From the NCBI GenBank assembly GCA_963796275.1, contig CAWCKY010000006.1, positions 2,848,001-2,912,000 on the forward strand: a stretch of DNA of 64,000 nt. The letters are read 5' to 3'. The notes beneath the pieces are model-generated. The model made no database searches. It was given only the letters and a program-made list of their open reading frames with translations, and was not told where the DNA came from. The translations under genes and the position numbers were made by a program. This document shows positions 1-64,000 of the stretch, one piece after another (the first letter of the stretch is position 1; every line of letters starts with the position of its first letter). The stretch is from an uncultured Acidobacteriota bacterium. GTDB lineage: Bacteria; Acidobacteriota; Blastocatellia; RBC074.

Positions 1-128
1 TTTTCCGATGGCAACCCCTTGATTCGTTCGATCAGTAACTCTGCCTGCATAAGCTCATATATGGCTCCCTGTTCGATCTTCTGTGGCGCCCGCGCATGTA
101 TGTCCTCAATGTTGCTGATAAAACTCAT
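1..128 (-). pseudogene. Partial ORF running off the window edge; N-terminus resembles bacterioferritin/Dps-like ferritin-domain proteins, apparently internally deleted
   Basis: AAGGAG RBS then MSFISNIEDIHARAPQKIEQGAI..., similar to the 'FLTDIKTLRERARQHIEQGAV' start of ferritin-like proteins, jumping directly to 'AELLIERI'. Confidence 0.35.
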
Positions 129-239
129 TTCTTTCTCTCCTTGAATATATTTTGATCAATTGAGCACAGCCATAACAGAGTCCTCAGACCGATCATTCTC
201 AATCACCCTCATCATTAGCAAGTCTGGTGCTACAGGAGC

Positions 240-255
240 TGGTATAGCTTTTGCA
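240..255 (+). promoter_or_regulatory. Sigma-54 -24/-12 promoter for 309..758
   Basis: TGGTATAGCTTTTGCA matches TGGYAYR-N4-TTGCW. Confidence 0.65.
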
Positions 256-308
256 TCTTTGTAAGTTTGCATATGGCTTCAAACAGTTTGATTTTTAAGT
301 GAAAAACT

Positions 309-758
309 ATGAGCTGCTTCCCTCCAACTAATATCGTTCGCAACATTTCACACTTGCTGGCCGCCTTCACTAGGAATTGCACTCATTTTCAACGGGAATG
401 GCAGCAGTATATTCCCAGGATTGAGACTGCTGATATCTCAGGCCGCTGGGAGGGTGAGTGGGTGAGCGAGGTAAATAGACACCGGGGCCAGCTCAAATGC
501 ATTGTGATCAGATTAGACGCGCACCATTACCGAGCAAGTTTTCACGCCACTTATTGGAATTTTCTGCGGGCTTGTTACAGCGTGAATCTCTCCGTGAATG
601 AAGTCAACGGGCGGTTCAAGTTACAAGGAGAGGTCGATCTCGGAAAGCTGGCCGGAGGAGTTTATCGATATGAAGGCGAGGTCGCAGACAAGGGATATTT
701 CTCGACTTATAAATGCCGATACGACCACGGCACTTTTCATTTACACCGCCTGGATTGA
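309..758 (+). CDS. Hypothetical protein (beta-rich, 149 aa)
   Basis: ORF with 'ISGRWEGEW' beta-barrel-like start, downstream of a sigma-54-like promoter. Confidence 0.6.
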   Translation: MSCFPPTNIVRNISHLLAAFTRNCTHFQREWQQYIPRIETADISGRWEGEWVSEVNRHRGQLKCIVIRLDAHHYRASFHATYWNFLRACYSVNLSVNEVNGRFKLQGEVDLGKLAGGVYRYEGEVADKGYFSTYKCRYDHGTFHLHRLD

Positions 759-947
759 TACTCACATAGACATTTGGGCCTAATATGCATCCTGCGCTTA
801 CGAGCGAGAGACACCGAAGTGATTCTTACACCAATCGGTACAGCTATATCTTTCAGGGCCGTGCCGATGGTTTAAACAGGGTTTTCCATTCACACGCAGT
901 CTGAAAACGTTGTGGATCAATGTTCCGAGTTACACAATGGAACCTTA

Positions 948-2441
948 TCAGAGCAGTTGGTTGAGAGCCCTGGTTAAGACTTCGTATCCCAGAACCCGCA
1001 CAGGGTCGAACCCCGTGTGTTTTTGGTAGACCTCGCCTTTGGAATCGATAATCACGATGGATGGCAGTGCATCCAGGCCAAATGCGCGAAAGGCCTTCCT
1101 CTCGGGATCGCGCAGCACAGTCAGCTGCAAACCATTCTCTCGGGCGAAAGCTTTGAGACCGGCATCTGAAATGTAGGATTCGTCGCCGACACGCGCACTG
1201 TTAATGCTCACCCAGTAAAAGACGACGCTACGGTTTTCATAAAGATTGGCGATTCGCTGTAACGCTGGTAGAGACTTGTTTGTCATTGGTACCCAGGTCC
1301 CATTGAACACGAGCACGACTACATGCCCGCTGTGGTCAGCCAGGCTGACTCTTTTGCCGTCGACCGACCTGAAGGTCAGCTGATCCGTCTGCCTTGCGAT
1401 TTTCAATGATGCGAAAGTTAATAGTTGTTGTGAGTCGTGCCAGCGTCGGTTAAGTGTGGGCTGTTCATTTTCTTCCGTTTCGTCGGGTTGATCGCTCTTT
1501 TCCAACCTGTGTCGCTTGAGCGTAGGGAGGCGCTGGTCCTCTTTCTCCACCTCAGTCCGCCCTCCGCGGATGAATATTCCCATGCGCTCTTTCAAGGCGA
1601 TGAAGTCGGAGCTGTTGATTTGATATTCCCTCCGCTCGGGGAAACGTACCAGGAGCTTCTGTACTTCCTCAATGCGGTCTTTGCTCATCGGGTGGGTGCG
1701 AAAGGCCTTCCTCAAGGTGCCGGGATCCTTCTTCTCGGATGCCCGCAGTTTCTCGAAGAAGGTAATCAATCCCTGAGGATCGTATCCTGTCTTCCACAGA
1801 TACTGAGCCGCCAGCCGATCAGCTTCCTTTTCTGCGCCGCGCGAGAACTTGAAATAAGAGAGCGGGATCACCAGATTGGCAGTCTGATTAACCAGGAAAC
1901 CGCCCCAGCCGCCGAAGAAGATCAAAGGTATCGCCGCCCAATTGATCAGAACGCCTTTTGTGGCCTGTTCGATGCCGTGTCGCGCGGCGATGTGCGCCAC
2001 CTCATGAGCGATTACGCCTGCGAGTTCAGCCTCGTTATCGACAGACTCGATCAACCCTCGATTGATATAAAGAAAACCTCCAGGCAGCGTGAAGGCGTTG
2101 ATGTCGGATGAATCGATCACCTTAATCGTCACAGGCACTTTGACGTCCGAGTTGATGACGATGTTTTGTGTGACGCGGTTGACGAACTCGAGCAGGATCG
2201 GGTCAGCGACTAAATTCGAGCGCCGATCCATTTCAGCAGCCATTCGCCGGCCGAGCGCTAATTCCTTCTCCAGCGAGTAGAAATTGATCTGGCCATTGTT
2301 GATGTCGCGTTTGCCGATCAGTTGCGGGTTCTCTCTCTTTTTGAGCGGCCTCTGTTTGTTATCCGCCAACACAGGGGCGACGACAAGCCAAAAGGCTAAG
2401 AGCGGTGGCAAAATGTGTCTGGATAGATTCTTAGCGCTCAA
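948..2441 (-). CDS. M48 family (BepA-like) zinc metalloprotease fused to a C-terminal TlpA/redoxin-like domain lacking CxxC
   Basis: Signal peptide; HEVAH, FSRGAEKEAD and THP motifs; C-terminal thioredoxin fold with NGTWVPMT where WCxxC is expected. Confidence 0.85.
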   Translation of the reverse strand: MSAKNLSRHILPPLLAFWLVVAPVLADNKQRPLKKRENPQLIGKRDINNGQINFYSLEKELALGRRMAAEMDRRSNLVADPILLEFVNRVTQNIVINSDVKVPVTIKVIDSSDINAFTLPGGFLYINRGLIESVDNEAELAGVIAHEVAHIAARHGIEQATKGVLINWAAIPLIFFGGWGGFLVNQTANLVIPLSYFKFSRGAEKEADRLAAQYLWKTGYDPQGLITFFEKLRASEKKDPGTLRKAFRTHPMSKDRIEEVQKLLVRFPERREYQINSSDFIALKERMGIFIRGGRTEVEKEDQRLPTLKRHRLEKSDQPDETEENEQPTLNRRWHDSQQLLTFASLKIARQTDQLTFRSVDGKRVSLADHSGHVVVLVFNGTWVPMTNKSLPALQRIANLYENRSVVFYWVSINSARVGDESYISDAGLKAFARENGLQLTVLRDPERKAFRAFGLDALPSIVIIDSKGEVYQKHTGFDPVRVLGYEVLTRALNQLL

Positions 2442-2469
2442 ATCTTACTCTTTTACACGCGCCCATCGC

Positions 2470-3618
2470 TCAGTAACGAAAGATTGCGGCGACAGGAGAG
2501 ATATCGGGCATCTGCTCTCGTGGGACGGCGAAGACCGTTCCACCAGTAGCGAGCGTTCGCAATGCCATCAGATCGAGCAGGTCTTCATCTTCGGGTTGGG
2601 CATCTGTGTGCATAGTGACGGTATTCTGGTCCGCATCAAAACTTCCCCGGCTCTGTGCATTTACCTGAACAAAGAGCGTAGCAATACGACCATGTACGGC
2701 AGCAAGGTCGGCCTCGCTGACGCGATTGGTCGTTTTGCCTGTGCCTGTTAGTTCCCAATATAACTCTTCTGCTTCTTTGCGAGCTCGCCGATAGTGCGAC
2801 TGCACGATCGTCCACGTATTCTTATGTAGTTCTTCGAGCGGCATCTGCTGGGGGTCGCCGTGAATTCCTTCAATGAGCCTGTGTGGATAAGTGTTAACCG
2901 AACGATAGATCGGATGGAGATATTCAACACCGGCCAGGATCAGCGGTGCAGATTCTTCTCTGAGAAGATCGTGCAGACTCGCGTCCACCCATCGGAAGAA
3001 ACGCCGCAACCTGTACTTGTGGACCTCGTCTTCTCCGACCTGATCGTGAAAGACTGCTGTACGTATTCCTCCTGACGGCGGGCTGCTATGAAACTGCCAT
3101 ATTTTCTGTGGCTCTTCTTCACCGAGAGTATCGGCCAAACTCACAGGCATTCCTTCGAGGAAAATCTCGTTGAGGCTATAGCTCGAGCCTTGAAATACCC
3201 TGACCTGATTTTGACATAGCGCCAGAAGATAAAATTGGCCGGCACTCGTGAAATAACGCAGCAATGGTTTCAGGTAAAAGTGGTCAGCGATGACTGCAAG
3301 TTTTGGGAACCTGACCGGCAGGCTGTAATGGCGGAAGAAATCTTCGGTCAGAAACAGTGCCAGACCATCGCTCTGATGCTGCCAGAAGTATTCCTGATCG
3401 AATAATTGCTGCGCCGGTTTGAGAAGCTCTTGCACCTTCGCACTCCACAGGCCGAGGGCGAGAAGGCGCTTCTCAGCTTCACGCAGGAGGTTCTTCAGCC
3501 TGATCGGATCCTGGCGAGTCTCTGCTTCGGCACGATGCGTTGGCAAATAGATCGAGATGCAATAATCATTCTGTTTCCCAACCAATGAGTGCAGTTCTTC
3601 TCTGTTCAATATTGGCAT
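2470..3618 (-). CDS. Bacterial archaeo-eukaryotic release factor family protein (baeRF3/baeRF7-like)
   Basis: CISIYLPTHR..QDPIRLKNLL start, PLILAGVEYLHPIY, AAVHGRIATLFV, and AAIFRY end; GAGG RBS before ATG 3618. Confidence 0.85.
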   Translation of the reverse strand: MPILNREELHSLVGKQNDYCISIYLPTHRAEAETRQDPIRLKNLLREAEKRLLALGLWSAKVQELLKPAQQLFDQEYFWQHQSDGLALFLTEDFFRHYSLPVRFPKLAVIADHFYLKPLLRYFTSAGQFYLLALCQNQVRVFQGSSYSLNEIFLEGMPVSLADTLGEEEPQKIWQFHSSPPSGGIRTAVFHDQVGEDEVHKYRLRRFFRWVDASLHDLLREESAPLILAGVEYLHPIYRSVNTYPHRLIEGIHGDPQQMPLEELHKNTWTIVQSHYRRARKEAEELYWELTGTGKTTNRVSEADLAAVHGRIATLFVQVNAQSRGSFDADQNTVTMHTDAQPEDEDLLDLMALRTLATGGTVFAVPREQMPDISPVAAIFRY

Positions 3619-3714
3619 CTTCACCTCAATGTCAGGATTTTCACTTATGGGCTGCTCAGAGAACCGCTAATCGTGCGTCAGACAACCCTCTCTGCGGGGC
3701 TCGATCATTGGAAG

Positions 3715-3730
3715 TGCAACGCCTATGCCA
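3715..3730 (-). promoter_or_regulatory. Sigma-54 promoter for the baeRF-M48 operon
   Basis: TGGCATAGGCGTTGCA on the minus strand. Confidence 0.8.
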
Positions 3731-3842
3731 GCAGAGAAGCGCGCAGGAAAATACAGACTTTTCAAGCAGTAAGGAGCGCGAGATGGGCAAGGATTAGTTG
3801 TAAAGACAGCTTGATATCAATTGTAAAGTTGGCGCCAGAGTG

Positions 3843-3880
3843 TGTGGGCAAATGCCACATGTGTGTAGAAAAATTACTCA
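3843..3880. promoter_or_regulatory. Tandem 17-bp enhancer-like (UAS) sites
   Basis: TGTGGGCAAATGCCACA-N4-TGTAGAAAAATTACTCA, about 113 bp upstream of the -24 box. Confidence 0.65.
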
Positions 3881-3968
3881 TTCTATAAACCGCGCTTCTG
3901 CGTGCTTTGGGTAGCAGAGTGAGGCAACGTGCTTGGCTCCGGCTCACCCGCTGATACAACTCATTGAT

Positions 3969-4823
3969 TCACATTGTCTCACTCAACAGTTGCATTACCG
4001 CATCGCGCCACCCCTGCGGGCCGATGCGCTCGGTCAGTCGCGCTCCTGAGAACTGAGCAGTCAGGTTTGGGTCATGCATGCCTGACGGGCGTTTGACGAT
4101 GATCGGCAACTCCACGTTGTTGAACATCGGCTCGTCATTCGGGCTGTCGCCGATGGCGACGGTAGTAATCGGGCCATAGGCGCGAAAGAACATCTCATTG
4201 AGAAACTTGACAGCTAACCCTTTATCGGAATTGCCGTGCAGATGGTAATAACGCCCGCCGACTGAAAATCGCAGGCCGCATTGCCTGATTCTTTGCAGGA
4301 ACCCCTGGATCTCTTCCGGCGCGGAGCTGGAGAAGCGGAATGGCTCGCTATATTCGCGGTCTTTGGCGCGCTGCGCTTCAACAAGCGTCATGGCGCATTC
4401 ATGAGCGATCTCCTTGACCGTTAGATCGCTGAAGCCAACGATGCTGAGGTTGGGAAACTCAACGCGATACCTGCGGAAAAGATCGACAAGCTTCGAGTAT
4501 GGCTCAGCCATCTCGATCACCGAGTAACCGTCGCATGAAGCGCTGCCTTCGATGGCGAAGGGAAAATATCCCTCAGGCACATAGATTGCCCCGCCGTTCT
4601 CGACGATGAATGGATCGTTCGCTTCTGTCGCTTTCCGAATATGCTCGATCTCGGCACGCGTCTTACTCGAACAGAAAACGACTGGAATGCCTTTCTCCTG
4701 TGCAGTCCACAACGCCGGTAGCGACTCGCGAAACTTATAATTCTTTTCATCAAGAAAGGTACCATCCAGATCTGTGTAAATAATCGTCTTGCCATTCTGT
4801 CTCATAAATTTAGTTATCTTCAT
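3969..4823 (-). CDS. mpgP: Glucosyl/mannosyl-3-phosphoglycerate phosphatase (HAD IIB, MpgP/YedP family)
   Basis: TDLDGTFL, CSSKTRAE, PFIVENG and GDSPND motifs; translationally coupled to gpgS. Confidence 0.88.
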   Translation of the reverse strand: MKITKFMRQNGKTIIYTDLDGTFLDEKNYKFRESLPALWTAQEKGIPVVFCSSKTRAEIEHIRKATEANDPFIVENGGAIYVPEGYFPFAIEGSASCDGYSVIEMAEPYSKLVDLFRRYRVEFPNLSIVGFSDLTVKEIAHECAMTLVEAQRAKDREYSEPFRFSSSAPEEIQGFLQRIRQCGLRFSVGGRYYHLHGNSDKGLAVKFLNEMFFRAYGPITTVAIGDSPNDEPMFNNVELPIIVKRPSGMHDPNLTAQFSGARLTERIGPQGWRDAVMQLLSETM

Positions 4824-6034
4824 TACCTTTCATTATCTGCTTCTACTGCTGCTTTCAGTTCCTCGAAGAAATGCGGGAATGCCGAAGCTACACGGTTCCA
4901 ATTGGGAATCAGCGGCACACCGAGAGGGTCTTCAAAGAATTTCTCGCCAGCGATTCTGATTCCGCGTGCGAAAGAGTCCACCGCCGTCTCCTCAGCGTGA
5001 CGATCGAATTCCAATCCGTTGATCCACGCGTCGCCCTGATAGCGATTGATCGTATCTTCGGCCATGCGGACATAGGCTGCCTGCAAGGTTTTAAACCGAC
5101 CTTGCGTTAGCTCGACGCCCTGTGCGGCGAGCGTCCGGAAGAGAGTCTTGCTCACGTCAATGCACATCTTGAGTAATCCCTTTTCGGGATCGTCAGGTGA
5201 AAGGCACTGATGCTTGTGTTCGTAGTTATCGGCGATATCCACCTGACAAACGCGTTTAATCGAGGTGTTGCGGCGCACTTCTGCGAGTACGCCGATCTCC
5301 AACCCCCAGTCGCTCGGGATGCGGTTGGCGCGCGCCAGATCGGATTGCATACAGAACTCGCCGGCCAGCGGATAGCGAAAGCTGTCTAGATAACGCAGGA
5401 ATTCGGTATGGCCGACGATCTCCAGCATCGAACGGATGAGAGGCGCAATCAGCAACCGCGTCGCGCGTCCATACATCCGGTCAGTCACCCGGGCATAAAA
5501 TCCTTTGCTGAACTCGTAATCGGCATTCGGGTTGGCGACCGGATAGATCAGCCTGGCCAGGAGCTCGCGCGAATAGTTGACGATGTCGCAATCGTGCAGG
5601 GCGATCACCTGGCTGCGCTGACAAGCTAAAACGTAGCCATAGGCCATCCAGCATGAGCGGCCCTTCCCATCGCCGCCAACGCGCATTCCGGCGCCTTCGA
5701 GCTTGTCGTACAAGGCGCTGATGCGCGGCCCAGTATTCCATACTATCATCGGGCGCTGCGGCAGCGCCGTGAAGAACTCCTTCGCGTGGTTGAATTCATG
5801 CGTATTAGCGCCTCCCATCGTGACGACCGTCTGCTCCAGATACTTAACCTTTTTCAACTCCTCGATGATGACGGGCAGGGCAGGTCCTTCGACTTCCGAA
5901 TATAGGGCGGGGAGCACCAGCGCTATTGGGCGTTGTCTGGCAAAGCTCAGCAACTCATCTTCGAGCCGTTCCAACTTTGGCTTACCAAGCCGATGAAACG
6001 TTGCTACCAATCCGGTTTGATAAAAGTCGCTCAT
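4823..6034 (-). CDS. gpgS: Glucosyl-3-phosphoglycerate synthase family glycosyltransferase
   Basis: MSDFYQTG start, GKGRSCW, LHDCDI, YPLAGEF, DWGLEIG and YEHKHQ motifs. Confidence 0.85.
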   Translation of the reverse strand: MSDFYQTGLVATFHRLGKPKLERLEDELLSFARQRPIALVLPALYSEVEGPALPVIIEELKKVKYLEQTVVTMGGANTHEFNHAKEFFTALPQRPMIVWNTGPRISALYDKLEGAGMRVGGDGKGRSCWMAYGYVLACQRSQVIALHDCDIVNYSRELLARLIYPVANPNADYEFSKGFYARVTDRMYGRATRLLIAPLIRSMLEIVGHTEFLRYLDSFRYPLAGEFCMQSDLARANRIPSDWGLEIGVLAEVRRNTSIKRVCQVDIADNYEHKHQCLSPDDPEKGLLKMCIDVSKTLFRTLAAQGVELTQGRFKTLQAAYVRMAEDTINRYQGDAWINGLEFDRHAEETAVDSFARGIRIAGEKFFEDPLGVPLIPNWNRVASAFPHFFEELKAAVEADNER

Positions 6035-6195
6035 TGGGCCTCCTAATCTTTCTGTATTTGGTTCAACGACTGAGCGTGATGTGTGGTCACTGCGCCTCTC
6101 TTGCTTTGAAACAACGAATGGTCTTTCTAAGGCGAGTGTGCGCTCCGGTGCATTGCAAAGCTTGGTTCTGTCGTTTCGCTATCAGCTTATGTAAG

Positions 6196-6211
6196 TACAA
6201 TCGGCGTGCCA
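6196..6211 (-). promoter_or_regulatory. Sigma-54 promoter for gpgS-mpgP
   Basis: TGGCACGCCGATTGTA, identical to the copy at 8839-8854. Confidence 0.7.
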
Positions 6212-6291
6212 CGGAGAGCAGGAGTAAAGGCCTTTAATGAAGGAGTTTAACCGTCGTTTTCGTATTGTCGCGCTGCCAGTAGGCTAGCCCA

Positions 6292-6329
6292 TGTGGCAAT
6301 CTGGGACATGGCATTGGCTAAATGCTAAT
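6292..6329. promoter_or_regulatory. Tandem UAS sites
   Basis: TGTGGCAATCTGGGACA-N4-ATTGGCTAAATGCTAAT, about 80 bp upstream of the -24 box. Confidence 0.65.
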
Positions 6330-6362
6330 CTCTCGAGTGATGCCGGTAACAATCAGCAACTC

Positions 6363-7543
6363 TTATGAGCTCTGGGTTTCGTAAGCATCGTGCTCCATCT
6401 TCAACTCGACGCGCTTCATTAACAGGCGCTTGATGTGATCGCGCGAAATGAAGCCGACCAGCCGGCTGTTGGACGTCACTGCCAACGGATCTTCTTGACT
6501 ATGGCCCATTAACCCTAACGCTTCGGTGATAGGTGTTTCGGGAGTAACCGTTTGAAGCCGATCTATTTGCTTCATCACATCGTAGACCACTGTGTATGGC
6601 CATCGCCTACGCGCGATCTTTCTAACTTCCTGAACCGTGATCAATCCAGTCAACTCGCTGCCATGCATAATCAGAAAGCAATCCCCCTCGCCGCGCATTA
6701 AGTGATCTTCAACGAAAGTTTGAAGGTTGGTATTGCCATCAATGACGGGGCAGTCACTCTCCATCACGTCCTTGGCGCACACACCGCGTAACCGCTCGCT
6801 AACCTCAGTTTGTGAGACACTCGCCAGAGCTACCTGGAACAGAAACCAACCGATAAACGCCATCCACAACCCGCCGAAGACGGCCCCCTTAAAGATGGCG
6901 AGGATGCCGATAACGATGAAGGAGGTGGCAAAGAACGTCCCGGCGAATGACGCTAACCAGGTCGCGCGTGTTTCATCGCCTGTCCCCCACCAGATAATTG
7001 CACGCAACACGCGCCCGCCATCCATCGGAAAGCCGGTACCAGGTTGAAAATTGCCAGCCCGATATTGATGTAGCCAAGCCAGACGATCATTGCTTGCAAC
7101 AGCGTCACCGGTTCCGCAAGCAGCATCCAGCCGCTCAGCCATGCCAGCGCCAGACAGATAAACCCAATTGCAGCGCTGGTGAATGGGCCGGCGATTCCTA
7201 TCCAGAATTCAGATTTCGCGTCGCTGGCCTCGTTTTCTATTTGCGCCACGCCGCCGAGGGCAAACAACATGATCGCCCTCACAGACAGTCCGAGCCTCTT
7301 GGCTACTACCGCGTGTGAAAGCTCATGAGTCAGAATCGATGCGAAAAGGAGAGCGCAGGTGATCATCGCTGCCCCCCAGACCATACCTGTACTCCAGGCT
7401 GGATTGACGGTTCGAAAATGGCTTGCCAGCAAAATGACGATCAGTGCTGCGGTGATCAACCAACTGATATGCAAATTGATTTCAATGCCGGAAATGCCCC
7501 CTAGCTTGAATAATGTTCGTATCTTCACCTCTTTACCTGTCAT
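6363..7543 (-). pseudogene. Site-2 protease (M50) with CBS domains, frameshifted near 7033 (possibly a sequencing indel)
   Basis: HELSH in one frame and FPMDGGR plus CBS pair in the other; adding one G to CCGGC restores [12 protein letters not shown]. Confidence 0.85.
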
Positions 7544-7623
7544 TTACAAAACTTTGCTGCCTGTTGCTGCGAGTCGACCACTATTTATCCACCTGATCGC
7601 GGCATCAGTCTCTTTTCGTTACA

Positions 7624-8472
7624 TCAAGCCTTTTCTCGCAACAATCGCATAACTGCTTCCGCCCATCCTGCCGGGCCGATGGCTTCTGTCAGCCGCGCCT
7701 GTGAGAATAGGGTGACGAGTCCCGGTTGATGGGCGCCGGATGGCCGCTTGATAATGATCGGCGCCGCAACCTTGCTGAGCATCGGCGCGTCGTTCTGGCT
7801 GTCGCCGATGCCGACGGTTGTAACCTTGCCATAAGCTCTTTGGTACAAGTGCGTGAGAATTTCAACGGCGTGTCCTTTGTCGTAGTTTCCATGCAAATGG
7901 TGATAGCGGCTGCCGACAGAGAATTGGCGGCCGGATTGCTTGATCCTTTCCTGGAATACATCTATCTTCTCCGGCGTAATATTGGAGAATCGGAAAGGCT
8001 CAGTGTATGCGCGGGCTTTGGCGCGTCTGGCTTCATCGAGCGTCATGCCGCATTCGAGCGCGAGTTCATTGACCGTCAGATCGCTGAAGCCAACGATATC
8101 GAGATTGATGGAACCGGCGCGCATCAAGCGGAAAAGGTTTACCATCCTAGAGTACGACTCGCCCAGCTCGATCACATCGTAACCGTCGCGCGACATGCTG
8201 TCTTCGATGGTGAAGGGGAAATAGCCCTCAGGCACGAGGATCGCCCCGCCGTTTTCGACAATAAACGGATCGGTCACTTCCGTCGCCTTCCTGAGGTGCT
8301 CGATCTCGGCGCGCGTCTTGCTCGAACAGAAGACCACAGGAATGCCTCTCTCTTGCGCAGCCCGCAACGCCGGCAGAGACTCCCGAAACGAATAGCCCTC
8401 TTCATCGAGAAATGTTCCGTCCAGATCGGTGTAAATAATCGTCTTTCTATGTGGTCTCATAAACTCAGTCAT
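7624..8472 (-). CDS. mpgP: Second MpgP/YedP-family HAD phosphatase (paralog of 3969..4823)
   Basis: Same HAD motifs; long stretches identical to the first copy. Confidence 0.88.
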   Translation of the reverse strand: MTEFMRPHRKTIIYTDLDGTFLDEEGYSFRESLPALRAAQERGIPVVFCSSKTRAEIEHLRKATEVTDPFIVENGGAILVPEGYFPFTIEDSMSRDGYDVIELGESYSRMVNLFRLMRAGSINLDIVGFSDLTVNELALECGMTLDEARRAKARAYTEPFRFSNITPEKIDVFQERIKQSGRQFSVGSRYHHLHGNYDKGHAVEILTHLYQRAYGKVTTVGIGDSQNDAPMLSKVAAPIIIKRPSGAHQPGLVTLFSQARLTEAIGPAGWAEAVMRLLREKA

Positions 8473-8475
8473 CCC

Positions 8476-8524
8476 CCCTCTCCTTATCCGCTTCGACCTA
8501 CGCCTTCAACTCCGCAAAGATTGG
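8476..8524 (-). pseudogene. Remnant of a gpgS 3' end
   Basis: Translates to PIFAELKA*VEADKER versus the gpgS C-terminus HFFEELKAAVEADNER; lies directly upstream of the second mpgP. Confidence 0.6.
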
Positions 8525-8558
8525 CGCTGAGTGTTTCCTGCATCTCTCTCTGATTACT

Positions 8559-8768
8559 TCACGGCTTGTGCCTTTTCTGCCCGTGCGGCGCTACGCTATC
8601 AGAGCAATATGTTTGCAGGATAGTGAACCGATAGTTACACGTTCGGCAGGAATACTCCTCATTCTCCCGCAAGCCAATGGCCAACCAAACTTGTCCGCAC
8701 TGCGGGCAAGTTTGGAAGTGCTGCTTCAAGGCTTCTTCCCACTGCTGGGTGTCTTTTTTTTGATGCAT
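8559..8768 (-). CDS. Small zinc-ribbon protein (69 aa)
   Basis: GGAG RBS, ATG 8768, CPQC...CRTC; first ORF after a sigma-54 promoter. Confidence 0.55.
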   Translation of the reverse strand: MHQKKDTQQWEEALKQHFQTCPQCGQVWLAIGLRENEEYSCRTCNYRFTILQTYCSDSVAPHGQKRHKP

Positions 8769-8838
8769 AGTCTTTTCTCCACCGAATGCGTGTGCAGCAC
8801 ACTGCAAAAAAAAGTTTCGACGTCTCTCCATTAATGAG

Positions 8839-8854
8839 TACAATCGGCGTGCCA
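8839..8854 (-). promoter_or_regulatory. Sigma-54 promoter
   Basis: TGGCACGCCGATTGTA. Confidence 0.7.
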
Positions 8855-8932
8855 TATCTGGCGATGCTAAAGCCGTCAAAGCCCTATTTGGCGGGCGTTC
8901 CCGCATCATCGCGCAGCCCATCATTTGTATCG

Positions 8933-8970
8933 TGTGGCAATTTGGGACTCGGCTTAGGATAAACGCTACA
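8933..8970. promoter_or_regulatory. Tandem UAS sites
   Basis: TGTGGCAATTTGGGACT-N4-TTAGGATAAACGCTACA. Confidence 0.65.
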
Positions 8971-9038
8971 ACTCATTGTCAGACGAACTGCAGTTTGTCC
9001 GACAATTTCCGGGCAGACGCGCGCGGCAGGAGAACAGC

Positions 9039-10322
9039 TTAAATGATCGTTCCGTCCGGGATGGTTGCGTTTTTAGGAATCACCACGATGCCATCGCGTA
9101 TGCAGTAGTTTGGACCATCGTGATGTTCGATCCCGGCCTCGTTGAGGATGTGGACGTTCGCACCGATGCGCGCGTTCTTGTCGATAATGGCGTGGCGGAT
9201 AACAGCCCCCTCGCCGATGGCGATTCGTGGGGCGCCGCGCCTTCGGTCTTCCTCCAACTCTTCGATCGTCTGGTAGTAATCGGCGCCCATCACCAGCGAG
9301 TCGCTGATTCGGGCATTGTCTTCAATCCGCGTCCGGATGCCGATGACGGAATGCTCGATCACGGCGCGATTGAGGATGCTTCCGTCGCAGATGATCGAGT
9401 TGCGGACGACGCAGTCGGCCAGCTTGGTGCCAGGCAGAAAGCGTGAGTGCGTATAGATCGGGGCTTCGGCATCGAAGAGATTGAAGCGGGGCACGATGTC
9501 GGCCAGCGCCAGATTGGCCTGGAAGAATGTCTTGATCGTTCCGATGTCCTCCCAATAATCGTCGAACAGGAACCCCTGCATTCGATATCGCCCGATCGCC
9601 GCGGGAATGACCTGATGGCCGAAATCAACGTGGTCGGTATTTTCGAGGACCTGCCGCAACGCCTCATAGCGAAAGACGTAAACCCCCATCGACGCAAGAT
9701 ACGGGCGCTCGGCGGCGGCCTCCGGGCTCAGTCCGAAGCGAGTAGTATCGACGCGCATTGGCGGTAGCGCTTCCCCCTTGGGCTTCTCGCTGAATTCGAC
9801 AATACGGTCCCGCTCATCAGTCTTTAGCAGGCCAAAGCTCGAAGCGCTCTGCTCGTCGGTCGGGATGACGGAGACCGTCACGTCAGAGTCGGTCTGTTGG
9901 TGATGGTGCAGCAGCGCGCGGTAGTCCATGCGGTAGAGGTGGTCGCCCGACAGGATCAGGACGTTGTCCGGGTTCAGTTCCCGGATGTGAACCAGCACCT
10001 GGCGTACGGCATCGGCTGTGCCCTGAAACCATTCCTTGTTGCCGGGCGTCTGCTCTGCGGCCAGCACATCAACGAAGCCATCTGAGAAGGCGCTGAAACG
10101 GTAAGTCCGCGCCAGGTGGTGATTGAGTGATGCCGAATTGAACTGCGTGAGGACGTATATCTGCGCCAGGCTCGAATTGATGCAGTTGGAGACCGTAATA
10201 TCGATCAGCCTGTATTTGCCGCCGAGCGGCACTGCGGGTTTCGAACGGTAGAGCGTTAGCGGATACAACCGCTGCCCCTGTCCTCCGCCCAGAATCAAAG
10301 CCAGTGTGTTCATGTCTTTCAT
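9039..10322 (-). CDS. glgC: Glucose-1-phosphate adenylyltransferase
   Basis: [49 protein letters not shown] motifs and left-handed beta-helix C-terminus. Confidence 0.95.
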
Positions 10323-11353
10323 CCCTCCTGTTTGATTTGAATGGTCCTGATCGGGAAAGGGATCTCTATCCCTTCCTGCTGATAACGTTCGTGCAGCCGC
10401 TTGATGAACTCGTGTTTGATCAGGAACTGGTCGGTGAATTCGCGCCCGCGCAGGATGACACTGAAGTCGATGCTCGAGTCGCCGAAGGTGTGATAGCGAA
10501 TGAAAGGCTCGAACTCGCGCACCCCGCCCTCGACTTCCTGCATCACTTCCCGCGCCACGTCGATCGTCACTCGCTCGACCTTCTTCAAATCGCTCTGATA
10601 ACTTACTCCGATCTGCAACAGAACGGCCATCTCCTTCTCCGGCTGGTGGTAGTTGGTGACGAGGGTTGAGGCCAGCTTGGAGTTGGGCACGATCACCATA
10701 TTGTTCGGGAGCGCGCGGATCGCCGTATTGCGCCAGGTGATATCGATGACATACCCCTCTTCGCCCGATTCAAGCTTCACATAATCGCCCGGCCTGACCT
10801 GGTTTGAAGCGATGATCTGCAACCCGGAGAACAGATTCGAGAGCGTGTCCTGCAATGCCAGGGCCACCGCCAGTCCGCCCACGCCCAGGGCTGTGAGAAT
10901 AGGCGTGATCGAGATGTTGAGTGTCTGAAGGATGATCAACGCGCCGATCAGAAAGACCAGCAGCTTCGTTAAGTTTGCGAAGAGCGAGGTGGCGGGCAGC
11001 GTTCCCTCGATGCGGCGCGCATACAATCCCACCAATCCGGCAGCGACTTTCGCCACGAATATCGTGACCGACAGAACGGCGATGACGAGCAGCGCTTTCT
11101 TCAGGAAGTTTTGCCAGGGCGGGCTGAGCGGCAGGCTTTGCAACGCCGCATACACTCCGAGCAAGGTCAGCCATAGTATCGGCAGACCGCCTAGAGCGGA
11201 GAAGACAATTTCATCTCCATTCCATTTCGTCCACGCTACGGCTTTCCTGATCCTGCCGAGCACGAATTTGTTGACGAACAGACCGACGAGCATGCCGCCG
11301 AGGATCAGCCCCAACGGCACAACCCATTGAATAATGCTGAAGTCTTTTGCCAT
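10319..11353 (-). CDS. MscS-family mechanosensitive channel
   Basis: [30 protein letters not shown]. Confidence 0.92.
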
Positions 11354-11373
11354 TCAATCTCCTTCTTTCTTCA

Positions 11374-11546
11374 TTAAACTCTCGATTGAGCGCGATCGTT
11401 GTTGCGGTGAATCTCGACGCCATCCTTCAACGTCCGCAACTGGTGGTAGGGGCCGATGATGATCTCTTGTTTTTCACTCAGCCCACTGGTGATCTCAACC
11501 TCAATCTGACTGATGATCCCAGTCTCGACCGGTGTGAAATCGGTGG
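11374..11546 (-). pseudogene. C-terminal fragment of an efflux periplasmic adaptor (HlyD/MacA-like)
   Basis: [40 protein letters not shown] with no N-terminal part. Confidence 0.55.
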
Positions 11547-11600
11547 CTAACTACGTTGGAAATCAAGGGGCAGCGTAGTAACCTTCTTTTGTGCGTACAG

Positions 11601-11844
11601 TCAGATGAGGCAGACCGCATCATAGAGGGCCATTCGCCTGCATGGATCGAGCAGAATGAGCTTGTTCGCGACTGAGTCGCCGTCAGAGAACAATGCTTTC
11701 AGCGCTTCACGTGCGCGATCGATCTTGCTCTTCATGCTACCGGAGACATCAAAAATCACACCAATGCTGACCAGCTGGTCCTCATTGCTCAAATAATCGA
11801 TCTTCTGCCTGACTTTGTCCTCGTAAACAAGGAAATGCTATTTA
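11601..11844 (-). pseudogene. Degraded acidobacterial-type VWA domain
   Basis: VYEDKVRQKIDYLSNEDQLVSIGVIFDVSGSM (MIDAS DxSxS) ... ALYDAV; continues the TVTDSYNRLV at the end of the upstream ORF. Confidence 0.65.
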
Positions 11845-12780
11845 TCAAGACCGGTTCACCAGTCGGTTGTAAGAGTCGGTCACGGTGACCAGAAACGTGA
11901 CGAGATCAGTATTCTCCCGGATGACCATCTCGCTTTCTGATCGTTCATTGCTCCTCCGCTGCTTCGGAGCGCGCTCCTTTGCAAGTAAACGCGCCTGCTC
12001 AGCTAGACGCATAATGTCGCGGGCTAGGTCGGCGTATTCCTTTTCGTTCTGACGCTGCTGTGGCCAGGATCGTTCCAGTTCCTCGAGTTTTGACTTCACT
12101 CGTTGAAACTCTGCTTGAGCATATTGCTGCGCTCCCGCCCGGCGCGCGATCTCGACCGCCCGCCGCGCGCCGAGCACAAGAGACGGCGTCTGGTTGTCTG
12201 CGATGTCACTTTCGGACTTAGGCAACGGAGCAACATAGAGAAATCCGTCATCTCCGCGATACTTAGCCCGAAGCGTTCTCACACCGCTGCTCGTCTTTCT
12301 GTGGTGCTCGTTCTCCGCCAGGATGACCGGGCTGGGGAGACTGACCTCTGGATGCGGTTCCGCCGTGATTATCAACCCAAAGGTCTGCTGTGGCGTCATC
12401 ACCTCGATCTTGAAGTTGCTGCTTATCGCTGCGTCGGCGAGACGATCAATCTTTCCATCCGGCATCACCGCCCAGAGAACGTAGGTCGTGTAGAAATCGC
12501 CGAGATTTTTTGGGTAGAAGAGACTGGCTATCTCCAACCTTATCTCCGTGCGCTGGTTGTAACGATTGATTTCAGCTTCGCCATACGCTTGCGGACAAAG
12601 GAATGTCCCTCTCATGCCGATGGTGCTCTTCTCACCATCAGGATAGCCGAGAACCAGAGCAGTGCGATTAGCAGTTTCTGCTTGCGAACCATAGGCTGAT
12701 AATGATCTGTCAGAAGATTTAGCAAAGACGATGCTTAATAACAATAGAAGGCCCGATATCATCCATTTTTCTACCTTCAT
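11845..12780 (-). CDS. Exported protein resembling the N-terminal part of acidobacterial OmpA-family proteins, ending in the start of a VWA domain
   Basis: AAGGAGG RBS, signal peptide, YTTYVLWAV..FGLIITAEP..PSPVILAEN, DUF4398-like helix (AGAQQYAQAEF), and tail TDLVTFLVTVTD. Confidence 0.6.
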   Translation of the reverse strand: MKVEKWMISGLLLLLSIVFAKSSDRSLSAYGSQAETANRTALVLGYPDGEKSTIGMRGTFLCPQAYGEAEINRYNQRTEIRLEIASLFYPKNLGDFYTTYVLWAVMPDGKIDRLADAAISSNFKIEVMTPQQTFGLIITAEPHPEVSLPSPVILAENEHHRKTSSGVRTLRAKYRGDDGFLYVAPLPKSESDIADNQTPSLVLGARRAVEIARRAGAQQYAQAEFQRVKSKLEELERSWPQQRQNEKEYADLARDIMRLAEQARLLAKERAPKQRRSNERSESEMVIRENTDLVTFLVTVTDSYNRLVNRS

Positions 12781-12847
12781 ATTTTCACCTCCTTTCAGAG
12801 TTGCGGGGCTTCGTAAACATTGGCAGAGTTTGTTAATAATTAGTTTG

Positions 12848-12863
12848 GGCAATAATTGTGCCG
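12848..12863 (-). promoter_or_regulatory. Sigma-54 promoter
   Basis: CGGCACAATTATTGCC. Confidence 0.7.
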
Positions 12864-12949
12864 TAATACATCTTTAGCTCTTCCAGACTATTGTTATTCC
12901 TACCCAATGCCGGACGCGAACCGGCGAATGCGCTTCGAAAGCAGAGTCA

Positions 12950-12966
12950 TGTGGTGAAATGCAACA
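12950..12966. promoter_or_regulatory. UAS site between divergent sigma-54 promoters
   Basis: TGTGGTGAAATGCAACA, about 87 and 102 bp from the two -24 boxes. Confidence 0.55.
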
Positions 12967-13067
12967 CTTGAGGATGCAGGCTTACTCACCCTTGTTGATT
13001 CAGGAAAATGTGATTCGTGCGCAGATAATGTGAGCCGCCCTGCCATAGCCTCTAAAAATCCTTTTCG

Positions 13068-13083
13068 GGGCACGATGATTGCA
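13068..13083 (+). promoter_or_regulatory. Sigma-54 promoter for the antiporter-USP operon
   Basis: GGGCACGATGATTGCA, followed by a 16-bp tandem duplication (ATTGCACCGATAGCAA x2). Confidence 0.75.
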
Positions 13084-13160
13084 CCGATAGCAAATTGCAC
13101 CGATAGCAAAAAGCGAGATGCATATACTTGTTCCGGGCCGTTTTTTTGATATGGAGAGTG

Positions 13161-14519
13161 ATGAGGAGAGTATTTTTGATGGTTTTACTGATCTGCCTGG
13201 CGGTCTTGATCATTACCGGGATCGCGCTTGCGGATAAAGGAGAAGGAGATACGCACGGAATCGATCCGATTGTGCTCGGCGGGGTGGCGGTGTTCCTGTT
13301 GATTGCCAAACTGGGCGGCGAACTCTTCGAGCGGATCAGGCAGCCCACCGTGCTCGGCGAGCTATTGGGCGGGATCATCATTGGTAATCTCACGATCATC
13401 GGTTTTATGGGATTTGAGTCGCTCAAGACCAACGCGGTGGTCGGCGCTCTGGCGGAGATCGGTGTGATCATCCTTCTCTTCGAAGTCGGACTGGAATCGA
13501 ACATTGGTGAGATGCTCGAGGTTGGATGGTCATCGCTGTTGGTCGCACTCGCAGGCGTCATTGCCCCTTTCTTTCTTGGTTGGGGCGTCGCTGCCTACTT
13601 CCTGCCGGAAGAAGGGATGCTTGCTCACATCTTCATCGGCGCGACGCTCTGCGCCACGAGCGTCGGGATCACGGCGCGCGTGCTCAAAGATATTGGCAAA
13701 TTACAGGCGCGCGAATCGCGTATCATTCTCGGCGCAGCGGTGATCGATGATGTGATGGGGCTTTTGATACTGGCGGTCGTAGCCGGCGCTATCAACGCCG
13801 CCACCACCGGAACGGCGCTGTCGTTGGCCGGCGTCGCGCTCATCACGGTCAAAGCGATTGTCTTTTTGATCGGTGCGGTTGCTGCCGGGCGGTATCTCAT
13901 GCCGCACCTGTTTCATCACGCGGGCAGGTTGGAAGTGCGCGGAGTGCTGTTGGCGCTGGCTATCTCGTTCTGTTTTCTCTTGGCATGGCTGGCAGCGAAA
14001 GTCGGGTTGGCGCCGATAATCGGCGCTTTTGCCGCCGGAATGGTGCTGGATGATTCCCACTATGAATCCTTCCGCACCAAGGGAGAGAAGAACCTCGAAG
14101 AACTGATCCGGCCCGTGAGCGATCTGTTGGTTCCGCTCTTCTTCGTTCTGATGGGTTTGAAGGTCGATCTGCGTGCGTTTGCACAACCGGGGCTGCTCAC
14201 GTTTGCTGTCGTGCTCACGATCGCCGCGATCATCGGCAAGCAGATTTGTTCACTGGCCGTTGTCGACAAAGGAATAAATCGTCTCGTCGTCGGGCTGGGG
14301 ATGGTTCCGCGCGGCGAGGTTGGATTGATCTTTGCCGGAATAGGCGCATCGCTGATGCTGCCCAACGCACAGGGTGTCAATGAACCGGTCATCAATGTGG
14401 CGACCTTCGGTGTGGTCGTGTTCATGGTTGTTGTTACGACATTGCTGACACCGCCTGCGCTCAAATGGGCGATGGAGAAAAAAAGTCGGGCTGCCGAGCA
14501 GAACAAAGGAATGGTTTAG
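13161..14519 (+). CDS. Cation:proton antiporter (CPA2, NapA/KefB-like)
   Basis: QPTVLGEL, LLFEVGLES, ATSVGIT, AAVIDDV, PRGEVGLIFA. Confidence 0.92.
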   Translation: MRRVFLMVLLICLAVLIITGIALADKGEGDTHGIDPIVLGGVAVFLLIAKLGGELFERIRQPTVLGELLGGIIIGNLTIIGFMGFESLKTNAVVGALAEIGVIILLFEVGLESNIGEMLEVGWSSLLVALAGVIAPFFLGWGVAAYFLPEEGMLAHIFIGATLCATSVGITARVLKDIGKLQARESRIILGAAVIDDVMGLLILAVVAGAINAATTGTALSLAGVALITVKAIVFLIGAVAAGRYLMPHLFHHAGRLEVRGVLLALAISFCFLLAWLAAKVGLAPIIGAFAAGMVLDDSHYESFRTKGEKNLEELIRPVSDLLVPLFFVLMGLKVDLRAFAQPGLLTFAVVLTIAAIIGKQICSLAVVDKGINRLVVGLGMVPRGEVGLIFAGIGASLMLPNAQGVNEPVINVATFGVVVFMVVVTTLLTPPALKWAMEKKSRAAEQNKGMV

Positions 14520-14586
14520 GTTCGATCCGTGAGAATGAATCACGATAATGCCGTAAGCGAAGTCATGACGGCGAAGGAGGAAGAAG

Positions 14587-15462
14587 ATGATTACTATTGA
14601 ACGTATTCTCTGTCCAATTGATATGTCGATGAATTCCAACCAGGCGCTGCGTTATGCCATTGCGCTCGCCAGCACCTATGAAGCGCAGCTCATTGCCTGT
14701 CACTGTATGGATCCGACGAGGTTTGCTGATGAATCGGCACGGGCACAAATCTACAGGCAACTTGAAGGACTGATCGACGAATTTAATCCTCAGGTCGCTC
14801 CGCCCTCTTTCGACTGGCAGGGACGGATCATCGAAGGCGATCCAACCGTAGACATTACGAAAGAGGCAGCCCTGCTGCCCGTCAATCTGATTGTTATGCA
14901 ATCACGCCGGCGTCCGGTTGCAGCCGCGATTTTCGGTTCGACCGCTGAAGCCATCTGCCGCGAAACACACTGCCCCGTCATTGTCACTCATACGGACGAG
15001 CGCGAATGGGCCGGATTGTCGACTGGTGAGATTCATATCAAGCGCGTGCTCGCCGCTTACGACTTTTCTCACGGCTCAGAGGCGGCGCTCTCCTATGCGC
15101 TCTCGCTGGCGCAGGAATACCAGGCCGAGTTACACCTGATTCACGTTCTGCCCAAAGAAGCGCGGGGGTTGGCGGCTGCGCCCGGAGGTGATGAGAGCGT
15201 GCTTCAATTGATAATGCCCCGTTTGGAGGAGACTATCCCCGGGGAAGTCAATTTGTGGTGTGAGGTCAAAATGGTTGTAAAAGCGGGACTGCCGGCTAAT
15301 GAAGTGCTGAATTATGCCGAGAAAGAGCAGATCGACCTGATCTGCTTGGGCAAGCACGGCGCAGGCGCCGGCTTTACCTTGCTCTTTGGCTCGAATACCG
15401 ATCACGTGCTGCGCCACGCGCGGTGTCCTGTCCTCGTGGCACCTCCGCTGAAATCCTTATAG
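14587..15462 (+). CDS. Universal stress protein (tandem USP domains)
   Basis: ILCPID, FGSTAEAI..CPV, LFGSNTDHVLRHARCPVLV. Confidence 0.92.
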   Translation: MITIERILCPIDMSMNSNQALRYAIALASTYEAQLIACHCMDPTRFADESARAQIYRQLEGLIDEFNPQVAPPSFDWQGRIIEGDPTVDITKEAALLPVNLIVMQSRRRPVAAAIFGSTAEAICRETHCPVIVTHTDEREWAGLSTGEIHIKRVLAAYDFSHGSEAALSYALSLAQEYQAELHLIHVLPKEARGLAAAPGGDESVLQLIMPRLEETIPGEVNLWCEVKMVVKAGLPANEVLNYAEKEQIDLICLGKHGAGAGFTLLFGSNTDHVLRHARCPVLVAPPLKSL

Positions 15463-15760
15463 GCTGGATATGCCGCCAGCGCGATATTCATCGAGCCTGC
15501 GATAAAGCGTCTTACGGTCGAGGACGAGCAGTTCGGCCGTACGTGATTTGTTGTCACCCGAACGGCGCAACATCTCCAAAATATATTCACGCTCCAGCTC
15601 TCGCAGCGTCATATTCTGTTCGTGTGAGCGCGCTATTAGCGCAGAAGTCATACTGCTGCATCGTATGCGCTCCGGCAGGTCATCAGGTTTGAGTACTGCC
15701 CCTTGCGCGAATGCTACTGCTCTCTCATTTGTCTCCATTTGTTCCCAGCTACATTGGCCT
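15457..15760 (-). pseudogene. C-terminal (Fis-type HTH) remnant of a sigma-54 response regulator, paralog of 46363..47733
   Basis: [62 protein letters not shown]. Confidence 0.8.
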
Positions 15761-15887
15761 GCTCTATGGCTTTAAGCTGCAACCTCCGTACCGGCAGAGC
15801 AATAGTCGTATGATGGAAATACACACAGTAAGAGTGGCTTATGATTGAATTTTTCGATTCAGCGCTCTAGTGGACCATCAGAGAGAC

Positions 15888-15925
15888 TGTCCCAAACTGC
15901 CACACTGCTGCCCCCTACGGCCACG
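15888..15925. promoter_or_regulatory. Tandem UAS sites
   Basis: TGTCCCAAACTGCCACA-N4-TGCCCCCTACGGCCACG. Confidence 0.65.
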
Positions 15926-16030
15926 CATCGGGTTCTTTGAGTTAGTGATCCTCAGTTGGATCCCAACAATCCATATTCCGGAAACCCAGACGCCACTTTC
16001 TATCCTCGTATGGCACAAACATTTCCTCAA

Positions 16031-16046
16031 CGGCACATGGATTGCC
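16031..16046 (+). promoter_or_regulatory. Sigma-54 promoter for the small ORF-mreB-pbp2 unit
   Basis: CGGCACATGGATTGCC; a weaker copy TGGCACAAACATTTCC lies 20 bp upstream. Confidence 0.7.
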
Positions 16047-16085
16047 GTTCTGAAAGATGTCCAGTGAGAGTAGAGGACTGGATAT

Positions 16086-16211
16086 ATGCGACTTAATTCT
16101 ATTTTTGCTTTAGCTGCGATTTTGGTGGTTACCATATTTGTCTACCCATCGAGTCACTGGTCGAATGGATCTTCAGGTACAGCGCAGGTGCAGTCAGGAG
16201 AGCGGAGATAG
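16086..16211 (+). CDS. Putative small exported/membrane peptide (41 aa)
   Basis: GAGGA RBS; MRLNSIFALAAILVVTIFVYPSSHWSNGSSGTAQVQSGERR*. Confidence 0.35.
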   Translation: MRLNSIFALAAILVVTIFVYPSSHWSNGSSGTAQVQSGERR

Positions 16212-16231
16212 CAAAGTAATGAGGTGGGATA

Positions 16232-17357
16232 ATGAATAATTTGGGTTGGAAAGAAAGAATTCACCGTTTCTGGAGATCATCTTTCAAGGGAATTAACCTG
16301 GCCATGACCGGAGATACTGGCGATCGATCTCGGCACCGCCAACGCTCGCATCTATTTGCCGGGAGAGGGTGTGGTCATTGATGAACCGTCGGTAATCGCG
16401 CTAAGCACTGAAAGTCGAAAAGTCACGGCAGTTGGAGAGGAAGCGAAAGTTTTAGCCAGCCGACGACCGCGCACAGTTCGGGTTGTACGTCCAGTCAAGG
16501 ATGGAGTTATCGCAGATTGCGAGGTCGCCGGGCAGATGCTCTCTGTCTTCATCCGCCGCGCATTAAAACAACCTGGCCTGGCCGGTTCGTCGCTGCTGAT
16601 TTGCGTTCCTGCCCACATCACGCAAATGGAGCGAAGAGCTTATGAAGAGGCTGCCAGACTGGCCGGCGCGGTGAAAGTAAAACTCATCGAAGAGCCTTAT
16701 GCCGCAGCCGCGGGCGCAGGTCTCAATCTACGCGCGCCGCCAGCCTGTATGATCGTTGACCTCGGCGCGGGCACTACAGACATTGCAGTCATCAGCAGCG
16801 GCAGCGTTATTTACGCTTCCACGCGGTGTATCGGCGGAGATGAAATGGATCGCGCCATCGCACATTATTTGCGCCATGAACGAAGGTTGGATGTCGGCGA
16901 GGAGACTGCGGGGGGTGTCAAAATAGTGCTGGGTACAGTCGGCGCCGGGCATACTCGGCGATCGATGGCTGTGCGAGGCCGTAATCTGGTGACTGGCCTA
17001 CCTGGAGAGATCGCTGTTACCAGCGAAGAGATAAATCCGCTGATCCAGCCGGCGCTCCGTGTCGTCAAACAACATATCCGTACGGTGTTGGAAGAGATTC
17101 CAACGGAGGCTTCGGTCGATCTACTCGACTCGGGAATATCGCTGAGCGGCGGTCTGTCGCAGCTTCCGGGTCTGGCCGAGCATCTAGGCCATGAACTGGG
17201 TTTGTGCGTGCGAGTAGTCCCCGATCCGATGCTCGCCGCGGTGATGGGCGCAGGCCGTTTTCTCGAACAGAAGTCTCAGGCCTCGACTCTGAGAGCAATA
17301 AAGGGAAGAAAATCAGCCGAGGCTGACGAGAGCGGGTCTTCGCTTGCCAGGATATGA
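16232..17357 (+). pseudogene. mreB: MreB-like rod-shape protein (accessory copy) with a frameshift near 16316
   Basis: LAIDLGTAN, RPVKDGVIAD, IEEPYAAA, VDLGAGTTD, GGDEMD motifs; ATGs at 16232 and 16304 are out of frame by 1 nt and there is an in-frame TGA at 16305. Confidence 0.85.
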
Positions 17358-17448
17358 AATCAAAACGGTGTGAACGGTGATCAGAAGCGAGTTTGAGGTA
17401 CCACACTTGACGCACGATCAATGCGGGTCAAGTGAAGAGAAGAGGGCA

Positions 17449-19386
17449 ATGAGAATGCGGATATTTTCCGACAATCTTTTCGATGATTATGAAGAGCGGA
17501 GGCAAATTCGGCTGCGGCTGGGCATCCTGCGTTTCATCGCCATAGCCATCTTTCTCTTATTCGGCGCAAGACTGTATTGGATCCAGATCGTCAGTCACGA
17601 AACTTATGCCGAGATGGCGCGGCAGAATCGGATGCGCAAACTTCCGATCAAGGCGCCGCGAGGCCGTATTCTCGACCGTCAGGGCGTTGTGCTGGCCGGC
17701 AACCGATCTTCATATAACATCGTCGTCAGCCGTGAGGATATGAAGAGCATTGAAGCAGAGGCTGAGCTGCTCGCCGATCACCTCGGCCTTGATCGTGACT
17801 GGCTGACCATGAGATTCGAGGAAATGATATGGGAGCCGAAATATCTGCCGATAGTTGTGAAGCAAGACGCTTCTCCGGCTGATATCGCGTGGGTGGTAGC
17901 TCACCAGTTTGAGCATCCCGAATTGCGCATTGTGGAGATGCCGCAGCGCCATTATGTTCACAGGACATTCGCCGCGCACGCGCTCGGTTACGTGGGCGAA
18001 GTTAGCAGGCGCGAACTGGAGCAAGGTGCCTACAGTAGGGATAACGATTACCGAATGGGAGACATTGTTGGCAAGAGCGGGCTGGAGCGCACATACAACG
18101 AAATTCTGATGGGCAAAGACGGAGAGCGGATCGTCGTCGTTGACAGTCGTGGCCGCCTTCGCGACGAAGTCAGCCGTGTCGAGCCGACGCGGGGACGCGA
18201 TCTTTACACGACGCTCGATTTCGACTTGCAGAAGGTCGCTGAAGAGCAGGCCGATCTGATGTCGAGCGGTCGCGGCGCAATTGCCGTGATGAATCCGGGC
18301 AACGGCGAGGTGTTGGCGATGGTCAGCCGCCCCTCATTCGATCCCAATCTCTTTTCGCTGCGCACGAAGTCCCCGAAAAATAGGGTAGAGATTAGCGGTC
18401 TTTATGAAGATGAGAACCGCCCGCTCTTCAATCGCGTGATTCAGGGCGCATATCCGACCGGTTCGACCTGGAAAATCTTCATGGCGGTCGCAGCGCTCAA
18501 CGAAGGCACTATCACAATAGAGGAATCGAGGATCAAAGACGGAGGGCTGCGGATCGGCAACTACTATATGAGTTCGCTCTCGCATCTCGGCTATCCGGAC
18601 ATCCATCAGGCGATTGTGAGATCAGCGGATGGCTATTTCTACCGGCTAGGTCTAAAGATGGGCATCGAGAATATCGAGAAGTGGACGAACATCTTCCGTC
18701 TCGGTCAACGCACAGGCATCGACCTGCCGAGTGAGCGCGCCGGCATTCCGCCGAGCCGTGCATGGAAAGCGAAGGTCAATCCCAAGGACCCGAAATGGCG
18801 CGATTATGATACGGCTGCCGCGGCGATCGGTCAGGGCATCGCGATCACTCCGTTGCAAATGCTGCGGATGGTCGCAGGAGTGGGGGCAGATGGAGAAATA
18901 GTAACGCCGCATCTATTGCTCAAAGGAGCGGCGGGGATTGACCGCTTCGGCAAGGTGCAAACAGAGATTTGCTATTCGGACGAGTCGAAGTTCACCGTTC
19001 CGATGAGTCCTGAAATTCATGAGAAGGTAACGCGTGCGATGTGGGGTGTGGTCAACGAAAACGGCACGGGCACAAGGGCACGCGTCGAAGTCTTCGATGT
19101 TTGCGGCAAGACCGGCACTGCCCAGGTAGCATCGAAGTCCAGAGCCGGGGAGAAGCACAAGGATCACGCCTGGTTCGTCAGTTTCGCACCGCGCGACAAA
19201 CCTGAGATCGCTTCAGTGGTGTTAGTCGAAAACAGCGGTTACGGAGGAGTTCACGCCGCACCCAAAGCGGGTGCGATATATCGAGCTTACTATCAGCGCA
19301 CGCGTGGTCTGCCGGCCGATACATTGATAACTGCAGATCACGAAGACGGGCACGTTTCTGAGGAGATTTCCGGCGTGCATCGATAG
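17449..19386 (+). CDS. mrdA: Penicillin-binding protein 2 (class B transpeptidase)
   Basis: TM anchor, APRGRILDR, GKSGLE, catalytic STWK, SAD and KTGTAQ, HAWF. Confidence 0.92.
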   Translation: MRMRIFSDNLFDDYEERRQIRLRLGILRFIAIAIFLLFGARLYWIQIVSHETYAEMARQNRMRKLPIKAPRGRILDRQGVVLAGNRSSYNIVVSREDMKSIEAEAELLADHLGLDRDWLTMRFEEMIWEPKYLPIVVKQDASPADIAWVVAHQFEHPELRIVEMPQRHYVHRTFAAHALGYVGEVSRRELEQGAYSRDNDYRMGDIVGKSGLERTYNEILMGKDGERIVVVDSRGRLRDEVSRVEPTRGRDLYTTLDFDLQKVAEEQADLMSSGRGAIAVMNPGNGEVLAMVSRPSFDPNLFSLRTKSPKNRVEISGLYEDENRPLFNRVIQGAYPTGSTWKIFMAVAALNEGTITIEESRIKDGGLRIGNYYMSSLSHLGYPDIHQAIVRSADGYFYRLGLKMGIENIEKWTNIFRLGQRTGIDLPSERAGIPPSRAWKAKVNPKDPKWRDYDTAAAAIGQGIAITPLQMLRMVAGVGADGEIVTPHLLLKGAAGIDRFGKVQTEICYSDESKFTVPMSPEIHEKVTRAMWGVVNENGTGTRARVEVFDVCGKTGTAQVASKSRAGEKHKDHAWFVSFAPRDKPEIASVVLVENSGYGGVHAAPKAGAIYRAYYQRTRGLPADTLITADHEDGHVSEEISGVHR

Positions 19387-19516
19387 AGAATGCGAAACAA
19401 CCGAAGATAACCGAGCAAACGAACAGGGCAAATGACCAGGCTCACAGTCTATCGTTTGTGTCACATTGTTTTCGTATCAGGTTAGGACAATGCGGTGCAG
19501 AAGTATCTTGTGATTG

Positions 19517-19532
19517 TGGCACGCGGCTCGCA
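19517..19532 (+). promoter_or_regulatory. Sigma-54 promoter
   Basis: TGGCACGCGGCTCGCA. Confidence 0.55.
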
Positions 19533-19691
19533 GCTACCAAGTTTAGTATTGTGGTCATTATCGGGACTGGATCAGGGTGGATTTCTTCCCCAACCTGAGA
19601 TGAATATCAACGGATCAAGTCGGGCAGTCACAATCTTTATCCTTATCCAGGAATTGTCTCAACAAAAAAATGGCCATAGGAAGGAGGAGTT

Positions 19692-20471
19692 ATGTTGCAT
19701 AGCATTAAAGATTTACGTGGGCTTTCCATTCATGCGACCGATGGTGACATCGGCAAGGTTATTGATTTCTACCTCGATGACCAGCATTGGACTATTCGTT
19801 ACCTGGTGGTTGACGTCGGCACCTGGCTGAAAGGACGCAAGGTCCTGGTCTCGCCAATCTCAATCAAAATGATAGCCGCCGATCTCGGAAGGTTTATGGC
19901 ATCGGTTACGAAACAGCAGGTTAAGGATAGTCCCGATTGGGATACTGAGAAACCGGTGTCGCGCCAGTACGAAGGGATATTTGCCAATTATTACAAATAT
20001 CCTTACTACTGGGGCGGGCCGTATTTGTGGGGGCAGGCACTTTACCCGGCAGGCATCTCGGTTGTGGAAACGATTAAGCCACAGCCTGTCTCAGTTGAGG
20101 AGGCAGAGGCGGAGATCGAGAGATATCATCTGCGGAGCGCCCGCGAGGTCTCCGGCTATCATATCGTGACCACGGATGGAGTGATCGGACAAGTTGATGA
20201 CTTTATTTTCGATGACGAGAGTTGGCAGATTCATTACCTGGCGATCGATACGGGAGGATGGTTGGCTGGCCGTAAGGTGCTGATCAGTCCGCGCTGGATC
20301 GAGTCGATTGACTGGTCGAAATCGCAGGTATCTATCCGGCTCGATAAAGAAACGGTCAAAAACGCGCCTGCCTATGACGATCCGGGAACTATCACTCGAG
20401 ACTACGAAAAAAGGCTATTTGCTTATTACGGCAGGCCAGGATACTGGGAAACTCCTGCCGAAAGGCCGTGA
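19692..20471 (+). CDS. PRC-barrel domain protein (two barrels)
   Basis: IHATDGDIGKVIDFYLDDQHWTIRYLVVD, repeated in the C-terminal half. Confidence 0.88.
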   Translation: MLHSIKDLRGLSIHATDGDIGKVIDFYLDDQHWTIRYLVVDVGTWLKGRKVLVSPISIKMIAADLGRFMASVTKQQVKDSPDWDTEKPVSRQYEGIFANYYKYPYYWGGPYLWGQALYPAGISVVETIKPQPVSVEEAEAEIERYHLRSAREVSGYHIVTTDGVIGQVDDFIFDDESWQIHYLAIDTGGWLAGRKVLISPRWIESIDWSKSQVSIRLDKETVKNAPAYDDPGTITRDYEKRLFAYYGRPGYWETPAERP

Positions 20472-20595
20472 TCAGTGGCAGAAGAAGCAATCTGAAAGTC
20501 ATTCGAAATAGCAGCCTGCGCTGTTATTGATGAATCGGCGTGGAGCGACTCTGTATTTGACCATGCGGCCTGAAAGATAGACAAAGGAAGTTCTA

Positions 20596-21121
20596 CTATG
20601 ATTGGAGCAGTTGACAAATGATAGGAATGGATGCGGCATAGACTAGCGAATGCTCGGTGTCAAAGCCCACAATCGTCATATTCACCTTACCCTCACGGTC
20701 AAGAATCAACAGAGTGGGAATAGCATACAGTTGTAAGTAGCGAAATATTTCTCTTTCCGGGTCGCGCAGTACTTTGAGATGCAAGCCATGCCTTTGTGCA
20801 AAGTTTTTGAGTATCCTCATCGGAAACATAGTTTGTTTCGCCAGCTCTTGCGTTGTTGATACTTACCCAATAAAAGCTGACTCCTTGACCGATGAAATAG
20901 TCGGAGAGTCGTTGAAAGGCAGGCAGGCTTCTTGACGCCGTCGGGCTCCAAGTCGTACTGAAACTTAACACAACCACCCTGCCGTGTTCTTTGGCTAAAT
21001 CAATCACACCGCCGTCTACTGATCGCAGCTTCAACTGTGGGGTCTGTGCAGAATCTGTTCCCAGAATTGAAGCCATTATTAACGGAAACAACATGAGTTT
21101 TACAAATTGTCGACAGAACAT
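20596..21121 (-). pseudogene. Exported TlpA/redoxin-like protein lacking CxxC, frameshifted near 20813
   Basis: Paralog of the M48-fusion C-terminal domain (RSVDG, FYWVSIN, LRDPER); STTWSPTA at the active-site position. Confidence 0.75.
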
Positions 21122-21228
21122 GATGTATTACCTCCTTTTTTATATTTCAGTGAAAGTCTGAACATATAGTAGGATGCGCTGCCTTCTGTCGCCTTCAATG
21201 CTACGAAATAATGATTCTCTAAAGTAAT

Positions 21229-21244
21229 GGCAAGCACCGTACCG
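21229..21244 (-). promoter_or_regulatory. Sigma-54 promoter
   Basis: CGGTACGGTGCTTGCC; UAS-like pair at 21368-21406. Confidence 0.6.
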
Positions 21245-21399
21245 CTGACGCTTGGTCTCGGGTGAGTTACATATAAATTCCTTATCCCGATAGGATTTGG
21301 AAATTAATAGTAAGTGTCCGGAGAACTCGCACGCATTCAGCATATGGATAAATGTGTCTCTATCCACTGGGGCAAAATTCCACTTTGGCGGGGGCGAGA

Positions 21400-21600
21400 T
21401 TCCACAACCCCCTGGATGAATTTCGATTGTGTGTAATCCTTGACATCGTTACGCGTACGAGAGAAGTCGTTGTCGGTGCGGCTGAAGCTGGATCCGAGAT
21501 CGCTGGCATAATAGACTCGATTGACGCCTTGGCGCTCGCGGATTGCTTTATTGTTCTGCTTGAGGTCCCAATTTTTAATCAATGCTATCATCAGGTTATA
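21400..21600 (-). pseudogene. Fragment of an acidobacterial kinase-fold hypothetical protein
   Basis: LMIALIKNWDLKQNN...YYASDLGSSF resembles HipA/CotH/PI3K-like catalytic motifs; no N-terminus. Confidence 0.45.
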
Positions 21601-21634
21601 GAGTAAAAAAATTCGGAAATTTTGAGGGGAAGCC

Positions 21635-22470
21635 ATGCAAAGAGTATTGGTCATAAGTGAAGCTACGGAGGAGTTATCGTGGTTACGTGAAGCGCCATCG
21701 TTACAAAATTGCGAGATTGAAACGGTTGGCGAGGATGATGCCGATATCTTACAGCTTCTGCGACGGCGTGATTTCGATGTGGTGCTGACGAGTCCCAGGA
21801 CTCCAGTGAAGGCGGACCTTGCGCTGTTTGGCGAGATGCGGCGCATCCGGCCGGGCCTGCGCCTGATTTTGTTGGCGTCAGAGACTACTCCGAAAGATTT
21901 GATCGCGGCCATGCGCGCTCACGTCTTCGCCTGTTTCAGCCCGCCGTATAATGCCGGCGAGGTTGTGGCAATGATCAATCGCGCCATTGAAGAGCGCGAC
22001 TGGAAGGACGGCATCGAAGTCCTGTCGGCAACTTGCGATGGATCACCCTCAGGGTTACGCCGCGTCGTTTGACCGCTGAACGCCTCGTGCGGTTTATGAG
22101 TGAGCTGAGATCAGACCTGCCCGACCCGGAAAGAGAAGAGCTCATCACAGCTTTTCGAGAGGTTCTGATGAACGCGATGGAACATGGCGCGGGCTTCAAT
22201 CCCGAATTGGTAGTGGATGTTTCAGCCATCCGTTCGCAGCGGGCCATCGTTTATTACTTCCGTGATCCCGGCCCCGGGTTTGACCCTGAAGACTTGCCGC
22301 ACGCCGCCGTCTCCAACATACCCGAAAACCCCATCGGCCATATCGAGTACCGTGAGGCGCGCGGGATGCGTCCCGGCGGCTTCGGTATCATATTAACGAA
22401 ACAATTGGTTGATGAAGTGATCTACAACGAAATCGGCAACGAGATCCTACTCATAAAACATACTTCTTGA
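21635..22470 (+). pseudogene. Receiver-like domain plus HATPase_c_2 (RsbW-like kinase) protein, frameshifted near 22030
   Basis: REC-like N-half; C-half EVLMNAMEHG, DPGPGF, GGFGI; adding one T joins the two ORFs. Confidence 0.78.
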
Positions 22471-22784
22471 TGACTTTTCAGGACAACGGACAACTTCCAC
22501 TGAAATGGCCCAGGGTCCGGTTATTTTGTGGGACGATTACGATAGGACCGCAGCTAAGTGCTGAAGATCACGTCATCCGGGTCATCAAGGGCGAATTGAA
22601 CGATCCGACTTTGTCAATTCAATTCAAACAGGGCTTCAGGTTTTTGCCGTCGGTTCTGGCTATCTGCGACGTGATCCTGAAAGTCCCGGTTATGCCGCAA
22701 TCATCGAATGGCTCAACGAGCGTGTAGCTAAGCCGGAAGATTATGCGGGGCGAGATCCGCGTTTCATTTAACGGGGGCTACCAG

Positions 22785-24644
22785 ATGAGCGAAAGCATTT
22801 CAGGCGAAACGGGCGGGACTGATGGGTTGCTGAGATTTCCCGGCTGGGGCACTACCGAGCAGCTAGATATGTCGCAGCCGCAGGCGGTCGAGATCAAACA
22901 TCTCGATTCCGGAGTGAGGCACAAACTCGGCGAGTGGCGCTCGACGGCGATCTGCGGCAATGACATCACGTCGAGCTGCTTGTATGTAGCCGCGCTCAGC
23001 GCGCTTTATGCCGGGCCGTTTGCGCCGCTTGCTCTGGTGGCGGTGGCGTTGCTGCTCTATATGTTTCGCAGCATCTACGCTGAAGTCGGCACGGCGTTGC
23101 CGCTCAACGGCGGCGCTTACAACGTGTTGCTCAACACGACTTCGAAGGCCAAGGCCTCTGTGGCTGCCTGCCTGACGCTACTCTCCTATCTCGCCACCGC
23201 GGTTATCAGTGCGAAGGAAGCCATGCATTACGCGCATAATCTGTGGAGCGGGATGAACGTCTTCTGGGCGACGATGGTACTGCTCGGCGTCTTTGCGATG
23301 CTCAACTTGATCGGCATCAGGGAGTCGTCGAGCGTGGCGCTGGCGCTGTTCATCATCCACATCGCCACGCTGACGATTCTGTCGCTGACTTCCGGCGTTG
23401 CAGTGCTGACCGACCTATCCACCTTCGCCGCGAACTGGCAGGTGCCTGCGCCGGACGGGATGCTGAAGGCCATCTTCTTCGGCTTTTCGGCGGCGATGCT
23501 CGGCATCAGCGGGTTTGAAAGCTCGGCCAACTTCATTGAGGAGCAAGAGGAGGGCGTCTTTCCGAAGACGCTTCGGAATATGTGGATCGCCGTAGCGATC
23601 TTCAACCCGCTGACAAGTCTGCTGGCAATGGGGCTGTTGCCGCTGGCGCAGATCGCTTCCAACAAGGAAGACTTGTTGGCCACTATGGGAATGATCTCTG
23701 CGGGGCGCTGGTTGCACATAATGGTGAGCGTAGATGCGGCGCTGGTATTGTCAGGCGCAGTGTTAACGAGCTACGTCGGCGTGACGGGGCTGGTGCGGCG
23801 GATGACGCTGGACCGCTGCCTACCGCAAATTCTGTTGCGCGAAAATGAATGGCGCGGGACAAACCACTGGATCATTGTGTTCTTCTTTCTGTTGTGCTGC
23901 TCGGTCTTGATGATCACCGCCGGAAGGATCGAGGCGCTAGCCGGCGTCTATACAATTTCATTTCTCGGCGTGATGGCGCTTTTCGCCATCGGCAACATGC
24001 TGCTGAAGGTGAAGCGCGCGCGATTGCCGCGCGCCGTGCGTGCAAGTTGGCCAACCGTGGTGTTCGGTTTTCTCGCAGTGTGCATAGGCTTGCTCGGCAA
24101 TCTGCTGATCAATCCCGCCTCTGTGCGCGTGTTCGGCGTCTATTTCGCTGTCGTCCTGGCAATTGTGGGGGTGATGTTTCTGCGCGTCCAGATTCTCAAA
24201 GTCGCGCTGGCCGTTTTGCGCGCGGCCGTTGAAAGGATGCAGGAAGCTAATCGCCTCATCTGTCGCTGGATCATCGCTGGCATTGAACGGATCAATAGTC
24301 AGCGCGTGATCTTCTTTACGCGCGGCGACAATCTGGCGACGCTCAATCGCGCGGCTCTCTACGTGCTGGAGAACGAGCAGACCAAACGGTTCAGGGTGGT
24401 TCACTGTTACGAACGCGAGGAAGACATACCCGCCGATCTGGCGGAGCAGATTCGCATCATTGATCGCATCTATCCTGAGATACGCATTGATCTGTTGCTG
24501 GTTAAAGGAACCTTCTGCCCGGAATTGATCGAGCGCTTATCACAGCGGCTCGGTGTGCCAAAAAACTATATGTTCATCGGCACACCCGGCGACCGCTTCC
24601 CACACCGGATCGCCGATCTGGGAGGGGTGCGATTGATTATGTGA
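22785..24644 (+). CDS. APC-family amino acid permease
   Basis: AICGNDITSSCLY, PLNGGAY, GISGFESSANF; multiple TM segments. Confidence 0.88.
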   Translation: MSESISGETGGTDGLLRFPGWGTTEQLDMSQPQAVEIKHLDSGVRHKLGEWRSTAICGNDITSSCLYVAALSALYAGPFAPLALVAVALLLYMFRSIYAEVGTALPLNGGAYNVLLNTTSKAKASVAACLTLLSYLATAVISAKEAMHYAHNLWSGMNVFWATMVLLGVFAMLNLIGIRESSSVALALFIIHIATLTILSLTSGVAVLTDLSTFAANWQVPAPDGMLKAIFFGFSAAMLGISGFESSANFIEEQEEGVFPKTLRNMWIAVAIFNPLTSLLAMGLLPLAQIASNKEDLLATMGMISAGRWLHIMVSVDAALVLSGAVLTSYVGVTGLVRRMTLDRCLPQILLRENEWRGTNHWIIVFFFLLCCSVLMITAGRIEALAGVYTISFLGVMALFAIGNMLLKVKRARLPRAVRASWPTVVFGFLAVCIGLLGNLLINPASVRVFGVYFAVVLAIVGVMFLRVQILKVALAVLRAAVERMQEANRLICRWIIAGIERINSQRVIFFTRGDNLATLNRAALYVLENEQTKRFRVVHCYEREEDIPADLAEQIRIIDRIYPEIRIDLLLVKGTFCPELIERLSQRLGVPKNYMFIGTPGDRFPHRIADLGGVRLIM

Positions 24645-24771
24645 TCTCGCGACGGGAGCGCGGCAAGAATTTCGGGTAGAGTCGTATGGCAAATTGGGAC
24701 CATCTGTTGCCGGATACAGCAATGTCGTCTGTGCAGGAGTACATTTTTTCGCTTCCGAAGGAGTGTTTTGT

Positions 24772-26550
24772 ATGAGTGAAACCGTAGGTTCTATGGTGCG
24801 GCCGCCGCATTGGCTGAGCGGATGGCGTGACAAACTCGCGGCGAGCCTCGGCGTGTCGCCGCAGCGCAAGGAAGAGATTTACCTTGAACTGTCGAAATCC
24901 ACCACGCTGCGTGATCCGAGTTACTGGCTCCAAATCGTCTTTGCTGCTGGCATCGCCACACTGGGGTTGGTTCTCAACAGCCCGGCGGTGATTATCGGCG
25001 CGATGCTCATCTCGCCCTTGATGGGCCCGATTCTAGCGGGCGGCCTGGCTTTTGCTTCCGGCGACCTGATTCTCGGCCTGCGTGCAGGCATCATGCTGCT
25101 GTTGAGCTGTATCGTGGCGATCGCTTTTTCGGTGCTGCTCGTCGGATTCTTACCGTTCAAGGAGATGACCGGCGAGATCGCTGCGCGGACGCAGCCGAAC
25201 ACGCTCGATCTGGTAGTTGCACTCTTCTCCGGCGCTATTGGCTCAATGGCGGTTTGCAAGGAGGTCAAGGGCGTCGTGACTTCGGTTCCGGGTGTGGCGA
25301 TCGCCGTCGCGTTGATGCCGCCATTGTGTGTTGTCGGTTACGGGATCGGCGTGGCCGTGAGCTTGAACGGCGCAGAGGGGATGCGCGTGGCGCGCGGCGG
25401 CGGATTGCTGTTTTTGACCAACCTCGTGACGATCACCTTCACGGCGATGGTTGTCTTTCTGGTCTTGCACATCGACACGAGGCAGGTGAAAGAGCGTGTG
25501 CGCGAATGGCGCAGCGAGGATAAGGAGAGTGTCCTGGCCCGTTATCTGCTCATGCGCTTTCGCGTTTCGGACAAAGTGCGCAGCATCGGAGGGTTGTCCA
25601 GCCGTCTGGTGATGGTCCTCGCGGCCATCGCGCTGTTGCTGATCCCGCTCACCCAGTCGCTCAGCCAGCTCAAGGGCGAGATCGCGCGGCAGCAGTGGGA
25701 AAATCGCGTGCGGCGCGTCGCCACCCAGTTGTGGCAAAACCATTATGAGAAAATGCCGGGCGGCGAAGCGCGTTCCTTCCTCGATTCTCTCGCGATTTCG
25801 GATGCGGATGGCAAGATCATGCTGGTGCTGCGTGTCTTCGACATTAAACCATACACAGAAGCCGAGAAGGCCGAATATATGCGGCTCGTGGCCGAACGGC
25901 TTGGCAGGCCGGCGGATTCCGTCAGACTGCAACTGATCGAGATTCCTACCGCTGCGGCGCTGCTCGGTGCGAAGGCGAGAGAGGAGAGGCGCGAGGTGCC
26001 GCCGCCAACGGTCGCACAATTGCGCGCCAGCTTTTGGCAGGGAGTCGAAGCAGCGATGCAGGGAGTACGGCTGCCGCCGTCGATGCAGCTGCTCGGTTAC
26101 CGGGTCGTGACCGGCTCCACCGAGCCGACGCGCCTCGTAATTGTGTACCTCGGCGAGCGTGACATCGAAAGCGACGCGCAGGCGTTGATCGCTGAGGATG
26201 TTCGCGCACGGCTCGCCATACCGAACACGGAGATGAGTTGCGAACGGGTACAGTCGCTCTTCGGCCCGATCGGCTTCAGACGTAACCAGGCGTCGTTGCC
26301 TGCGAGAGTCTCAAATCTGCTTGATCAAATCGGGCAGATGCTCCAGCAGTATCCAGAGTTGCGGGCCGAGGTCGTCGCACATGCGGAAGGGCCGGAACGT
26401 GTGTGGATCGCCGAAGAGCGCGCACAGGCCGTCAGCAATTACTTGAGCGAGCGCAGCGGGGTTGCATCCGAGCGAATCAAAATCACAACCCGCCCTGAAG
26501 CGGCGCACAACGTCATCGTCAGGCTGGTTAAGAACAGTCAGGGTCAGTGA
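24772..26550 (+). CDS. DUF389 membrane protein with a C-terminal OmpA-like domain
   Basis: NSPAVIIGAMLISPLMGP, PGVAIAVALMPPL; tail ERAQAVSNYL..GVASERI. Confidence 0.82.
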   Translation: MSETVGSMVRPPHWLSGWRDKLAASLGVSPQRKEEIYLELSKSTTLRDPSYWLQIVFAAGIATLGLVLNSPAVIIGAMLISPLMGPILAGGLAFASGDLILGLRAGIMLLLSCIVAIAFSVLLVGFLPFKEMTGEIAARTQPNTLDLVVALFSGAIGSMAVCKEVKGVVTSVPGVAIAVALMPPLCVVGYGIGVAVSLNGAEGMRVARGGGLLFLTNLVTITFTAMVVFLVLHIDTRQVKERVREWRSEDKESVLARYLLMRFRVSDKVRSIGGLSSRLVMVLAAIALLLIPLTQSLSQLKGEIARQQWENRVRRVATQLWQNHYEKMPGGEARSFLDSLAISDADGKIMLVLRVFDIKPYTEAEKAEYMRLVAERLGRPADSVRLQLIEIPTAAALLGAKAREERREVPPPTVAQLRASFWQGVEAAMQGVRLPPSMQLLGYRVVTGSTEPTRLVIVYLGERDIESDAQALIAEDVRARLAIPNTEMSCERVQSLFGPIGFRRNQASLPARVSNLLDQIGQMLQQYPELRAEVVAHAEGPERVWIAEERAQAVSNYLSERSGVASERIKITTRPEAAHNVIVRLVKNSQGQ

Positions 26551-26629
26551 TAGTATTCGCTCTCTATTTGCGGCTCTTAGCTCTCTGACCAGGGAGCATA
26601 GCATTAAGGACCTGGACATCGAGCCGAGG

Positions 26630-26735
26630 ATCAAATCATCAAAGCTTTTCCCGAAGATACTGCACCGCGCTTCCGCTTCGGTGTGTGCAGCCGATGAAAT
26701 GTTGCTACCAATCCGGTTTGATAAAAGCCACTCAT
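26630..26735 (-). pseudogene. Remnant of a gpgS 5' end
   Basis: AGGAGG RBS plus MSGFYQTGLVATFHRL; DNA at 26690-26737 nearly identical to 5989-6036. Confidence 0.8.
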
Positions 26736-26863
26736 TGCACCTCCTATTCATTTAACGGCTGACCGGGATGAAGGTCAGCGTGACATATCGGGCGGGTACT
26801 AGTGTCGTCAACGCCGATTTGGCGTGCGGTTTCGCATCATCAGAGATAGTGTCAGTTGTGCTG

Positions 26864-26901
26864 TGTAGCAATTTGGGACTAAGGGTTGGTCAAACGCTAC
26901 A
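26864..26901. promoter_or_regulatory. Tandem UAS sites
   Basis: TGTAGCAATTTGGGACT-N4-GTTGGTCAAACGCTACA, a near copy of 8933-8970. Confidence 0.65.
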
Positions 26902-26945
26902 GTTCTCCCAAACGTCTACAAGTCTATCCTCTGGGCGATCGCACG

Positions 26946-26961
26946 TGGCACTCGAATTGCC
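26946..26961 (+). promoter_or_regulatory. Sigma-54 promoter for the treZ operon
   Basis: TGGCACTCGAATTGCC. Confidence 0.8.
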
Positions 26962-27023
26962 CTTAATGCAATGAACACTGGTTGAACCAACGCTCTGTCT
27001 TTTCAAGTCACTAAGGAGAGTCT

Positions 27024-28859
27024 ATGGGTATCAAGATCGGCGCTCGCTGTGCAGGTGTCAGCGGATGTGAGTTCATAGTTTGGGCCCCACAAGTGAATGA
27101 AGTTGCCCTTAAGCTGCTCTCGCCTGAGCTGAGAATGATCCCGATGGAACGGGATGAATGGGGATATTGGCGCACGGCGCTCGATAACGTTGCAGCCGGC
27201 GCGCGGTATCTTTACCGCATCGACAACGATGAGGAGCGACCTGATCCGGCATCACATCTCCAGCCCTTCGGAGTGCATGGTTCATCGGAGGTCGTCACGC
27301 ACGATGATTTTCCGTGGTCGGATCAGGGCTGGGCAGGCATCCAGAAGGAGCAGTTGGTCATTTCCGAACTGCACGTCGGCGCCTTCACACCCGAAGGGAC
27401 ATTTGACGCCATTATTCGGCGCTTGTCAGAACTACATGAGCTCGGCATTACAGCTATTGAGCTGATGCCGGTTGCTGAGTTCCCCGGCGAGCGGAACTGG
27501 GGCTACGACGGAGTCTATCCTTTCTCTGTGCATCACGCTTATGGCGGGCCGGTGGGATTGAAGCGATTGGTCAATGCCTGTCACGAGGCTGGGCTGGCGG
27601 TGATCCTTGATGTTGTATACAACCATCTCGGGCCGGAGGGAAATTATCTCGCACGGTTCGCGCCGTATTTCACCGACAAATACCGAACGCCCTGGGGTAG
27701 CGCAATCAATTTCGACGGCGCCTGGAGCGACGGCGTGCGGAACTACTTCATCGAAAACGCTCTGCATTGGTTCGGAAACTATCATATTGACGGCTTGAGA
27801 CTGGATGCCATTCACGCAATTTTTGATCAGAGCGCAAGGCCTTTTTTACAGGAGTTGGCCGATGAGGTGACGGAATTCGCTGCGCAGCAGGGCCGGAATC
27901 CATTCCTGGTTGCGGAATCAAACCTCAACGAGCCACGTGTCATCCGGCCGAAGAAGAGAGGAGGGTTCGGACTGGAGGGGGTATGGTGCGATGACTTTCA
28001 TCATTCCTTGCGCACGCTGCTGATGGCTGACCGCAGCGGCTATTACGTGGACTTCGGATCTGTCGCGCATCTCGTCAAAGCAATGCGGGAGGGATTTGTT
28101 TACTCGGGCGAATATTCGGCATTCCGCAAACGAAGACATGGAAGCTCATCTGCCGACAGACCTGGCCATCAGTTTGTCGTCTTTGCACAGAATCATGACC
28201 AGATCGGCAATCGCATGCTAGGCGAGCGACTAGCAGAGCTGGTTTCATTTGAAGCTCTCAAACTCGCTGCGGGAACGGTATTGCTCTCTCCCTTCATTCC
28301 GCTTTTGTTTATGGGTGAGGAGTACGGCGAGGACGCGCCATTTCTTTATTTCGTCAGCCACGGCGATCCGGATTTGATTTCGGCTGTGAGAGAAGGGCGG
28401 AAGGAAGAATTCAAAACCTTCAAGTGGACGGACGAGCCGCCGGATCCACAGGCTATGGATACGTATCTCCGATCGAAAGTCGATTGGGAGAAACGCAATC
28501 AGGGCAGGCATCGTCTGTTGCGCGAGTTCTACCGAAAGCTGATCCGGTTGCGCCGCGAGATACCCGCGCTTGCGGCGCTCGATAAGAGCTGCCTGGAGGC
28601 GAGCGGGGACGAAAAGAAGCGAATCGTATTGATGCGTCGCTGGAATGGCGATAGTCGCATCTTCTGCGCCATGAATTTCAATAGTGAGGAAGTGAGCTTC
28701 CGCCATGAATTGCCGGGCGAATGGACCAGGCTGGTTGACTCGGCAGACGAGACCTGGGACGGACCGGGATCGTCGTTGCCTGAGAGAATCACTGCATGGG
28801 ATGAGGTTCTCATTAAAGGGTCGAGCATGGCGCTCTATCGGCAGGAGGGTTTCTTATGA
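27024..28859 (+). CDS. treZ: Malto-oligosyltrehalose trehalohydrolase (GH13)
   Basis: [46 protein letters not shown]. Confidence 0.95.
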
Positions 28860-31291
28860 GTCGTTATATCTGCATTCACGGACACTTTTATCAACCCCCG
28901 CGCGAGAACCCCTGGCTCGAAGAGGTAGAATTGCAGGATTCGTCCTACCCTTATCACGATTGGAATGAGCGCATCACAGCCGAGTGTTATGCGCCCAATG
29001 CGGCAGCGCGCATCCTCGATCGCAACCGCGCTATTCGGGAGATCACCTGCAACTATGCCAGGATCAGTTTCGACTTCGGTCCTACACTCCTGGCCTGGCT
29101 GGAACGGCAAGTGCCGGAGGTCTATGCGGCAATTATCGAAGCCGATCGGGAGAGCCGGAAACGCTTCTCCGGTCATGGCTCGGCGTTGGCGCAGGTCTAT
29201 AACCATCTGATCATGCCGCTGGCCGACAATCGCGATAAGCAGACTCAGATCATATGGGGCATTGCAGATTTCGAGCATCGTTTCGGACGCCCGCCTGAAG
29301 GAATGTGGTTGCCGGAAACCGCCGTCGATCTTGAGACCCTCGAAATCCTCGCCCTGCAAGGCATTCGCTTCACGATTCTCGCGCCTCGGCAGGCACGGCA
29401 GGTACGCCGCCTGGATGAGAGATACTGGCATAACGTCGATAACTCCCGGATCGATCCGAAAAGGGCGTATCTGTGCCGTCTGCGGTCGGGCCGCAGTATC
29501 AACTTGTTTTTTTACGATGGCCCGATTTCGCAGGACATCGCTTTCTGTGGATCGCTCAATAATGGTGAAACGCTGGTACAACGATGGCTGAGCGGATTCA
29601 CGGAAGATCACAGAGAATCGCAACTTGTTCATTTTGCCACTGACGGTGAGACCTATGGACATCATCACCGTCATGGCGAAATGGCGCTGGCCTTTGCCCT
29701 TCATTATCTGGAGGAGCGCCGCCTTGCGAGATTGACTGTCTACGGCGAATTTTTGGAGAAACATCCCCCGCAATATGAGGTCGAGATCATCGAGAATTCC
29801 TCGTGGAGTTGCGTGCACGGCATCCAGAGATGGCGCGCACATTGCGGATGCAACTCGGGACGCGACAGTTGGACGCAGCATTGGCGCGCGCCGCTGCGCA
29901 AGGCGCTCGACTGGCTGCGAGATGAGCTGGCGGCAATCTATCAGAGTGAGATCACGCGTTACCTGCGTGATCCCTGGGCGGCGCGGGACGATTACATTTA
30001 CGTCATCCTCGACCGTTCGGAGTCGAACGTCGAATCGTTTTTAGCTCGCCAGGCCTTGCGGGAGTTGCAGCGGCACGAAAAAGTCAGCGTCCTCCGGCTG
30101 CTCGAAATGCAACGGCATGCCATGCTCATGTTCACCAGTTGCGGCTGGTTCTTCGACGAGATTTCCGGGCTGGAGACGACCCAGGTGATGCAGTACGCCG
30201 CACGCGCCATCCAGCTCGCGGCGCGCAGCAGCGGAGTAGACCTTGAACCTGGCTTCCTCGATATTCTCCGGGGCGCCGGTAGCAACCTCCCGGAGCATCG
30301 GGACGGGGCGGAGGTTTATCTGAAATTGGTCAAACCGTCGAAGGTTGATCTGCTGCGCGTCGGCGCCCATTATGCGGTGTCATCGCTCTTTGAGGACTAT
30401 CCGGAAACGTCCGTGATCTACAGCTACACAGCACAACGGCTCGTTTTCGACCGCCGTGAGGCGGGCCGTCACAAGCTAGCTGTCGGCAAAGCGGCATTGC
30501 GCTCCAACATCACCTGGGCCGAGCGCACAATCAGTTTTGCCGTGCTGCATTTAGGCGATCACTCTCTGGCGGGCGGAGCGCGGGAATTTATGGGCGAGGC
30601 AGCCTTCGCTGCTATGCATCAGGAGATCACCCAAGCATTCTCGCGCAGCGACGTGCCGGAGGTCATCCGCCTGATAGATAGGAACTTCGAGATCCACAAA
30701 TACTCGCTCTGGTATCTGTTTCGAGACGAACAACGGAAAATCTTCTCGCACATTCTCGATTCGACTCTTCAGGACATCGAAGCCTCTTTCCATCAAATCT
30801 ACGAACACAACTACCCGATTGTGCAGGCGATGCGGGATCTGAATATCCCGCTGCCGAAAGCGCTCGCAACCCCGGTTGAATACACGCTCAAGGGGAAGCT
30901 GCGTGAGGTGCTACAGGCTCAAGTCCCGGACCTGGTGCACCTCCAAAGCCTCATGGATGAGATCAATAGATGGGAATTCGAAACTGAGAAGTCCTCGCTC
31001 GGATATATCGCCAGCAGCCGGATCGAAACGCTGATGGAGCGTTTCGCCGCTGACCCGCGCGACTTGCAATTGCTCCAAACCATTGAAGGGATGATGCGGA
31101 TTCTACAAACCCCGTCTATTAAGCTTGATCTGATGAAGGCACAGAATTTGCACTTCCGTATCGCCAGAACGCTGTATCAAACAATGGCAGCAGAGGCAAC
31201 AAGGGGAGGCGAATCCGCCAAACAGTGGGTAAGCCTCTTTGACAGTCTGGGCACATATTTGCAGATCTGCAGGCGCATGAGCCATCTGTGA
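28856..31291 (+). CDS. GH57 glycoside hydrolase with DUF3536
   Basis: [43 protein letters not shown]. Confidence 0.92.
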
Positions 31292-31346
31292 TGTTGGAAG
31301 AGTCTTAGACATCTACCACCTCGAAAGGAGGCAAGGTCGGGAAGTA

Positions 31347-33332
31347 ATGATAGTTGAGGAAAAAAAAAGGGTGATCATCGAAGGCGTCCACCCCGAAATT
31401 GATAGCGGCCAATTTCCCATCAAACGGGTCGTCGGCGAACAGGTCATCGTGCAAGCCGACATCTTCGCGGATGGTCATGACGCAATCGCGGCCGTGCTTC
31501 TCTATCGCAAGGCTGCCGAGATGGGCTGGCACGAAACGCCGATGAAACCTTTGGGCAATGATCGCTGGGAGGCTGCCTTTACAGTCGAGGGGATCGGATT
31601 TTATTACTATACGCTGCAGGCCTGGGTAGATCACTTCCAAACCTGGCGGAAAGACCTGGGCAAGCGGGTCGAAGCTGAACAGGACGTCAAGATCGAGTTG
31701 CTGATCGGGGCCCAATATCTGGAGGCGGCGGCTGAGAGCGCCTCTCCCGCTCTCAGCCAACATCTGCGAACGTGGGCCGGGACGCTCAGTAATGCGCAGG
31801 AGATCGAAAGAGCCATTTCGCTCGCCTTGAGCGATGAACTGGCCAAAGTCATGGCAGCTTCGGCGGACCGGAGCCGGGCGACCGGTTATCCGAAAGAACT
31901 GTCCGTCTCGGTCGATCGAAAACGGGCGCTTTTCAGTGCATGGTATGAGCTCTTTCCCCGATCTTACGGGCAGGAACCGGGGCAGCATGGCGCCTTCAAA
32001 GATTGCGAGCGGTTGCTTTCCAAGATTGCGAATCTCGGCTTTGACATCGTCTATCTACCGCCGATTCACCCGATCGGGGCGACGAAGCGGAAGGGGAAGA
32101 ACAACTCACCGGTTGCCGAAGCCGGCGATGTCGGAAGCCCCTGGGCGATCGGTTCAGAACACGGAGGCCATAAGGCTGTCGCGCCGGAGCTGGGTGATCT
32201 GAAAGACTTCGAGAGATTCGTCGCCCGTGCGAAACATCATGGCCTGGAGGTGGCCATGGACCTCGCCTTCCAGGCGTCTCGGGATCACCCTGATGTCAAA
32301 CAACACCCTGAATGGTTTCGCTGGCGGCCCGACGGTACGGTGCAATACGCTGAAAACCCGCCCAAAAAGTATCAGGATGTGCTGCCTTACTATTTCGAGA
32401 CCGAAAATTGGCAGGAGCTCTGGGAAGAGTTGAGAAGCGTCGTTCTCTTCTGGATAGAGCGCGGCGTACGCATCTTTCGCGTGGATAACCCGCACACTAA
32501 ACCGATACATTTTTGGGAATGGCTCATTGCCGAGGTGAAGCGGGAATATCCGGATGTGATCTTCCTTTCGGAAGCATTTACGCGTCCTAAAGTTATGTTC
32601 CGCCTGGCTAAGGTGGGCTTCACGCAGTCATATACCTATTTCACCTGGCGCAATACCAAACAGGAGATCATTGAGTACCTGACCGAATTGACCGGGTCGG
32701 AAGCGCGCCAGTATTTCCGTCCAAACTTTTGGCCCAACACGCCTGACATTCTCCCTGAGTTTTTGCAATACGGCGGACGGCCTGCATTCATCATCCGGCT
32801 GATTATGGCGGCGACGCTCTCGTCCAACTATGGCGTCTATGGAGCGGCTTACGAGCTCTGCGTTAACGAAGCGGTCCCCGGAAAAGAGGAGTACCTGAAT
32901 TCGGAGAAATACGAATTGAAGCGCTGGGAGACGAGCCAACCCGGAAATCTGCGGAACCTGATCGCTCGAGTAAATCGCATCCGGCGGGAGAACCCTGCGC
33001 TACAGACGACCTGGAATCTGAAGTTCTACGAAACGGACAACGAACAGATTCTGTTTTATGGCAAGGCGACCGATGATCAATCCAACCTGATGCTGATCAC
33101 GGTCAATCTCGACCCTTTTCATCCGCATTCAGGTTATGTTCGGGTGCCTCTGGCCGAGCTTGGCATCGGACCTAAGCAGGCCTATCTCGTGCATGACTTG
33201 TTGAGCGATGACAAATATATCTGGCAGGGAGAACTCAATTACGTAGAGATGGATCCACGGGCTATGCCTGCGCACATATTCCGCGTTCATCGTCGTATGC
33301 GCCGGGAAGCGGATTTTGACTACTTCATGTAA
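31347..33332 (+). CDS. glgE: Alpha-1,4-glucan:maltose-1-phosphate maltosyltransferase
   Basis: WYELFPRS, YAENPPKKYQD, FRVDNPHTKP, NFWPNTPDIL. Confidence 0.95.
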   Translation: MIVEEKKRVIIEGVHPEIDSGQFPIKRVVGEQVIVQADIFADGHDAIAAVLLYRKAAEMGWHETPMKPLGNDRWEAAFTVEGIGFYYYTLQAWVDHFQTWRKDLGKRVEAEQDVKIELLIGAQYLEAAAESASPALSQHLRTWAGTLSNAQEIERAISLALSDELAKVMAASADRSRATGYPKELSVSVDRKRALFSAWYELFPRSYGQEPGQHGAFKDCERLLSKIANLGFDIVYLPPIHPIGATKRKGKNNSPVAEAGDVGSPWAIGSEHGGHKAVAPELGDLKDFERFVARAKHHGLEVAMDLAFQASRDHPDVKQHPEWFRWRPDGTVQYAENPPKKYQDVLPYYFETENWQELWEELRSVVLFWIERGVRIFRVDNPHTKPIHFWEWLIAEVKREYPDVIFLSEAFTRPKVMFRLAKVGFTQSYTYFTWRNTKQEIIEYLTELTGSEARQYFRPNFWPNTPDILPEFLQYGGRPAFIIRLIMAATLSSNYGVYGAAYELCVNEAVPGKEEYLNSEKYELKRWETSQPGNLRNLIARVNRIRRENPALQTTWNLKFYETDNEQILFYGKATDDQSNLMLITVNLDPFHPHSGYVRVPLAELGIGPKQAYLVHDLLSDDKYIWQGELNYVEMDPRAMPAHIFRVHRRMRREADFDYFM

Positions 33333-33360
33333 ATGATATTCAGCGGAAAGGAGGCCTGTC

Positions 33361-36300
33361 ATGCCTTTGCAAGCCGATCCGCTCTGGTATAGAGACGCGG
33401 TTATTTATGAGCTGCACGTCAAGGCTTTTCACGATAGCAACGGCGATGGCAAAGGCGATCTTCGCGGATTGCTGGAAAAACTCGATTACCTGGAGAGCCT
33501 GAGCGTAACGGCCATCTGGCTGCTGCCTTTTTATCCGTCTCAGCTCAAAGACGACGGATACGACATCGCCGACTATTACCACATCAATCCCGATTACGGC
33601 TCATTGCAGGATTTCCGGGTCTTGTTGCGCGAGGCGCACCGACGCGGCCTTCGTGTGATCACGGAGCTGGTCGTCAATCACACCTCCGATCAACACCCCT
33701 GGTTCAAGCGCGCCCGGCAAGCGAACCCCGGTTCAGCCGCGAGAGATTATTACGTTTGGAGTGAGACACCGGAAAAATACCAGGACGCCCGCATCATCTT
33801 TAAGGACTACGAAACTTCCAATTGGGCATGGGACCCGGCAGCCAGGTCCTACTACTGGCATCGCTTCTATTCGCATCAGCCGGATTTGAACTACGACAAT
33901 CCGGCCGTGCAGAAGGAGATTATGCGCGTGATGGACTTCTGGTTCGGGATGGGAGTGGATGGTCTCCGACTGGACGCCGTTCCCTATCTCTATGAGCGCG
34001 AAGGGACCAATTGCGAGAACCTGCCGGAGACTTACAGTTTCCTCGAACGGCTGCGCGAACACGTGGACAGCAAATACGAGAACCGCATACTGCTGGCGGA
34101 GGCCAACCAGTGGCCGGAAGACGCCGTCGCCTATTTTGGCCAGGGTGACCGATGTCATATGGCGTTCCATTTTCCGGTCATGCCGCGGATGTTTATGGGG
34201 CTGCGCATGGAAGACCGGTTCCCGATCGTGGACATCCTGGAGCAGACCCCGGAGATTGCGGATTCCTGCCAGTGGGCGATGTTTCTGCGTAATCACGACG
34301 AATTGACCCTGGAGATGGTAACGGACGAGGAGCGCGATTATATGTGCCGCGTCTACGCCAGAGACCCGCGCGCCCAGATCAATCTGGGCATCCGCCGCCG
34401 CCTGGCGCCGCTGCTCGATAACAATCGCCGCAAGATTGAGCTGATGAACGTCCTGCTCTTTTCGCTGCCAGGCACGCCGGTCATTTATTACGGCGATGAA
34501 ATCGGCATGGGAGATAATTACTACCTGGGTGATCGGGACGGCGTGCGCACGCCGATGCAGTGGAGCCCGGACCGCAACGCCGGCTTTTCCAGAGCCAATC
34601 CGCAACAACTCTACCTGCCGGTGATCATCGACCCGGAATATCATTACGAAGCGATCAATGTGGAGACGCAGGATCGAAATCTATCTTCGCTGCTGTGGTG
34701 GATGAAGCGTCTGATCGCGATGCGGAAGCAATATAAGGCTTTCGGGCGCGGGAGTCTGGAATTCCTCTCAACCGACAACACAAAAGTACTGGCGTTCATC
34801 CGCCAGTATCAGGACGAAACCATCCTGGTGATAATCAGCCTCTCAAGATTTCCGCAGGTAGCCGAGCTGGAGCTAAGCAAATTCATTGGGCAGGTACCGG
34901 TGGAAGTCTACGGTCAGAATAAATTTCCGGCCATCAAAGATTCGCCATACATGTTCACACTGGGGCCTTACGGGTATCACTGGTTGTTGCTGACCCAATC
35001 GCGGGAGAGCATCAGCGCGGGACAGGCACGGGCTCTGCCGCAGCTCAGCGTCCAGGTACACTGGCAATCCTTGTTGGAACCGGAGGGTCGGGAGAAGTTG
35101 GAAAAAAAGGTACTGCCGCAATATCTGTCAAACTGCCGTTGGTTCGGCGGGAAGGGGCGAATTTTGCAGCAGGTCAAAATCGGGGAGGTCATTCCGCTCG
35201 ACGGGGCCGGCGCGCAGTTGGTAACGCTGGAAGTGAACTATACAGAAGGCGCGTCGGAATTATATTTGCTGCCGCTGTCATTCGCCACACAAGAACAGGC
35301 GCTTGAGCTTATTGATGGGTTCCCGCAAAGCGTTATCGCCTGGTTGCTGGTGGGCGATGACGCCGGAATTCTCTATGACGGTATATATGATGAACTAGTG
35401 CGTCAAACCCTGCTTTCAATGATAATCCGGCGCAAGAAAGCGCAGGGCAAACGCGGCGAGCTGACCGGCTACCCGGGTAAAAGACTCCGCGCGCTGGTAA
35501 ACAATAAGTTGCCGGCGCTCGATTCGCGCGTGCTGAAAGCGGAACAGAGCAACAGCGCGTTGACGTACGGGAACCAATTCTTCCTTAAGCTCTACCGGCG
35601 ACTGGATGAAGGAGTCAATCCCGATCTTGAGATGAGCCGGTTTCTGACGGAAAACACGGACTTCCGCCGGATTCCGCTCTTCGCCGGCGCGCTGGAATAC
35701 CGGACCAGGAAGAATGAATCTCTGCCTGTGGGCATGTTGCAGAGCTATCTGACCAACGAAGGCGACGGCTGGAGCTTTACGCTCGATGCCGTGGGACGGT
35801 TCCTGGACCGCGTGCTGAGCAAAGGCGCGGAGATGCGCAACGCTCCGCCTCAGTCTCTTTCCATGTTCGAGGTAGATACATCTCAGCTTCCGCCGGAATT
35901 GAATGAGTTGGTGGCGGGGTTCTACTTTGAGATGGTGCGGCTGCTCGGACAGCGCACCGGAGAGATGCACCTGGCGCTGGCCTCCACGGGAACAGCGCCG
36001 GACTTTGCGCCTGAACCTTTCTCAATGCTCTATCAACGAGCGGTCTACCAGTCTATGCGAAACAATATTCGGCGCGTGCTGCCGTTGCTGGAGAAAAACC
36101 TGAGCAAACTGGAAGGGGATGTCGCAGCCGAAGCAAAAGCATTGTTTGAAGCGGAGCAGGATTTACTCGATTGCCAGAAACGAATTCTGGAGAAGAAGAT
36201 TTCCGCCACCAAGATTCGCATTCACGGCGATTACCACCTGGGCCAGGTGCTGTTTACCGGCAAGGATTTCGCGATCATAGATTTCGAGGGCGAGCCGACC

Positions 36301-36681
36301 CGCGCGGCGAGTGAGCGAAGATTGAAGAGGTCCCCTTTCAGAGACGTGGCCGGGATGATTCGTTCATTCCATTACGCAGCTTACAGCGCGCTGCTCGAAC
36401 ACGGCAATGTGCGGCAGGAAGACATACCCGCGTTGGAGCAATGGATCGAACCGTGGTACCAGATTGTCAGCGGCAGCTTCCTCGATGAATACCTGAAGAC
36501 GGTTGGACGGGCCGCTTTCATTCCCGCGGAGAGAGAAGAGCGTGAAATCCTGCTGAAGACGTTACTGCTCGATAAGGCGGTTTATGAACTCGGCTACGAA
36601 CTGAACAATCGCCCTGCCTGGGCGATGATTCCCATCCGGGGCATCAAGCAGATACTCCAGAACCGGTCCCGGGTGAACTGA
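33361..36681 (+). CDS. treS: Trehalose synthase fused to maltokinase (TreS-Mak/Pep2)
   Basis: LRLDAVPYL, FLRNHDELTLEMV; C-half AEQSNS, RIHGDYHLGQ, IDFEGEP. Confidence 0.95.
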   Translation: MPLQADPLWYRDAVIYELHVKAFHDSNGDGKGDLRGLLEKLDYLESLSVTAIWLLPFYPSQLKDDGYDIADYYHINPDYGSLQDFRVLLREAHRRGLRVITELVVNHTSDQHPWFKRARQANPGSAARDYYVWSETPEKYQDARIIFKDYETSNWAWDPAARSYYWHRFYSHQPDLNYDNPAVQKEIMRVMDFWFGMGVDGLRLDAVPYLYEREGTNCENLPETYSFLERLREHVDSKYENRILLAEANQWPEDAVAYFGQGDRCHMAFHFPVMPRMFMGLRMEDRFPIVDILEQTPEIADSCQWAMFLRNHDELTLEMVTDEERDYMCRVYARDPRAQINLGIRRRLAPLLDNNRRKIELMNVLLFSLPGTPVIYYGDEIGMGDNYYLGDRDGVRTPMQWSPDRNAGFSRANPQQLYLPVIIDPEYHYEAINVETQDRNLSSLLWWMKRLIAMRKQYKAFGRGSLEFLSTDNTKVLAFIRQYQDETILVIISLSRFPQVAELELSKFIGQVPVEVYGQNKFPAIKDSPYMFTLGPYGYHWLLLTQSRESISAGQARALPQLSVQVHWQSLLEPEGREKLEKKVLPQYLSNCRWFGGKGRILQQVKIGEVIPLDGAGAQLVTLEVNYTEGASELYLLPLSFATQEQALELIDGFPQSVIAWLLVGDDAGILYDGIYDELVRQTLLSMIIRRKKAQGKRGELTGYPGKRLRALVNNKLPALDSRVLKAEQSNSALTYGNQFFLKLYRRLDEGVNPDLEMSRFLTENTDFRRIPLFAGALEYRTRKNESLPVGMLQSYLTNEGDGWSFTLDAVGRFLDRVLSKGAEMRNAPPQSLSMFEVDTSQLPPELNELVAGFYFEMVRLLGQRTGEMHLALASTGTAPDFAPEPFSMLYQRAVYQSMRNNIRRVLPLLEKNLSKLEGDVAAEAKALFEAEQDLLDCQKRILEKKISATKIRIHGDYHLGQVLFTGKDFAIIDFEGEPTRAASERRLKRSPFRDVAGMIRSFHYAAYSALLEHGNVRQEDIPALEQWIEPWYQIVSGSFLDEYLKTVGRAAFIPAEREEREILLKTLLLDKAVYELGYELNNRPAWAMIPIRGIKQILQNRSRVN

Positions 36682-36696
36682 AAGAAGGGAAGACAA

Positions 36697-38691
36697 ATGC
36701 CGGAGAGAGAGCTTGGATCCAAACAACAAAGGGCTGAAACGAGCGACGCCGGCCAAAGCCGTCTGCTGACCGAGCACGACATCTATCTCTTTAAAGAAGG
36801 CAGTCACTTTACCCTTTACGAAAAACTGGGCTCTCATCCGGCGCTATTGTACGGCGAGCCGGGCGTTCGCTTCGGCGTCTGGGCGCCCAATGCGGCCAGC
36901 GTCTCCGTGATGGGAGATTTCAATGAGTGGGATTCGCAAGCCCATCCTTTGCAAGTCAGAGTAGATGGTTCGGGCATCTGGGAAGGCTTCATTCCCGATC
37001 TTCGTGCGGGAACGGTTTACAAGTACCACATCGCTTCCCGTTATCGCGATTATGAGGTGGACAAGGGCGATCCGTACGCCTATGCGTGGGAGGTCGCGCC
37101 TCGTACAGCTTCGATTGTGGCCGATCTCAGCTACCAGTGGAACGATGCGGAATGGATGGCCAATCGCCGCGAGCGCAATTCGCTGGACTCGCCGCTATCA
37201 ATTTACGAAGCGCATCCCGGATCCTGGCGCCGCGTGCCGGAAGAAAAAAATCGGTTTCTCAACTACCGCGAGCTGGCGCACGAATTGGCCGCCTACGCCA
37301 AACAGATGGGTTTCACGCACGTCGAACTGACGCCGATTATGGAGCATCCGTTTTATGGCTCCTGGGGCTATCAGGTGATCGGCTACTTCGCGCCCAGCAG
37401 CCGTTATGGCTCGCCGCGGGACTTTATGTACCTGGTGGATCACCTGCACCAGCAGGGAATCGGCGTGATCCTCGATTGGGTCCCGTCGCACTTTCCGTCG
37501 GATGAGCACGGTCTGGTCTATTTCGATGGCACGCACCTGTACGAACACGCGGATCCGCGCCTGGGATTTCATCCGGATTGGAACAGCTACATCTTCAACT
37601 ACGGGCGCAAGGAGGTACAGTCTTTTCTGATCAGCAACGCGCTCTATTGGCTGGACAAATATCACATAGATGGGCTGCGAGTGGATGCGGTAGCTTCCAT
37701 GCTCTATCTGGATTACTCACGAAAACCGGGCGAGTGGATTCCCAATGAATACGGCGGGCGGGAGAATTTGGAAGCCGTCGCATTTCTCAGACGCCTCAAC
37801 GAAGTGATCTATCAAACCTATCCGGATGTCCAGACTATTGCGGAAGAATCTACATCCTGGCCCATGGTCTCTCGCCCGATCTACATTGGCGGCCTGGGCT
37901 TCGGTCTGAAATGGAACATGGGTTGGATGCACGACACGCTGGAATATTTCTCGCAGGATCCGATCCATCGAAAATATCATCACAATCAATTGTCCTTCAG
38001 CATCTGGTACGCCTTCGCGGAAAACTTTGTGCTGGCGCTCTCGCACGATGAAGTGGTACACGGCAAAGGCTCTCTGCTCGGTAGACTTCCCGGCGATGAT
38101 TGGCGGAAATTGGCCAACCTGCGCCTGTTGTTCGGCTATATGTATGGCCATCCGGGGAAGAAGCTGCTCTTTATGGGCGGCGAATTCGGGCAATGGCGCG
38201 AATGGAATCACGATGCGAGCCTGGATTGGCACCTGCTCGATCAACCGGCGCATCAGGGAGTGCAACGCTGGGTGCAAGACCTCAATCGGTTTTACAGACA
38301 GGAGCCGGCTCTCTACGAACAGGATTTTCAGCCCGAGGGGTTCGAGTGGGTGGATTTTCACGATGCGGAAAAAAGCACGCTGAGTTTTCTCCGGCGCGGC
38401 CGCGCGCCCGAGGAACTAATTTTGGTCGTTTGTAACTTCACGCCCGTGCCGCAAACAAATTACCGCGTAGGTGTGCCGGAAGAAGGATTCTGGAAGGAAA
38501 TGTTGAACAGCGACGCCAAAGAATACGGCGGCAGCGGATATGGCAACTTCGGCGGGCTGGAAGCGTCGCCCGTCGCCAGCCACGGGAGATACTATTCGCT
38601 CTCGCTGAACGTGCCGCCGCTGGGAGTGATCTTCCTCAAACGTGAGCGGAGCGAGACAGTACGCGGATTCTTCAGTTCCGTGCGCGGCTGA
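36697..38691 (+). CDS. glgB: 1,4-alpha-glucan branching enzyme
   Basis: [39 protein letters not shown]. Confidence 0.95.
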
Positions 38692-39202
38692 TGATAATAG
38701 TTGTAACATCTCCACTTTTACTCTGGTACATCGAGACCCAGAAGTTCTCTTCAGGGTCGTCCGTTCGTATGATTTTTGACCCGTCGGGTCTTTGCTCAAC
38801 CTCTGTATCACCAACGACATCGGCCCAGGTCGGGACTTTCTTCGACTCGAAGAAGTAAAGCTGAATCGCTTTCACACTGTCATTGTCATAATGAGCCGTA
38901 AGCCTGTCGTCGCCTCCGATCTTGAAACTGTCTTGAACATTATCCGACAGTTCGGGCTTGCCAAGCGTATCCCGCACCTCATCACGTTTCATTCCGAGTT
39001 TGATGCCGCGATATTCCCGCATGACCTTGATCTCCTTGGAGGATGCTGCAACGGTAGCTGTCTGCCCCTCTTGCTGAGTTATCGCATATCCCAATGTTTG
39101 CGGCTCCTTTTGCTGAGCCGCTAGTGGCGTCAAACCATGCATCCAAAACGCAAGACTTCCAATTGCCAACAGAGCGACGAAGATTATTTGCAGCCGTTTC
39201 AT
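38672..39202 (-). CDS. Exported hypothetical protein
   Basis: Signal peptide; [20 protein letters not shown] (SmpA/BamE-like motif); 3' end overlaps glgB convergently. Confidence 0.7.
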
Positions 39203-39206
39203 GTGC

Positions 39207-39812
39207 TTAACCTCCCATTCTATCTTTCTGCCCTATGAGATTTTCCTCTAATGCCACTTCATGGCCTTCTGATCTGATAGCGTCAGTAGGCTGCGATGCT
39301 CGATTGCGTATCAGTTCAACCTCTCGCACGATGAACCGGGTTCCATCACGTGACCACGCATATGGCAGATCTGCTGAAATATAGAACCCTCTCCCGAAAT
39401 ACTTTTGCCAGTGAGATTCGAGTATCTGATAAACAACTCGTTGTGGCTCTTCCATGATTAACACATCGCTCACATCGCCCATGTATTTGCCTTTCTCTGT
39501 CACAATCCTGGCTCCGATGGCTTCCCGGCACGCGCTGATACCACCTCCAATCTTTTCCCGGACACCTGTTTGACTAGAGAGCGCACTCTCCAATATCACA
39601 ACAACGTTATTTCTGTTGAAAATGAAGAAATCGTTAGCTGCAACCGCACAGGTCACGCCTTCGATTGATCGCAGGATGAGTCCGAGCACTGTGCCTTCGG
39701 TGGGATGGATGATGACATCACTAATCTGCCCTACTATCTCGCCGGTTTCAGGCAGAACGACAGGCATCTTTTTTAGCTGGCTCACGGTGTTCAGGGAGCT
39801 TACTTGTTTCAT
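39207..39812 (-). CDS. PRC-barrel domain protein
   Basis: TGEIVGQISDVIIHP and KGKYMGDVSDVLI repeats. Confidence 0.75.
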   Translation of the reverse strand: MKQVSSLNTVSQLKKMPVVLPETGEIVGQISDVIIHPTEGTVLGLILRSIEGVTCAVAANDFFIFNRNNVVVILESALSSQTGVREKIGGGISACREAIGARIVTEKGKYMGDVSDVLIMEEPQRVVYQILESHWQKYFGRGFYISADLPYAWSRDGTRFIVREVELIRNRASQPTDAIRSEGHEVALEENLIGQKDRMGG

Positions 39813-39897
39813 CTTCTCTACCTTTTCAGAACTTCATATTTCCTACCTCTTGATTACTCTATTTCGGGTTGATTTTTCAGCAGGCATTTACAGTAAT

Positions 39898-39913
39898 TAC
39901 AAACTCTGTGCCA
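39898..39913 (-). promoter_or_regulatory. Sigma-54 promoter
   Basis: TGGCACAGAGTTTGTA. Confidence 0.65.
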
Positions 39914-39997
39914 GATGTAGGATGTGTCTCCTGACCCTATTTTATTGTGGTTTATGTGCTCGGTAAGACTCTCTGGAGTAGATGGCATTCTTGCCGG

Positions 39998-40035
39998 TGT
40001 GGCTTTTTGGGACTTCACCCTGACTGAATGCAACA
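39998..40035. promoter_or_regulatory. Tandem UAS sites
   Basis: TGTGGCTTTTTGGGACT-N4-CCTGACTGAATGCAACA, about 85 bp upstream of the -24 box. Confidence 0.65.
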
Positions 40036-40297
40036 ATTTCTTGGCGGGGTTTATTCTGCACATTAGCCCAGGAGGCACATTTGAAGTCGTTATCGAGAGA
40101 CTCAGTAACCGGTTTAAACCCGATATCAATGAGATTGAGATCATCATTCTCTACGAGTGGGAAAGAGGCTTTCTGCAACACGCAGTGTTTCTGCGCGCCA
40201 CAGGCTATGAAACTTTTTCCGCCCTTTCAAACTTGCCATCCTGGGCGATATCACCAGCAAAGCTACTTTCAGACCGTTATGGGGATCAGCCATCGGC

Positions 40298-40313
40298 TGG
40301 CACGCCCATTGCA
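40298..40313 (+). promoter_or_regulatory. Sigma-54 promoter for the USP gene
   Basis: TGGCACGCCCATTGCA (consensus match); UAS-like pair at 40164-40202. Confidence 0.8.
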
Positions 40314-40388
40314 CTTTCAATAGGTGTTGGACGAATTGTTTCTATTTCAACACGGCTAAAAATAGGAAATCGAATGATGGATTGTAGA

Positions 40389-41351
40389 ATGAAAATACTG
40401 ATTGAATACGATGGATCGAGGCGCGCCGATGATGCGATCGAGGATCTGCAGAATGCCGGACTGCCGAAAGAGGCGAAGATTAAAATCGTTTCCGTTGTTG
40501 AGCCAATCATACCAACAGGGATGCCGGAAATTCCTTGTAGCGTCACATTCGCGCAAGTTACCGAACGCAAGGTTCAGCTATCGAGGTTAGCGGTCAAAGA
40601 GGCCTGCGAGCGGTTGAGCGAGTTATTCCCTGATTGGGAGCTGGACAACGCAGTCTATCAAGGGAAAACGGAGCTGGCGATTATCGGGCTCGCAGCGAAG
40701 TGGAAACCGGATCTGGTGGTCATTAGCCCGTTGAACCGCAATGTATTAGGACGGCTGATTTTCGGTAGTCTGTCGCGGAGCATCGTCGAGAGATCTTCCT
40801 GCTCAGTGCGTGTAGCTCGCCCCGCGGATATATGGGATGGAAGCGGGCTTCGCTTACTGATCGGTTTTGACGGCTCATCTAGCTCAGAGGCGGCTGTATG
40901 TGAAGTCGCTTCACGACAATGGCCGAAAGGGGCTCAAGTGCGTTTAGTTACAGGTTTCAAGTCGTCATTCGATTTACGCTCGGAGCTGTACGATGTTGAG
41001 GAACCGCTTCTTCGTATGCGCCTGGATCTGGCGGTTAGATTGCTGCGTGCCGCAGGGTTAGTGGTCTCCCAAGTAATAAGGGGGGAATCGCATAGACAGG
41101 TGATACTCGACGAAGCAGTGAGATTTGGTGCGCACTGCATCTTCCTCAGCGGTGATGATCGCGGCGGGTTCAGGCGCCTGGTTTTCGGCAGCACTGCGGC
41201 GGCTGTGGCTTCAAAGGCTCGATGCACAGTTGAAGTGGTTCGTGAAAAAAAGAGGCGCCTGATAGCAATAGACTCTGGTGCCAGACGGAAGGTGCCAAGG
41301 CGAACGGTATTTGAGGCAGCATCCTGGACGTCAGCGCAAGTGAGTTCGTGA
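40389..41351 (+). CDS. Universal stress protein (tandem USP domains)
   Basis: MKILIEYDGS, FGSLSRSIVERSSCSVRVAR, FGSTAAAVASKARCTVEVVR; the ORF track's upstream extension crosses the promoter and is spurious. Confidence 0.9.
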   Translation: MKILIEYDGSRRADDAIEDLQNAGLPKEAKIKIVSVVEPIIPTGMPEIPCSVTFAQVTERKVQLSRLAVKEACERLSELFPDWELDNAVYQGKTELAIIGLAAKWKPDLVVISPLNRNVLGRLIFGSLSRSIVERSSCSVRVARPADIWDGSGLRLLIGFDGSSSSEAAVCEVASRQWPKGAQVRLVTGFKSSFDLRSELYDVEEPLLRMRLDLAVRLLRAAGLVVSQVIRGESHRQVILDEAVRFGAHCIFLSGDDRGGFRRLVFGSTAAAVASKARCTVEVVREKKRRLIAIDSGARRKVPRRTVFEAASWTSAQVSS

Positions 41352-41417
41352 AGCGGAACTTTCTCAGAAACTCGCCCTCATATTCGGTCATGCTGCCGAA
41401 ACGACTTCATTCTCCCG

Positions 41418-44393
41418 TTAGACCAGTTCCAGCATCGCTACTGGTAGCCGTGAAAAGAGCTCGGCCAGCAGTAGCCCGCTTCCGTTGCTCTGTTTATTTA
41501 CCGGCAGCACCTCACCGGTAAAAACATTCCGGTAACGACAGAACTTCATGTTCTTCTCCATCGCGATGTATGTTTCGTTCCAGGCGTCTCGACCGATCGG
41601 TAGCCGATCTGGCGTCCCGAGCTGCAAGAAGAAACGCCCCGTCGCCGTGATGACAGATTTGTTTCTCAGGGTGCGTGAGAAGGCGATTACGTGATTCTTC
41701 CTGCTGCCGGCAACTTTCAGAGGCTGATAATCTCCGGTCGCGAATAGTTCATGCTGCGCTCGGCGAAAGTTCAGGGCCTGCTTCATCAGGTACATCTTGA
41801 TGCGCCCATCTTCGGGGCGTTGCATCATTCGCTCGATGAAGCCGAGCAAATCGCCTCTCTCTGCTTCATGGATTTCAGCCAGCAATCTCCGTCTTTGCGT
41901 AAAATCCACCGGCCGGCGGTTGTCAGGATCGACCAGACTGAAGTCCCAGATTTCTGTGCCTTGATAAAAATCCGGCACCCCGGGCGAAGTGATCTTAAGC
42001 AAAGTTTGCGATAGAGAATTGAACATTCCGGCGCGGGCGATCGTCTGTTGAAAATCGGTGAATTCATTCAGGAAGCGATTCTCAGGCGCAAGCCCCAGAA
42101 TGGCTCGGATGAATCGACGCACGCCGTGTTCGTAAGCTCCATTCGGACTGATCCAGCTTGAATGGAGTTTGGCCTCTCTGATGGCTTTGATTACATACTC
42201 TTCCATTCGCCAGGAGAACTCATCGAACTCGCCCCCTGGCCCATCTTCTGTCGGGGGTGAGATCGGCCAGGCCCCGACGAGCGTCTGATAGATCAGGTAT
42301 TCATCGTTGGCGTCCGGCGCTTCTATGCCGTTGATCGGGGTTCTGTGATCCTGGTTCAGTTTTTGCCAGCGCAAAATGTTGCGATACCACTGGGCGGGTA
42401 TCTCGGAGAGCACATTCAAGCGAGCGCGCACGTCCTCACTGCGCTTGGTGTCGTGTGTTGAGGTGGCGGAAAGCCCGTGCGGACGCTCGTGCATTCGCTG
42501 CTGGTTCTTGTCGTGGAAGACCTCCACCGTGATCCCGAACCGCGCCGGATCGCCGCCCACTTCGTTGAGCGAGGCGAGCGGAAAGTAACGATAAAAGGCA
42601 GTGTCTTCCAGCCCTTTCGCCATCACTGGGCTGGTTATCTGCTGGAAGCGCAATACGAAATTACGCCGCTCGGCGATCTGTTCCTCGCTTAGCCCTTCTG
42701 GATCTTCAAGCAACAGCAGTGATCCGATGAAATCGAAGAGAGAAAGACTGGTCGCCGGATTACGTTTCTTAGCGTCTCGAATTGCGCGGCGAATATGTCG
42801 TTGATCCTCTTCGTTCACTTCTGTCTGGTCGAGCCGCGTATAGGTGCGGTAGATCGGGAAGCTGGCGATCACTTCGCCGAGCGCGTATTGAAGACTGTTG
42901 AATGTGAAGTCGCGTGAAAAACGTTGCTGTTCCGAGATTCGGTCGAGTTTTCGCGCCAGAACGTTCAGCTCACTCGACATCGCCACGCGCAGAATGAGTT
43001 TTTTACTCTCGTATACAAGATCGGGAAAGCTGATAACCAGTTCCGTGAAACGATCGTATAGACTATGAAATGCTTGCTTGCCCGCTGTGTCAACAAAGAC
43101 TCCGTTGAGGAGATTCATAAAACCGTAACCCGTAGTGCCATGGACTATCCAATCCGGGTGCAGTATTTCATCGTGACCGAGAATCTTCTCTACGACAATA
43201 TAGACCGGAAGAGATGGCACGGTTGTCTGTTGAGATTGTGAGGGCATCTGCGACGCAGAAGCGGCGACGCCGAGAGGTTGATTTAACGAGTCGAGGCATC
43301 CGGCCTGAAGATCATTCAAGTACTGTACCGGATCGAACAAACCGTCGACGTGGTCAATGCGCAACCCAGTCACCTGACCCTGCCTCATTAGTTGAAAGAT
43401 CAACCTGTGAACTGCCACAAAGACCTCCGGCTCCTCCACTCGGATAGCTGCCAGCTCATTGATATCGAAGAAGCGCCGGTAGTTGATCTCATCTGCAGCC
43501 ACGCGCCAATTGCTGAGGCGATAAGCTTGATCGGCGAGCAGCCGCTCCAGCCGGTTAAAGGTGCGCGGGGAGCCTCGTTCGCCGTTGAGCGCTGTGAGAA
43601 CTTCGTCCAACTCTCGCCGTGCTTCATCACACTCTTCGATGAGCTTGTCGAGCCGCCGCTTGATGACCTCCTTCTCGCGCTGCCGTTCTTTGAGTCTCGC
43701 TTCGTCGGTCTCTGACCGCGGCGGCAGATACCGGAGCGCTGTAATGATACTTTCCAGCTCAGCCAAGTCATGAGGCGATACCTTGTTTCTACCGCGCAGC
43801 TCTTCCAGCAAGGGTTCGAGAATGTGAGTGTAAGTCCGCGGCGCTATCGGCAGGCGGGTCTCATAGTATCTGACAAAAAAGGCTCCGCGCTCGTATTCGA
43901 GCCTGAGTTCCTGATTCTCCAGCACTCGGCCGTATTGCTCGCCCAACATCGGGAGCAAAACTTTTTCGGCCAGGTCTAGCTTGGGCGGCAGCCAATCGAT
44001 GTCAAAGAAGCGCGCATATGGCGAGCTGGGGCCATTTTCCAATACGTCATTCCACCACTGATTGGCGCCGTATGCGATGCACATATGGTTTGGGACGACA
44101 TCCAGAATCAACCCCATCCGGCAATTTTTAAGCGACTGCGCGAATCTAGCAAACTCTGTTTCATCGCCGATTTCGGGGTTGAGCCGGGAATGGTCAGTAA
44201 TATCGTATCCGTGCGGACTGCCGACGCGGGCCGCCAATAGCGGGGATGTGTAACAATTAGTGATACCGAGATCGTGCAGGTATTCGACCAGCTCACCTGC
44301 TTGCTTAAAGGTGAACTGGTTGTTGAGTTGCAAACGATAAGACGAGCTCGGGATCCGCGTCCGTATCGTTTCTGTCTCGCCGAATGTTTGCAT
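41418..44393 (-). CDS. treY: Malto-oligosyltrehalose synthase
   Basis: [47 protein letters not shown]. Confidence 0.95.
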
Positions 44394-44509
44394 AAACACG
44401 GTACCTTTTTGTTGAGGAGTCAAACTTGACTTCTCTTACTAAGCCGCCGAATGATCAACAACAGGTTGATACCTGTACCCGTTTCAGTGTTTGAGTCGCG
44501 ATTAGAAAC

Positions 44510-44525
44510 TTCAAGTTCCGTGCCA
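44510..44525 (-). promoter_or_regulatory. Sigma-54 promoter for treY
   Basis: TGGCACGGAACTTGAA; UAS pair TGGGGCATTCTGCAACA-N4-GTGAATTGAATCTCACA at 44602-44639. Confidence 0.7.
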
Positions 44526-44658
44526 CAGGGTGCACAATGAGTCAGATCAAGCAGTTAGTGAATCTGCCTGCTTTGAGAAAGGATATTCAGTTAACTCCGG
44601 CTGGGGCATTCTGCAACATGGAGTGAATTGAATCTCACAAAGACTAAGGTGATGAGTG

Positions 44659-44674
44659 TGGCAAGAAAATTGCA
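44659..44674 (+). promoter_or_regulatory. Sigma-54 promoter for the two-component operon
   Basis: TGGCAAGAAAATTGCA. Confidence 0.6.
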
Positions 44675-44759
44675 AAATGTATTAAACGCATTAACTGTCT
44701 GGATTGGACGACAAGCAGCAGATGTCGATGAAATTGGTAGTGAAGGATCGGTCCGGGGT

Positions 44760-46262
44760 ATGCGTACAGGCACCAAGCTGATTCTGTTTCTGACGGTGGC
44801 CGTAGGTATTGTGATGACGCTCGGCGGATACTACATACTGCGTCAGCGCGAGGCGATTCTGGAAACTGCAATGCGGAATGAGCTGCGGGCACATGCTGCT
44901 ACATTGAAGATCGCGCTCGAGGACGCATATCGCAACGGACGCACTGGCGATGTGCAGCGACTGATCAACCGCTTGAGTGAGGACCCGAAGGTATACAGCG
45001 TGACACTCTTCGATGAGACCGGGCGATCGGTGATGTCATCCAATCCGCTGGCGGCTGATGAAGTTCGCAATCCTCCACAGGCTCAGCAGGTAATAGCAAC
45101 CAGTCAAACTGCAGAGATCGATTCGAATCAGTATCTGGTTTCGTTGATTGTTCCGATCCGCGTCGCCGAATCGCGGCGCGGGGCTTTTGAAATTACCCAG
45201 CCGAGGTCATTCATCAGAGCAGATTTCGCGCGCGCGCGGCGGGACATTGCCTTTGTCACGCTCGCGCTCTTTGCTGCCATTGTTCTGGTCGTGCTGGCTG
45301 TCATGCGCCGGAGTCTGTTGAGGCCGATCAACGAACTGCTGGGCGGCGCAGTCGCGATCGGGCATGGTGATCTTGAGTACCGTGTCATAGTGCCTGAGAG
45401 TGGTGGCGAACTGGCGCAGCTAGCACGAGAGTTCAATCGCATGGCTGACAGCCTGGAAGAGCAGATGCGCGCCGCATCGCGCGAGGCCGAAGGGCGGCTG
45501 GCGCTGGAACGCGAATTGCGACACAAAGAGCGGCTCGCATCGATCGGACGTTTGGCGGCAGGCATCGCGCACGAGATGGGAGCGCCGTTGAATGTCATCA
45601 AGGGCCGCGTCGAGATATTGCAGCAGCGGCCTGATCTGCCGCAGGAGAGGCGAGATCGCAACCTGGATATCATCAACGCGCAAGCCGACGGAATCGCCCG
45701 GATAGTGCGCCAATTGCTGACTCTCGCGCGGCCATTCAATCTGAGGCGGGAAGTCCTGGACCCGGCGCAATTGATCTCAGAAGTGCGTGAGCTGATCGAG
45801 CCGGAGGCGACCAAAGCCGGCCTTCGAATCGAAGTCGCGGCCGACGAACAGGCACGGATTGATGGTAACCGGGATTTGTTGCATCAAGTATTACTGAACA
45901 TTTGCCTTAATGGACTGCAGGCGATGGAAACAGGCGGGAGGCTGCGAATAGCGTTGCTGAATGAAGAGGTTATCAGGAATGATTGCCGCTTCGTGGCCTT
46001 GGGAATTTCAGACACCGGGCCAGGTATCTCTGCCGACAATCTGAATCACATCTTCGATCCATTCTTTACGACGAAAGATGTCGGGCAGGGATCGGGCCTC
46101 GGATTGGCCGTTTCGCATCGCATTGTTGAGGAACACGGCGGGTGGATTGAAGTCGGCAACCAACCAACGGGTGGTGCGGTCTTCACAATTTATCTGCCGA
46201 AAGTAGGCATCGACCAAGAATCTTCCGAGGAGTCATTCATGTCGTCTCGGACGGCGCCCTGA
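44760..46262 (+). CDS. NtrB/ZraS-type membrane sensor histidine kinase (HAMP)
   Basis: Two TM segments, [37 protein letters not shown]. Confidence 0.93.
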
Positions 46263-46362
46263 AACAATGAAAATCAGTTGGCAGTTATCAGTTCGTGAGC
46301 ATTGTTGTCACAGTTTAAGAAAACTTCCTACTGCTTATTGCTTCGAGGGGGAGGACTGCAAT

Positions 46363-47733
46363 ATGACCGCGCGGTTGTTGATCGCTGAAGACAACGCAGA
46401 TATGCGTGAGTTTCTGCAGGAAGTCCTCGAGGACGCGGGCTACGACACGGTGCCGGCCAATGATGGGCGCGAGGCCCTTGCCTTGATCGAGCGAGCCGGC
46501 CAGATGATCGATCTCGTCATCACCGATGTCCAGATGCCTGGTGTGAAGGGGGATGAGCTGCTGGCTATTACGCGGGCGCGCCGCCCCGAAACGCCAGTCA
46601 TCGTCATTACCGCGTTCGGTTCGGTCGAGCAGGCGGTGGAGATGGTGAAGAGAGGAGCCTTTCAATATCTGACAAAACCTTTCCCCTCAGGCGATCTTCT
46701 GCGCCTGATTGAAGAAGCGCTCGAACTCAGCGCTCCGCACCGCGAACAGGCGCGGCTACGGCGTGAATCGGCCGTAGCTCCGGCGAAGATCATCGGTGCG
46801 TCGCAGCCGATGCGACAATTGTTCGATCTGATATCGGTAGCGGCGCGGAATACCAGCACGGTCCTGATCACCGGCGAGTCGGGCACAGGCAAGGAGCTGG
46901 TGGGCAGGGCTATTCATGAGATGTCGGAGCGCAAGGGCGCATTCGTGCCGGTCAACTGTGCGGCGATCCCGGCCGATTTGATCGAGTCAGAGCTGTTCGG
47001 GCACACGGGCGGCGCCTTTACCGGAGCGAAGCAGGCGCGGTCTGGGCTCTTTGAGGCGGCTGACGGCGGTACGATCTTTCTTGATGAGATTGGCGAATTG
47101 CCGATGGCAATGCAGCCGAAGATCCTGCGCGCGTTGCAGGATGGCGCTGTGCGCCGCGTCGGCGAGAACCATGAGCGCAGGATCGATGTACGCGTGATCG
47201 CCGCGACCAACCGCAATCTGGAGCGAGACGTCAAAGATGGGCGTTTTCGTGAAGACCTTTATTGGCGGCTCAATGTCATTCTGATCAATGTGCCGCCGCT
47301 GCGAGAGCGCGCCTTCGATATCCCGCTGCTCATTGAACATTTCATCGCGAAGGCCTGCCAGAGCGCGGGTAAGCCCGTGCTCGGGGTTTCACCTGAAGCC
47401 CTTGCGTTATTGACGGCTTATCCATGGCCGGGCAATGTGCGTGAATTGGAAAATGCGATCGAACGTGCTGTTGCTTTCGCTCACGGGGCGACGGTGACGC
47501 CTGAAGATCTGCCCAAACGAGTTCGCGACAGTGGTGGTGTGTCGGCGATTATCGCTCGTTCCAGTGAACAGAACCTCTCGCTGCGCGATCTTGAACGAGA
47601 ATATATCTTCGAAATGCTGCGGCGCACGGGCGGAAATAAAAAGCGGGCGGCGGAAATGTTGGGGCTGGATCGCAAGACGCTTTATCGGAAGCTGGAAGAG
47701 TACCGCGCAGATGGCTATTGGCTGGAGTTGTAG
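46363..47733 (+). CDS. NtrC-family sigma-54-dependent response regulator (REC-AAA+-HTH)
   Basis: [45 protein letters not shown]. Confidence 0.95.
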
Positions 47734-47765
47734 CTTTCTGCCTCACTATGAGGCGTACGACCACA
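47729..47765. promoter_or_regulatory. Tandem UAS-like sites overlapping the regulator's stop codon
   Basis: TGTAGCTTTCTGCCTCA-N3-TGAGGCGTACGACCACA. Confidence 0.5.
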
Positions 47766-47875
47766 TCCCTAAAACTCCCACCTGGCAATTACTACCCCCA
47801 GCAACTGCGTTACGGCGAATCGCACGTTATTGCCTGAAGAGCTTCTCCTTAGCTTCATTGTGATCACCTAAATTG

Positions 47876-47891
47876 CGGCACGCTCATTGCC
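47876..47891 (+). promoter_or_regulatory. Sigma-54 promoter
   Basis: CGGCACGCTCATTGCC. Confidence 0.75.
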
Positions 47892-47938
47892 CTGAGGAAC
47901 TTCGATCTATTGAGGGATCACGAATCTGGAGATGATCT

Positions 47939-48298
47939 GTGGCTTATCTGCCCATTGAAAACTATGGCATTATCGGCGATATGCACTCAGCTGCGCTTGT
48001 GGGCATAAATGCCTCAATCGACTGGTTATGCTTTCCACGATTCGATTCACCCAGCGTATTTGCTGCAATTCTGGACGATGAAAAGGGAGACCGGTTTGAC
48101 GTCTCGCCTGCCATCGAAGGAGTCAAGTCCAAACAGGTTTACTGGCCTGACACGAATGTGCTGGTGACGCGCTTTCTCTCTCCCGCAGGAATCGCTGAAG
48201 TGATTGACTATATGCCTGTAGGTGAACAAGCGTTCACACACTTGTCGTTGATCAGCGCTGCATTCACCCTGGACAGGGCGCTCGGAGCCAGCGATTGA
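47939..48298 (+). pseudogene. GH15 glucoamylase/trehalase with a large in-frame internal deletion
   Basis: N-terminus [24 protein letters not shown] joined directly to the C-terminus [12 protein letters not shown]. Confidence 0.85.
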
Positions 48299-48321
48299 AG
48301 AACTGCGCAAGGAAATGAGAT

Positions 48322-49239
48322 ATGATTCTTCAACAATTCGAGTTGGAAAGCATAAGATCGATTTTCAATTATCCCATTCTCAGGGCTGGTAATACTCAGA
48401 TCACGCTCTGGACGGTCGCCCAGTTTGTGATTCTACTGGTGCTGCTCTTCTTCTTAGCCAAGAAAGTCAGAGATCTTCTGGTCAAACGCATGCTGCCTAG
48501 AAGCAAACTGGATATCGGCGCGCAGCAGGCAGTAGCAGCGGTCACGCGTTATCTGGTGCTTTTTATCGGGCTGTTGGTGATCCTGCAAACAGTGGGCATT
48601 GACTTAACAACGCTGAACGTGATCGCGGGGGCGGTCGGAATCGGCGTCGGATTCGGTCTACAGAACATCGCAAGCAACTTCATCAGCGGCTTGATTATAC
48701 TCTTCGAGCGGCCCATCAAGATCGGCGACCGCATTGAAATCGGTGACATCGAAGGCGATGTGATCGAGATCGGCGCTCGAAGCACCACTGTTCTGACCAA
48801 CGACAACATAACGATCATCGTCCCTAATTCCAAGTTTATCACCGAGAACGTTGTCAATTGGGAGCACCGTGATTCAAAGATCAGGTTCAAAATTCCAATT
48901 GGTGTGGCTTATGGCAGCGATGCCAGGCTGGTAGAAAAAATTCTGCTCATGGTTGCTGAAGAAAACCCTGATGTCATGGATATCCCGCCTCCGGTTGTCC
49001 GCTTTCTTGAATTCGGTGAAAGCAGTCTGCTCTTTGAGTTGCGCGCCTGGAGCTCCACTCTTCTGCACCGCAAAGGGGTTCTGATCAACGCGTTAAACTT
49101 CGCGATCTACGATAAATTTAAGGAACACGGCATTGAAATACCATTCCCACAACGTGATTTGCACATCCGCAGCGGTGCGCTGGAATTGAAGGGAGCAATC
49201 CGGTCAACAAAAGGAGGGAGCGCAGATGAAGCTGCCTGA
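48322..49239 (+). CDS. MscS-family mechanosensitive channel
   Basis: GIGVGFGLQNIASNFISG, ERPIKIGD, EIPFPQRD. Confidence 0.93.
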   Translation: MILQQFELESIRSIFNYPILRAGNTQITLWTVAQFVILLVLLFFLAKKVRDLLVKRMLPRSKLDIGAQQAVAAVTRYLVLFIGLLVILQTVGIDLTTLNVIAGAVGIGVGFGLQNIASNFISGLIILFERPIKIGDRIEIGDIEGDVIEIGARSTTVLTNDNITIIVPNSKFITENVVNWEHRDSKIRFKIPIGVAYGSDARLVEKILLMVAEENPDVMDIPPPVVRFLEFGESSLLFELRAWSSTLLHRKGVLINALNFAIYDKFKEHGIEIPFPQRDLHIRSGALELKGAIRSTKGGSADEAA

Positions 49240-50692
49240 AAATTTCAAGCGGGTTAATAAGACGAAACCCTATCATATTGTAATCTTCCTTTCTGCGGCG
49301 CTGGTGCTGCTGATCGGCGGATTACTGCGTGGAGTAAGCCAGGATAAAAAGTCGATGCGATTTGAAGTCTCGACTCTTGAATCTTTACGGAAAGAGGTCG
49401 AGGGCGTGCAGACCGTGCTCAAAAAGAGCGAACTGGAGTCGATTGAACAAACAATCGACTCTGTCATCCAAAACGCGCTCCCAGCAGTCGTCGCTATCAG
49501 ATCAGTTCAGGGATTACAACCTCCGCGCACAATCGCTGTATACAATGACTATCAGCTGTCACAGCCGGTTAGCAGGTCAACGGCCTTTGCCTCAGTCGCC
49601 TCCGGCCTAATAATCGACGGTGCAGGCCATATTCTGACATCAGATAAAGTCGCAGACGCCGGAGATCGATTCAATATTCTATTTGATGACGGCACACAAC
49701 AGCTTGCTGACCTCGTAGCCTTCGATCAGGCTGAACATCTGGCGGTACTGAAACTGAGTGAATCGAACGTGCCCATAAGATTGGCGGAATTTGAGGAGAA
49801 ACCTTTACTGCAATCAGGCACCTGGTTGGTCAGACTTGCGCGCTCACCGACGGGCCAGCGGAGCGTATCGCTGGATATGATTTCGGTCGTCAGACGCGAT
49901 CCGTCGGGGCTCGAGACATTCCTTCTGGATTCCTCGATTGTTGCGGAACAGGATGGCTGCCCGGCGCTCAACCTCGAAGGCAAGATCATAGGAATCAATT
50001 TCCGGCTACCTCAAGATAACGGCAGTCAAGGATCAGTGATTCCAATAGGCCATGCGTTGAATGTGGCGAACAGACTCTTAACTGAGAAGAAACCGCAGCC
50101 TCAGTCCTGGATCGGTCTAGAACTCCAGGAACTGAGTGAAGACCTGCGTGAATACTTTGCGGTCGAACAGGGCGCCCTCATTTCGCTGGTCAAATCCGAT
50201 AGCCCTGCGTTGCGAGCCGGACTGCGCGAGATGGACATGGTAGTTCGCTTCAACGATCAACCGGTTACGACAGCGAAACAATTGATCGAAATGATCAATC
50301 AGACCTCGCCCGGCACACGCTTGAAACTGAATGTCCGGCGTAACGCGAAAGAACGCCTGTTTGAAGTTGAAACGCGCCCATACCAGAGTGTAACCGATCA
50401 ATCAACTCAGAAGGCGGATGATAGCGAGCAAATGCTGGTGCTGGAACTGGATCGTGATGTTTTGACAGCGGGTGTAAAGATCAAGGCCGTGCGGCCTGCC
50501 GCATTGGCAGCACGATTGGGATTACAAGCCGATGACGTCATCGTCACAGTCGATCGCCGGCTACTCGACAGCCAGGCAGATTTTCAACGCGTGCAGCAGA
50601 ACAGGACGGCAAGCGATATGCAGCTCTGGCAGATCAGGCGAGGGGAGCAGATGTTCTTCCTGGCAGTGCGAGAGAGGGTGGTGGTGCTGTGA
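49226..50692 (+). CDS. HtrA/DegP-like trypsin-PDZ-PDZ protein lacking catalytic residues
   Basis: ASGLIIDGAGHILTSDKV (no His), EQDGCPALN (no GNSGG), two PDZ-like domains. Confidence 0.8.
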   Translation: MKLPENFKRVNKTKPYHIVIFLSAALVLLIGGLLRGVSQDKKSMRFEVSTLESLRKEVEGVQTVLKKSELESIEQTIDSVIQNALPAVVAIRSVQGLQPPRTIAVYNDYQLSQPVSRSTAFASVASGLIIDGAGHILTSDKVADAGDRFNILFDDGTQQLADLVAFDQAEHLAVLKLSESNVPIRLAEFEEKPLLQSGTWLVRLARSPTGQRSVSLDMISVVRRDPSGLETFLLDSSIVAEQDGCPALNLEGKIIGINFRLPQDNGSQGSVIPIGHALNVANRLLTEKKPQPQSWIGLELQELSEDLREYFAVEQGALISLVKSDSPALRAGLREMDMVVRFNDQPVTTAKQLIEMINQTSPGTRLKLNVRRNAKERLFEVETRPYQSVTDQSTQKADDSEQMLVLELDRDVLTAGVKIKAVRPAALAARLGLQADDVIVTVDRRLLDSQADFQRVQQNRTASDMQLWQIRRGEQMFFLAVRERVVVL

Positions 50693-51897
50693 GCAACGTC
50701 CTGTTGGTCGGCCTAATCCTGGTTCTGGCGCTCGCTGGCGGGCATCTGGTCAAGTTCATTCGAGTGCCGGAAGTCGTCGGATATTTCCTTGTCGGTCTGT
50801 TTCTCGGCCCGTCGTTTTCGCAAGTACTGAGCGGCGAAACCGTGACCACTCTCGAATTCTTCAGCGAGATCGCGTTGGGCCTGATCCTGTTCAGCATCGG
50901 AGCAGTCTTCGAGTTTGAAAATCTGCAGAGAGTTGGCAAACGCACACTCCTGCTCATCCTCTACTTGATGGCCGGAACCGTATCGGCTGTCTTCATAACC
51001 CTGCTTGCTCTCAATGGAAGCTGGCAGGTGGCGCTGCTGCTGGGCGTCATCGCGGTCGAGGTTTCGCCGATTGCGACAGTTCTGGTGATGCGGGAAGCAA
51101 ACTCAAGAGGACAGCTGACCGATGCGGTGAACAACGTACTGGCGCTCAATAACGTCGGTTGTATCATCGTCTTCGGCGTGGCGACATTCGTTGTGAAGTT
51201 GTTCGACAGCACTGAAACCACGCCTTTGCTGGCGTCCTTGTTGGGCAGGGAATTCCTATTACTGTTTTGGAACATCATCGGTTCGGTCGCCCTGGGCATC
51301 GTGCTGGGTTATGTACTGGCGATGTGGGGAAGACACGTAGAAGAGCATAGTGAGATTCTGATCCTGGTTTTGGGAATGATCCTGGTTGCCGTCGGGACTT
51401 CGCACTGGCTTGGTCTCTCGTCATTGATTGCAACGATGACATTGGGCGCGGTGCTGATCAATCTGGAAAAGGAGAGCCGGCATCTCTTCGACGTGCTGGG
51501 CAAGACCGACCCGCCGCTTTACGCGATCTTCTTCGTACTGGCGGGGGCTCATCTGCAGCTTTCATCGCTGCTGCTGATTGGCGTGAGCGGCGTGGGCTAC
51601 ACGCTGTCGCGCATTGCAGGCAAGATGGCCGGAGCCTGGTATGGGGCGAAAAAACTGGGCTATCCGGAAGTCATCAGCAAATATCTGGGTGTCACGCTCG
51701 TAGCGCACGCCGGCGTAGCAATCGGATTGGCGCTGCAGGTGCGCAGCATCTTTCCGAAGTATTCGGAAGTCATCGCTACTGTCATCCTCGGATCGGTTCT
51801 TATCAACGAGGTATTGGGTCCGGTGCTGACGAAGTTTGCTTTGACGAAGGCGGGCGAGACGCGGGTTGAACACATCGGCGCATTCGAAGAGATCTGA
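50689..51897 (+). CDS. Cation:proton antiporter (KefB-like membrane domain)
   Basis: PEVVGYFLVG, ALGLILFSIG, FFVLAGA, HAGVAIGL, NEVLGP. Confidence 0.88.
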   Translation: MSNVLLVGLILVLALAGGHLVKFIRVPEVVGYFLVGLFLGPSFSQVLSGETVTTLEFFSEIALGLILFSIGAVFEFENLQRVGKRTLLLILYLMAGTVSAVFITLLALNGSWQVALLLGVIAVEVSPIATVLVMREANSRGQLTDAVNNVLALNNVGCIIVFGVATFVVKLFDSTETTPLLASLLGREFLLLFWNIIGSVALGIVLGYVLAMWGRHVEEHSEILILVLGMILVAVGTSHWLGLSSLIATMTLGAVLINLEKESRHLFDVLGKTDPPLYAIFFVLAGAHLQLSSLLLIGVSGVGYTLSRIAGKMAGAWYGAKKLGYPEVISKYLGVTLVAHAGVAIGLALQVRSIFPKYSEVIATVILGSVLINEVLGPVLTKFALTKAGETRVEHIGAFEEI

Positions 51898-52124
51898 AGC
51901 TCATATGAAAAGTCATGCAACCGACGCGCAGCTGGCATTGGATTTGATCCTTGCGATTCTGGCGCTCTGGCTTATCCCACATTTTTGGCCGCTAATCGTG
52001 CGATGATGCTCACAGAACATATTACAAATAGGCCTGCGATGCAGTAAGGGGCACTTGAGCTTGTATCATCATAATTATCGCTGTAGGGACAGGCAAAAGC
52101 GACTAACATCCAGGTGTGGTGATA

Positions 52125-52162
52125 TGGGATGATATGGGACACAATTAGGGTATTCAGCCACA
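52125..52162. promoter_or_regulatory. Tandem UAS sites
   Basis: TGGGATGATATGGGACA-N4-TAGGGTATTCAGCCACA. Confidence 0.55.
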
Positions 52163-52256
52163 CCAACATCCTCGTACTTGAGGGAGAACTTTTACAAGGG
52201 ATAAACAATGTTCGTTTAGGTAGTACCAAAATTGAGGTTCGGAGAGCCATACTGAG

Positions 52257-52272
52257 TGGCACATTCATTGCT
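52257..52272 (+). promoter_or_regulatory. Sigma-54 promoter
   Basis: TGGCACATTCATTGCT. Confidence 0.75.
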
Positions 52273-52321
52273 GTATCTGGTAGTGGAAGGAAAATGCAGG
52301 GAGTCCTTCCTTAGTGAGGGC

Positions 52322-52384
52322 TTCAGCGGGGGTCGCGAAGTGAGTTTCCCAGGGTCCCCCAACGGCTTCGCTGCCTCCGCTGAA
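52322..52384. repeat. Imperfect 19-bp inverted repeat (hairpin) in the 5' leader
   Basis: TTCAGCGGGGGTCGCGAAG ... CTTCGCTGCCTCCGCTGAA. Confidence 0.65.
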
Positions 52385-52614
52385 CCACAGTCGCCAGCTG
52401 AAAATGTTGAGGATAAAACAGAGAGTGATTGTTGCTTATGGCGACAACCAGTAGAACTGCCTCATTGAAAATCATCATTTAACTCTTTTCATTGCCTCAT
52501 CCTTGGGTGCACGACCGCCGTGACGATTTCACATATATGAGAGGGCGGCGAAAAACCTCAGACGTTGTTTGAGAGAGTGAATGAAAATCATTGGTTTTTG
52601 TTTCTGAGGACTCA

Positions 52615-53460
52615 ATGGGCGCGAGACCACGATTCTTGATCACTTCTGCCGTTCTCTTTCTCACTTTCGTCTCACCGTCACTCCACGCTGGCAGCAGCGG
52701 TGACAAAGAGCAGAGGGAAAAGCTTGATCGCATGACGGTACAGCTAGAAGAGCTGAAGACTGAGATCATGATGCTAGGCGAACAGGTGGAGAGCTTGCGA
52801 GAAGTAATCAGGCGGACGGGCGGTGAACAGAGTACATTGATCATACAAATGCGCGATAACATCTCAGCCATTGGCAGGGCGCAATCCTCCGTATCGACTA
52901 ATAGCAGCGATATCCTGGGGCAACTGCACGCGACGGGTGAACGCATTACGGCCGCAAATGACCAGATAGAAGGGCTTTCAGAGGAGTTCACCAGACTTCA
53001 AAGGCTGATCGAAGAGACTCCCGAACAGCCGGCCTTCATGCAAGTCACGCCGGGTAACCCGGTCCAATTGTTCGCTGCAGCGTACAGTGATTATTCACGC
53101 GGTAACTACGCGCTCTCATTCTCTGAATTCCAACAGTTCGTCGACACCTATCGTAGTTCGGATCTAGCCGATAACGCGCAATACTGGATCGGCGAGATTT
53201 TCTTCGGACAGAAGATGTTTCAAGAATCACTCGACGCTTTCGCGCGCGTTGTCCATATTAGCCCGAAAGGAGATAAAGCGACCGCTGCGCTCTATAAGCG
53301 CGCGGTCGTGTTCGAAGAAATGGGACGGCGCGAGGATGCCGTGAAGCAACTTCAGGTGTTAATAAAAGTCTATCCAAATAGCTATGAGGCGAACCTCGCA
53401 AAGCGGCAATTACATCAGTGGAAGCAACCAGGTGATGCTACGAACTCAAATTGGAATTAG
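52615..53460 (+). CDS. CpoB/YbgF-like coiled-coil plus TPR protein
   Basis: Signal peptide, coiled coil, AYSDYSRGNY..LADNAQYWIGE..YPNSYEA. Confidence 0.82.
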   Translation: MGARPRFLITSAVLFLTFVSPSLHAGSSGDKEQREKLDRMTVQLEELKTEIMMLGEQVESLREVIRRTGGEQSTLIIQMRDNISAIGRAQSSVSTNSSDILGQLHATGERITAANDQIEGLSEEFTRLQRLIEETPEQPAFMQVTPGNPVQLFAAAYSDYSRGNYALSFSEFQQFVDTYRSSDLADNAQYWIGEIFFGQKMFQESLDAFARVVHISPKGDKATAALYKRAVVFEEMGRREDAVKQLQVLIKVYPNSYEANLAKRQLHQWKQPGDATNSNWN

Positions 53461-53487
53461 CCCCCGCTGCTTCCTAAAAGTGGTGGG

Positions 53488-53592
53488 TACAGCACAGCTC
53501 GCGGTAGCAGGATAAGATGGTGTCTGATTCCCATTGAAAATCCATGGGGATGATTCAAGGGAAAACAACCTGCTACCGCGAGCTGTGCTGTA
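53488..53592. repeat. REP/REPIN-like inverted repeat
   Basis: Perfect 24-bp arms TACAGCACAGCTCGCGGTAGCAGG / CCTGCTACCGCGAGCTGTGCTGTA. Confidence 0.8.
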
Positions 53593-53717
53593 TCCTCCCT
53601 GGATTTCGCATAAAACCGATTGAGGCTGAAGAAACTTGCTCTTACTGATTGGCACCGTCTTTGTGGATCACGGGCCAGATATGCAGGCCTGAGATACGGT
53701 TCGGAAGGAAATCACAT

Positions 53718-54050
53718 GTGTTGCGATTCGCGGGTTCCACGTTATCGGGCTATGGGATCACAATGCTCGCCGTTGCGCTCGCGCTGCTGATCGTGTTGCT
53801 GGTCAAGCCTCTGATTGGAGCGCACGTCGTTCCGGTATTCTTATTCGCGGTGATGGTGAGCGCCTGGTATGGTGGGGGTGGCGCAGGTTTGCTGGCTACA
53901 CTAAGCTCAGCTCTCCTCATCGGCTTCTTCTTTTACCTCCAGTCTTTTCGTTGATGATCGGGATTGCTAATGCGTTACGCTTAACCTTGTCTGTGGTATT
54001 GGCATCGCTCATCAACCTGCTCTGCACGACCGTCGCCCGTGATGCGTTGG
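53718..54050 (+). pseudogene. DUF4118 (KdpD-type TM sensor) fragment, frameshifted, with no kinase domain
   Basis: FLFAVMVSAWYGGGGAGLLATLSS, then LRLTLSVVLASLI in another frame. Confidence 0.65.
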
Positions 54051-54193
54051 AATGCTCGCTCTATTTTTACGACACCACAAAGAATCACAGCAGTCGCTGG
54101 CGTAGCATGAGTCTGTGCAGCAACCGTGCCAAAGCGGCGGCGCATAATCGACCGTCATGCCCTGGTTAGCCACGCGATCATAGATAGAATAAT

Positions 54194-54862
54194 ATGATGG
54201 AACCAAAATTCATTCCGCTTACAACCTATCGGGAATACCCTCAGGAGGAGATGACGCGCCGCGCGACTAATTTTCTTGCCGAGATGCAACAGAGACGCAC
54301 CGTGCGTTATTTTTCCAGCCGACCTGTTCCGCGCGAGATCATCGAGAGTTGTCTGCTGGCTGCCGGCACGGCGCCGAGCGGCGCGAATCTACAGCCGTGG
54401 CATTTTGTCGTGGTGGGCGATCCTGGAATCAAGCGCCATATACGCGAGCCCGCAGAAAAGGAAGAGTATGAGTTTTATCATGGGCGAGCTCCGCAGGAAT
54501 GGCTCGATGCGCTGGCTCCGTTAGGTACGGATGAACAAAAGCCATACTTAGAAACAGCACCCTATTTGATTGTAGTCTTCGCTCAAAGCTACGGGTTGTT
54601 GCCGGATGGTCGGAAGGTGAAGCATTATTACGTCAGCGAGTCGGTAGGCATAGCTACCGGGATGCTGATTACGGCTATTCACCAGGTGGGGTTGGTCTCG
54701 CTGACGCACACTCCCAGCCCCATGGGTTTTTTGAACAAGATACTGGGGCGTCCGAGTCAGGAGAAGCCGTTTTTGATTCTGATAGTGGGCTATCCAGCGG
54801 AAGATGCAGTTGTGCCGGAAATCAGCAAAAAAACGTTGGATGATATCGCAACTTTTCTTTAG
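54194..54862 (+). CDS. Nitroreductase family protein, iodotyrosine deiodinase (IYD)-like
   Basis: [57 protein letters not shown]. Confidence 0.85.
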
Positions 54863-54914
54863 TGTATTTGCAGCATCTGACTCTGCCCGAGGTAGATGAC
54901 TGAGGGGGCGAAAT

Positions 54915-55784
54915 ATGAAACCCTGGCTGATTGTGTTGATTGTAGTTATTGGGTTGCTCGCGGCTGGCGTGATCATTGGTAATCAGAAGCGGATGGCTGT
55001 CTCCTCTCCCACCGTCCCACTCGTCTCCGCGCAAAGCAGTAAGCAACTGATGGGAAGACGGACTCCGGTCATCGTAGAATTGTTCACGTCGGAGGGCTGT
55101 TCGAGTTGCCCGCCGGCGGATGAGGTGCTGGCCCGGCTGGAACGCACACAACCGGTGGAGGGCGCGGAGATCATCGCGCTCGGCGAGCACGTCGATTACT
55201 GGAACTACATCGGTTGGTCCGATCCGTTCTCCTCTCCCATCTTCAGCGAACGGCAGGGTGCATATGCGGAAGCCTTCGGGCGGGACGGTGTCTATACTCC
55301 GCAGATGGTGGTGGATGGGAGCGCGGAGTTCGTCGGTAGCAATTGGAACAAAGCTGTGACCGCCATCGCTCAAGCGGCGCGCGCTCCGAAGGCCGACGTG
55401 CAAATCATGACGGCTCGGAAAAAAGAAGGCGCTGTCTCATTGCAGGTGCATGTCGGTAATCTTCCAGCGGTGACGGCGGGTGAAACGATTGATCTGTTTC
55501 AGGTGGTCACAGAAAGCGATCTGTCGTCGAATGTCTTGCGCGGTGAGAATGCCGGCCGCAGGCTCAATCACAGGACTGTGGTCAGACAGCTCAGCCTGAT
55601 CTATAGCGCAGAAGCGAAGCCGGGCGCTTCGTTTTCAGCGGAGTCAACCGTGGCATTGACGAAAGGCTGGAATACGGAAAACCTGCGCGCCGTGGCGTTC
55701 GCACAGGAACGCAAGAGCCGCCGGGTAATCGGCGCGGGAACGGTGAAGCTGGCGGACAGGTCGAGGCCCAATACCCACGACTGA
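54915..55784 (+). CDS. DUF1223 exported thioredoxin-like protein
   Basis: VELFTSEGCSSCPPAD, HVDYWN..GWSDPFS, YTPQMVVDG, RGENAGR. Confidence 0.9.
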   Translation: MKPWLIVLIVVIGLLAAGVIIGNQKRMAVSSPTVPLVSAQSSKQLMGRRTPVIVELFTSEGCSSCPPADEVLARLERTQPVEGAEIIALGEHVDYWNYIGWSDPFSSPIFSERQGAYAEAFGRDGVYTPQMVVDGSAEFVGSNWNKAVTAIAQAARAPKADVQIMTARKKEGAVSLQVHVGNLPAVTAGETIDLFQVVTESDLSSNVLRGENAGRRLNHRTVVRQLSLIYSAEAKPGASFSAESTVALTKGWNTENLRAVAFAQERKSRRVIGAGTVKLADRSRPNTHD

Positions 55785-55816
55785 GTTGAGGTTCGTGTGT
55801 TACCCAGTTTTTTTCG

Positions 55817-55844
55817 TTGACAATTTTCTACCCACCCTTATACT
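55817..55844 (+). promoter_or_regulatory. Sigma-70-type promoter
   Basis: TTGACA-N16-TATACT. Confidence 0.6.
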
Positions 55845-56256
55845 GCATTTGCATTTGGTGCATTGATCGGTATCTCACAACCTCAGCCCGAAGCTGATCT
55901 ATGGTTACACGCGAGATGCCGAATACCACGCAGGAATATTCAACAACCAGCGGATCATTGCTCAGTTATTGATCAAGTTGGTGTGAAATCAAAACTATCA
56001 TTTGTGCCCGCCACATAAATGATTCACTCAGATACAGCTACTCACTCTTTTTTCACCCCTTCTCCATGACAGTGTGGTTAATGAGGGATGGTGTGTGGCA
56101 TTGACGTTATTGTGGAGTTAGTAGGTTATGGCTCCAGATAGTCGAGGTGCGTCGTGGGTAGCGTCTCGTATTTTGTTATCCGTAAACGCCGGCGAACAAG
56201 AGTTCGCAAAATGGTCAATATATTTTTTAACAAATCCTGAAGGAGAAAGTTACCTA

Positions 56257-57675
56257 ATGACAGACTCTATTCTTTTTTGGAACGAAGTTGCGCTCGAAGC
56301 CAATCGAGTAAGTCACACCAATGGAGCAATGGAACAGACCGGTCCGACGCTGAGTTCACGCGCCTTGGCGATCGTTCATTTAGCAATGTACGATACTTAT
56401 GCGGCCGTGAATCCGTCTGCAGGATTGCCGCCTTATCTGCCGGGACTACCATCTCCTCCCTCTGGTGCGTCGGTGCAAGCAGCAGTTGCGGGGGCGGCCC
56501 ACACTACCTTATCGGCGTTGTTTTCGAGCCAAAGAGCTTTTTTTAATGCCAGGCTTTCGGAGGCCGGAGGGATACTTAATCCCGGCTACGAATTCGGAGT
56601 CAGTGTCGCTTTTGCGATTCTTCAAGATAGAGCGGAAGACCCGAACGCGAGTGACGCCGGGTTCTTGCCATCACTTGCGCGTGGCCGCCACCGCATCGAC
56701 CCCGACAATCCCGGCCAGGGGTTTCACGCGCCATTCTATGGAGCCCGATCGAAGGGATTTGCTATCACCGAACGTCACGAGCTTAAGCCGCCGCCGTTCG
56801 ACAATCAGGAATACTTGACAGCGTTGAGAGAAGTGCGCGGCAGAGGCATTGCTCCAGAGTTGATGGGAACACTGCCGGACGGTTTCAATCGGCGAACGAT
56901 TGACCAGACATTAATCGGCATCGTCTGGGCATATGATGGGGCGATTGGAATTGGAACTCCGCCGCGTTTGTATAACCAGATCGTGCGTCTTGTCGCAATC
57001 GCTCAAGGCAATACAGAAGCTGAAAATGCCCGCTTGTTCGCGCTCGTCAACACGGCGATGGGCGATGCCGGCATTTTGGCCTGGGATCAGAAATATCTTC
57101 ACGATTTCTGGCGACCAGTTGTCGGCATTCGTGAGCATGACATGTCGCTTGGACTGGCTGGAGAAGCTGATAACGATATTTCAGACGACACGGACACAGG
57201 ATGGTTGCCGTTAGGTTCGCCAGCTACCAATTCGACCAACAAGAATTTCACGCCGAATTTCCCAGCCTATCCGTCAGGACATGCGACCTTCGGAGCGGCT
57301 GCCTTTCATATCACGCGGCTATTTTATAAGGTGCCGCTTGAAGATAGAAAACCTGACAATCTGTTCAAGAACCTTGGCTTTGTCTCGGACGAATTCAATG
57401 GCATCAACCAGGATAATCGAGGCACGATTCGACCGAGGCATCTTCGCAATTTCCCCGGCGGGCTATGGCAGATGATAGAGGAGAACGGGCGTAGCCGCGT
57501 CTATCTCGGCGTTCATTGGGTATTTGACGCTTTTGCCGTCGATAAGAAGGGCGAACCGGACTTTTCAAGAAATATCGGCGGAGTTCCGCTCGGTCTGACA
57601 ATAGCGGAAGACCTTTTCAAAAACGGGTTGAAAAGGTCGAAGGTAGGCCCGCGACCAAGCAATAACAACAAATAA
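56257..57675 (+). CDS. Vanadium-dependent haloperoxidase (chloroperoxidase-like, PAP2 superfamily)
   Basis: GPTLSSRALAIVHLAMYD, KYLHDFWRP, PAYPSGHA, SRVYLGVHW; AAGGAG RBS. Confidence 0.88.
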   Translation: MTDSILFWNEVALEANRVSHTNGAMEQTGPTLSSRALAIVHLAMYDTYAAVNPSAGLPPYLPGLPSPPSGASVQAAVAGAAHTTLSALFSSQRAFFNARLSEAGGILNPGYEFGVSVAFAILQDRAEDPNASDAGFLPSLARGRHRIDPDNPGQGFHAPFYGARSKGFAITERHELKPPPFDNQEYLTALREVRGRGIAPELMGTLPDGFNRRTIDQTLIGIVWAYDGAIGIGTPPRLYNQIVRLVAIAQGNTEAENARLFALVNTAMGDAGILAWDQKYLHDFWRPVVGIREHDMSLGLAGEADNDISDDTDTGWLPLGSPATNSTNKNFTPNFPAYPSGHATFGAAAFHITRLFYKVPLEDRKPDNLFKNLGFVSDEFNGINQDNRGTIRPRHLRNFPGGLWQMIEENGRSRVYLGVHWVFDAFAVDKKGEPDFSRNIGGVPLGLTIAEDLFKNGLKRSKVGPRPSNNNK

Positions 57676-57734
57676 AACCCAGCCACTACAGCGTTCCATA
57701 TGAATGAACAGGCTGTATGAAACCGGAGGCTGTC

Positions 57735-57774
57735 GCCACCGTAGCGCAAACTGTCTGGTTTGCGCTACGGTGGC
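57735..57774. repeat. GTAG-type REP-like hairpin between convergent genes (possible terminator)
   Basis: 17-bp perfect stem GCCACCGTAGCGCAAAC-N6-GTTTGCGCTACGGTGGC. Confidence 0.75.
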
Positions 57775-57813
57775 CGATCGACATCGGAAAATCGTCACGC
57801 GCATCCATCAGGA

Positions 57814-58464
57814 TCATTTCTTGGCATACGCTTTGGCGGCGGCCAGGAGAATCTCCGGATACAGGCGCACTTTGTAATCGGGATTGACGTATTGAAAAAG
57901 AATCATCCCATTCTTCCCGATAATAAAGACGGCCGGCACCGGCAAGAGATGGTGCTTGGCTCCGGAATGTTCTTCCAGATCAAGCTTGAATTTATTCTTA
58001 TAGGTGTCGAAAGTTTGATCATCGACACGAAAAGCGATGCCGAATCCCTTAATCCCGGTTGCCTCGCTGTCGGAGACTAACGTATATGTGAGACTTTGTT
58101 TTTCAATGGAGGCTGAGAGCTTCTCCGGTTTGTCAGGGCTGACGGCAACGATCTGATAGCCTAATTCGGTGAGTTGTGATTCGATTTTTCGCAGTTGTCC
58201 CAACTGCGTGTTGCAATAAGGTCACCATCCGCCGCGATAGAAGATGAGAATTACAGGTTTATCCGCTGCCGCCTTTCGCAGATCAAAATTGCTGCCGTCA
58301 GGCTTTTTGAAACTGACATCGGGGGCTTGTGCGCCCACCAACAAAGGATGCACCTTTTCGGCCGAGTCAGGGACCGACTGAGCATAACCCTCCACTGCGC
58401 CTGCAATCAGCAGTAATCCGCAACAGAGCGATATCATCTCTTTCCTTAATAAGCTAATACGCAT
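57814..58464 (-). CDS. Exported AhpC/TSA peroxiredoxin-like selenoprotein (Sec at TGA 58222-58224)
   Basis: FYRGGW-TGA-PYCNTQL joins two in-frame ORFs into a UxxC protein; SECIS-like hairpin downstream. Confidence 0.85.
58190..58208 (-). promoter_or_regulatory. Bacterial SECIS-like hairpin
   Basis: CGCAGUUG-GGA-CAACUGCG starting 13 nt after the UGA, with G in the apical loop. Confidence 0.7.
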
Positions 58465-58724
58465 CTTATTCGTTCCTCCAGTATCGGATATGTGTAAGTG
58501 TTACGATTGTTTCTTCATTCAATGTATATACGCTACACATGTTTTTATTCCAATTCCCAGGCCGAGCATGAAAAACCACAGCGCGGGCGCTGGAGGTCTA
58601 ATGGCTGAATGAGTCGCGCTTCACGAGCGGGCGATACGCGGGTCGATCCGAAGCCAGTCAGCGTGACGGCGCTTTTCCGAAGACATGGGGTTCCGACTCC
58701 ATAATCCATCGCCTAACTGCATTC

Positions 58725-58755
58725 TTGACAATAGACCGACCGTCGGTCTATTGTC
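58725..58755 (+). promoter_or_regulatory. TetR operator palindrome overlapping a sigma-70 promoter
   Basis: GACAATAGACCGAC-C-GTCGGTCTATTGTC overlapping TTGACA, a few bases before the ATG. Confidence 0.8.
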
Positions 58756-58762
58756 TCCTCCT

Positions 58763-59500
58763 ATGGTTAGAATCGTTAAGAAAGCTGACGAGCGCCGAAC
58801 AGAGATTCTGGAGGCGGCACAGCGGTTATTTATGAGCCGCGGCTATGACGCGACCACGGTGAACGATCTGATCAGTGCCGTTGGGATATCAAAGGGCGCT
58901 TTCTATCATCATTTTTCTTCAAAGGATGATGTCCTCCGCGCGCTTGTCTGGAACATGGCCGAACAGGGTCTTGCGGCTCTCTCGCCCATTTTTGAGCGAG
59001 AAGATATCACGCCGCTTGAGAAACTGAAGTCATTCTTCAACAGTGGTCAACAGTACAAAAAAGAGAATGCCCCTGCACTCCGTTCGATTATCGAGGTGCT
59101 CTTTCGTGAGGAGAATCTGCGTCTTCGCCTGCAGGCGGCCGAACAAATGACCGAGATCATCGTGCCTCATCTCGGGAGGGTTCTTGAGGAGGGGGCGAAG
59201 ACTGGCCAATTCGATATTGATGATCCAGTCGAGACGGCGCGGCTCGTCCTCAACCTTGGCGCGCTCCTGCACGAGGCATTTGCCGTAGCCTTGAAGCTCG
59301 CAAAGTCAGGCAACCCGGACGCCACCTTGCTCCTCAGGAAACGCACTGACATTTGCGAGCGAGCCATCGAGCGTCTCCTGGGCATTCCTGAGGGGAGCCT
59401 CTCGATCGTCGATCCTGAGTTGATAGAGCTGTTTCTTGTGCCGATATCGGCGCCGGGCGAGAGTGTGAGTCGAGGCGGCATCGGAGAAGGGAAGAAGTAG
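58763..59500 (+). CDS. TetR/AcrR family transcriptional regulator
   Basis: ERRTEILEAAQRLF..GYDATTV..GISKGAFYHHFSSK. Confidence 0.93.
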   Translation: MVRIVKKADERRTEILEAAQRLFMSRGYDATTVNDLISAVGISKGAFYHHFSSKDDVLRALVWNMAEQGLAALSPIFEREDITPLEKLKSFFNSGQQYKKENAPALRSIIEVLFREENLRLRLQAAEQMTEIIVPHLGRVLEEGAKTGQFDIDDPVETARLVLNLGALLHEAFAVALKLAKSGNPDATLLLRKRTDICERAIERLLGIPEGSLSIVDPELIELFLVPISAPGESVSRGGIGEGKK

Positions 59501-59504
59501 TTAT

Positions 59505-60329
59505 ATGGAAAACTCGTATTCAAGCATCCAGGCCAGGCCGCGGGGAGGGGAGAGATCGCAAGCCGTTTCCCCAGTTACCCAGCTTGGGGCGGCGATTCGC
59601 ATTGAGGGGCTCACCAAGCGATTCAAGGACGTCACCGCGGTCGACCGCGTTACCTTCAGCGTTAGCGAGGGCGAGATCTTCGGCTTCATGGGACACAACG
59701 GTGCAGGTAAAACCACCACGATCAAAATGCTCCTGGGCCTCATCACACCGAGCGCCGGATCGGCCTCCGTTCTCGGACACGACATCCAGCGCGAAAGCAT
59801 CGAGGTTCGGCGTCTCTCGGGTTATCTGCCGGGGAGCTACGCGCTGCCGAAGGAGATGACGGCGGCCGCGTTCCTCGCCTACATCGCCTCGATGTTCGGC
59901 ATCCCGAGGAAAGCGGCGAAGGCCAGGATCAACGAGCTACTCGATCTGTTCGATCTTTCTGCAGTCGCTCATAAGAAGCTCGGCGGCTATTCGTCGGGCA
60001 TGACCCAGAAGATCGGCCTCGCGCAGGCTCTTATCAACGAGCCGAGAGTCTTATTCCTTGACGAGCCGACGGCCGGACTCGATCCACTCGGCCGCCATGA
60101 GTTTCTGCAGCATATCAAGCATCTAGCCAGAGACAGGGGCGTGACCGTGATGTTCTCGACGCACATCTTGAGTGACATCGAGGCGGTCTGTGAAAGCGTG
60201 GCCATTCTGCACCGTGGGAGGCTCGTGGCCGAGGGCCAGCTTGATGATCTCAAGCGAGCTCATGGAGAGACCAATATGGATGAACTCTACCTGAAACTCG
60301 CGCGACAGATGGAGGGGCATTATGAGTAG
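59505..60329 (+). CDS. ABC transporter ATP-binding protein
   Basis: GHNGAGKTT, YSSGM, FLDEPT. Confidence 0.95.
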   Translation: MENSYSSIQARPRGGERSQAVSPVTQLGAAIRIEGLTKRFKDVTAVDRVTFSVSEGEIFGFMGHNGAGKTTTIKMLLGLITPSAGSASVLGHDIQRESIEVRRLSGYLPGSYALPKEMTAAAFLAYIASMFGIPRKAAKARINELLDLFDLSAVAHKKLGGYSSGMTQKIGLAQALINEPRVLFLDEPTAGLDPLGRHEFLQHIKHLARDRGVTVMFSTHILSDIEAVCESVAILHRGRLVAEGQLDDLKRAHGETNMDELYLKLARQMEGHYE

Positions 60330-61149
60330 TGCTGTGAGCAGCATCGCAGCAAAATCAGCCCGAGCTGAACCCGCCGTGGGGTTCTTTCGCGAGGAGTTCT
60401 TCAGAGTCTTGAAGAGCCGTCAGGCCGCGCTCGTCATCGCGGCGGTGATCTACTCGATGGTTGCGCTGCCATTCTTACTCGCCAAGCCCCACGAGGAGAT
60501 TCTGATCGCCCTCAGGAGCTGGTTCGGCGAGTCTCGCCTCGATCTCAGGTTCTTCCTCTTCGTATGGTTCGATCTCGTTATGAACAAGATCTCCGTTCTG
60601 ATCGGCGCTGTGCTCGCGGCAGGTATCATCACCGACGAGCGGAGCAAGAATATGCTCGACATCTTTCTGTCGAAGCCTGTCTCGCCGCGGCGATACTTCC
60701 TGGTGAAATTGATGGCCGCAGCCGCAGTAGTCATTGTGATTTATCTGGCAGCGGTGCTCGCCGGCGCCATCCGCTTCTCGTATGCAGTGAAAGGCTTCGA
60801 AGTTGGGATATTTCTTCTCCTCGCGTCGGTCCATATGCTGGTTGCTGTGTACTCAGTCGTCTTTGCCGGGACAATGGCGGTCTTTTTCCGTCACAAGCTC
60901 ACCGCAATGCTCACCACGGTCATGATGCTCTCCATCTTCGTGGGCTGCGCTTTCCTGGGCTTCTATGATCCAAGGTTTAGAATACCGAGCCTGCTGAACC
61001 CCTTCTACCACGCCGTCGCCCTGATCGGCTCGATCGATACCTTCGGGCTGGCCGATGTAATGAAACCCGTGCTCTGGCTCATAGGGTTCAACGTCGTGAC
61101 GGCTATGGTCGGAGCTCGACGCGCCTCCGGCATCAGCCAGAAGGATTGA
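60322..61149 (+). CDS. ABC-2 type permease
   Basis: Multiple TM segments, ITDERSKNMLDIFLSKPVS. Confidence 0.85.
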   Translation: MSSAVSSIAAKSARAEPAVGFFREEFFRVLKSRQAALVIAAVIYSMVALPFLLAKPHEEILIALRSWFGESRLDLRFFLFVWFDLVMNKISVLIGAVLAAGIITDERSKNMLDIFLSKPVSPRRYFLVKLMAAAAVVIVIYLAAVLAGAIRFSYAVKGFEVGIFLLLASVHMLVAVYSVVFAGTMAVFFRHKLTAMLTTVMMLSIFVGCAFLGFYDPRFRIPSLLNPFYHAVALIGSIDTFGLADVMKPVLWLIGFNVVTAMVGARRASGISQKD

Positions 61150-61928
61150 ATATGCTATCGGACTACTCTAAGCACGAAGTTCGCGCTGCGTTTCGCCCTT
61201 ACCACCCCGTCGTTTTGGCAAGTTATATGGCCGGTTCGGTGGGGTTGTCATTTCTGTTTCCGAGCATGCCTGAGGCCATCTACAGATTCTTCAAGAAGGT
61301 TTTCGCGATGAATAACTGGACGGAGATCATCCTTATCAATGATTTCACGGGGATATTCTTCATACTTTTCTGGGTCGGAGTCATCGACCTGCTTCGCGTA
61401 TATGTGCTGCCCAAAGAGGAGGGCTACCTCGAACTTCTATTCTCCAAACCTCTCAGCAGGGCGCAGTACCTGTTTGCCAATGTATTACCAGTCTTCGGGA
61501 TAATTGCCGGGATGGGCATCGTTCTGTCGCTCTTCTTGCCTCTGAAGATCGCCCTCATCAACGGTACCGCGGATCTTCACCTGGCGGGGGCCGTGTGTGC
61601 GGGGATTGTGACGACCGCCCTGGTGCTATCGCTCCTGGCGCTGCTCAACCTGGTGTTTCTCTTTGCTAGAGAGACCTACTACGCTGTACTCCTGGCTTTC
61701 GTGGTGTTCACGCTCATGGTCCTTCCGGGCTCTATCTTCATGTATCGGCCCGACGTATTCCAGGATCATGCGGTGCTGCGCGGTCTCATAATCTTTCCCG
61801 GGAATCTCTTGTGGTTCAGCGAATCATTGCCGATGATCACACCGATCATTCTGATCGTCGCCGTTGCCACCAGCGCTTTGTTGCTTGCTGGAAGCAGTTG
61901 GCGTCTCAAGAGATTGGACATCGTGTGA
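61146..61928 (+). CDS. ABC-2 type permease (second subunit)
   Basis: Multiple TM segments, EEGYLELLFSKPLSR. Confidence 0.8.
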   Translation: MNMLSDYSKHEVRAAFRPYHPVVLASYMAGSVGLSFLFPSMPEAIYRFFKKVFAMNNWTEIILINDFTGIFFILFWVGVIDLLRVYVLPKEEGYLELLFSKPLSRAQYLFANVLPVFGIIAGMGIVLSLFLPLKIALINGTADLHLAGAVCAGIVTTALVLSLLALLNLVFLFARETYYAVLLAFVVFTLMVLPGSIFMYRPDVFQDHAVLRGLIIFPGNLLWFSESLPMITPIILIVAVATSALLLAGSSWRLKRLDIV

Positions 61929-62037
61929 ACTGTGCCGGTGGGCTGGCTTTGTTCACAGAATTTTCTTGAAATCATTCCGGCCTACTTCGAGAAGGCCTCG
62001 GGAAAAGGCACTCGGTGTTACTTCACCGTCCCACGAT

Positions 62038-63402
62038 ATGAAACGAGTTTTAGTCATTTTTCTCTTCTCCTATAGCGTGATGCTGTTTATGGCACACACA
62101 ATTCAGGCTGAGGCTGGAGCAGAAAGTGGAGATGCAGAGGGCGCCGGGCATGGACTGGATCCCACGGTGCTGGTCGGCATTGCAGTAATCCTGATCGTCG
62201 CCAAGCTTAGCGGGGAACTATTTGAAAGGTTCCGGCAACCCGCCGTGCTGGGCGAACTCCTTGGCGGCATCATCCTCGGCAACCTGGCGCTCTTCGGCTT
62301 CACTGCCGCTGAACCGTTAAAGAATCACGAGGTGATCGGCGCGTTGGCTGAGATCGGGGTGATTATTCTGCTGTTTGAAGTCGGATTGGAGTCGAATCTC
62401 GGCGAGATGATGGAAGTCGGCTGGTCATCGCTGCTGGTCGCCGCAGCAGGTGTGATTGCGCCTTTTTTACTGGGGTGGGGCGTAGCTGCTTATTATCTGG
62501 CCGGTGAGTCTCAACTCGGGCATATTTTTATCGGTGCGACCCTCTGCGCGACGAGCGTCGGCATCACGGCGCGTGTTCTGAAGGATATGGGTCAGTTGCA
62601 GACGCGTGAATCCCGCATCATCCTTGGTGCTGCTGTTATTGATGATGTCATGGGGCTGTTGATTCTAGCCGTGGTGGCGGGCGCAATCAAAGCAGCAGCC
62701 TTAGGAGCAACTCTTTCATTTCTCAGTATTACGATCATTGCGGCCAAGGCCCTGGTCTTTCTAGCTGGCGCTATCGCCGTCGGCCACTACATCGTGCCAC
62801 ACGTCTTTCACCACGCCGGCCGTTTGGTGAGTCGTGGCGTATTGCTCGCCCTGGCAATTGCTTTCTGTTTTCTTCTCGCGTGGCTAGCCTCGCTGGTCGG
62901 ACTTGCACCGATTGTCGGCGCATTCGCTGCGGGACTGGTGCTGGATGAAGCACATTTTGAATCATTCCGTGATCACGGAGAGCAGCGGCTGGATGAACTG
63001 CTCAAACCGGTCAGTACGCTGTTGGTTCCCATCTTTTTCGTACTCATGGGTCTCAAGGTTGATCTCCGCGCCTTCGCCAACCCAGAGTTGCTGGGATTCG
63101 CTGCCGTACTGACGTTGGCGGCAGTGATCGGCAAACAGGTCTGTTCGCTCGCAGTGTTGGAGCGCCAGATCAATCGCCTTGCCATCGGATTGGGCATGAT
63201 CCCGCGCGGCGAAGTGGGATTGATCTTCGCCGGCATCGGAGCGACGCTTACGCTGCCGAATGCACAAGGCGTCAGCGAGCCGGTCATTGGTGCGGCGACT
63301 TTCGGTGCAGTCGTCATCATGGTCATTATTACCACGCTCGTTACGCCTCCTGCGCTCAAGTGGGCGCTTCAGCGCTCAAAATCGGTTACGAGAGTGCCGT
63401 AG
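62038..63402 (+). CDS. Cation:proton antiporter (CPA2), close paralog of 13161..14519
   Basis: Same motifs, plus a shared LPNAQGVxEPVI insertion. Confidence 0.92.
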   Translation: MKRVLVIFLFSYSVMLFMAHTIQAEAGAESGDAEGAGHGLDPTVLVGIAVILIVAKLSGELFERFRQPAVLGELLGGIILGNLALFGFTAAEPLKNHEVIGALAEIGVIILLFEVGLESNLGEMMEVGWSSLLVAAAGVIAPFLLGWGVAAYYLAGESQLGHIFIGATLCATSVGITARVLKDMGQLQTRESRIILGAAVIDDVMGLLILAVVAGAIKAAALGATLSFLSITIIAAKALVFLAGAIAVGHYIVPHVFHHAGRLVSRGVLLALAIAFCFLLAWLASLVGLAPIVGAFAAGLVLDEAHFESFRDHGEQRLDELLKPVSTLLVPIFFVLMGLKVDLRAFANPELLGFAAVLTLAAVIGKQVCSLAVLERQINRLAIGLGMIPRGEVGLIFAGIGATLTLPNAQGVSEPVIGAATFGAVVIMVIITTLVTPPALKWALQRSKSVTRVP

Positions 63403-64000
63403 CTGACTCTCCTTGCAACCTGGCCAGGTCCTCATCCAACTTCACATTCAACTCCTGATAAACCTCTTCTGAGAGCAACCCCTCGCGCAGCAGCGAGGCA
63501 AGGCGCGCTTTTTTCTCATTGATGAGGTGATGCTGTAAGCGGCGTCGTTGTTGTTCTACAACATTGCTGCCGGCATCCAATTCTCCCAACCGCCGGCTCA
63601 GTTCATGCTGCGACTGAGTCAGGTCGGCATGTAACGCCTTGTAAACTTCTTCAGCCACCATCCCTCGACTTCGCAGGTCATCCAGTTCAGTGACGGCGGC
63701 GTTCTCAGCCAGGAGTTGCCCTTGCAATAGTTCATACGTCATGAGGCTGGGATCACGTTTGATGAGCCGGAGGCGTTTCAAAAGTGGTGAAATCGTCAAT
63801 CCCTGCACGAGCAGACTGAAGATCACCGCCCCGAAAACCATGACTACCAATTCGGGGCGCCCGGGCAGAGTAGTCGGCAGGCTCAGCACCAGCGCGATCG
63901 ATAATGATCCGCGCAAACCACCCCAGAACAAGATGTGTTGCCACCGCCAGGATATCCGCTCGCTGAAGCGATTGACGATCGGCATCAGGCCGTACACGCT
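63386..64000 (-). CDS. CPA1/NhaP-type Na+/H+ antiporter, C-terminal part (partial at window edge)
   Basis: WGGLRGSLSIALVL, SLLVQGLT. Confidence 0.88.
   Translation of the reverse strand, partial: SVYGLMPIVNRFSERISWRWQHILFWGGLRGSLSIALVLSLPTTLPGRPELVVMVFGAVIFSLLVQGLTISPLLKRLRLIKRDPSLMTYELLQGQLLAENAAVTELDDLRSRGMVAEEVYKALHADLTQSQHELSRRLGELDAGSNVVEQQRRRLQHHLINEKKARLASLLREGLLSEEVYQELNVKLDEDLARLQGESATALS

Follow-up and report, generated by a model that had tools for sequence, protein, structure and literature searches.

How an uncultured member of the Acidobacteriota controls its survival genes is the question raised by a 52-kb block of sugar-storage, osmoprotection and ribosome-hibernation genes, in which nearly all promoters pair a sigma-54 site with one type of activator site. 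The Acidobacteriota are abundant and their gene regulation is little understood. The block lies in a window of 64,000 nucleotides (the whole stretch analysed) from the genome GCA_963796275.1, which is 94.7% complete and 5.2% contaminated. An earlier note, made from the letters alone, had listed its cargo, and the Pfam and NCBIfam assignments agree with that list: TreY, TreZ, TreS-Mak, GlgE, GlgB, a GpgS-like enzyme, two MpgP, two MscS, two USP genes, two PRC barrels and two cation/proton antiporters, to which GlgC, GH57, MreB/PBP2, HtrA, an M48 peptidase and a baeRF3 protein can be added. Trehalose and glycogen genes, MscS, USPs, PRC barrels, antiporters and a hibernation factor typify SigB, RpoS and EcfG regulons, and by this class list the cargo is of the general-stress type. 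It is probable, as far as the DNA can tell, that the block is a stress-survival unit wired as one sigma-54 regulon under a local kinase-bEBP pair.

The genome scan proposed in the earlier note supports the wiring. The box consensus was the textbook form, YGGCACR-N4-TTGC, with GG and G(-13) fixed, and upstream regions were defined from our own gene calls. With at most one mismatch, boxes occur in 12 of the 26 upstream regions of the interval 200-52,400 versus 100 of 5,428 outside, which is an enrichment of about 25-fold (Fisher p 2e-14, the interval having been picked post hoc). On the wrong strand the counts are 2/26 inside and 36/5,428 outside, and with the spacer shifted by 1 in either direction they are 0/26 inside and 23-26/5,428 outside, so that about a quarter of the 100 outside matches are expected by chance. 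Among 2,285 sliding 52-kb windows, the interval holds the genome maximum of 12 boxes, the best non-overlapping window having 4, and rpoN, on which the whole idea depends, is present as a single copy at C3:1419712 (one PF04552 match, E 4.5e-58). The chance share among the outside matches could suggest that the boxes are chance matches altogether, but the enrichment on the right strand with the right spacing, the top rank of the interval, and the success of a second motif in predicting sites elsewhere, in other genomes, leave this a practically negligible probability; the chance reading was rejected on the box enrichment with its controls and on the held-out enhancer matches given below.

All 17 box sites of the earlier list are present within about one base, its minus-strand coordinates being the low end of the box, but the one at 21229 had been put on the plus strand, which is the wrong strand and has 3 mismatches there, while the good box, at 21244, reads on the minus strand. 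A box at 15793 (-) was absent from that list. Beyond 53 kb the weak match at 53650 (2 mismatches) is confirmed, a 1-mismatch box without enhancer also lies at 54131 (-), and the sigma-70-type matches there are not above chance (6 observed vs 7.4 expected), two of them being good (55817 and 58725). The boxes at 240 (2 mismatches), 19517 and 53650 have no enhancer.

The enhancer, which the earlier note had missed, is a 17-bp palindrome, TGTnnCA-N3-TGnnACA, located 49-139 nt upstream of 15 boxes; it was spotted by eye and also recovered by Gibbs sampling with a width of 19. There are twelve enhancer loci for the 15 promoters, as three loci, including the regulator operon's own, are common to divergent pairs. 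Leave-one-out scores are at least 12.8 bits at 11 of the 17 listed sites, and outside the interval 0.4% of 3,218 regions reach 10. Non-coding boxes have the enhancer in 14 of 16 cases in the interval (10 being training sites) versus 6 of 194 outside, and all these 6 lie within duplicated satellites, where boxes and enhancers have been preserved although the flanks diverged by 20%. With a matrix trained on this window alone, the enhancer was found at 38 of 88 held-out box-bearing promoters near the same bEBP family in other genomes (33 distinct ones once near-copies are removed, in related genomes that are not independent samples); the controls gave 1/88 downstream and 0-3/88 with column-permuted matrices. 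In the window's own activator clade, 13 of 19 held-out promoters have it. Helical phasing of the enhancer is absent in this genome and weak in relatives, and an IHF consensus is matched with 1-3 mismatches between enhancer and promoter, a figure that stands without a null for comparison.

A tyrosine integrase gene lies 3 kb left of the window. The unit 948..3618 (-) begins with the baeRF3 gene (2470-3618; PF18845 E 3e-39) for a putative Balon-like ribosome hibernation factor, which matches 8rd8_B over residues 15-382 (E 4e-19), nearly full length, as well as NF052287 (E 5e-51; 174 bits, under the cut-off of 330). Downstream follows an M48 peptidase-thioredoxin gene (948-2372), and the promoter has its box at 3716-3730 and its enhancer at 3842-3860 (leave-one-out 12.8 bits). 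Genes for a gpgS-like glucosyl-3-phosphoglycerate synthase (NF040724 E 2.5e-109, under cut-off) and an mpgP-type phosphatase (TIGR01486, over cut-off) occupy 3969..6034 (-), with box 6197-6211 and enhancer 6291-6309 (19.8 bits). A near-duplicate of this promoter (box 8840-8854, enhancer 8932-8950, -) adjoins the unit 6363..8768 (-), which consists of a small Zn-ribbon-like ORF (8559-8768), a second mpgP (7624-8472) and an M50 peptidase-CBS gene that is frameshift-split near 7050. The genes mscS and glgC (9039..11353, -) have an orphan enhancer-like site at 11605-11623. Divergent boxes at 12849-12863 (-) and 13068-13082 (+) with a common enhancer at 12949-12967 are followed by genes for a CPA2 cation/proton antiporter and a tandem USP (13179..15462, +) and by the remnant of a second bEBP gene (15457..15738, -), of which only the C-terminal lid and the HTH are left; a start corresponding to that of full-length relatives lies in a different frame from the remnant, and full-length orthologues with the same promoter exist at the related loci L003, L027 and L052. 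The next divergent boxes, 15779-15793 (-) and 16031-16045 (+), have their common enhancer at 15887-15905, an arrangement that also adjoins mreB in L011 and L052, and second-copy mreB and PBP2 genes follow (16317..19386, +), the housekeeping copies being on C3. It is doubtful that the sigma-54-like, enhancer-free box 19517-19531 and its twin PRC-barrel gene (19517..20471, +) belong to the regulon. A frameshifted thioredoxin-fold gene (20596-21121, -) is preceded by box 21230-21244 and enhancer 21367-21385 (-), and a unit for a receiver-domain protein, an RsbW-like ATPase, an 85-aa ORF, an APC permease and DUF389-OmpA extends over 21635..26550 (+). No box was found for this unit (21635, +) or for mscS-glgC (11353, -).

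In the right half, enhancer 26863-26881 and box 26946-26960 (+) precede the operon treZ - GH57/DUF3536 - glgE - treS/maltokinase - glgB (27024..38691, +), with TIGR02402, TIGR02456/02457 and NF003811 over cut-off and a PF11896 match. Within 38672..41351, a PRC-barrel gene and a 176-aa gene (box 39899-39913, enhancer 39997-40015, -) are divergent from a USP gene (enhancer 40163-40181, box 40298-40312, +). The treY gene (41418..44393, -; TIGR02401 over cut-off) with its box at 44511-44525 (-) shares the enhancer 44601-44619 with the regulator operon, whose box is at 44659-44673 (+), and the distance of 48.5 nt from this enhancer to the regulator box recurs at 7 other kinase promoters. The operon encodes a membrane sensor histidine kinase with a single-Cache-like periplasmic part, HAMP, HisKA and HATPase (44760..46262, +), and an NtrC-type bEBP in which receiver Asp, Walker A/B, GAFTGA and Fis-type HTH are intact (46363..47733, +). 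Behind it, tandem enhancers (47728-47746, 47748-47766) and box 47876-47890 (+) precede a truncated GH15 trehalase-like N-terminus, mscS, htrA and a Na+/H+ antiporter gene (47939..51897, +).

Boxes, enhancer, their pairing, specificity and conservation, and the intact regulator motifs are read directly from the sequence, and they are consistent with a circuit in which the kinase would phosphorylate its NtrC-type partner, and the activated bEBP would then bind the palindrome upstream of each -24/-12 promoter and open the sigma-54 polymerase, with feedback through the enhancer at the regulator's own operon. The predicted output is trehalose and alpha-glucan cycling, synthesis of a glucosylglycerate-type solute, MscS channels, antiporters and USPs, as well as the Balon-like factor, proteases, the second MreB/PBP2 and a candidate small RNA. 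It is likely that the local pair (44760-47733) reads the island enhancer, although co-occurrence is the only ground for this assignment, because three bEBP paralogues and about 40 other bEBPs exist (60 PF00158 matches, 44 of them at E<=1e-54). The regulators are thus not one local two-component system, as had been assumed: a second pair, 91% identical and with a near-identical DNA-binding domain, lies at C6:285-288 kb, and a third, at 66%, lies at C6:690 kb. The C2 and C7 satellites have the enhancer with no activator alongside, and the 91%-identical pair and the satellite copies on three contigs are probably parts of the same circuit. The best-scoring models for kinase and bEBP are ZraS/ZraR and AtoS/AtoC, under their cut-offs.

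No RpoS/SigB-type (group 2/3) sigma factor was found in the genome (94.7% complete), the sole PF04539 match and only non-ECF sigma-70 gene found being RpoD, and a good share of the response to general stress or growth arrest therefore probably runs through this circuit. NepR was not found in the genome either, by a search that was positive in the Caulobacter control, but any of the approximately 36 ECF-size sigma factors could be a general-stress sigma. Exactly one PF04539 match was also found in 11 of 18 same-family genomes, and two or more in 11 of 12 other-family genomes.

The bEBP family is present in 73 of 86 same-family genomes and in 3 of 300 genomes of a phylum-wide draw (5 candidates scored per genome), and despite differing gene order, box and enhancer precede orthologues of treY, GH15, mreB, PRC, USP, gpgS and the kinase elsewhere. 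The regulator is family-wide, but the cargo is patchy. In all 5 genomes with related loci that were searched, GlgE was not found. Upstream DNA was available for 25 treY copies of relatives: 2 of these have box and enhancer scoring at least 10, one more has 9.6, and in about ten a sigma-54-like box occurs but the island enhancer does not. In favour of the regulon, no box with at most 2 mismatches precedes, in the scanned regions, treZ in G019 or the gpgS orthologues of G014, G026 and G030, which are without a close bEBP match; against it, G014 has enhancer-like sites at two promoters but no bEBP match at E<=1e-150, only a 46% relative nearby.

The trigger may be an outside ionic or osmotic cue perceived by the Cache-like domain. 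That osmotic stress or water activity alone is the signal is quite possible, though short of even: the desiccation/osmotic trigger of the earlier note had been derived from the cargo only, and the activators have a sister clade (43 members, SH-aLRT 100) in which 26 of 43 loci adjoin carbonic anhydrase, SulP, DUF2490 or DabA and the enhancer is closely similar (19 of 52 boxes score at least 10). As the 66% paralogue precedes a SulP gene and antiporters recur beside the window's clade, the same wiring could serve a sensor of pH, CO2/bicarbonate or cations, the block being a pH/ion-homeostasis island that gained solute and storage genes. This is unlikely, if worth serious thought, as 10 of 16 loci of the window's clade hold trehalose, glucosylglycerate, mreB or baeRF3 cargo, the carbon genes are in none of their 10-kb flanks (one locus has them 27 kb away), and neither MscS nor compatible-solute genes nor Balon-like factors are specific to pH. 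Alternatively, the block could be a regulon for dormancy or low oxygen, comparable to DosR or to the lxa locus of Burkholderia and triggered by energy limitation instead of water stress. Genes for USPs, CBS, PRTase and BON domains and Balon-like factors do recur in related loci; mycobacterial Balon homologues are induced by hypoxia (PMC10901736), and the lxa block comprises 50 genes, among them six for USPs, with 17 copies of its motif (PMC3721108). However, the Cache-like domain of the kinase faces outward and Pfam shows no PAS/GAF domain in it, no respiratory or nitroreductase genes were found under the island enhancer, and the osmolyte and MscS content is strong, which makes such a regulon distinctly unlikely. 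The island's predicted regulator is not of the Fnr/Anr or DosR type but an NtrC-type bEBP, and its motif is a 17-bp palindrome paired with sigma-54 boxes, unlike TGA-N6-TCA.

The promoters could also be real and the block nevertheless a recent, partly decaying mobile island of little function, or mainly the target of another bEBP. The nearby integrase, the patchy cargo in kin, the duplicates on C6, C2 and C7 (78-84% identical, some fragmentary) and five split or truncated genes or gene remnants, which suggest decay or assembly errors, point in this direction. Yet the regulator pair and the large operons are intact, the GC content resembles that of the genome, the copies retain boxes and enhancers, and the enhancer accompanies this bEBP family in many genomes, and it is thus improbable that the block is such an island.

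For the preferred reading, a stress-survival regulon under sigma-54, the mechanism class of two-component bEBP and sigma-54 is textbook, and the scale of the clustered regulon, the general-stress cargo and the apparent lack of the usual sigma factors are unusual. NtrC-family two-component regulons, such as those of Desulfovibrio vulgaris, also have a kinase, a receiver-AAA+-HTH activator with GAFTGA, a palindromic enhancer before -24/-12 promoters and an activator gene adjoining its targets, but they comprise one or a few neighbouring operons, as far as the available text describes, whereas the island has 15 promoters in 52 kb plus satellites and general-stress cargo (PMC4641369). The lxa locus of Burkholderia cenocepacia resembles the island in about 50 co-regulated genes in a block, many USPs, a survival function and one motif at 17 intergenic points and a few outside loci; its motif, TGA-N6-TCA, is Anr/Fnr-like, the accessible part of the source makes no mention of sigma-54 dependence, the regulator is not common to both, and lxa induction was measured while that of the island is predicted (PMC3721108). 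In Chlamydia trachomatis, which has three sigma factors, CtcB/CtcC likewise links one two-component bEBP to a sigma-54 programme for a non-replicating, environment-facing form, but this programme acts on genes for membrane and type III secretion proteins instead of solute or storage genes, and an island is not described in the text available (PMC7482065). During sporulation of Myxococcus xanthus, treY, treS, glgC and rpoN increase jointly and spore formation requires several EBPs, but direct sigma-54 promoters, a common enhancer at trehalose genes and clustering, as predicted for the island, are not shown in the part available (PMC2875238). SigB, RpoS and EcfG regulons have like cargo, but the island has sigma-54 promoters that need an activator, and the corresponding sigma factor or NepR is among the genes not found. 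Background on SigB, RpoS and EcfG-NepR-PhyR is given in PMC3162934.

Of the general-stress programme proposed in the earlier note, the clustered regulon and the stress cargo are supported, with the enhancer as a newly seen tie to the local pair, while the single system, the trigger and the lineage-wide block are not supported. A wider reading is tentative and, as a whole, somewhat improbable: one Blastocatellia family without RpoS/SigB-type sigma may have rebuilt its general-stress or resting-state response on sigma-54, with a sensor-bEBP family that split into stress-survival and inorganic-carbon/pH clades whose enhancers are nearly identical, and a portable enhancer-plus-box promoter that recruited trehalose, glucosylglycerate, glycogen, MscS, hibernation and cell-wall-remodelling genes, as a second bEBP would have done for another stress cluster at C1:1.03-1.04 Mb. 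If so, sigma-54 could replace the usual general-stress switch, which would be a further architecture beside SigB, RpoS and EcfG and a handle on acidobacterial dormancy, and the enhancer would mark stress genes across the 87-genome family. A literature search found no description of sigma-54 or general-stress regulons in Acidobacteriota. As a sensor, an activator, an enhancer consensus and 15 predicted start sites are now named, tests are feasible in a laboratory host, and the organism itself need not be cultured.

At the right end, box 52257-52271 (+) with a weaker enhancer (52145-52163, leave-one-out 7.8 bits) precedes a candidate structured small RNA (52283..52385, +) with a long hairpin and a C-rich strand (fold z -2.3). 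It has no Rfam match, and none of 86 same-family genomes gave a clear match; box and stem are retained in the paralogue at C6:288405-288541.

The stretch between about 200 and 52,400 (the island) is the part of this genome richest in predicted sigma-54 promoters: it holds 12 -24/-12 boxes, and the best non-overlapping window among 2,285 sliding 52-kb windows holds 4. A simple codon model yielded 7,026 gene calls, whose upstream regions were scored against a textbook consensus; boxes with at most one mismatch stand in 12 of 26 upstream regions inside the island versus 100 of 5,428 outside. Counts were low on the opposite strand (2/26 inside, 36/5,428 outside) and with a spacer one base shorter or longer (0/26 inside, 23-26/5,428 outside). 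A matrix trained on strict matches outside the island, from 56 seeds, gained no extra columns and proved too noisy, and the fixed consensus with its strand and spacer controls was used instead. The enrichment over the genomic background and the rpoN gene that a sigma-54 regulon presupposes, as proposed by an earlier note made from the sequence alone, are thus both found, rpoN in one copy. All box sites listed there are present, the one placed at 21229 on the plus strand being in fact a box on the minus strand at 21244, and a box at 15793(-) had been missed. The note's statement that boxes precede almost every transcription unit has exceptions: the scan showed none ahead of mscS-glgC, nor ahead of the unit that begins at 21635.

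Upstream of the boxes lies a palindrome, TGTnnCA-N3-TGnnACA, that is the likely enhancer. It was first spotted by eye and recovered by a Gibbs sampler at width 19, but width 17 missed it and the random-region null was run at width 17 only, which is why the sampler alone is no evidence and the held-out test described below has to serve as such. With a matrix built from 10 window sites, leave-one-out scores were 12.8 bits or higher for 11 of the earlier note's 17 sites, and only 0.4% of 3,218 regions outside the island reach 10 bits. The promoter at 52257 scored 7.8 bits, the scan upstream of the sites at 240, 19517, 21228(+) and 53650 found no enhancer, and the enhancer of the 44659 promoter lies nearer to its box than the range searched. 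Genome-wide, an enhancer accompanies 14 of the 16 non-coding boxes in the island versus 6 of 194 non-coding boxes outside, and all six outside cases lie in duplicated satellites (contig C6 at 276 and 285 kb, C2 at 385 kb, C7 at 130-131 kb). Including the regulator's own promoter, where the spacing is 48.5 nt, there are 12 enhancer loci for 15 promoters. Helical phasing of the enhancer was not used as evidence: in relatives p was 0.007 with the period at the limit of its range, in the host genome there was none, and a low-score control gave a similar R. Coding DNA holds 13 copies of one identical 19-base enhancer-like string (e.g. C3:262496, C3:395141, C4:242575, C6:307338), probably inside a repeated insertion element.

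As the training sites are the same window promoters, an independent test must come from other genomes. For this, 80 loci were fetched by the activator protein alone, and of their 88 box-bearing upstream regions 38 (33 distinct) scored at least 10 bits, versus 1/88 when the downstream side of the box was scored and 0-3/88 for 40 column-permuted matrices. Three control stretches from contigs C2 and C112 of one relative, G032 (107 kb), held one box and no enhancer. Among 66 kinase promoters examined, 15 have box and enhancer, and in 7 of these 15 the spacing is 48-50 nt. Box and enhancer counts from one scan of the relatives' stretches are lower bounds, since overlong ORF calls masked some promoters, and exact-pattern counts per genome discriminated weakly, with many matches in coding DNA, and served only for finding loci.

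The presumed regulators are encoded in the island itself. In the kinase (44760-46262, +), a single-Cache-like outer domain (Atlas lead 0.96) is combined with HAMP, HisKA and HATPase domains, and its NtrC-type partner (46363-47733, +) has a receiver, an AAA+ domain with GAFTGA and a Fis-type HTH. Two paralogues of the activator in the genome, at 91% and 66%, are each accompanied by their kinase. The regulator's closest relatives come from records titled Blastocatellia or Acidobacteriota, some from records titled Heliomicrobium, and one genome so titled is listed in the host's family. The activator family is present in 73 of 86 genomes of that bacterial family versus 3 of 300 in a phylum-wide sample, in which five candidates were scored per genome. 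The remnant of a further activator is divergent from mreB, and three relatives have a full-length counterpart with the same promoter. This HTH-only remnant (15457-15738) was considered as a repressor, and an in-frame ATG exists, but the start that corresponds to the one in relatives lies in another frame, and the HTH has substitutions; it is read as a pseudogene, which might nevertheless repress.

In a tree of 82 proteins, made by a quick method with SH-aLRT support only and without four short loci dropped by a length filter, the window activator falls within an 18-row clade (SH-aLRT 95), in which cargo like that of the window occurs at 10 of 16 loci. A separate 43-row clade (SH-aLRT 100) has carbonic anhydrase, SulP, DUF2490 or DabA at 26 loci and core stress cargo at none. 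The enhancers are similar in both clades, scoring at least 10 at 13 of 19 boxes in the window clade and 19 of 52 in the other. The sister-clade loci (L004-L009, L041-L042, L050-L072 and others), which adjoin genes of carbonic anhydrase, SulP, DUF2490 and DabA/B type, have an enhancer variant of their own and may form a sigma-54 regulon concerned with inorganic carbon or pH.

It is very likely, judged from sequence, that one activator family serves the whole block through the palindrome: the family would act there and thereby switch the whole block on. That the block so controlled is a stress-survival regulon is probable. The cargo named in the earlier note was confirmed, and several genomes have the activator amid blocks with overlapping cargo in differing order (e.g. 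G031:C36, G032:C18, G033:C248, G035:C15, G387:C4, G391:C13), the G035:C15 block having the enhancer at 7 of 10 boxes. Conservation in related genomes extends to the activator family and to the enhancer at held-out loci, but the cargo is patchy: of 30 relatives, 1 has a close treZ and 4 have gpgS, and glgE was found in none of five genomes with related loci. Among 25 treY genes of relatives with upstream DNA, box and enhancer stand at two, a third is borderline, and about ten have a sigma-54-like box alone. The window therefore seems to be an unusually large version of the stress island. The gene at 2470-3618 is Balon-like; Balon is a ribosome hibernation factor that often occurs in stress operons (PMC10901736). 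A second mreB-PBP2 pair (16317-19386) is under predicted sigma-54 and enhancer control, likewise in loci L011, L014 and L052, and might change the shape of resting cells. Five genes or remnants in the island are split or truncated, and for a 311-aa protein all Atlas leads were under 0.9.

Among possible triggers, osmotic or water stress is the best match to the cargo. A pH or bicarbonate signal would agree with the sister clade, and a shortage of energy or oxygen with the USP and Balon content. The component mechanisms are textbook (PMC4641369; PMC3162934). In Burkholderia, the lxa survival regulon is likewise clustered and has a repeated motif, but its type of regulator differs (PMC3721108); in Chlamydia a sigma-54 programme is under one two-component activator, as proposed for the island (PMC7482065), and in Myxococcus spores trehalose genes and rpoN rise jointly (PMC2875238). 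The literature covered, main texts with few subscription papers, gave no description of such a system or of sigma-54 control of such cargo in Acidobacteriota; predictions for the activator family may exist in the supplements of PMC3162934 and PMC4641369 and in curated regulon databases.

The host genome (9.46 Mb, 7 contigs, window on C6; completeness 94.7%, contamination 5.2%) is rich in sigma-54 activators, with PF00158 at E<=1e-54 in 44 of 60 matches. Among its sigma factors, region 3 is confined to RpoD, the remaining 36 region-2 matches are mostly ECF-sized, and no NepR was found in the genome. A single region-3 match is likewise seen in 11 of 18 same-family genomes, more than one in 5, and none in 2 that are incomplete; outside the family, 11 of 12 genomes reach two or more. 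The earlier inference that general stress runs through sigma-54 fits the single region-3 sigma factor and the negative search for NepR, but a general-stress ECF factor may still exist. At 21635-22727, a receiver protein, an RsbW-like ATPase and an ORF of 85 aa look like components of a partner-switching system, yet the genome search found no SigB-type sigma factor.

A second stress-type cluster (L238, C1:1,030,000-1,044,000) is the site of the genome's third, split treY and contains a ClpB-like fragment, DUF5670, holin-X, DUF3618/DUF883 and its own hybrid kinase and sigma-54 activator; its six weaker sigma-54-like boxes all lack the island enhancer. With a separate activator in this cluster and sigma-54-like boxes without the enhancer at about ten treY copies of relatives, stress genes here seem to rely on sigma-54 through more than one activator. 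Non-island treY genes of relatives (L199-L209) share a conserved sigma-54-like box variant, three with a common upstream stretch, pointing to another activator. Dispersed sigma-54 boxes that share another motif upstream (of the TCCCA-AA-CG-ACA type, in many cases preceded by TGGGA; C4:1101431, C4:1103862, C4:796981, C4:822313, C7:402519, C6:786630, C4:1277693, C6:1908923), where at least one gene start resembles a MacB-type permease, are probably the regulon of yet another activator.

No gene follows the 52257 box, but a hairpin-rich stretch of about 100 nt (52283-52385) that is kept with the box in a paralogous locus (C6:288405-288541), where stem changes, judged by eye, keep pairing; it is a candidate structured small RNA. 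Rfam gave no match within the window, 86 relatives hold no clear copy, and a two-sequence profile found only the two known copies, which leaves membership in a five-copy RNA family unsupported. No tRNA was found near the island ends. On the left flank, 3 kb from the window, is a tyrosine integrase (L185:15025-16344); a vanadium chloroperoxidase-like protein (56128-57675) lies just beyond the island, and about 7 kb right of the window is a group II intron reverse transcriptase/maturase with an HNH domain (L187:7433-9148).
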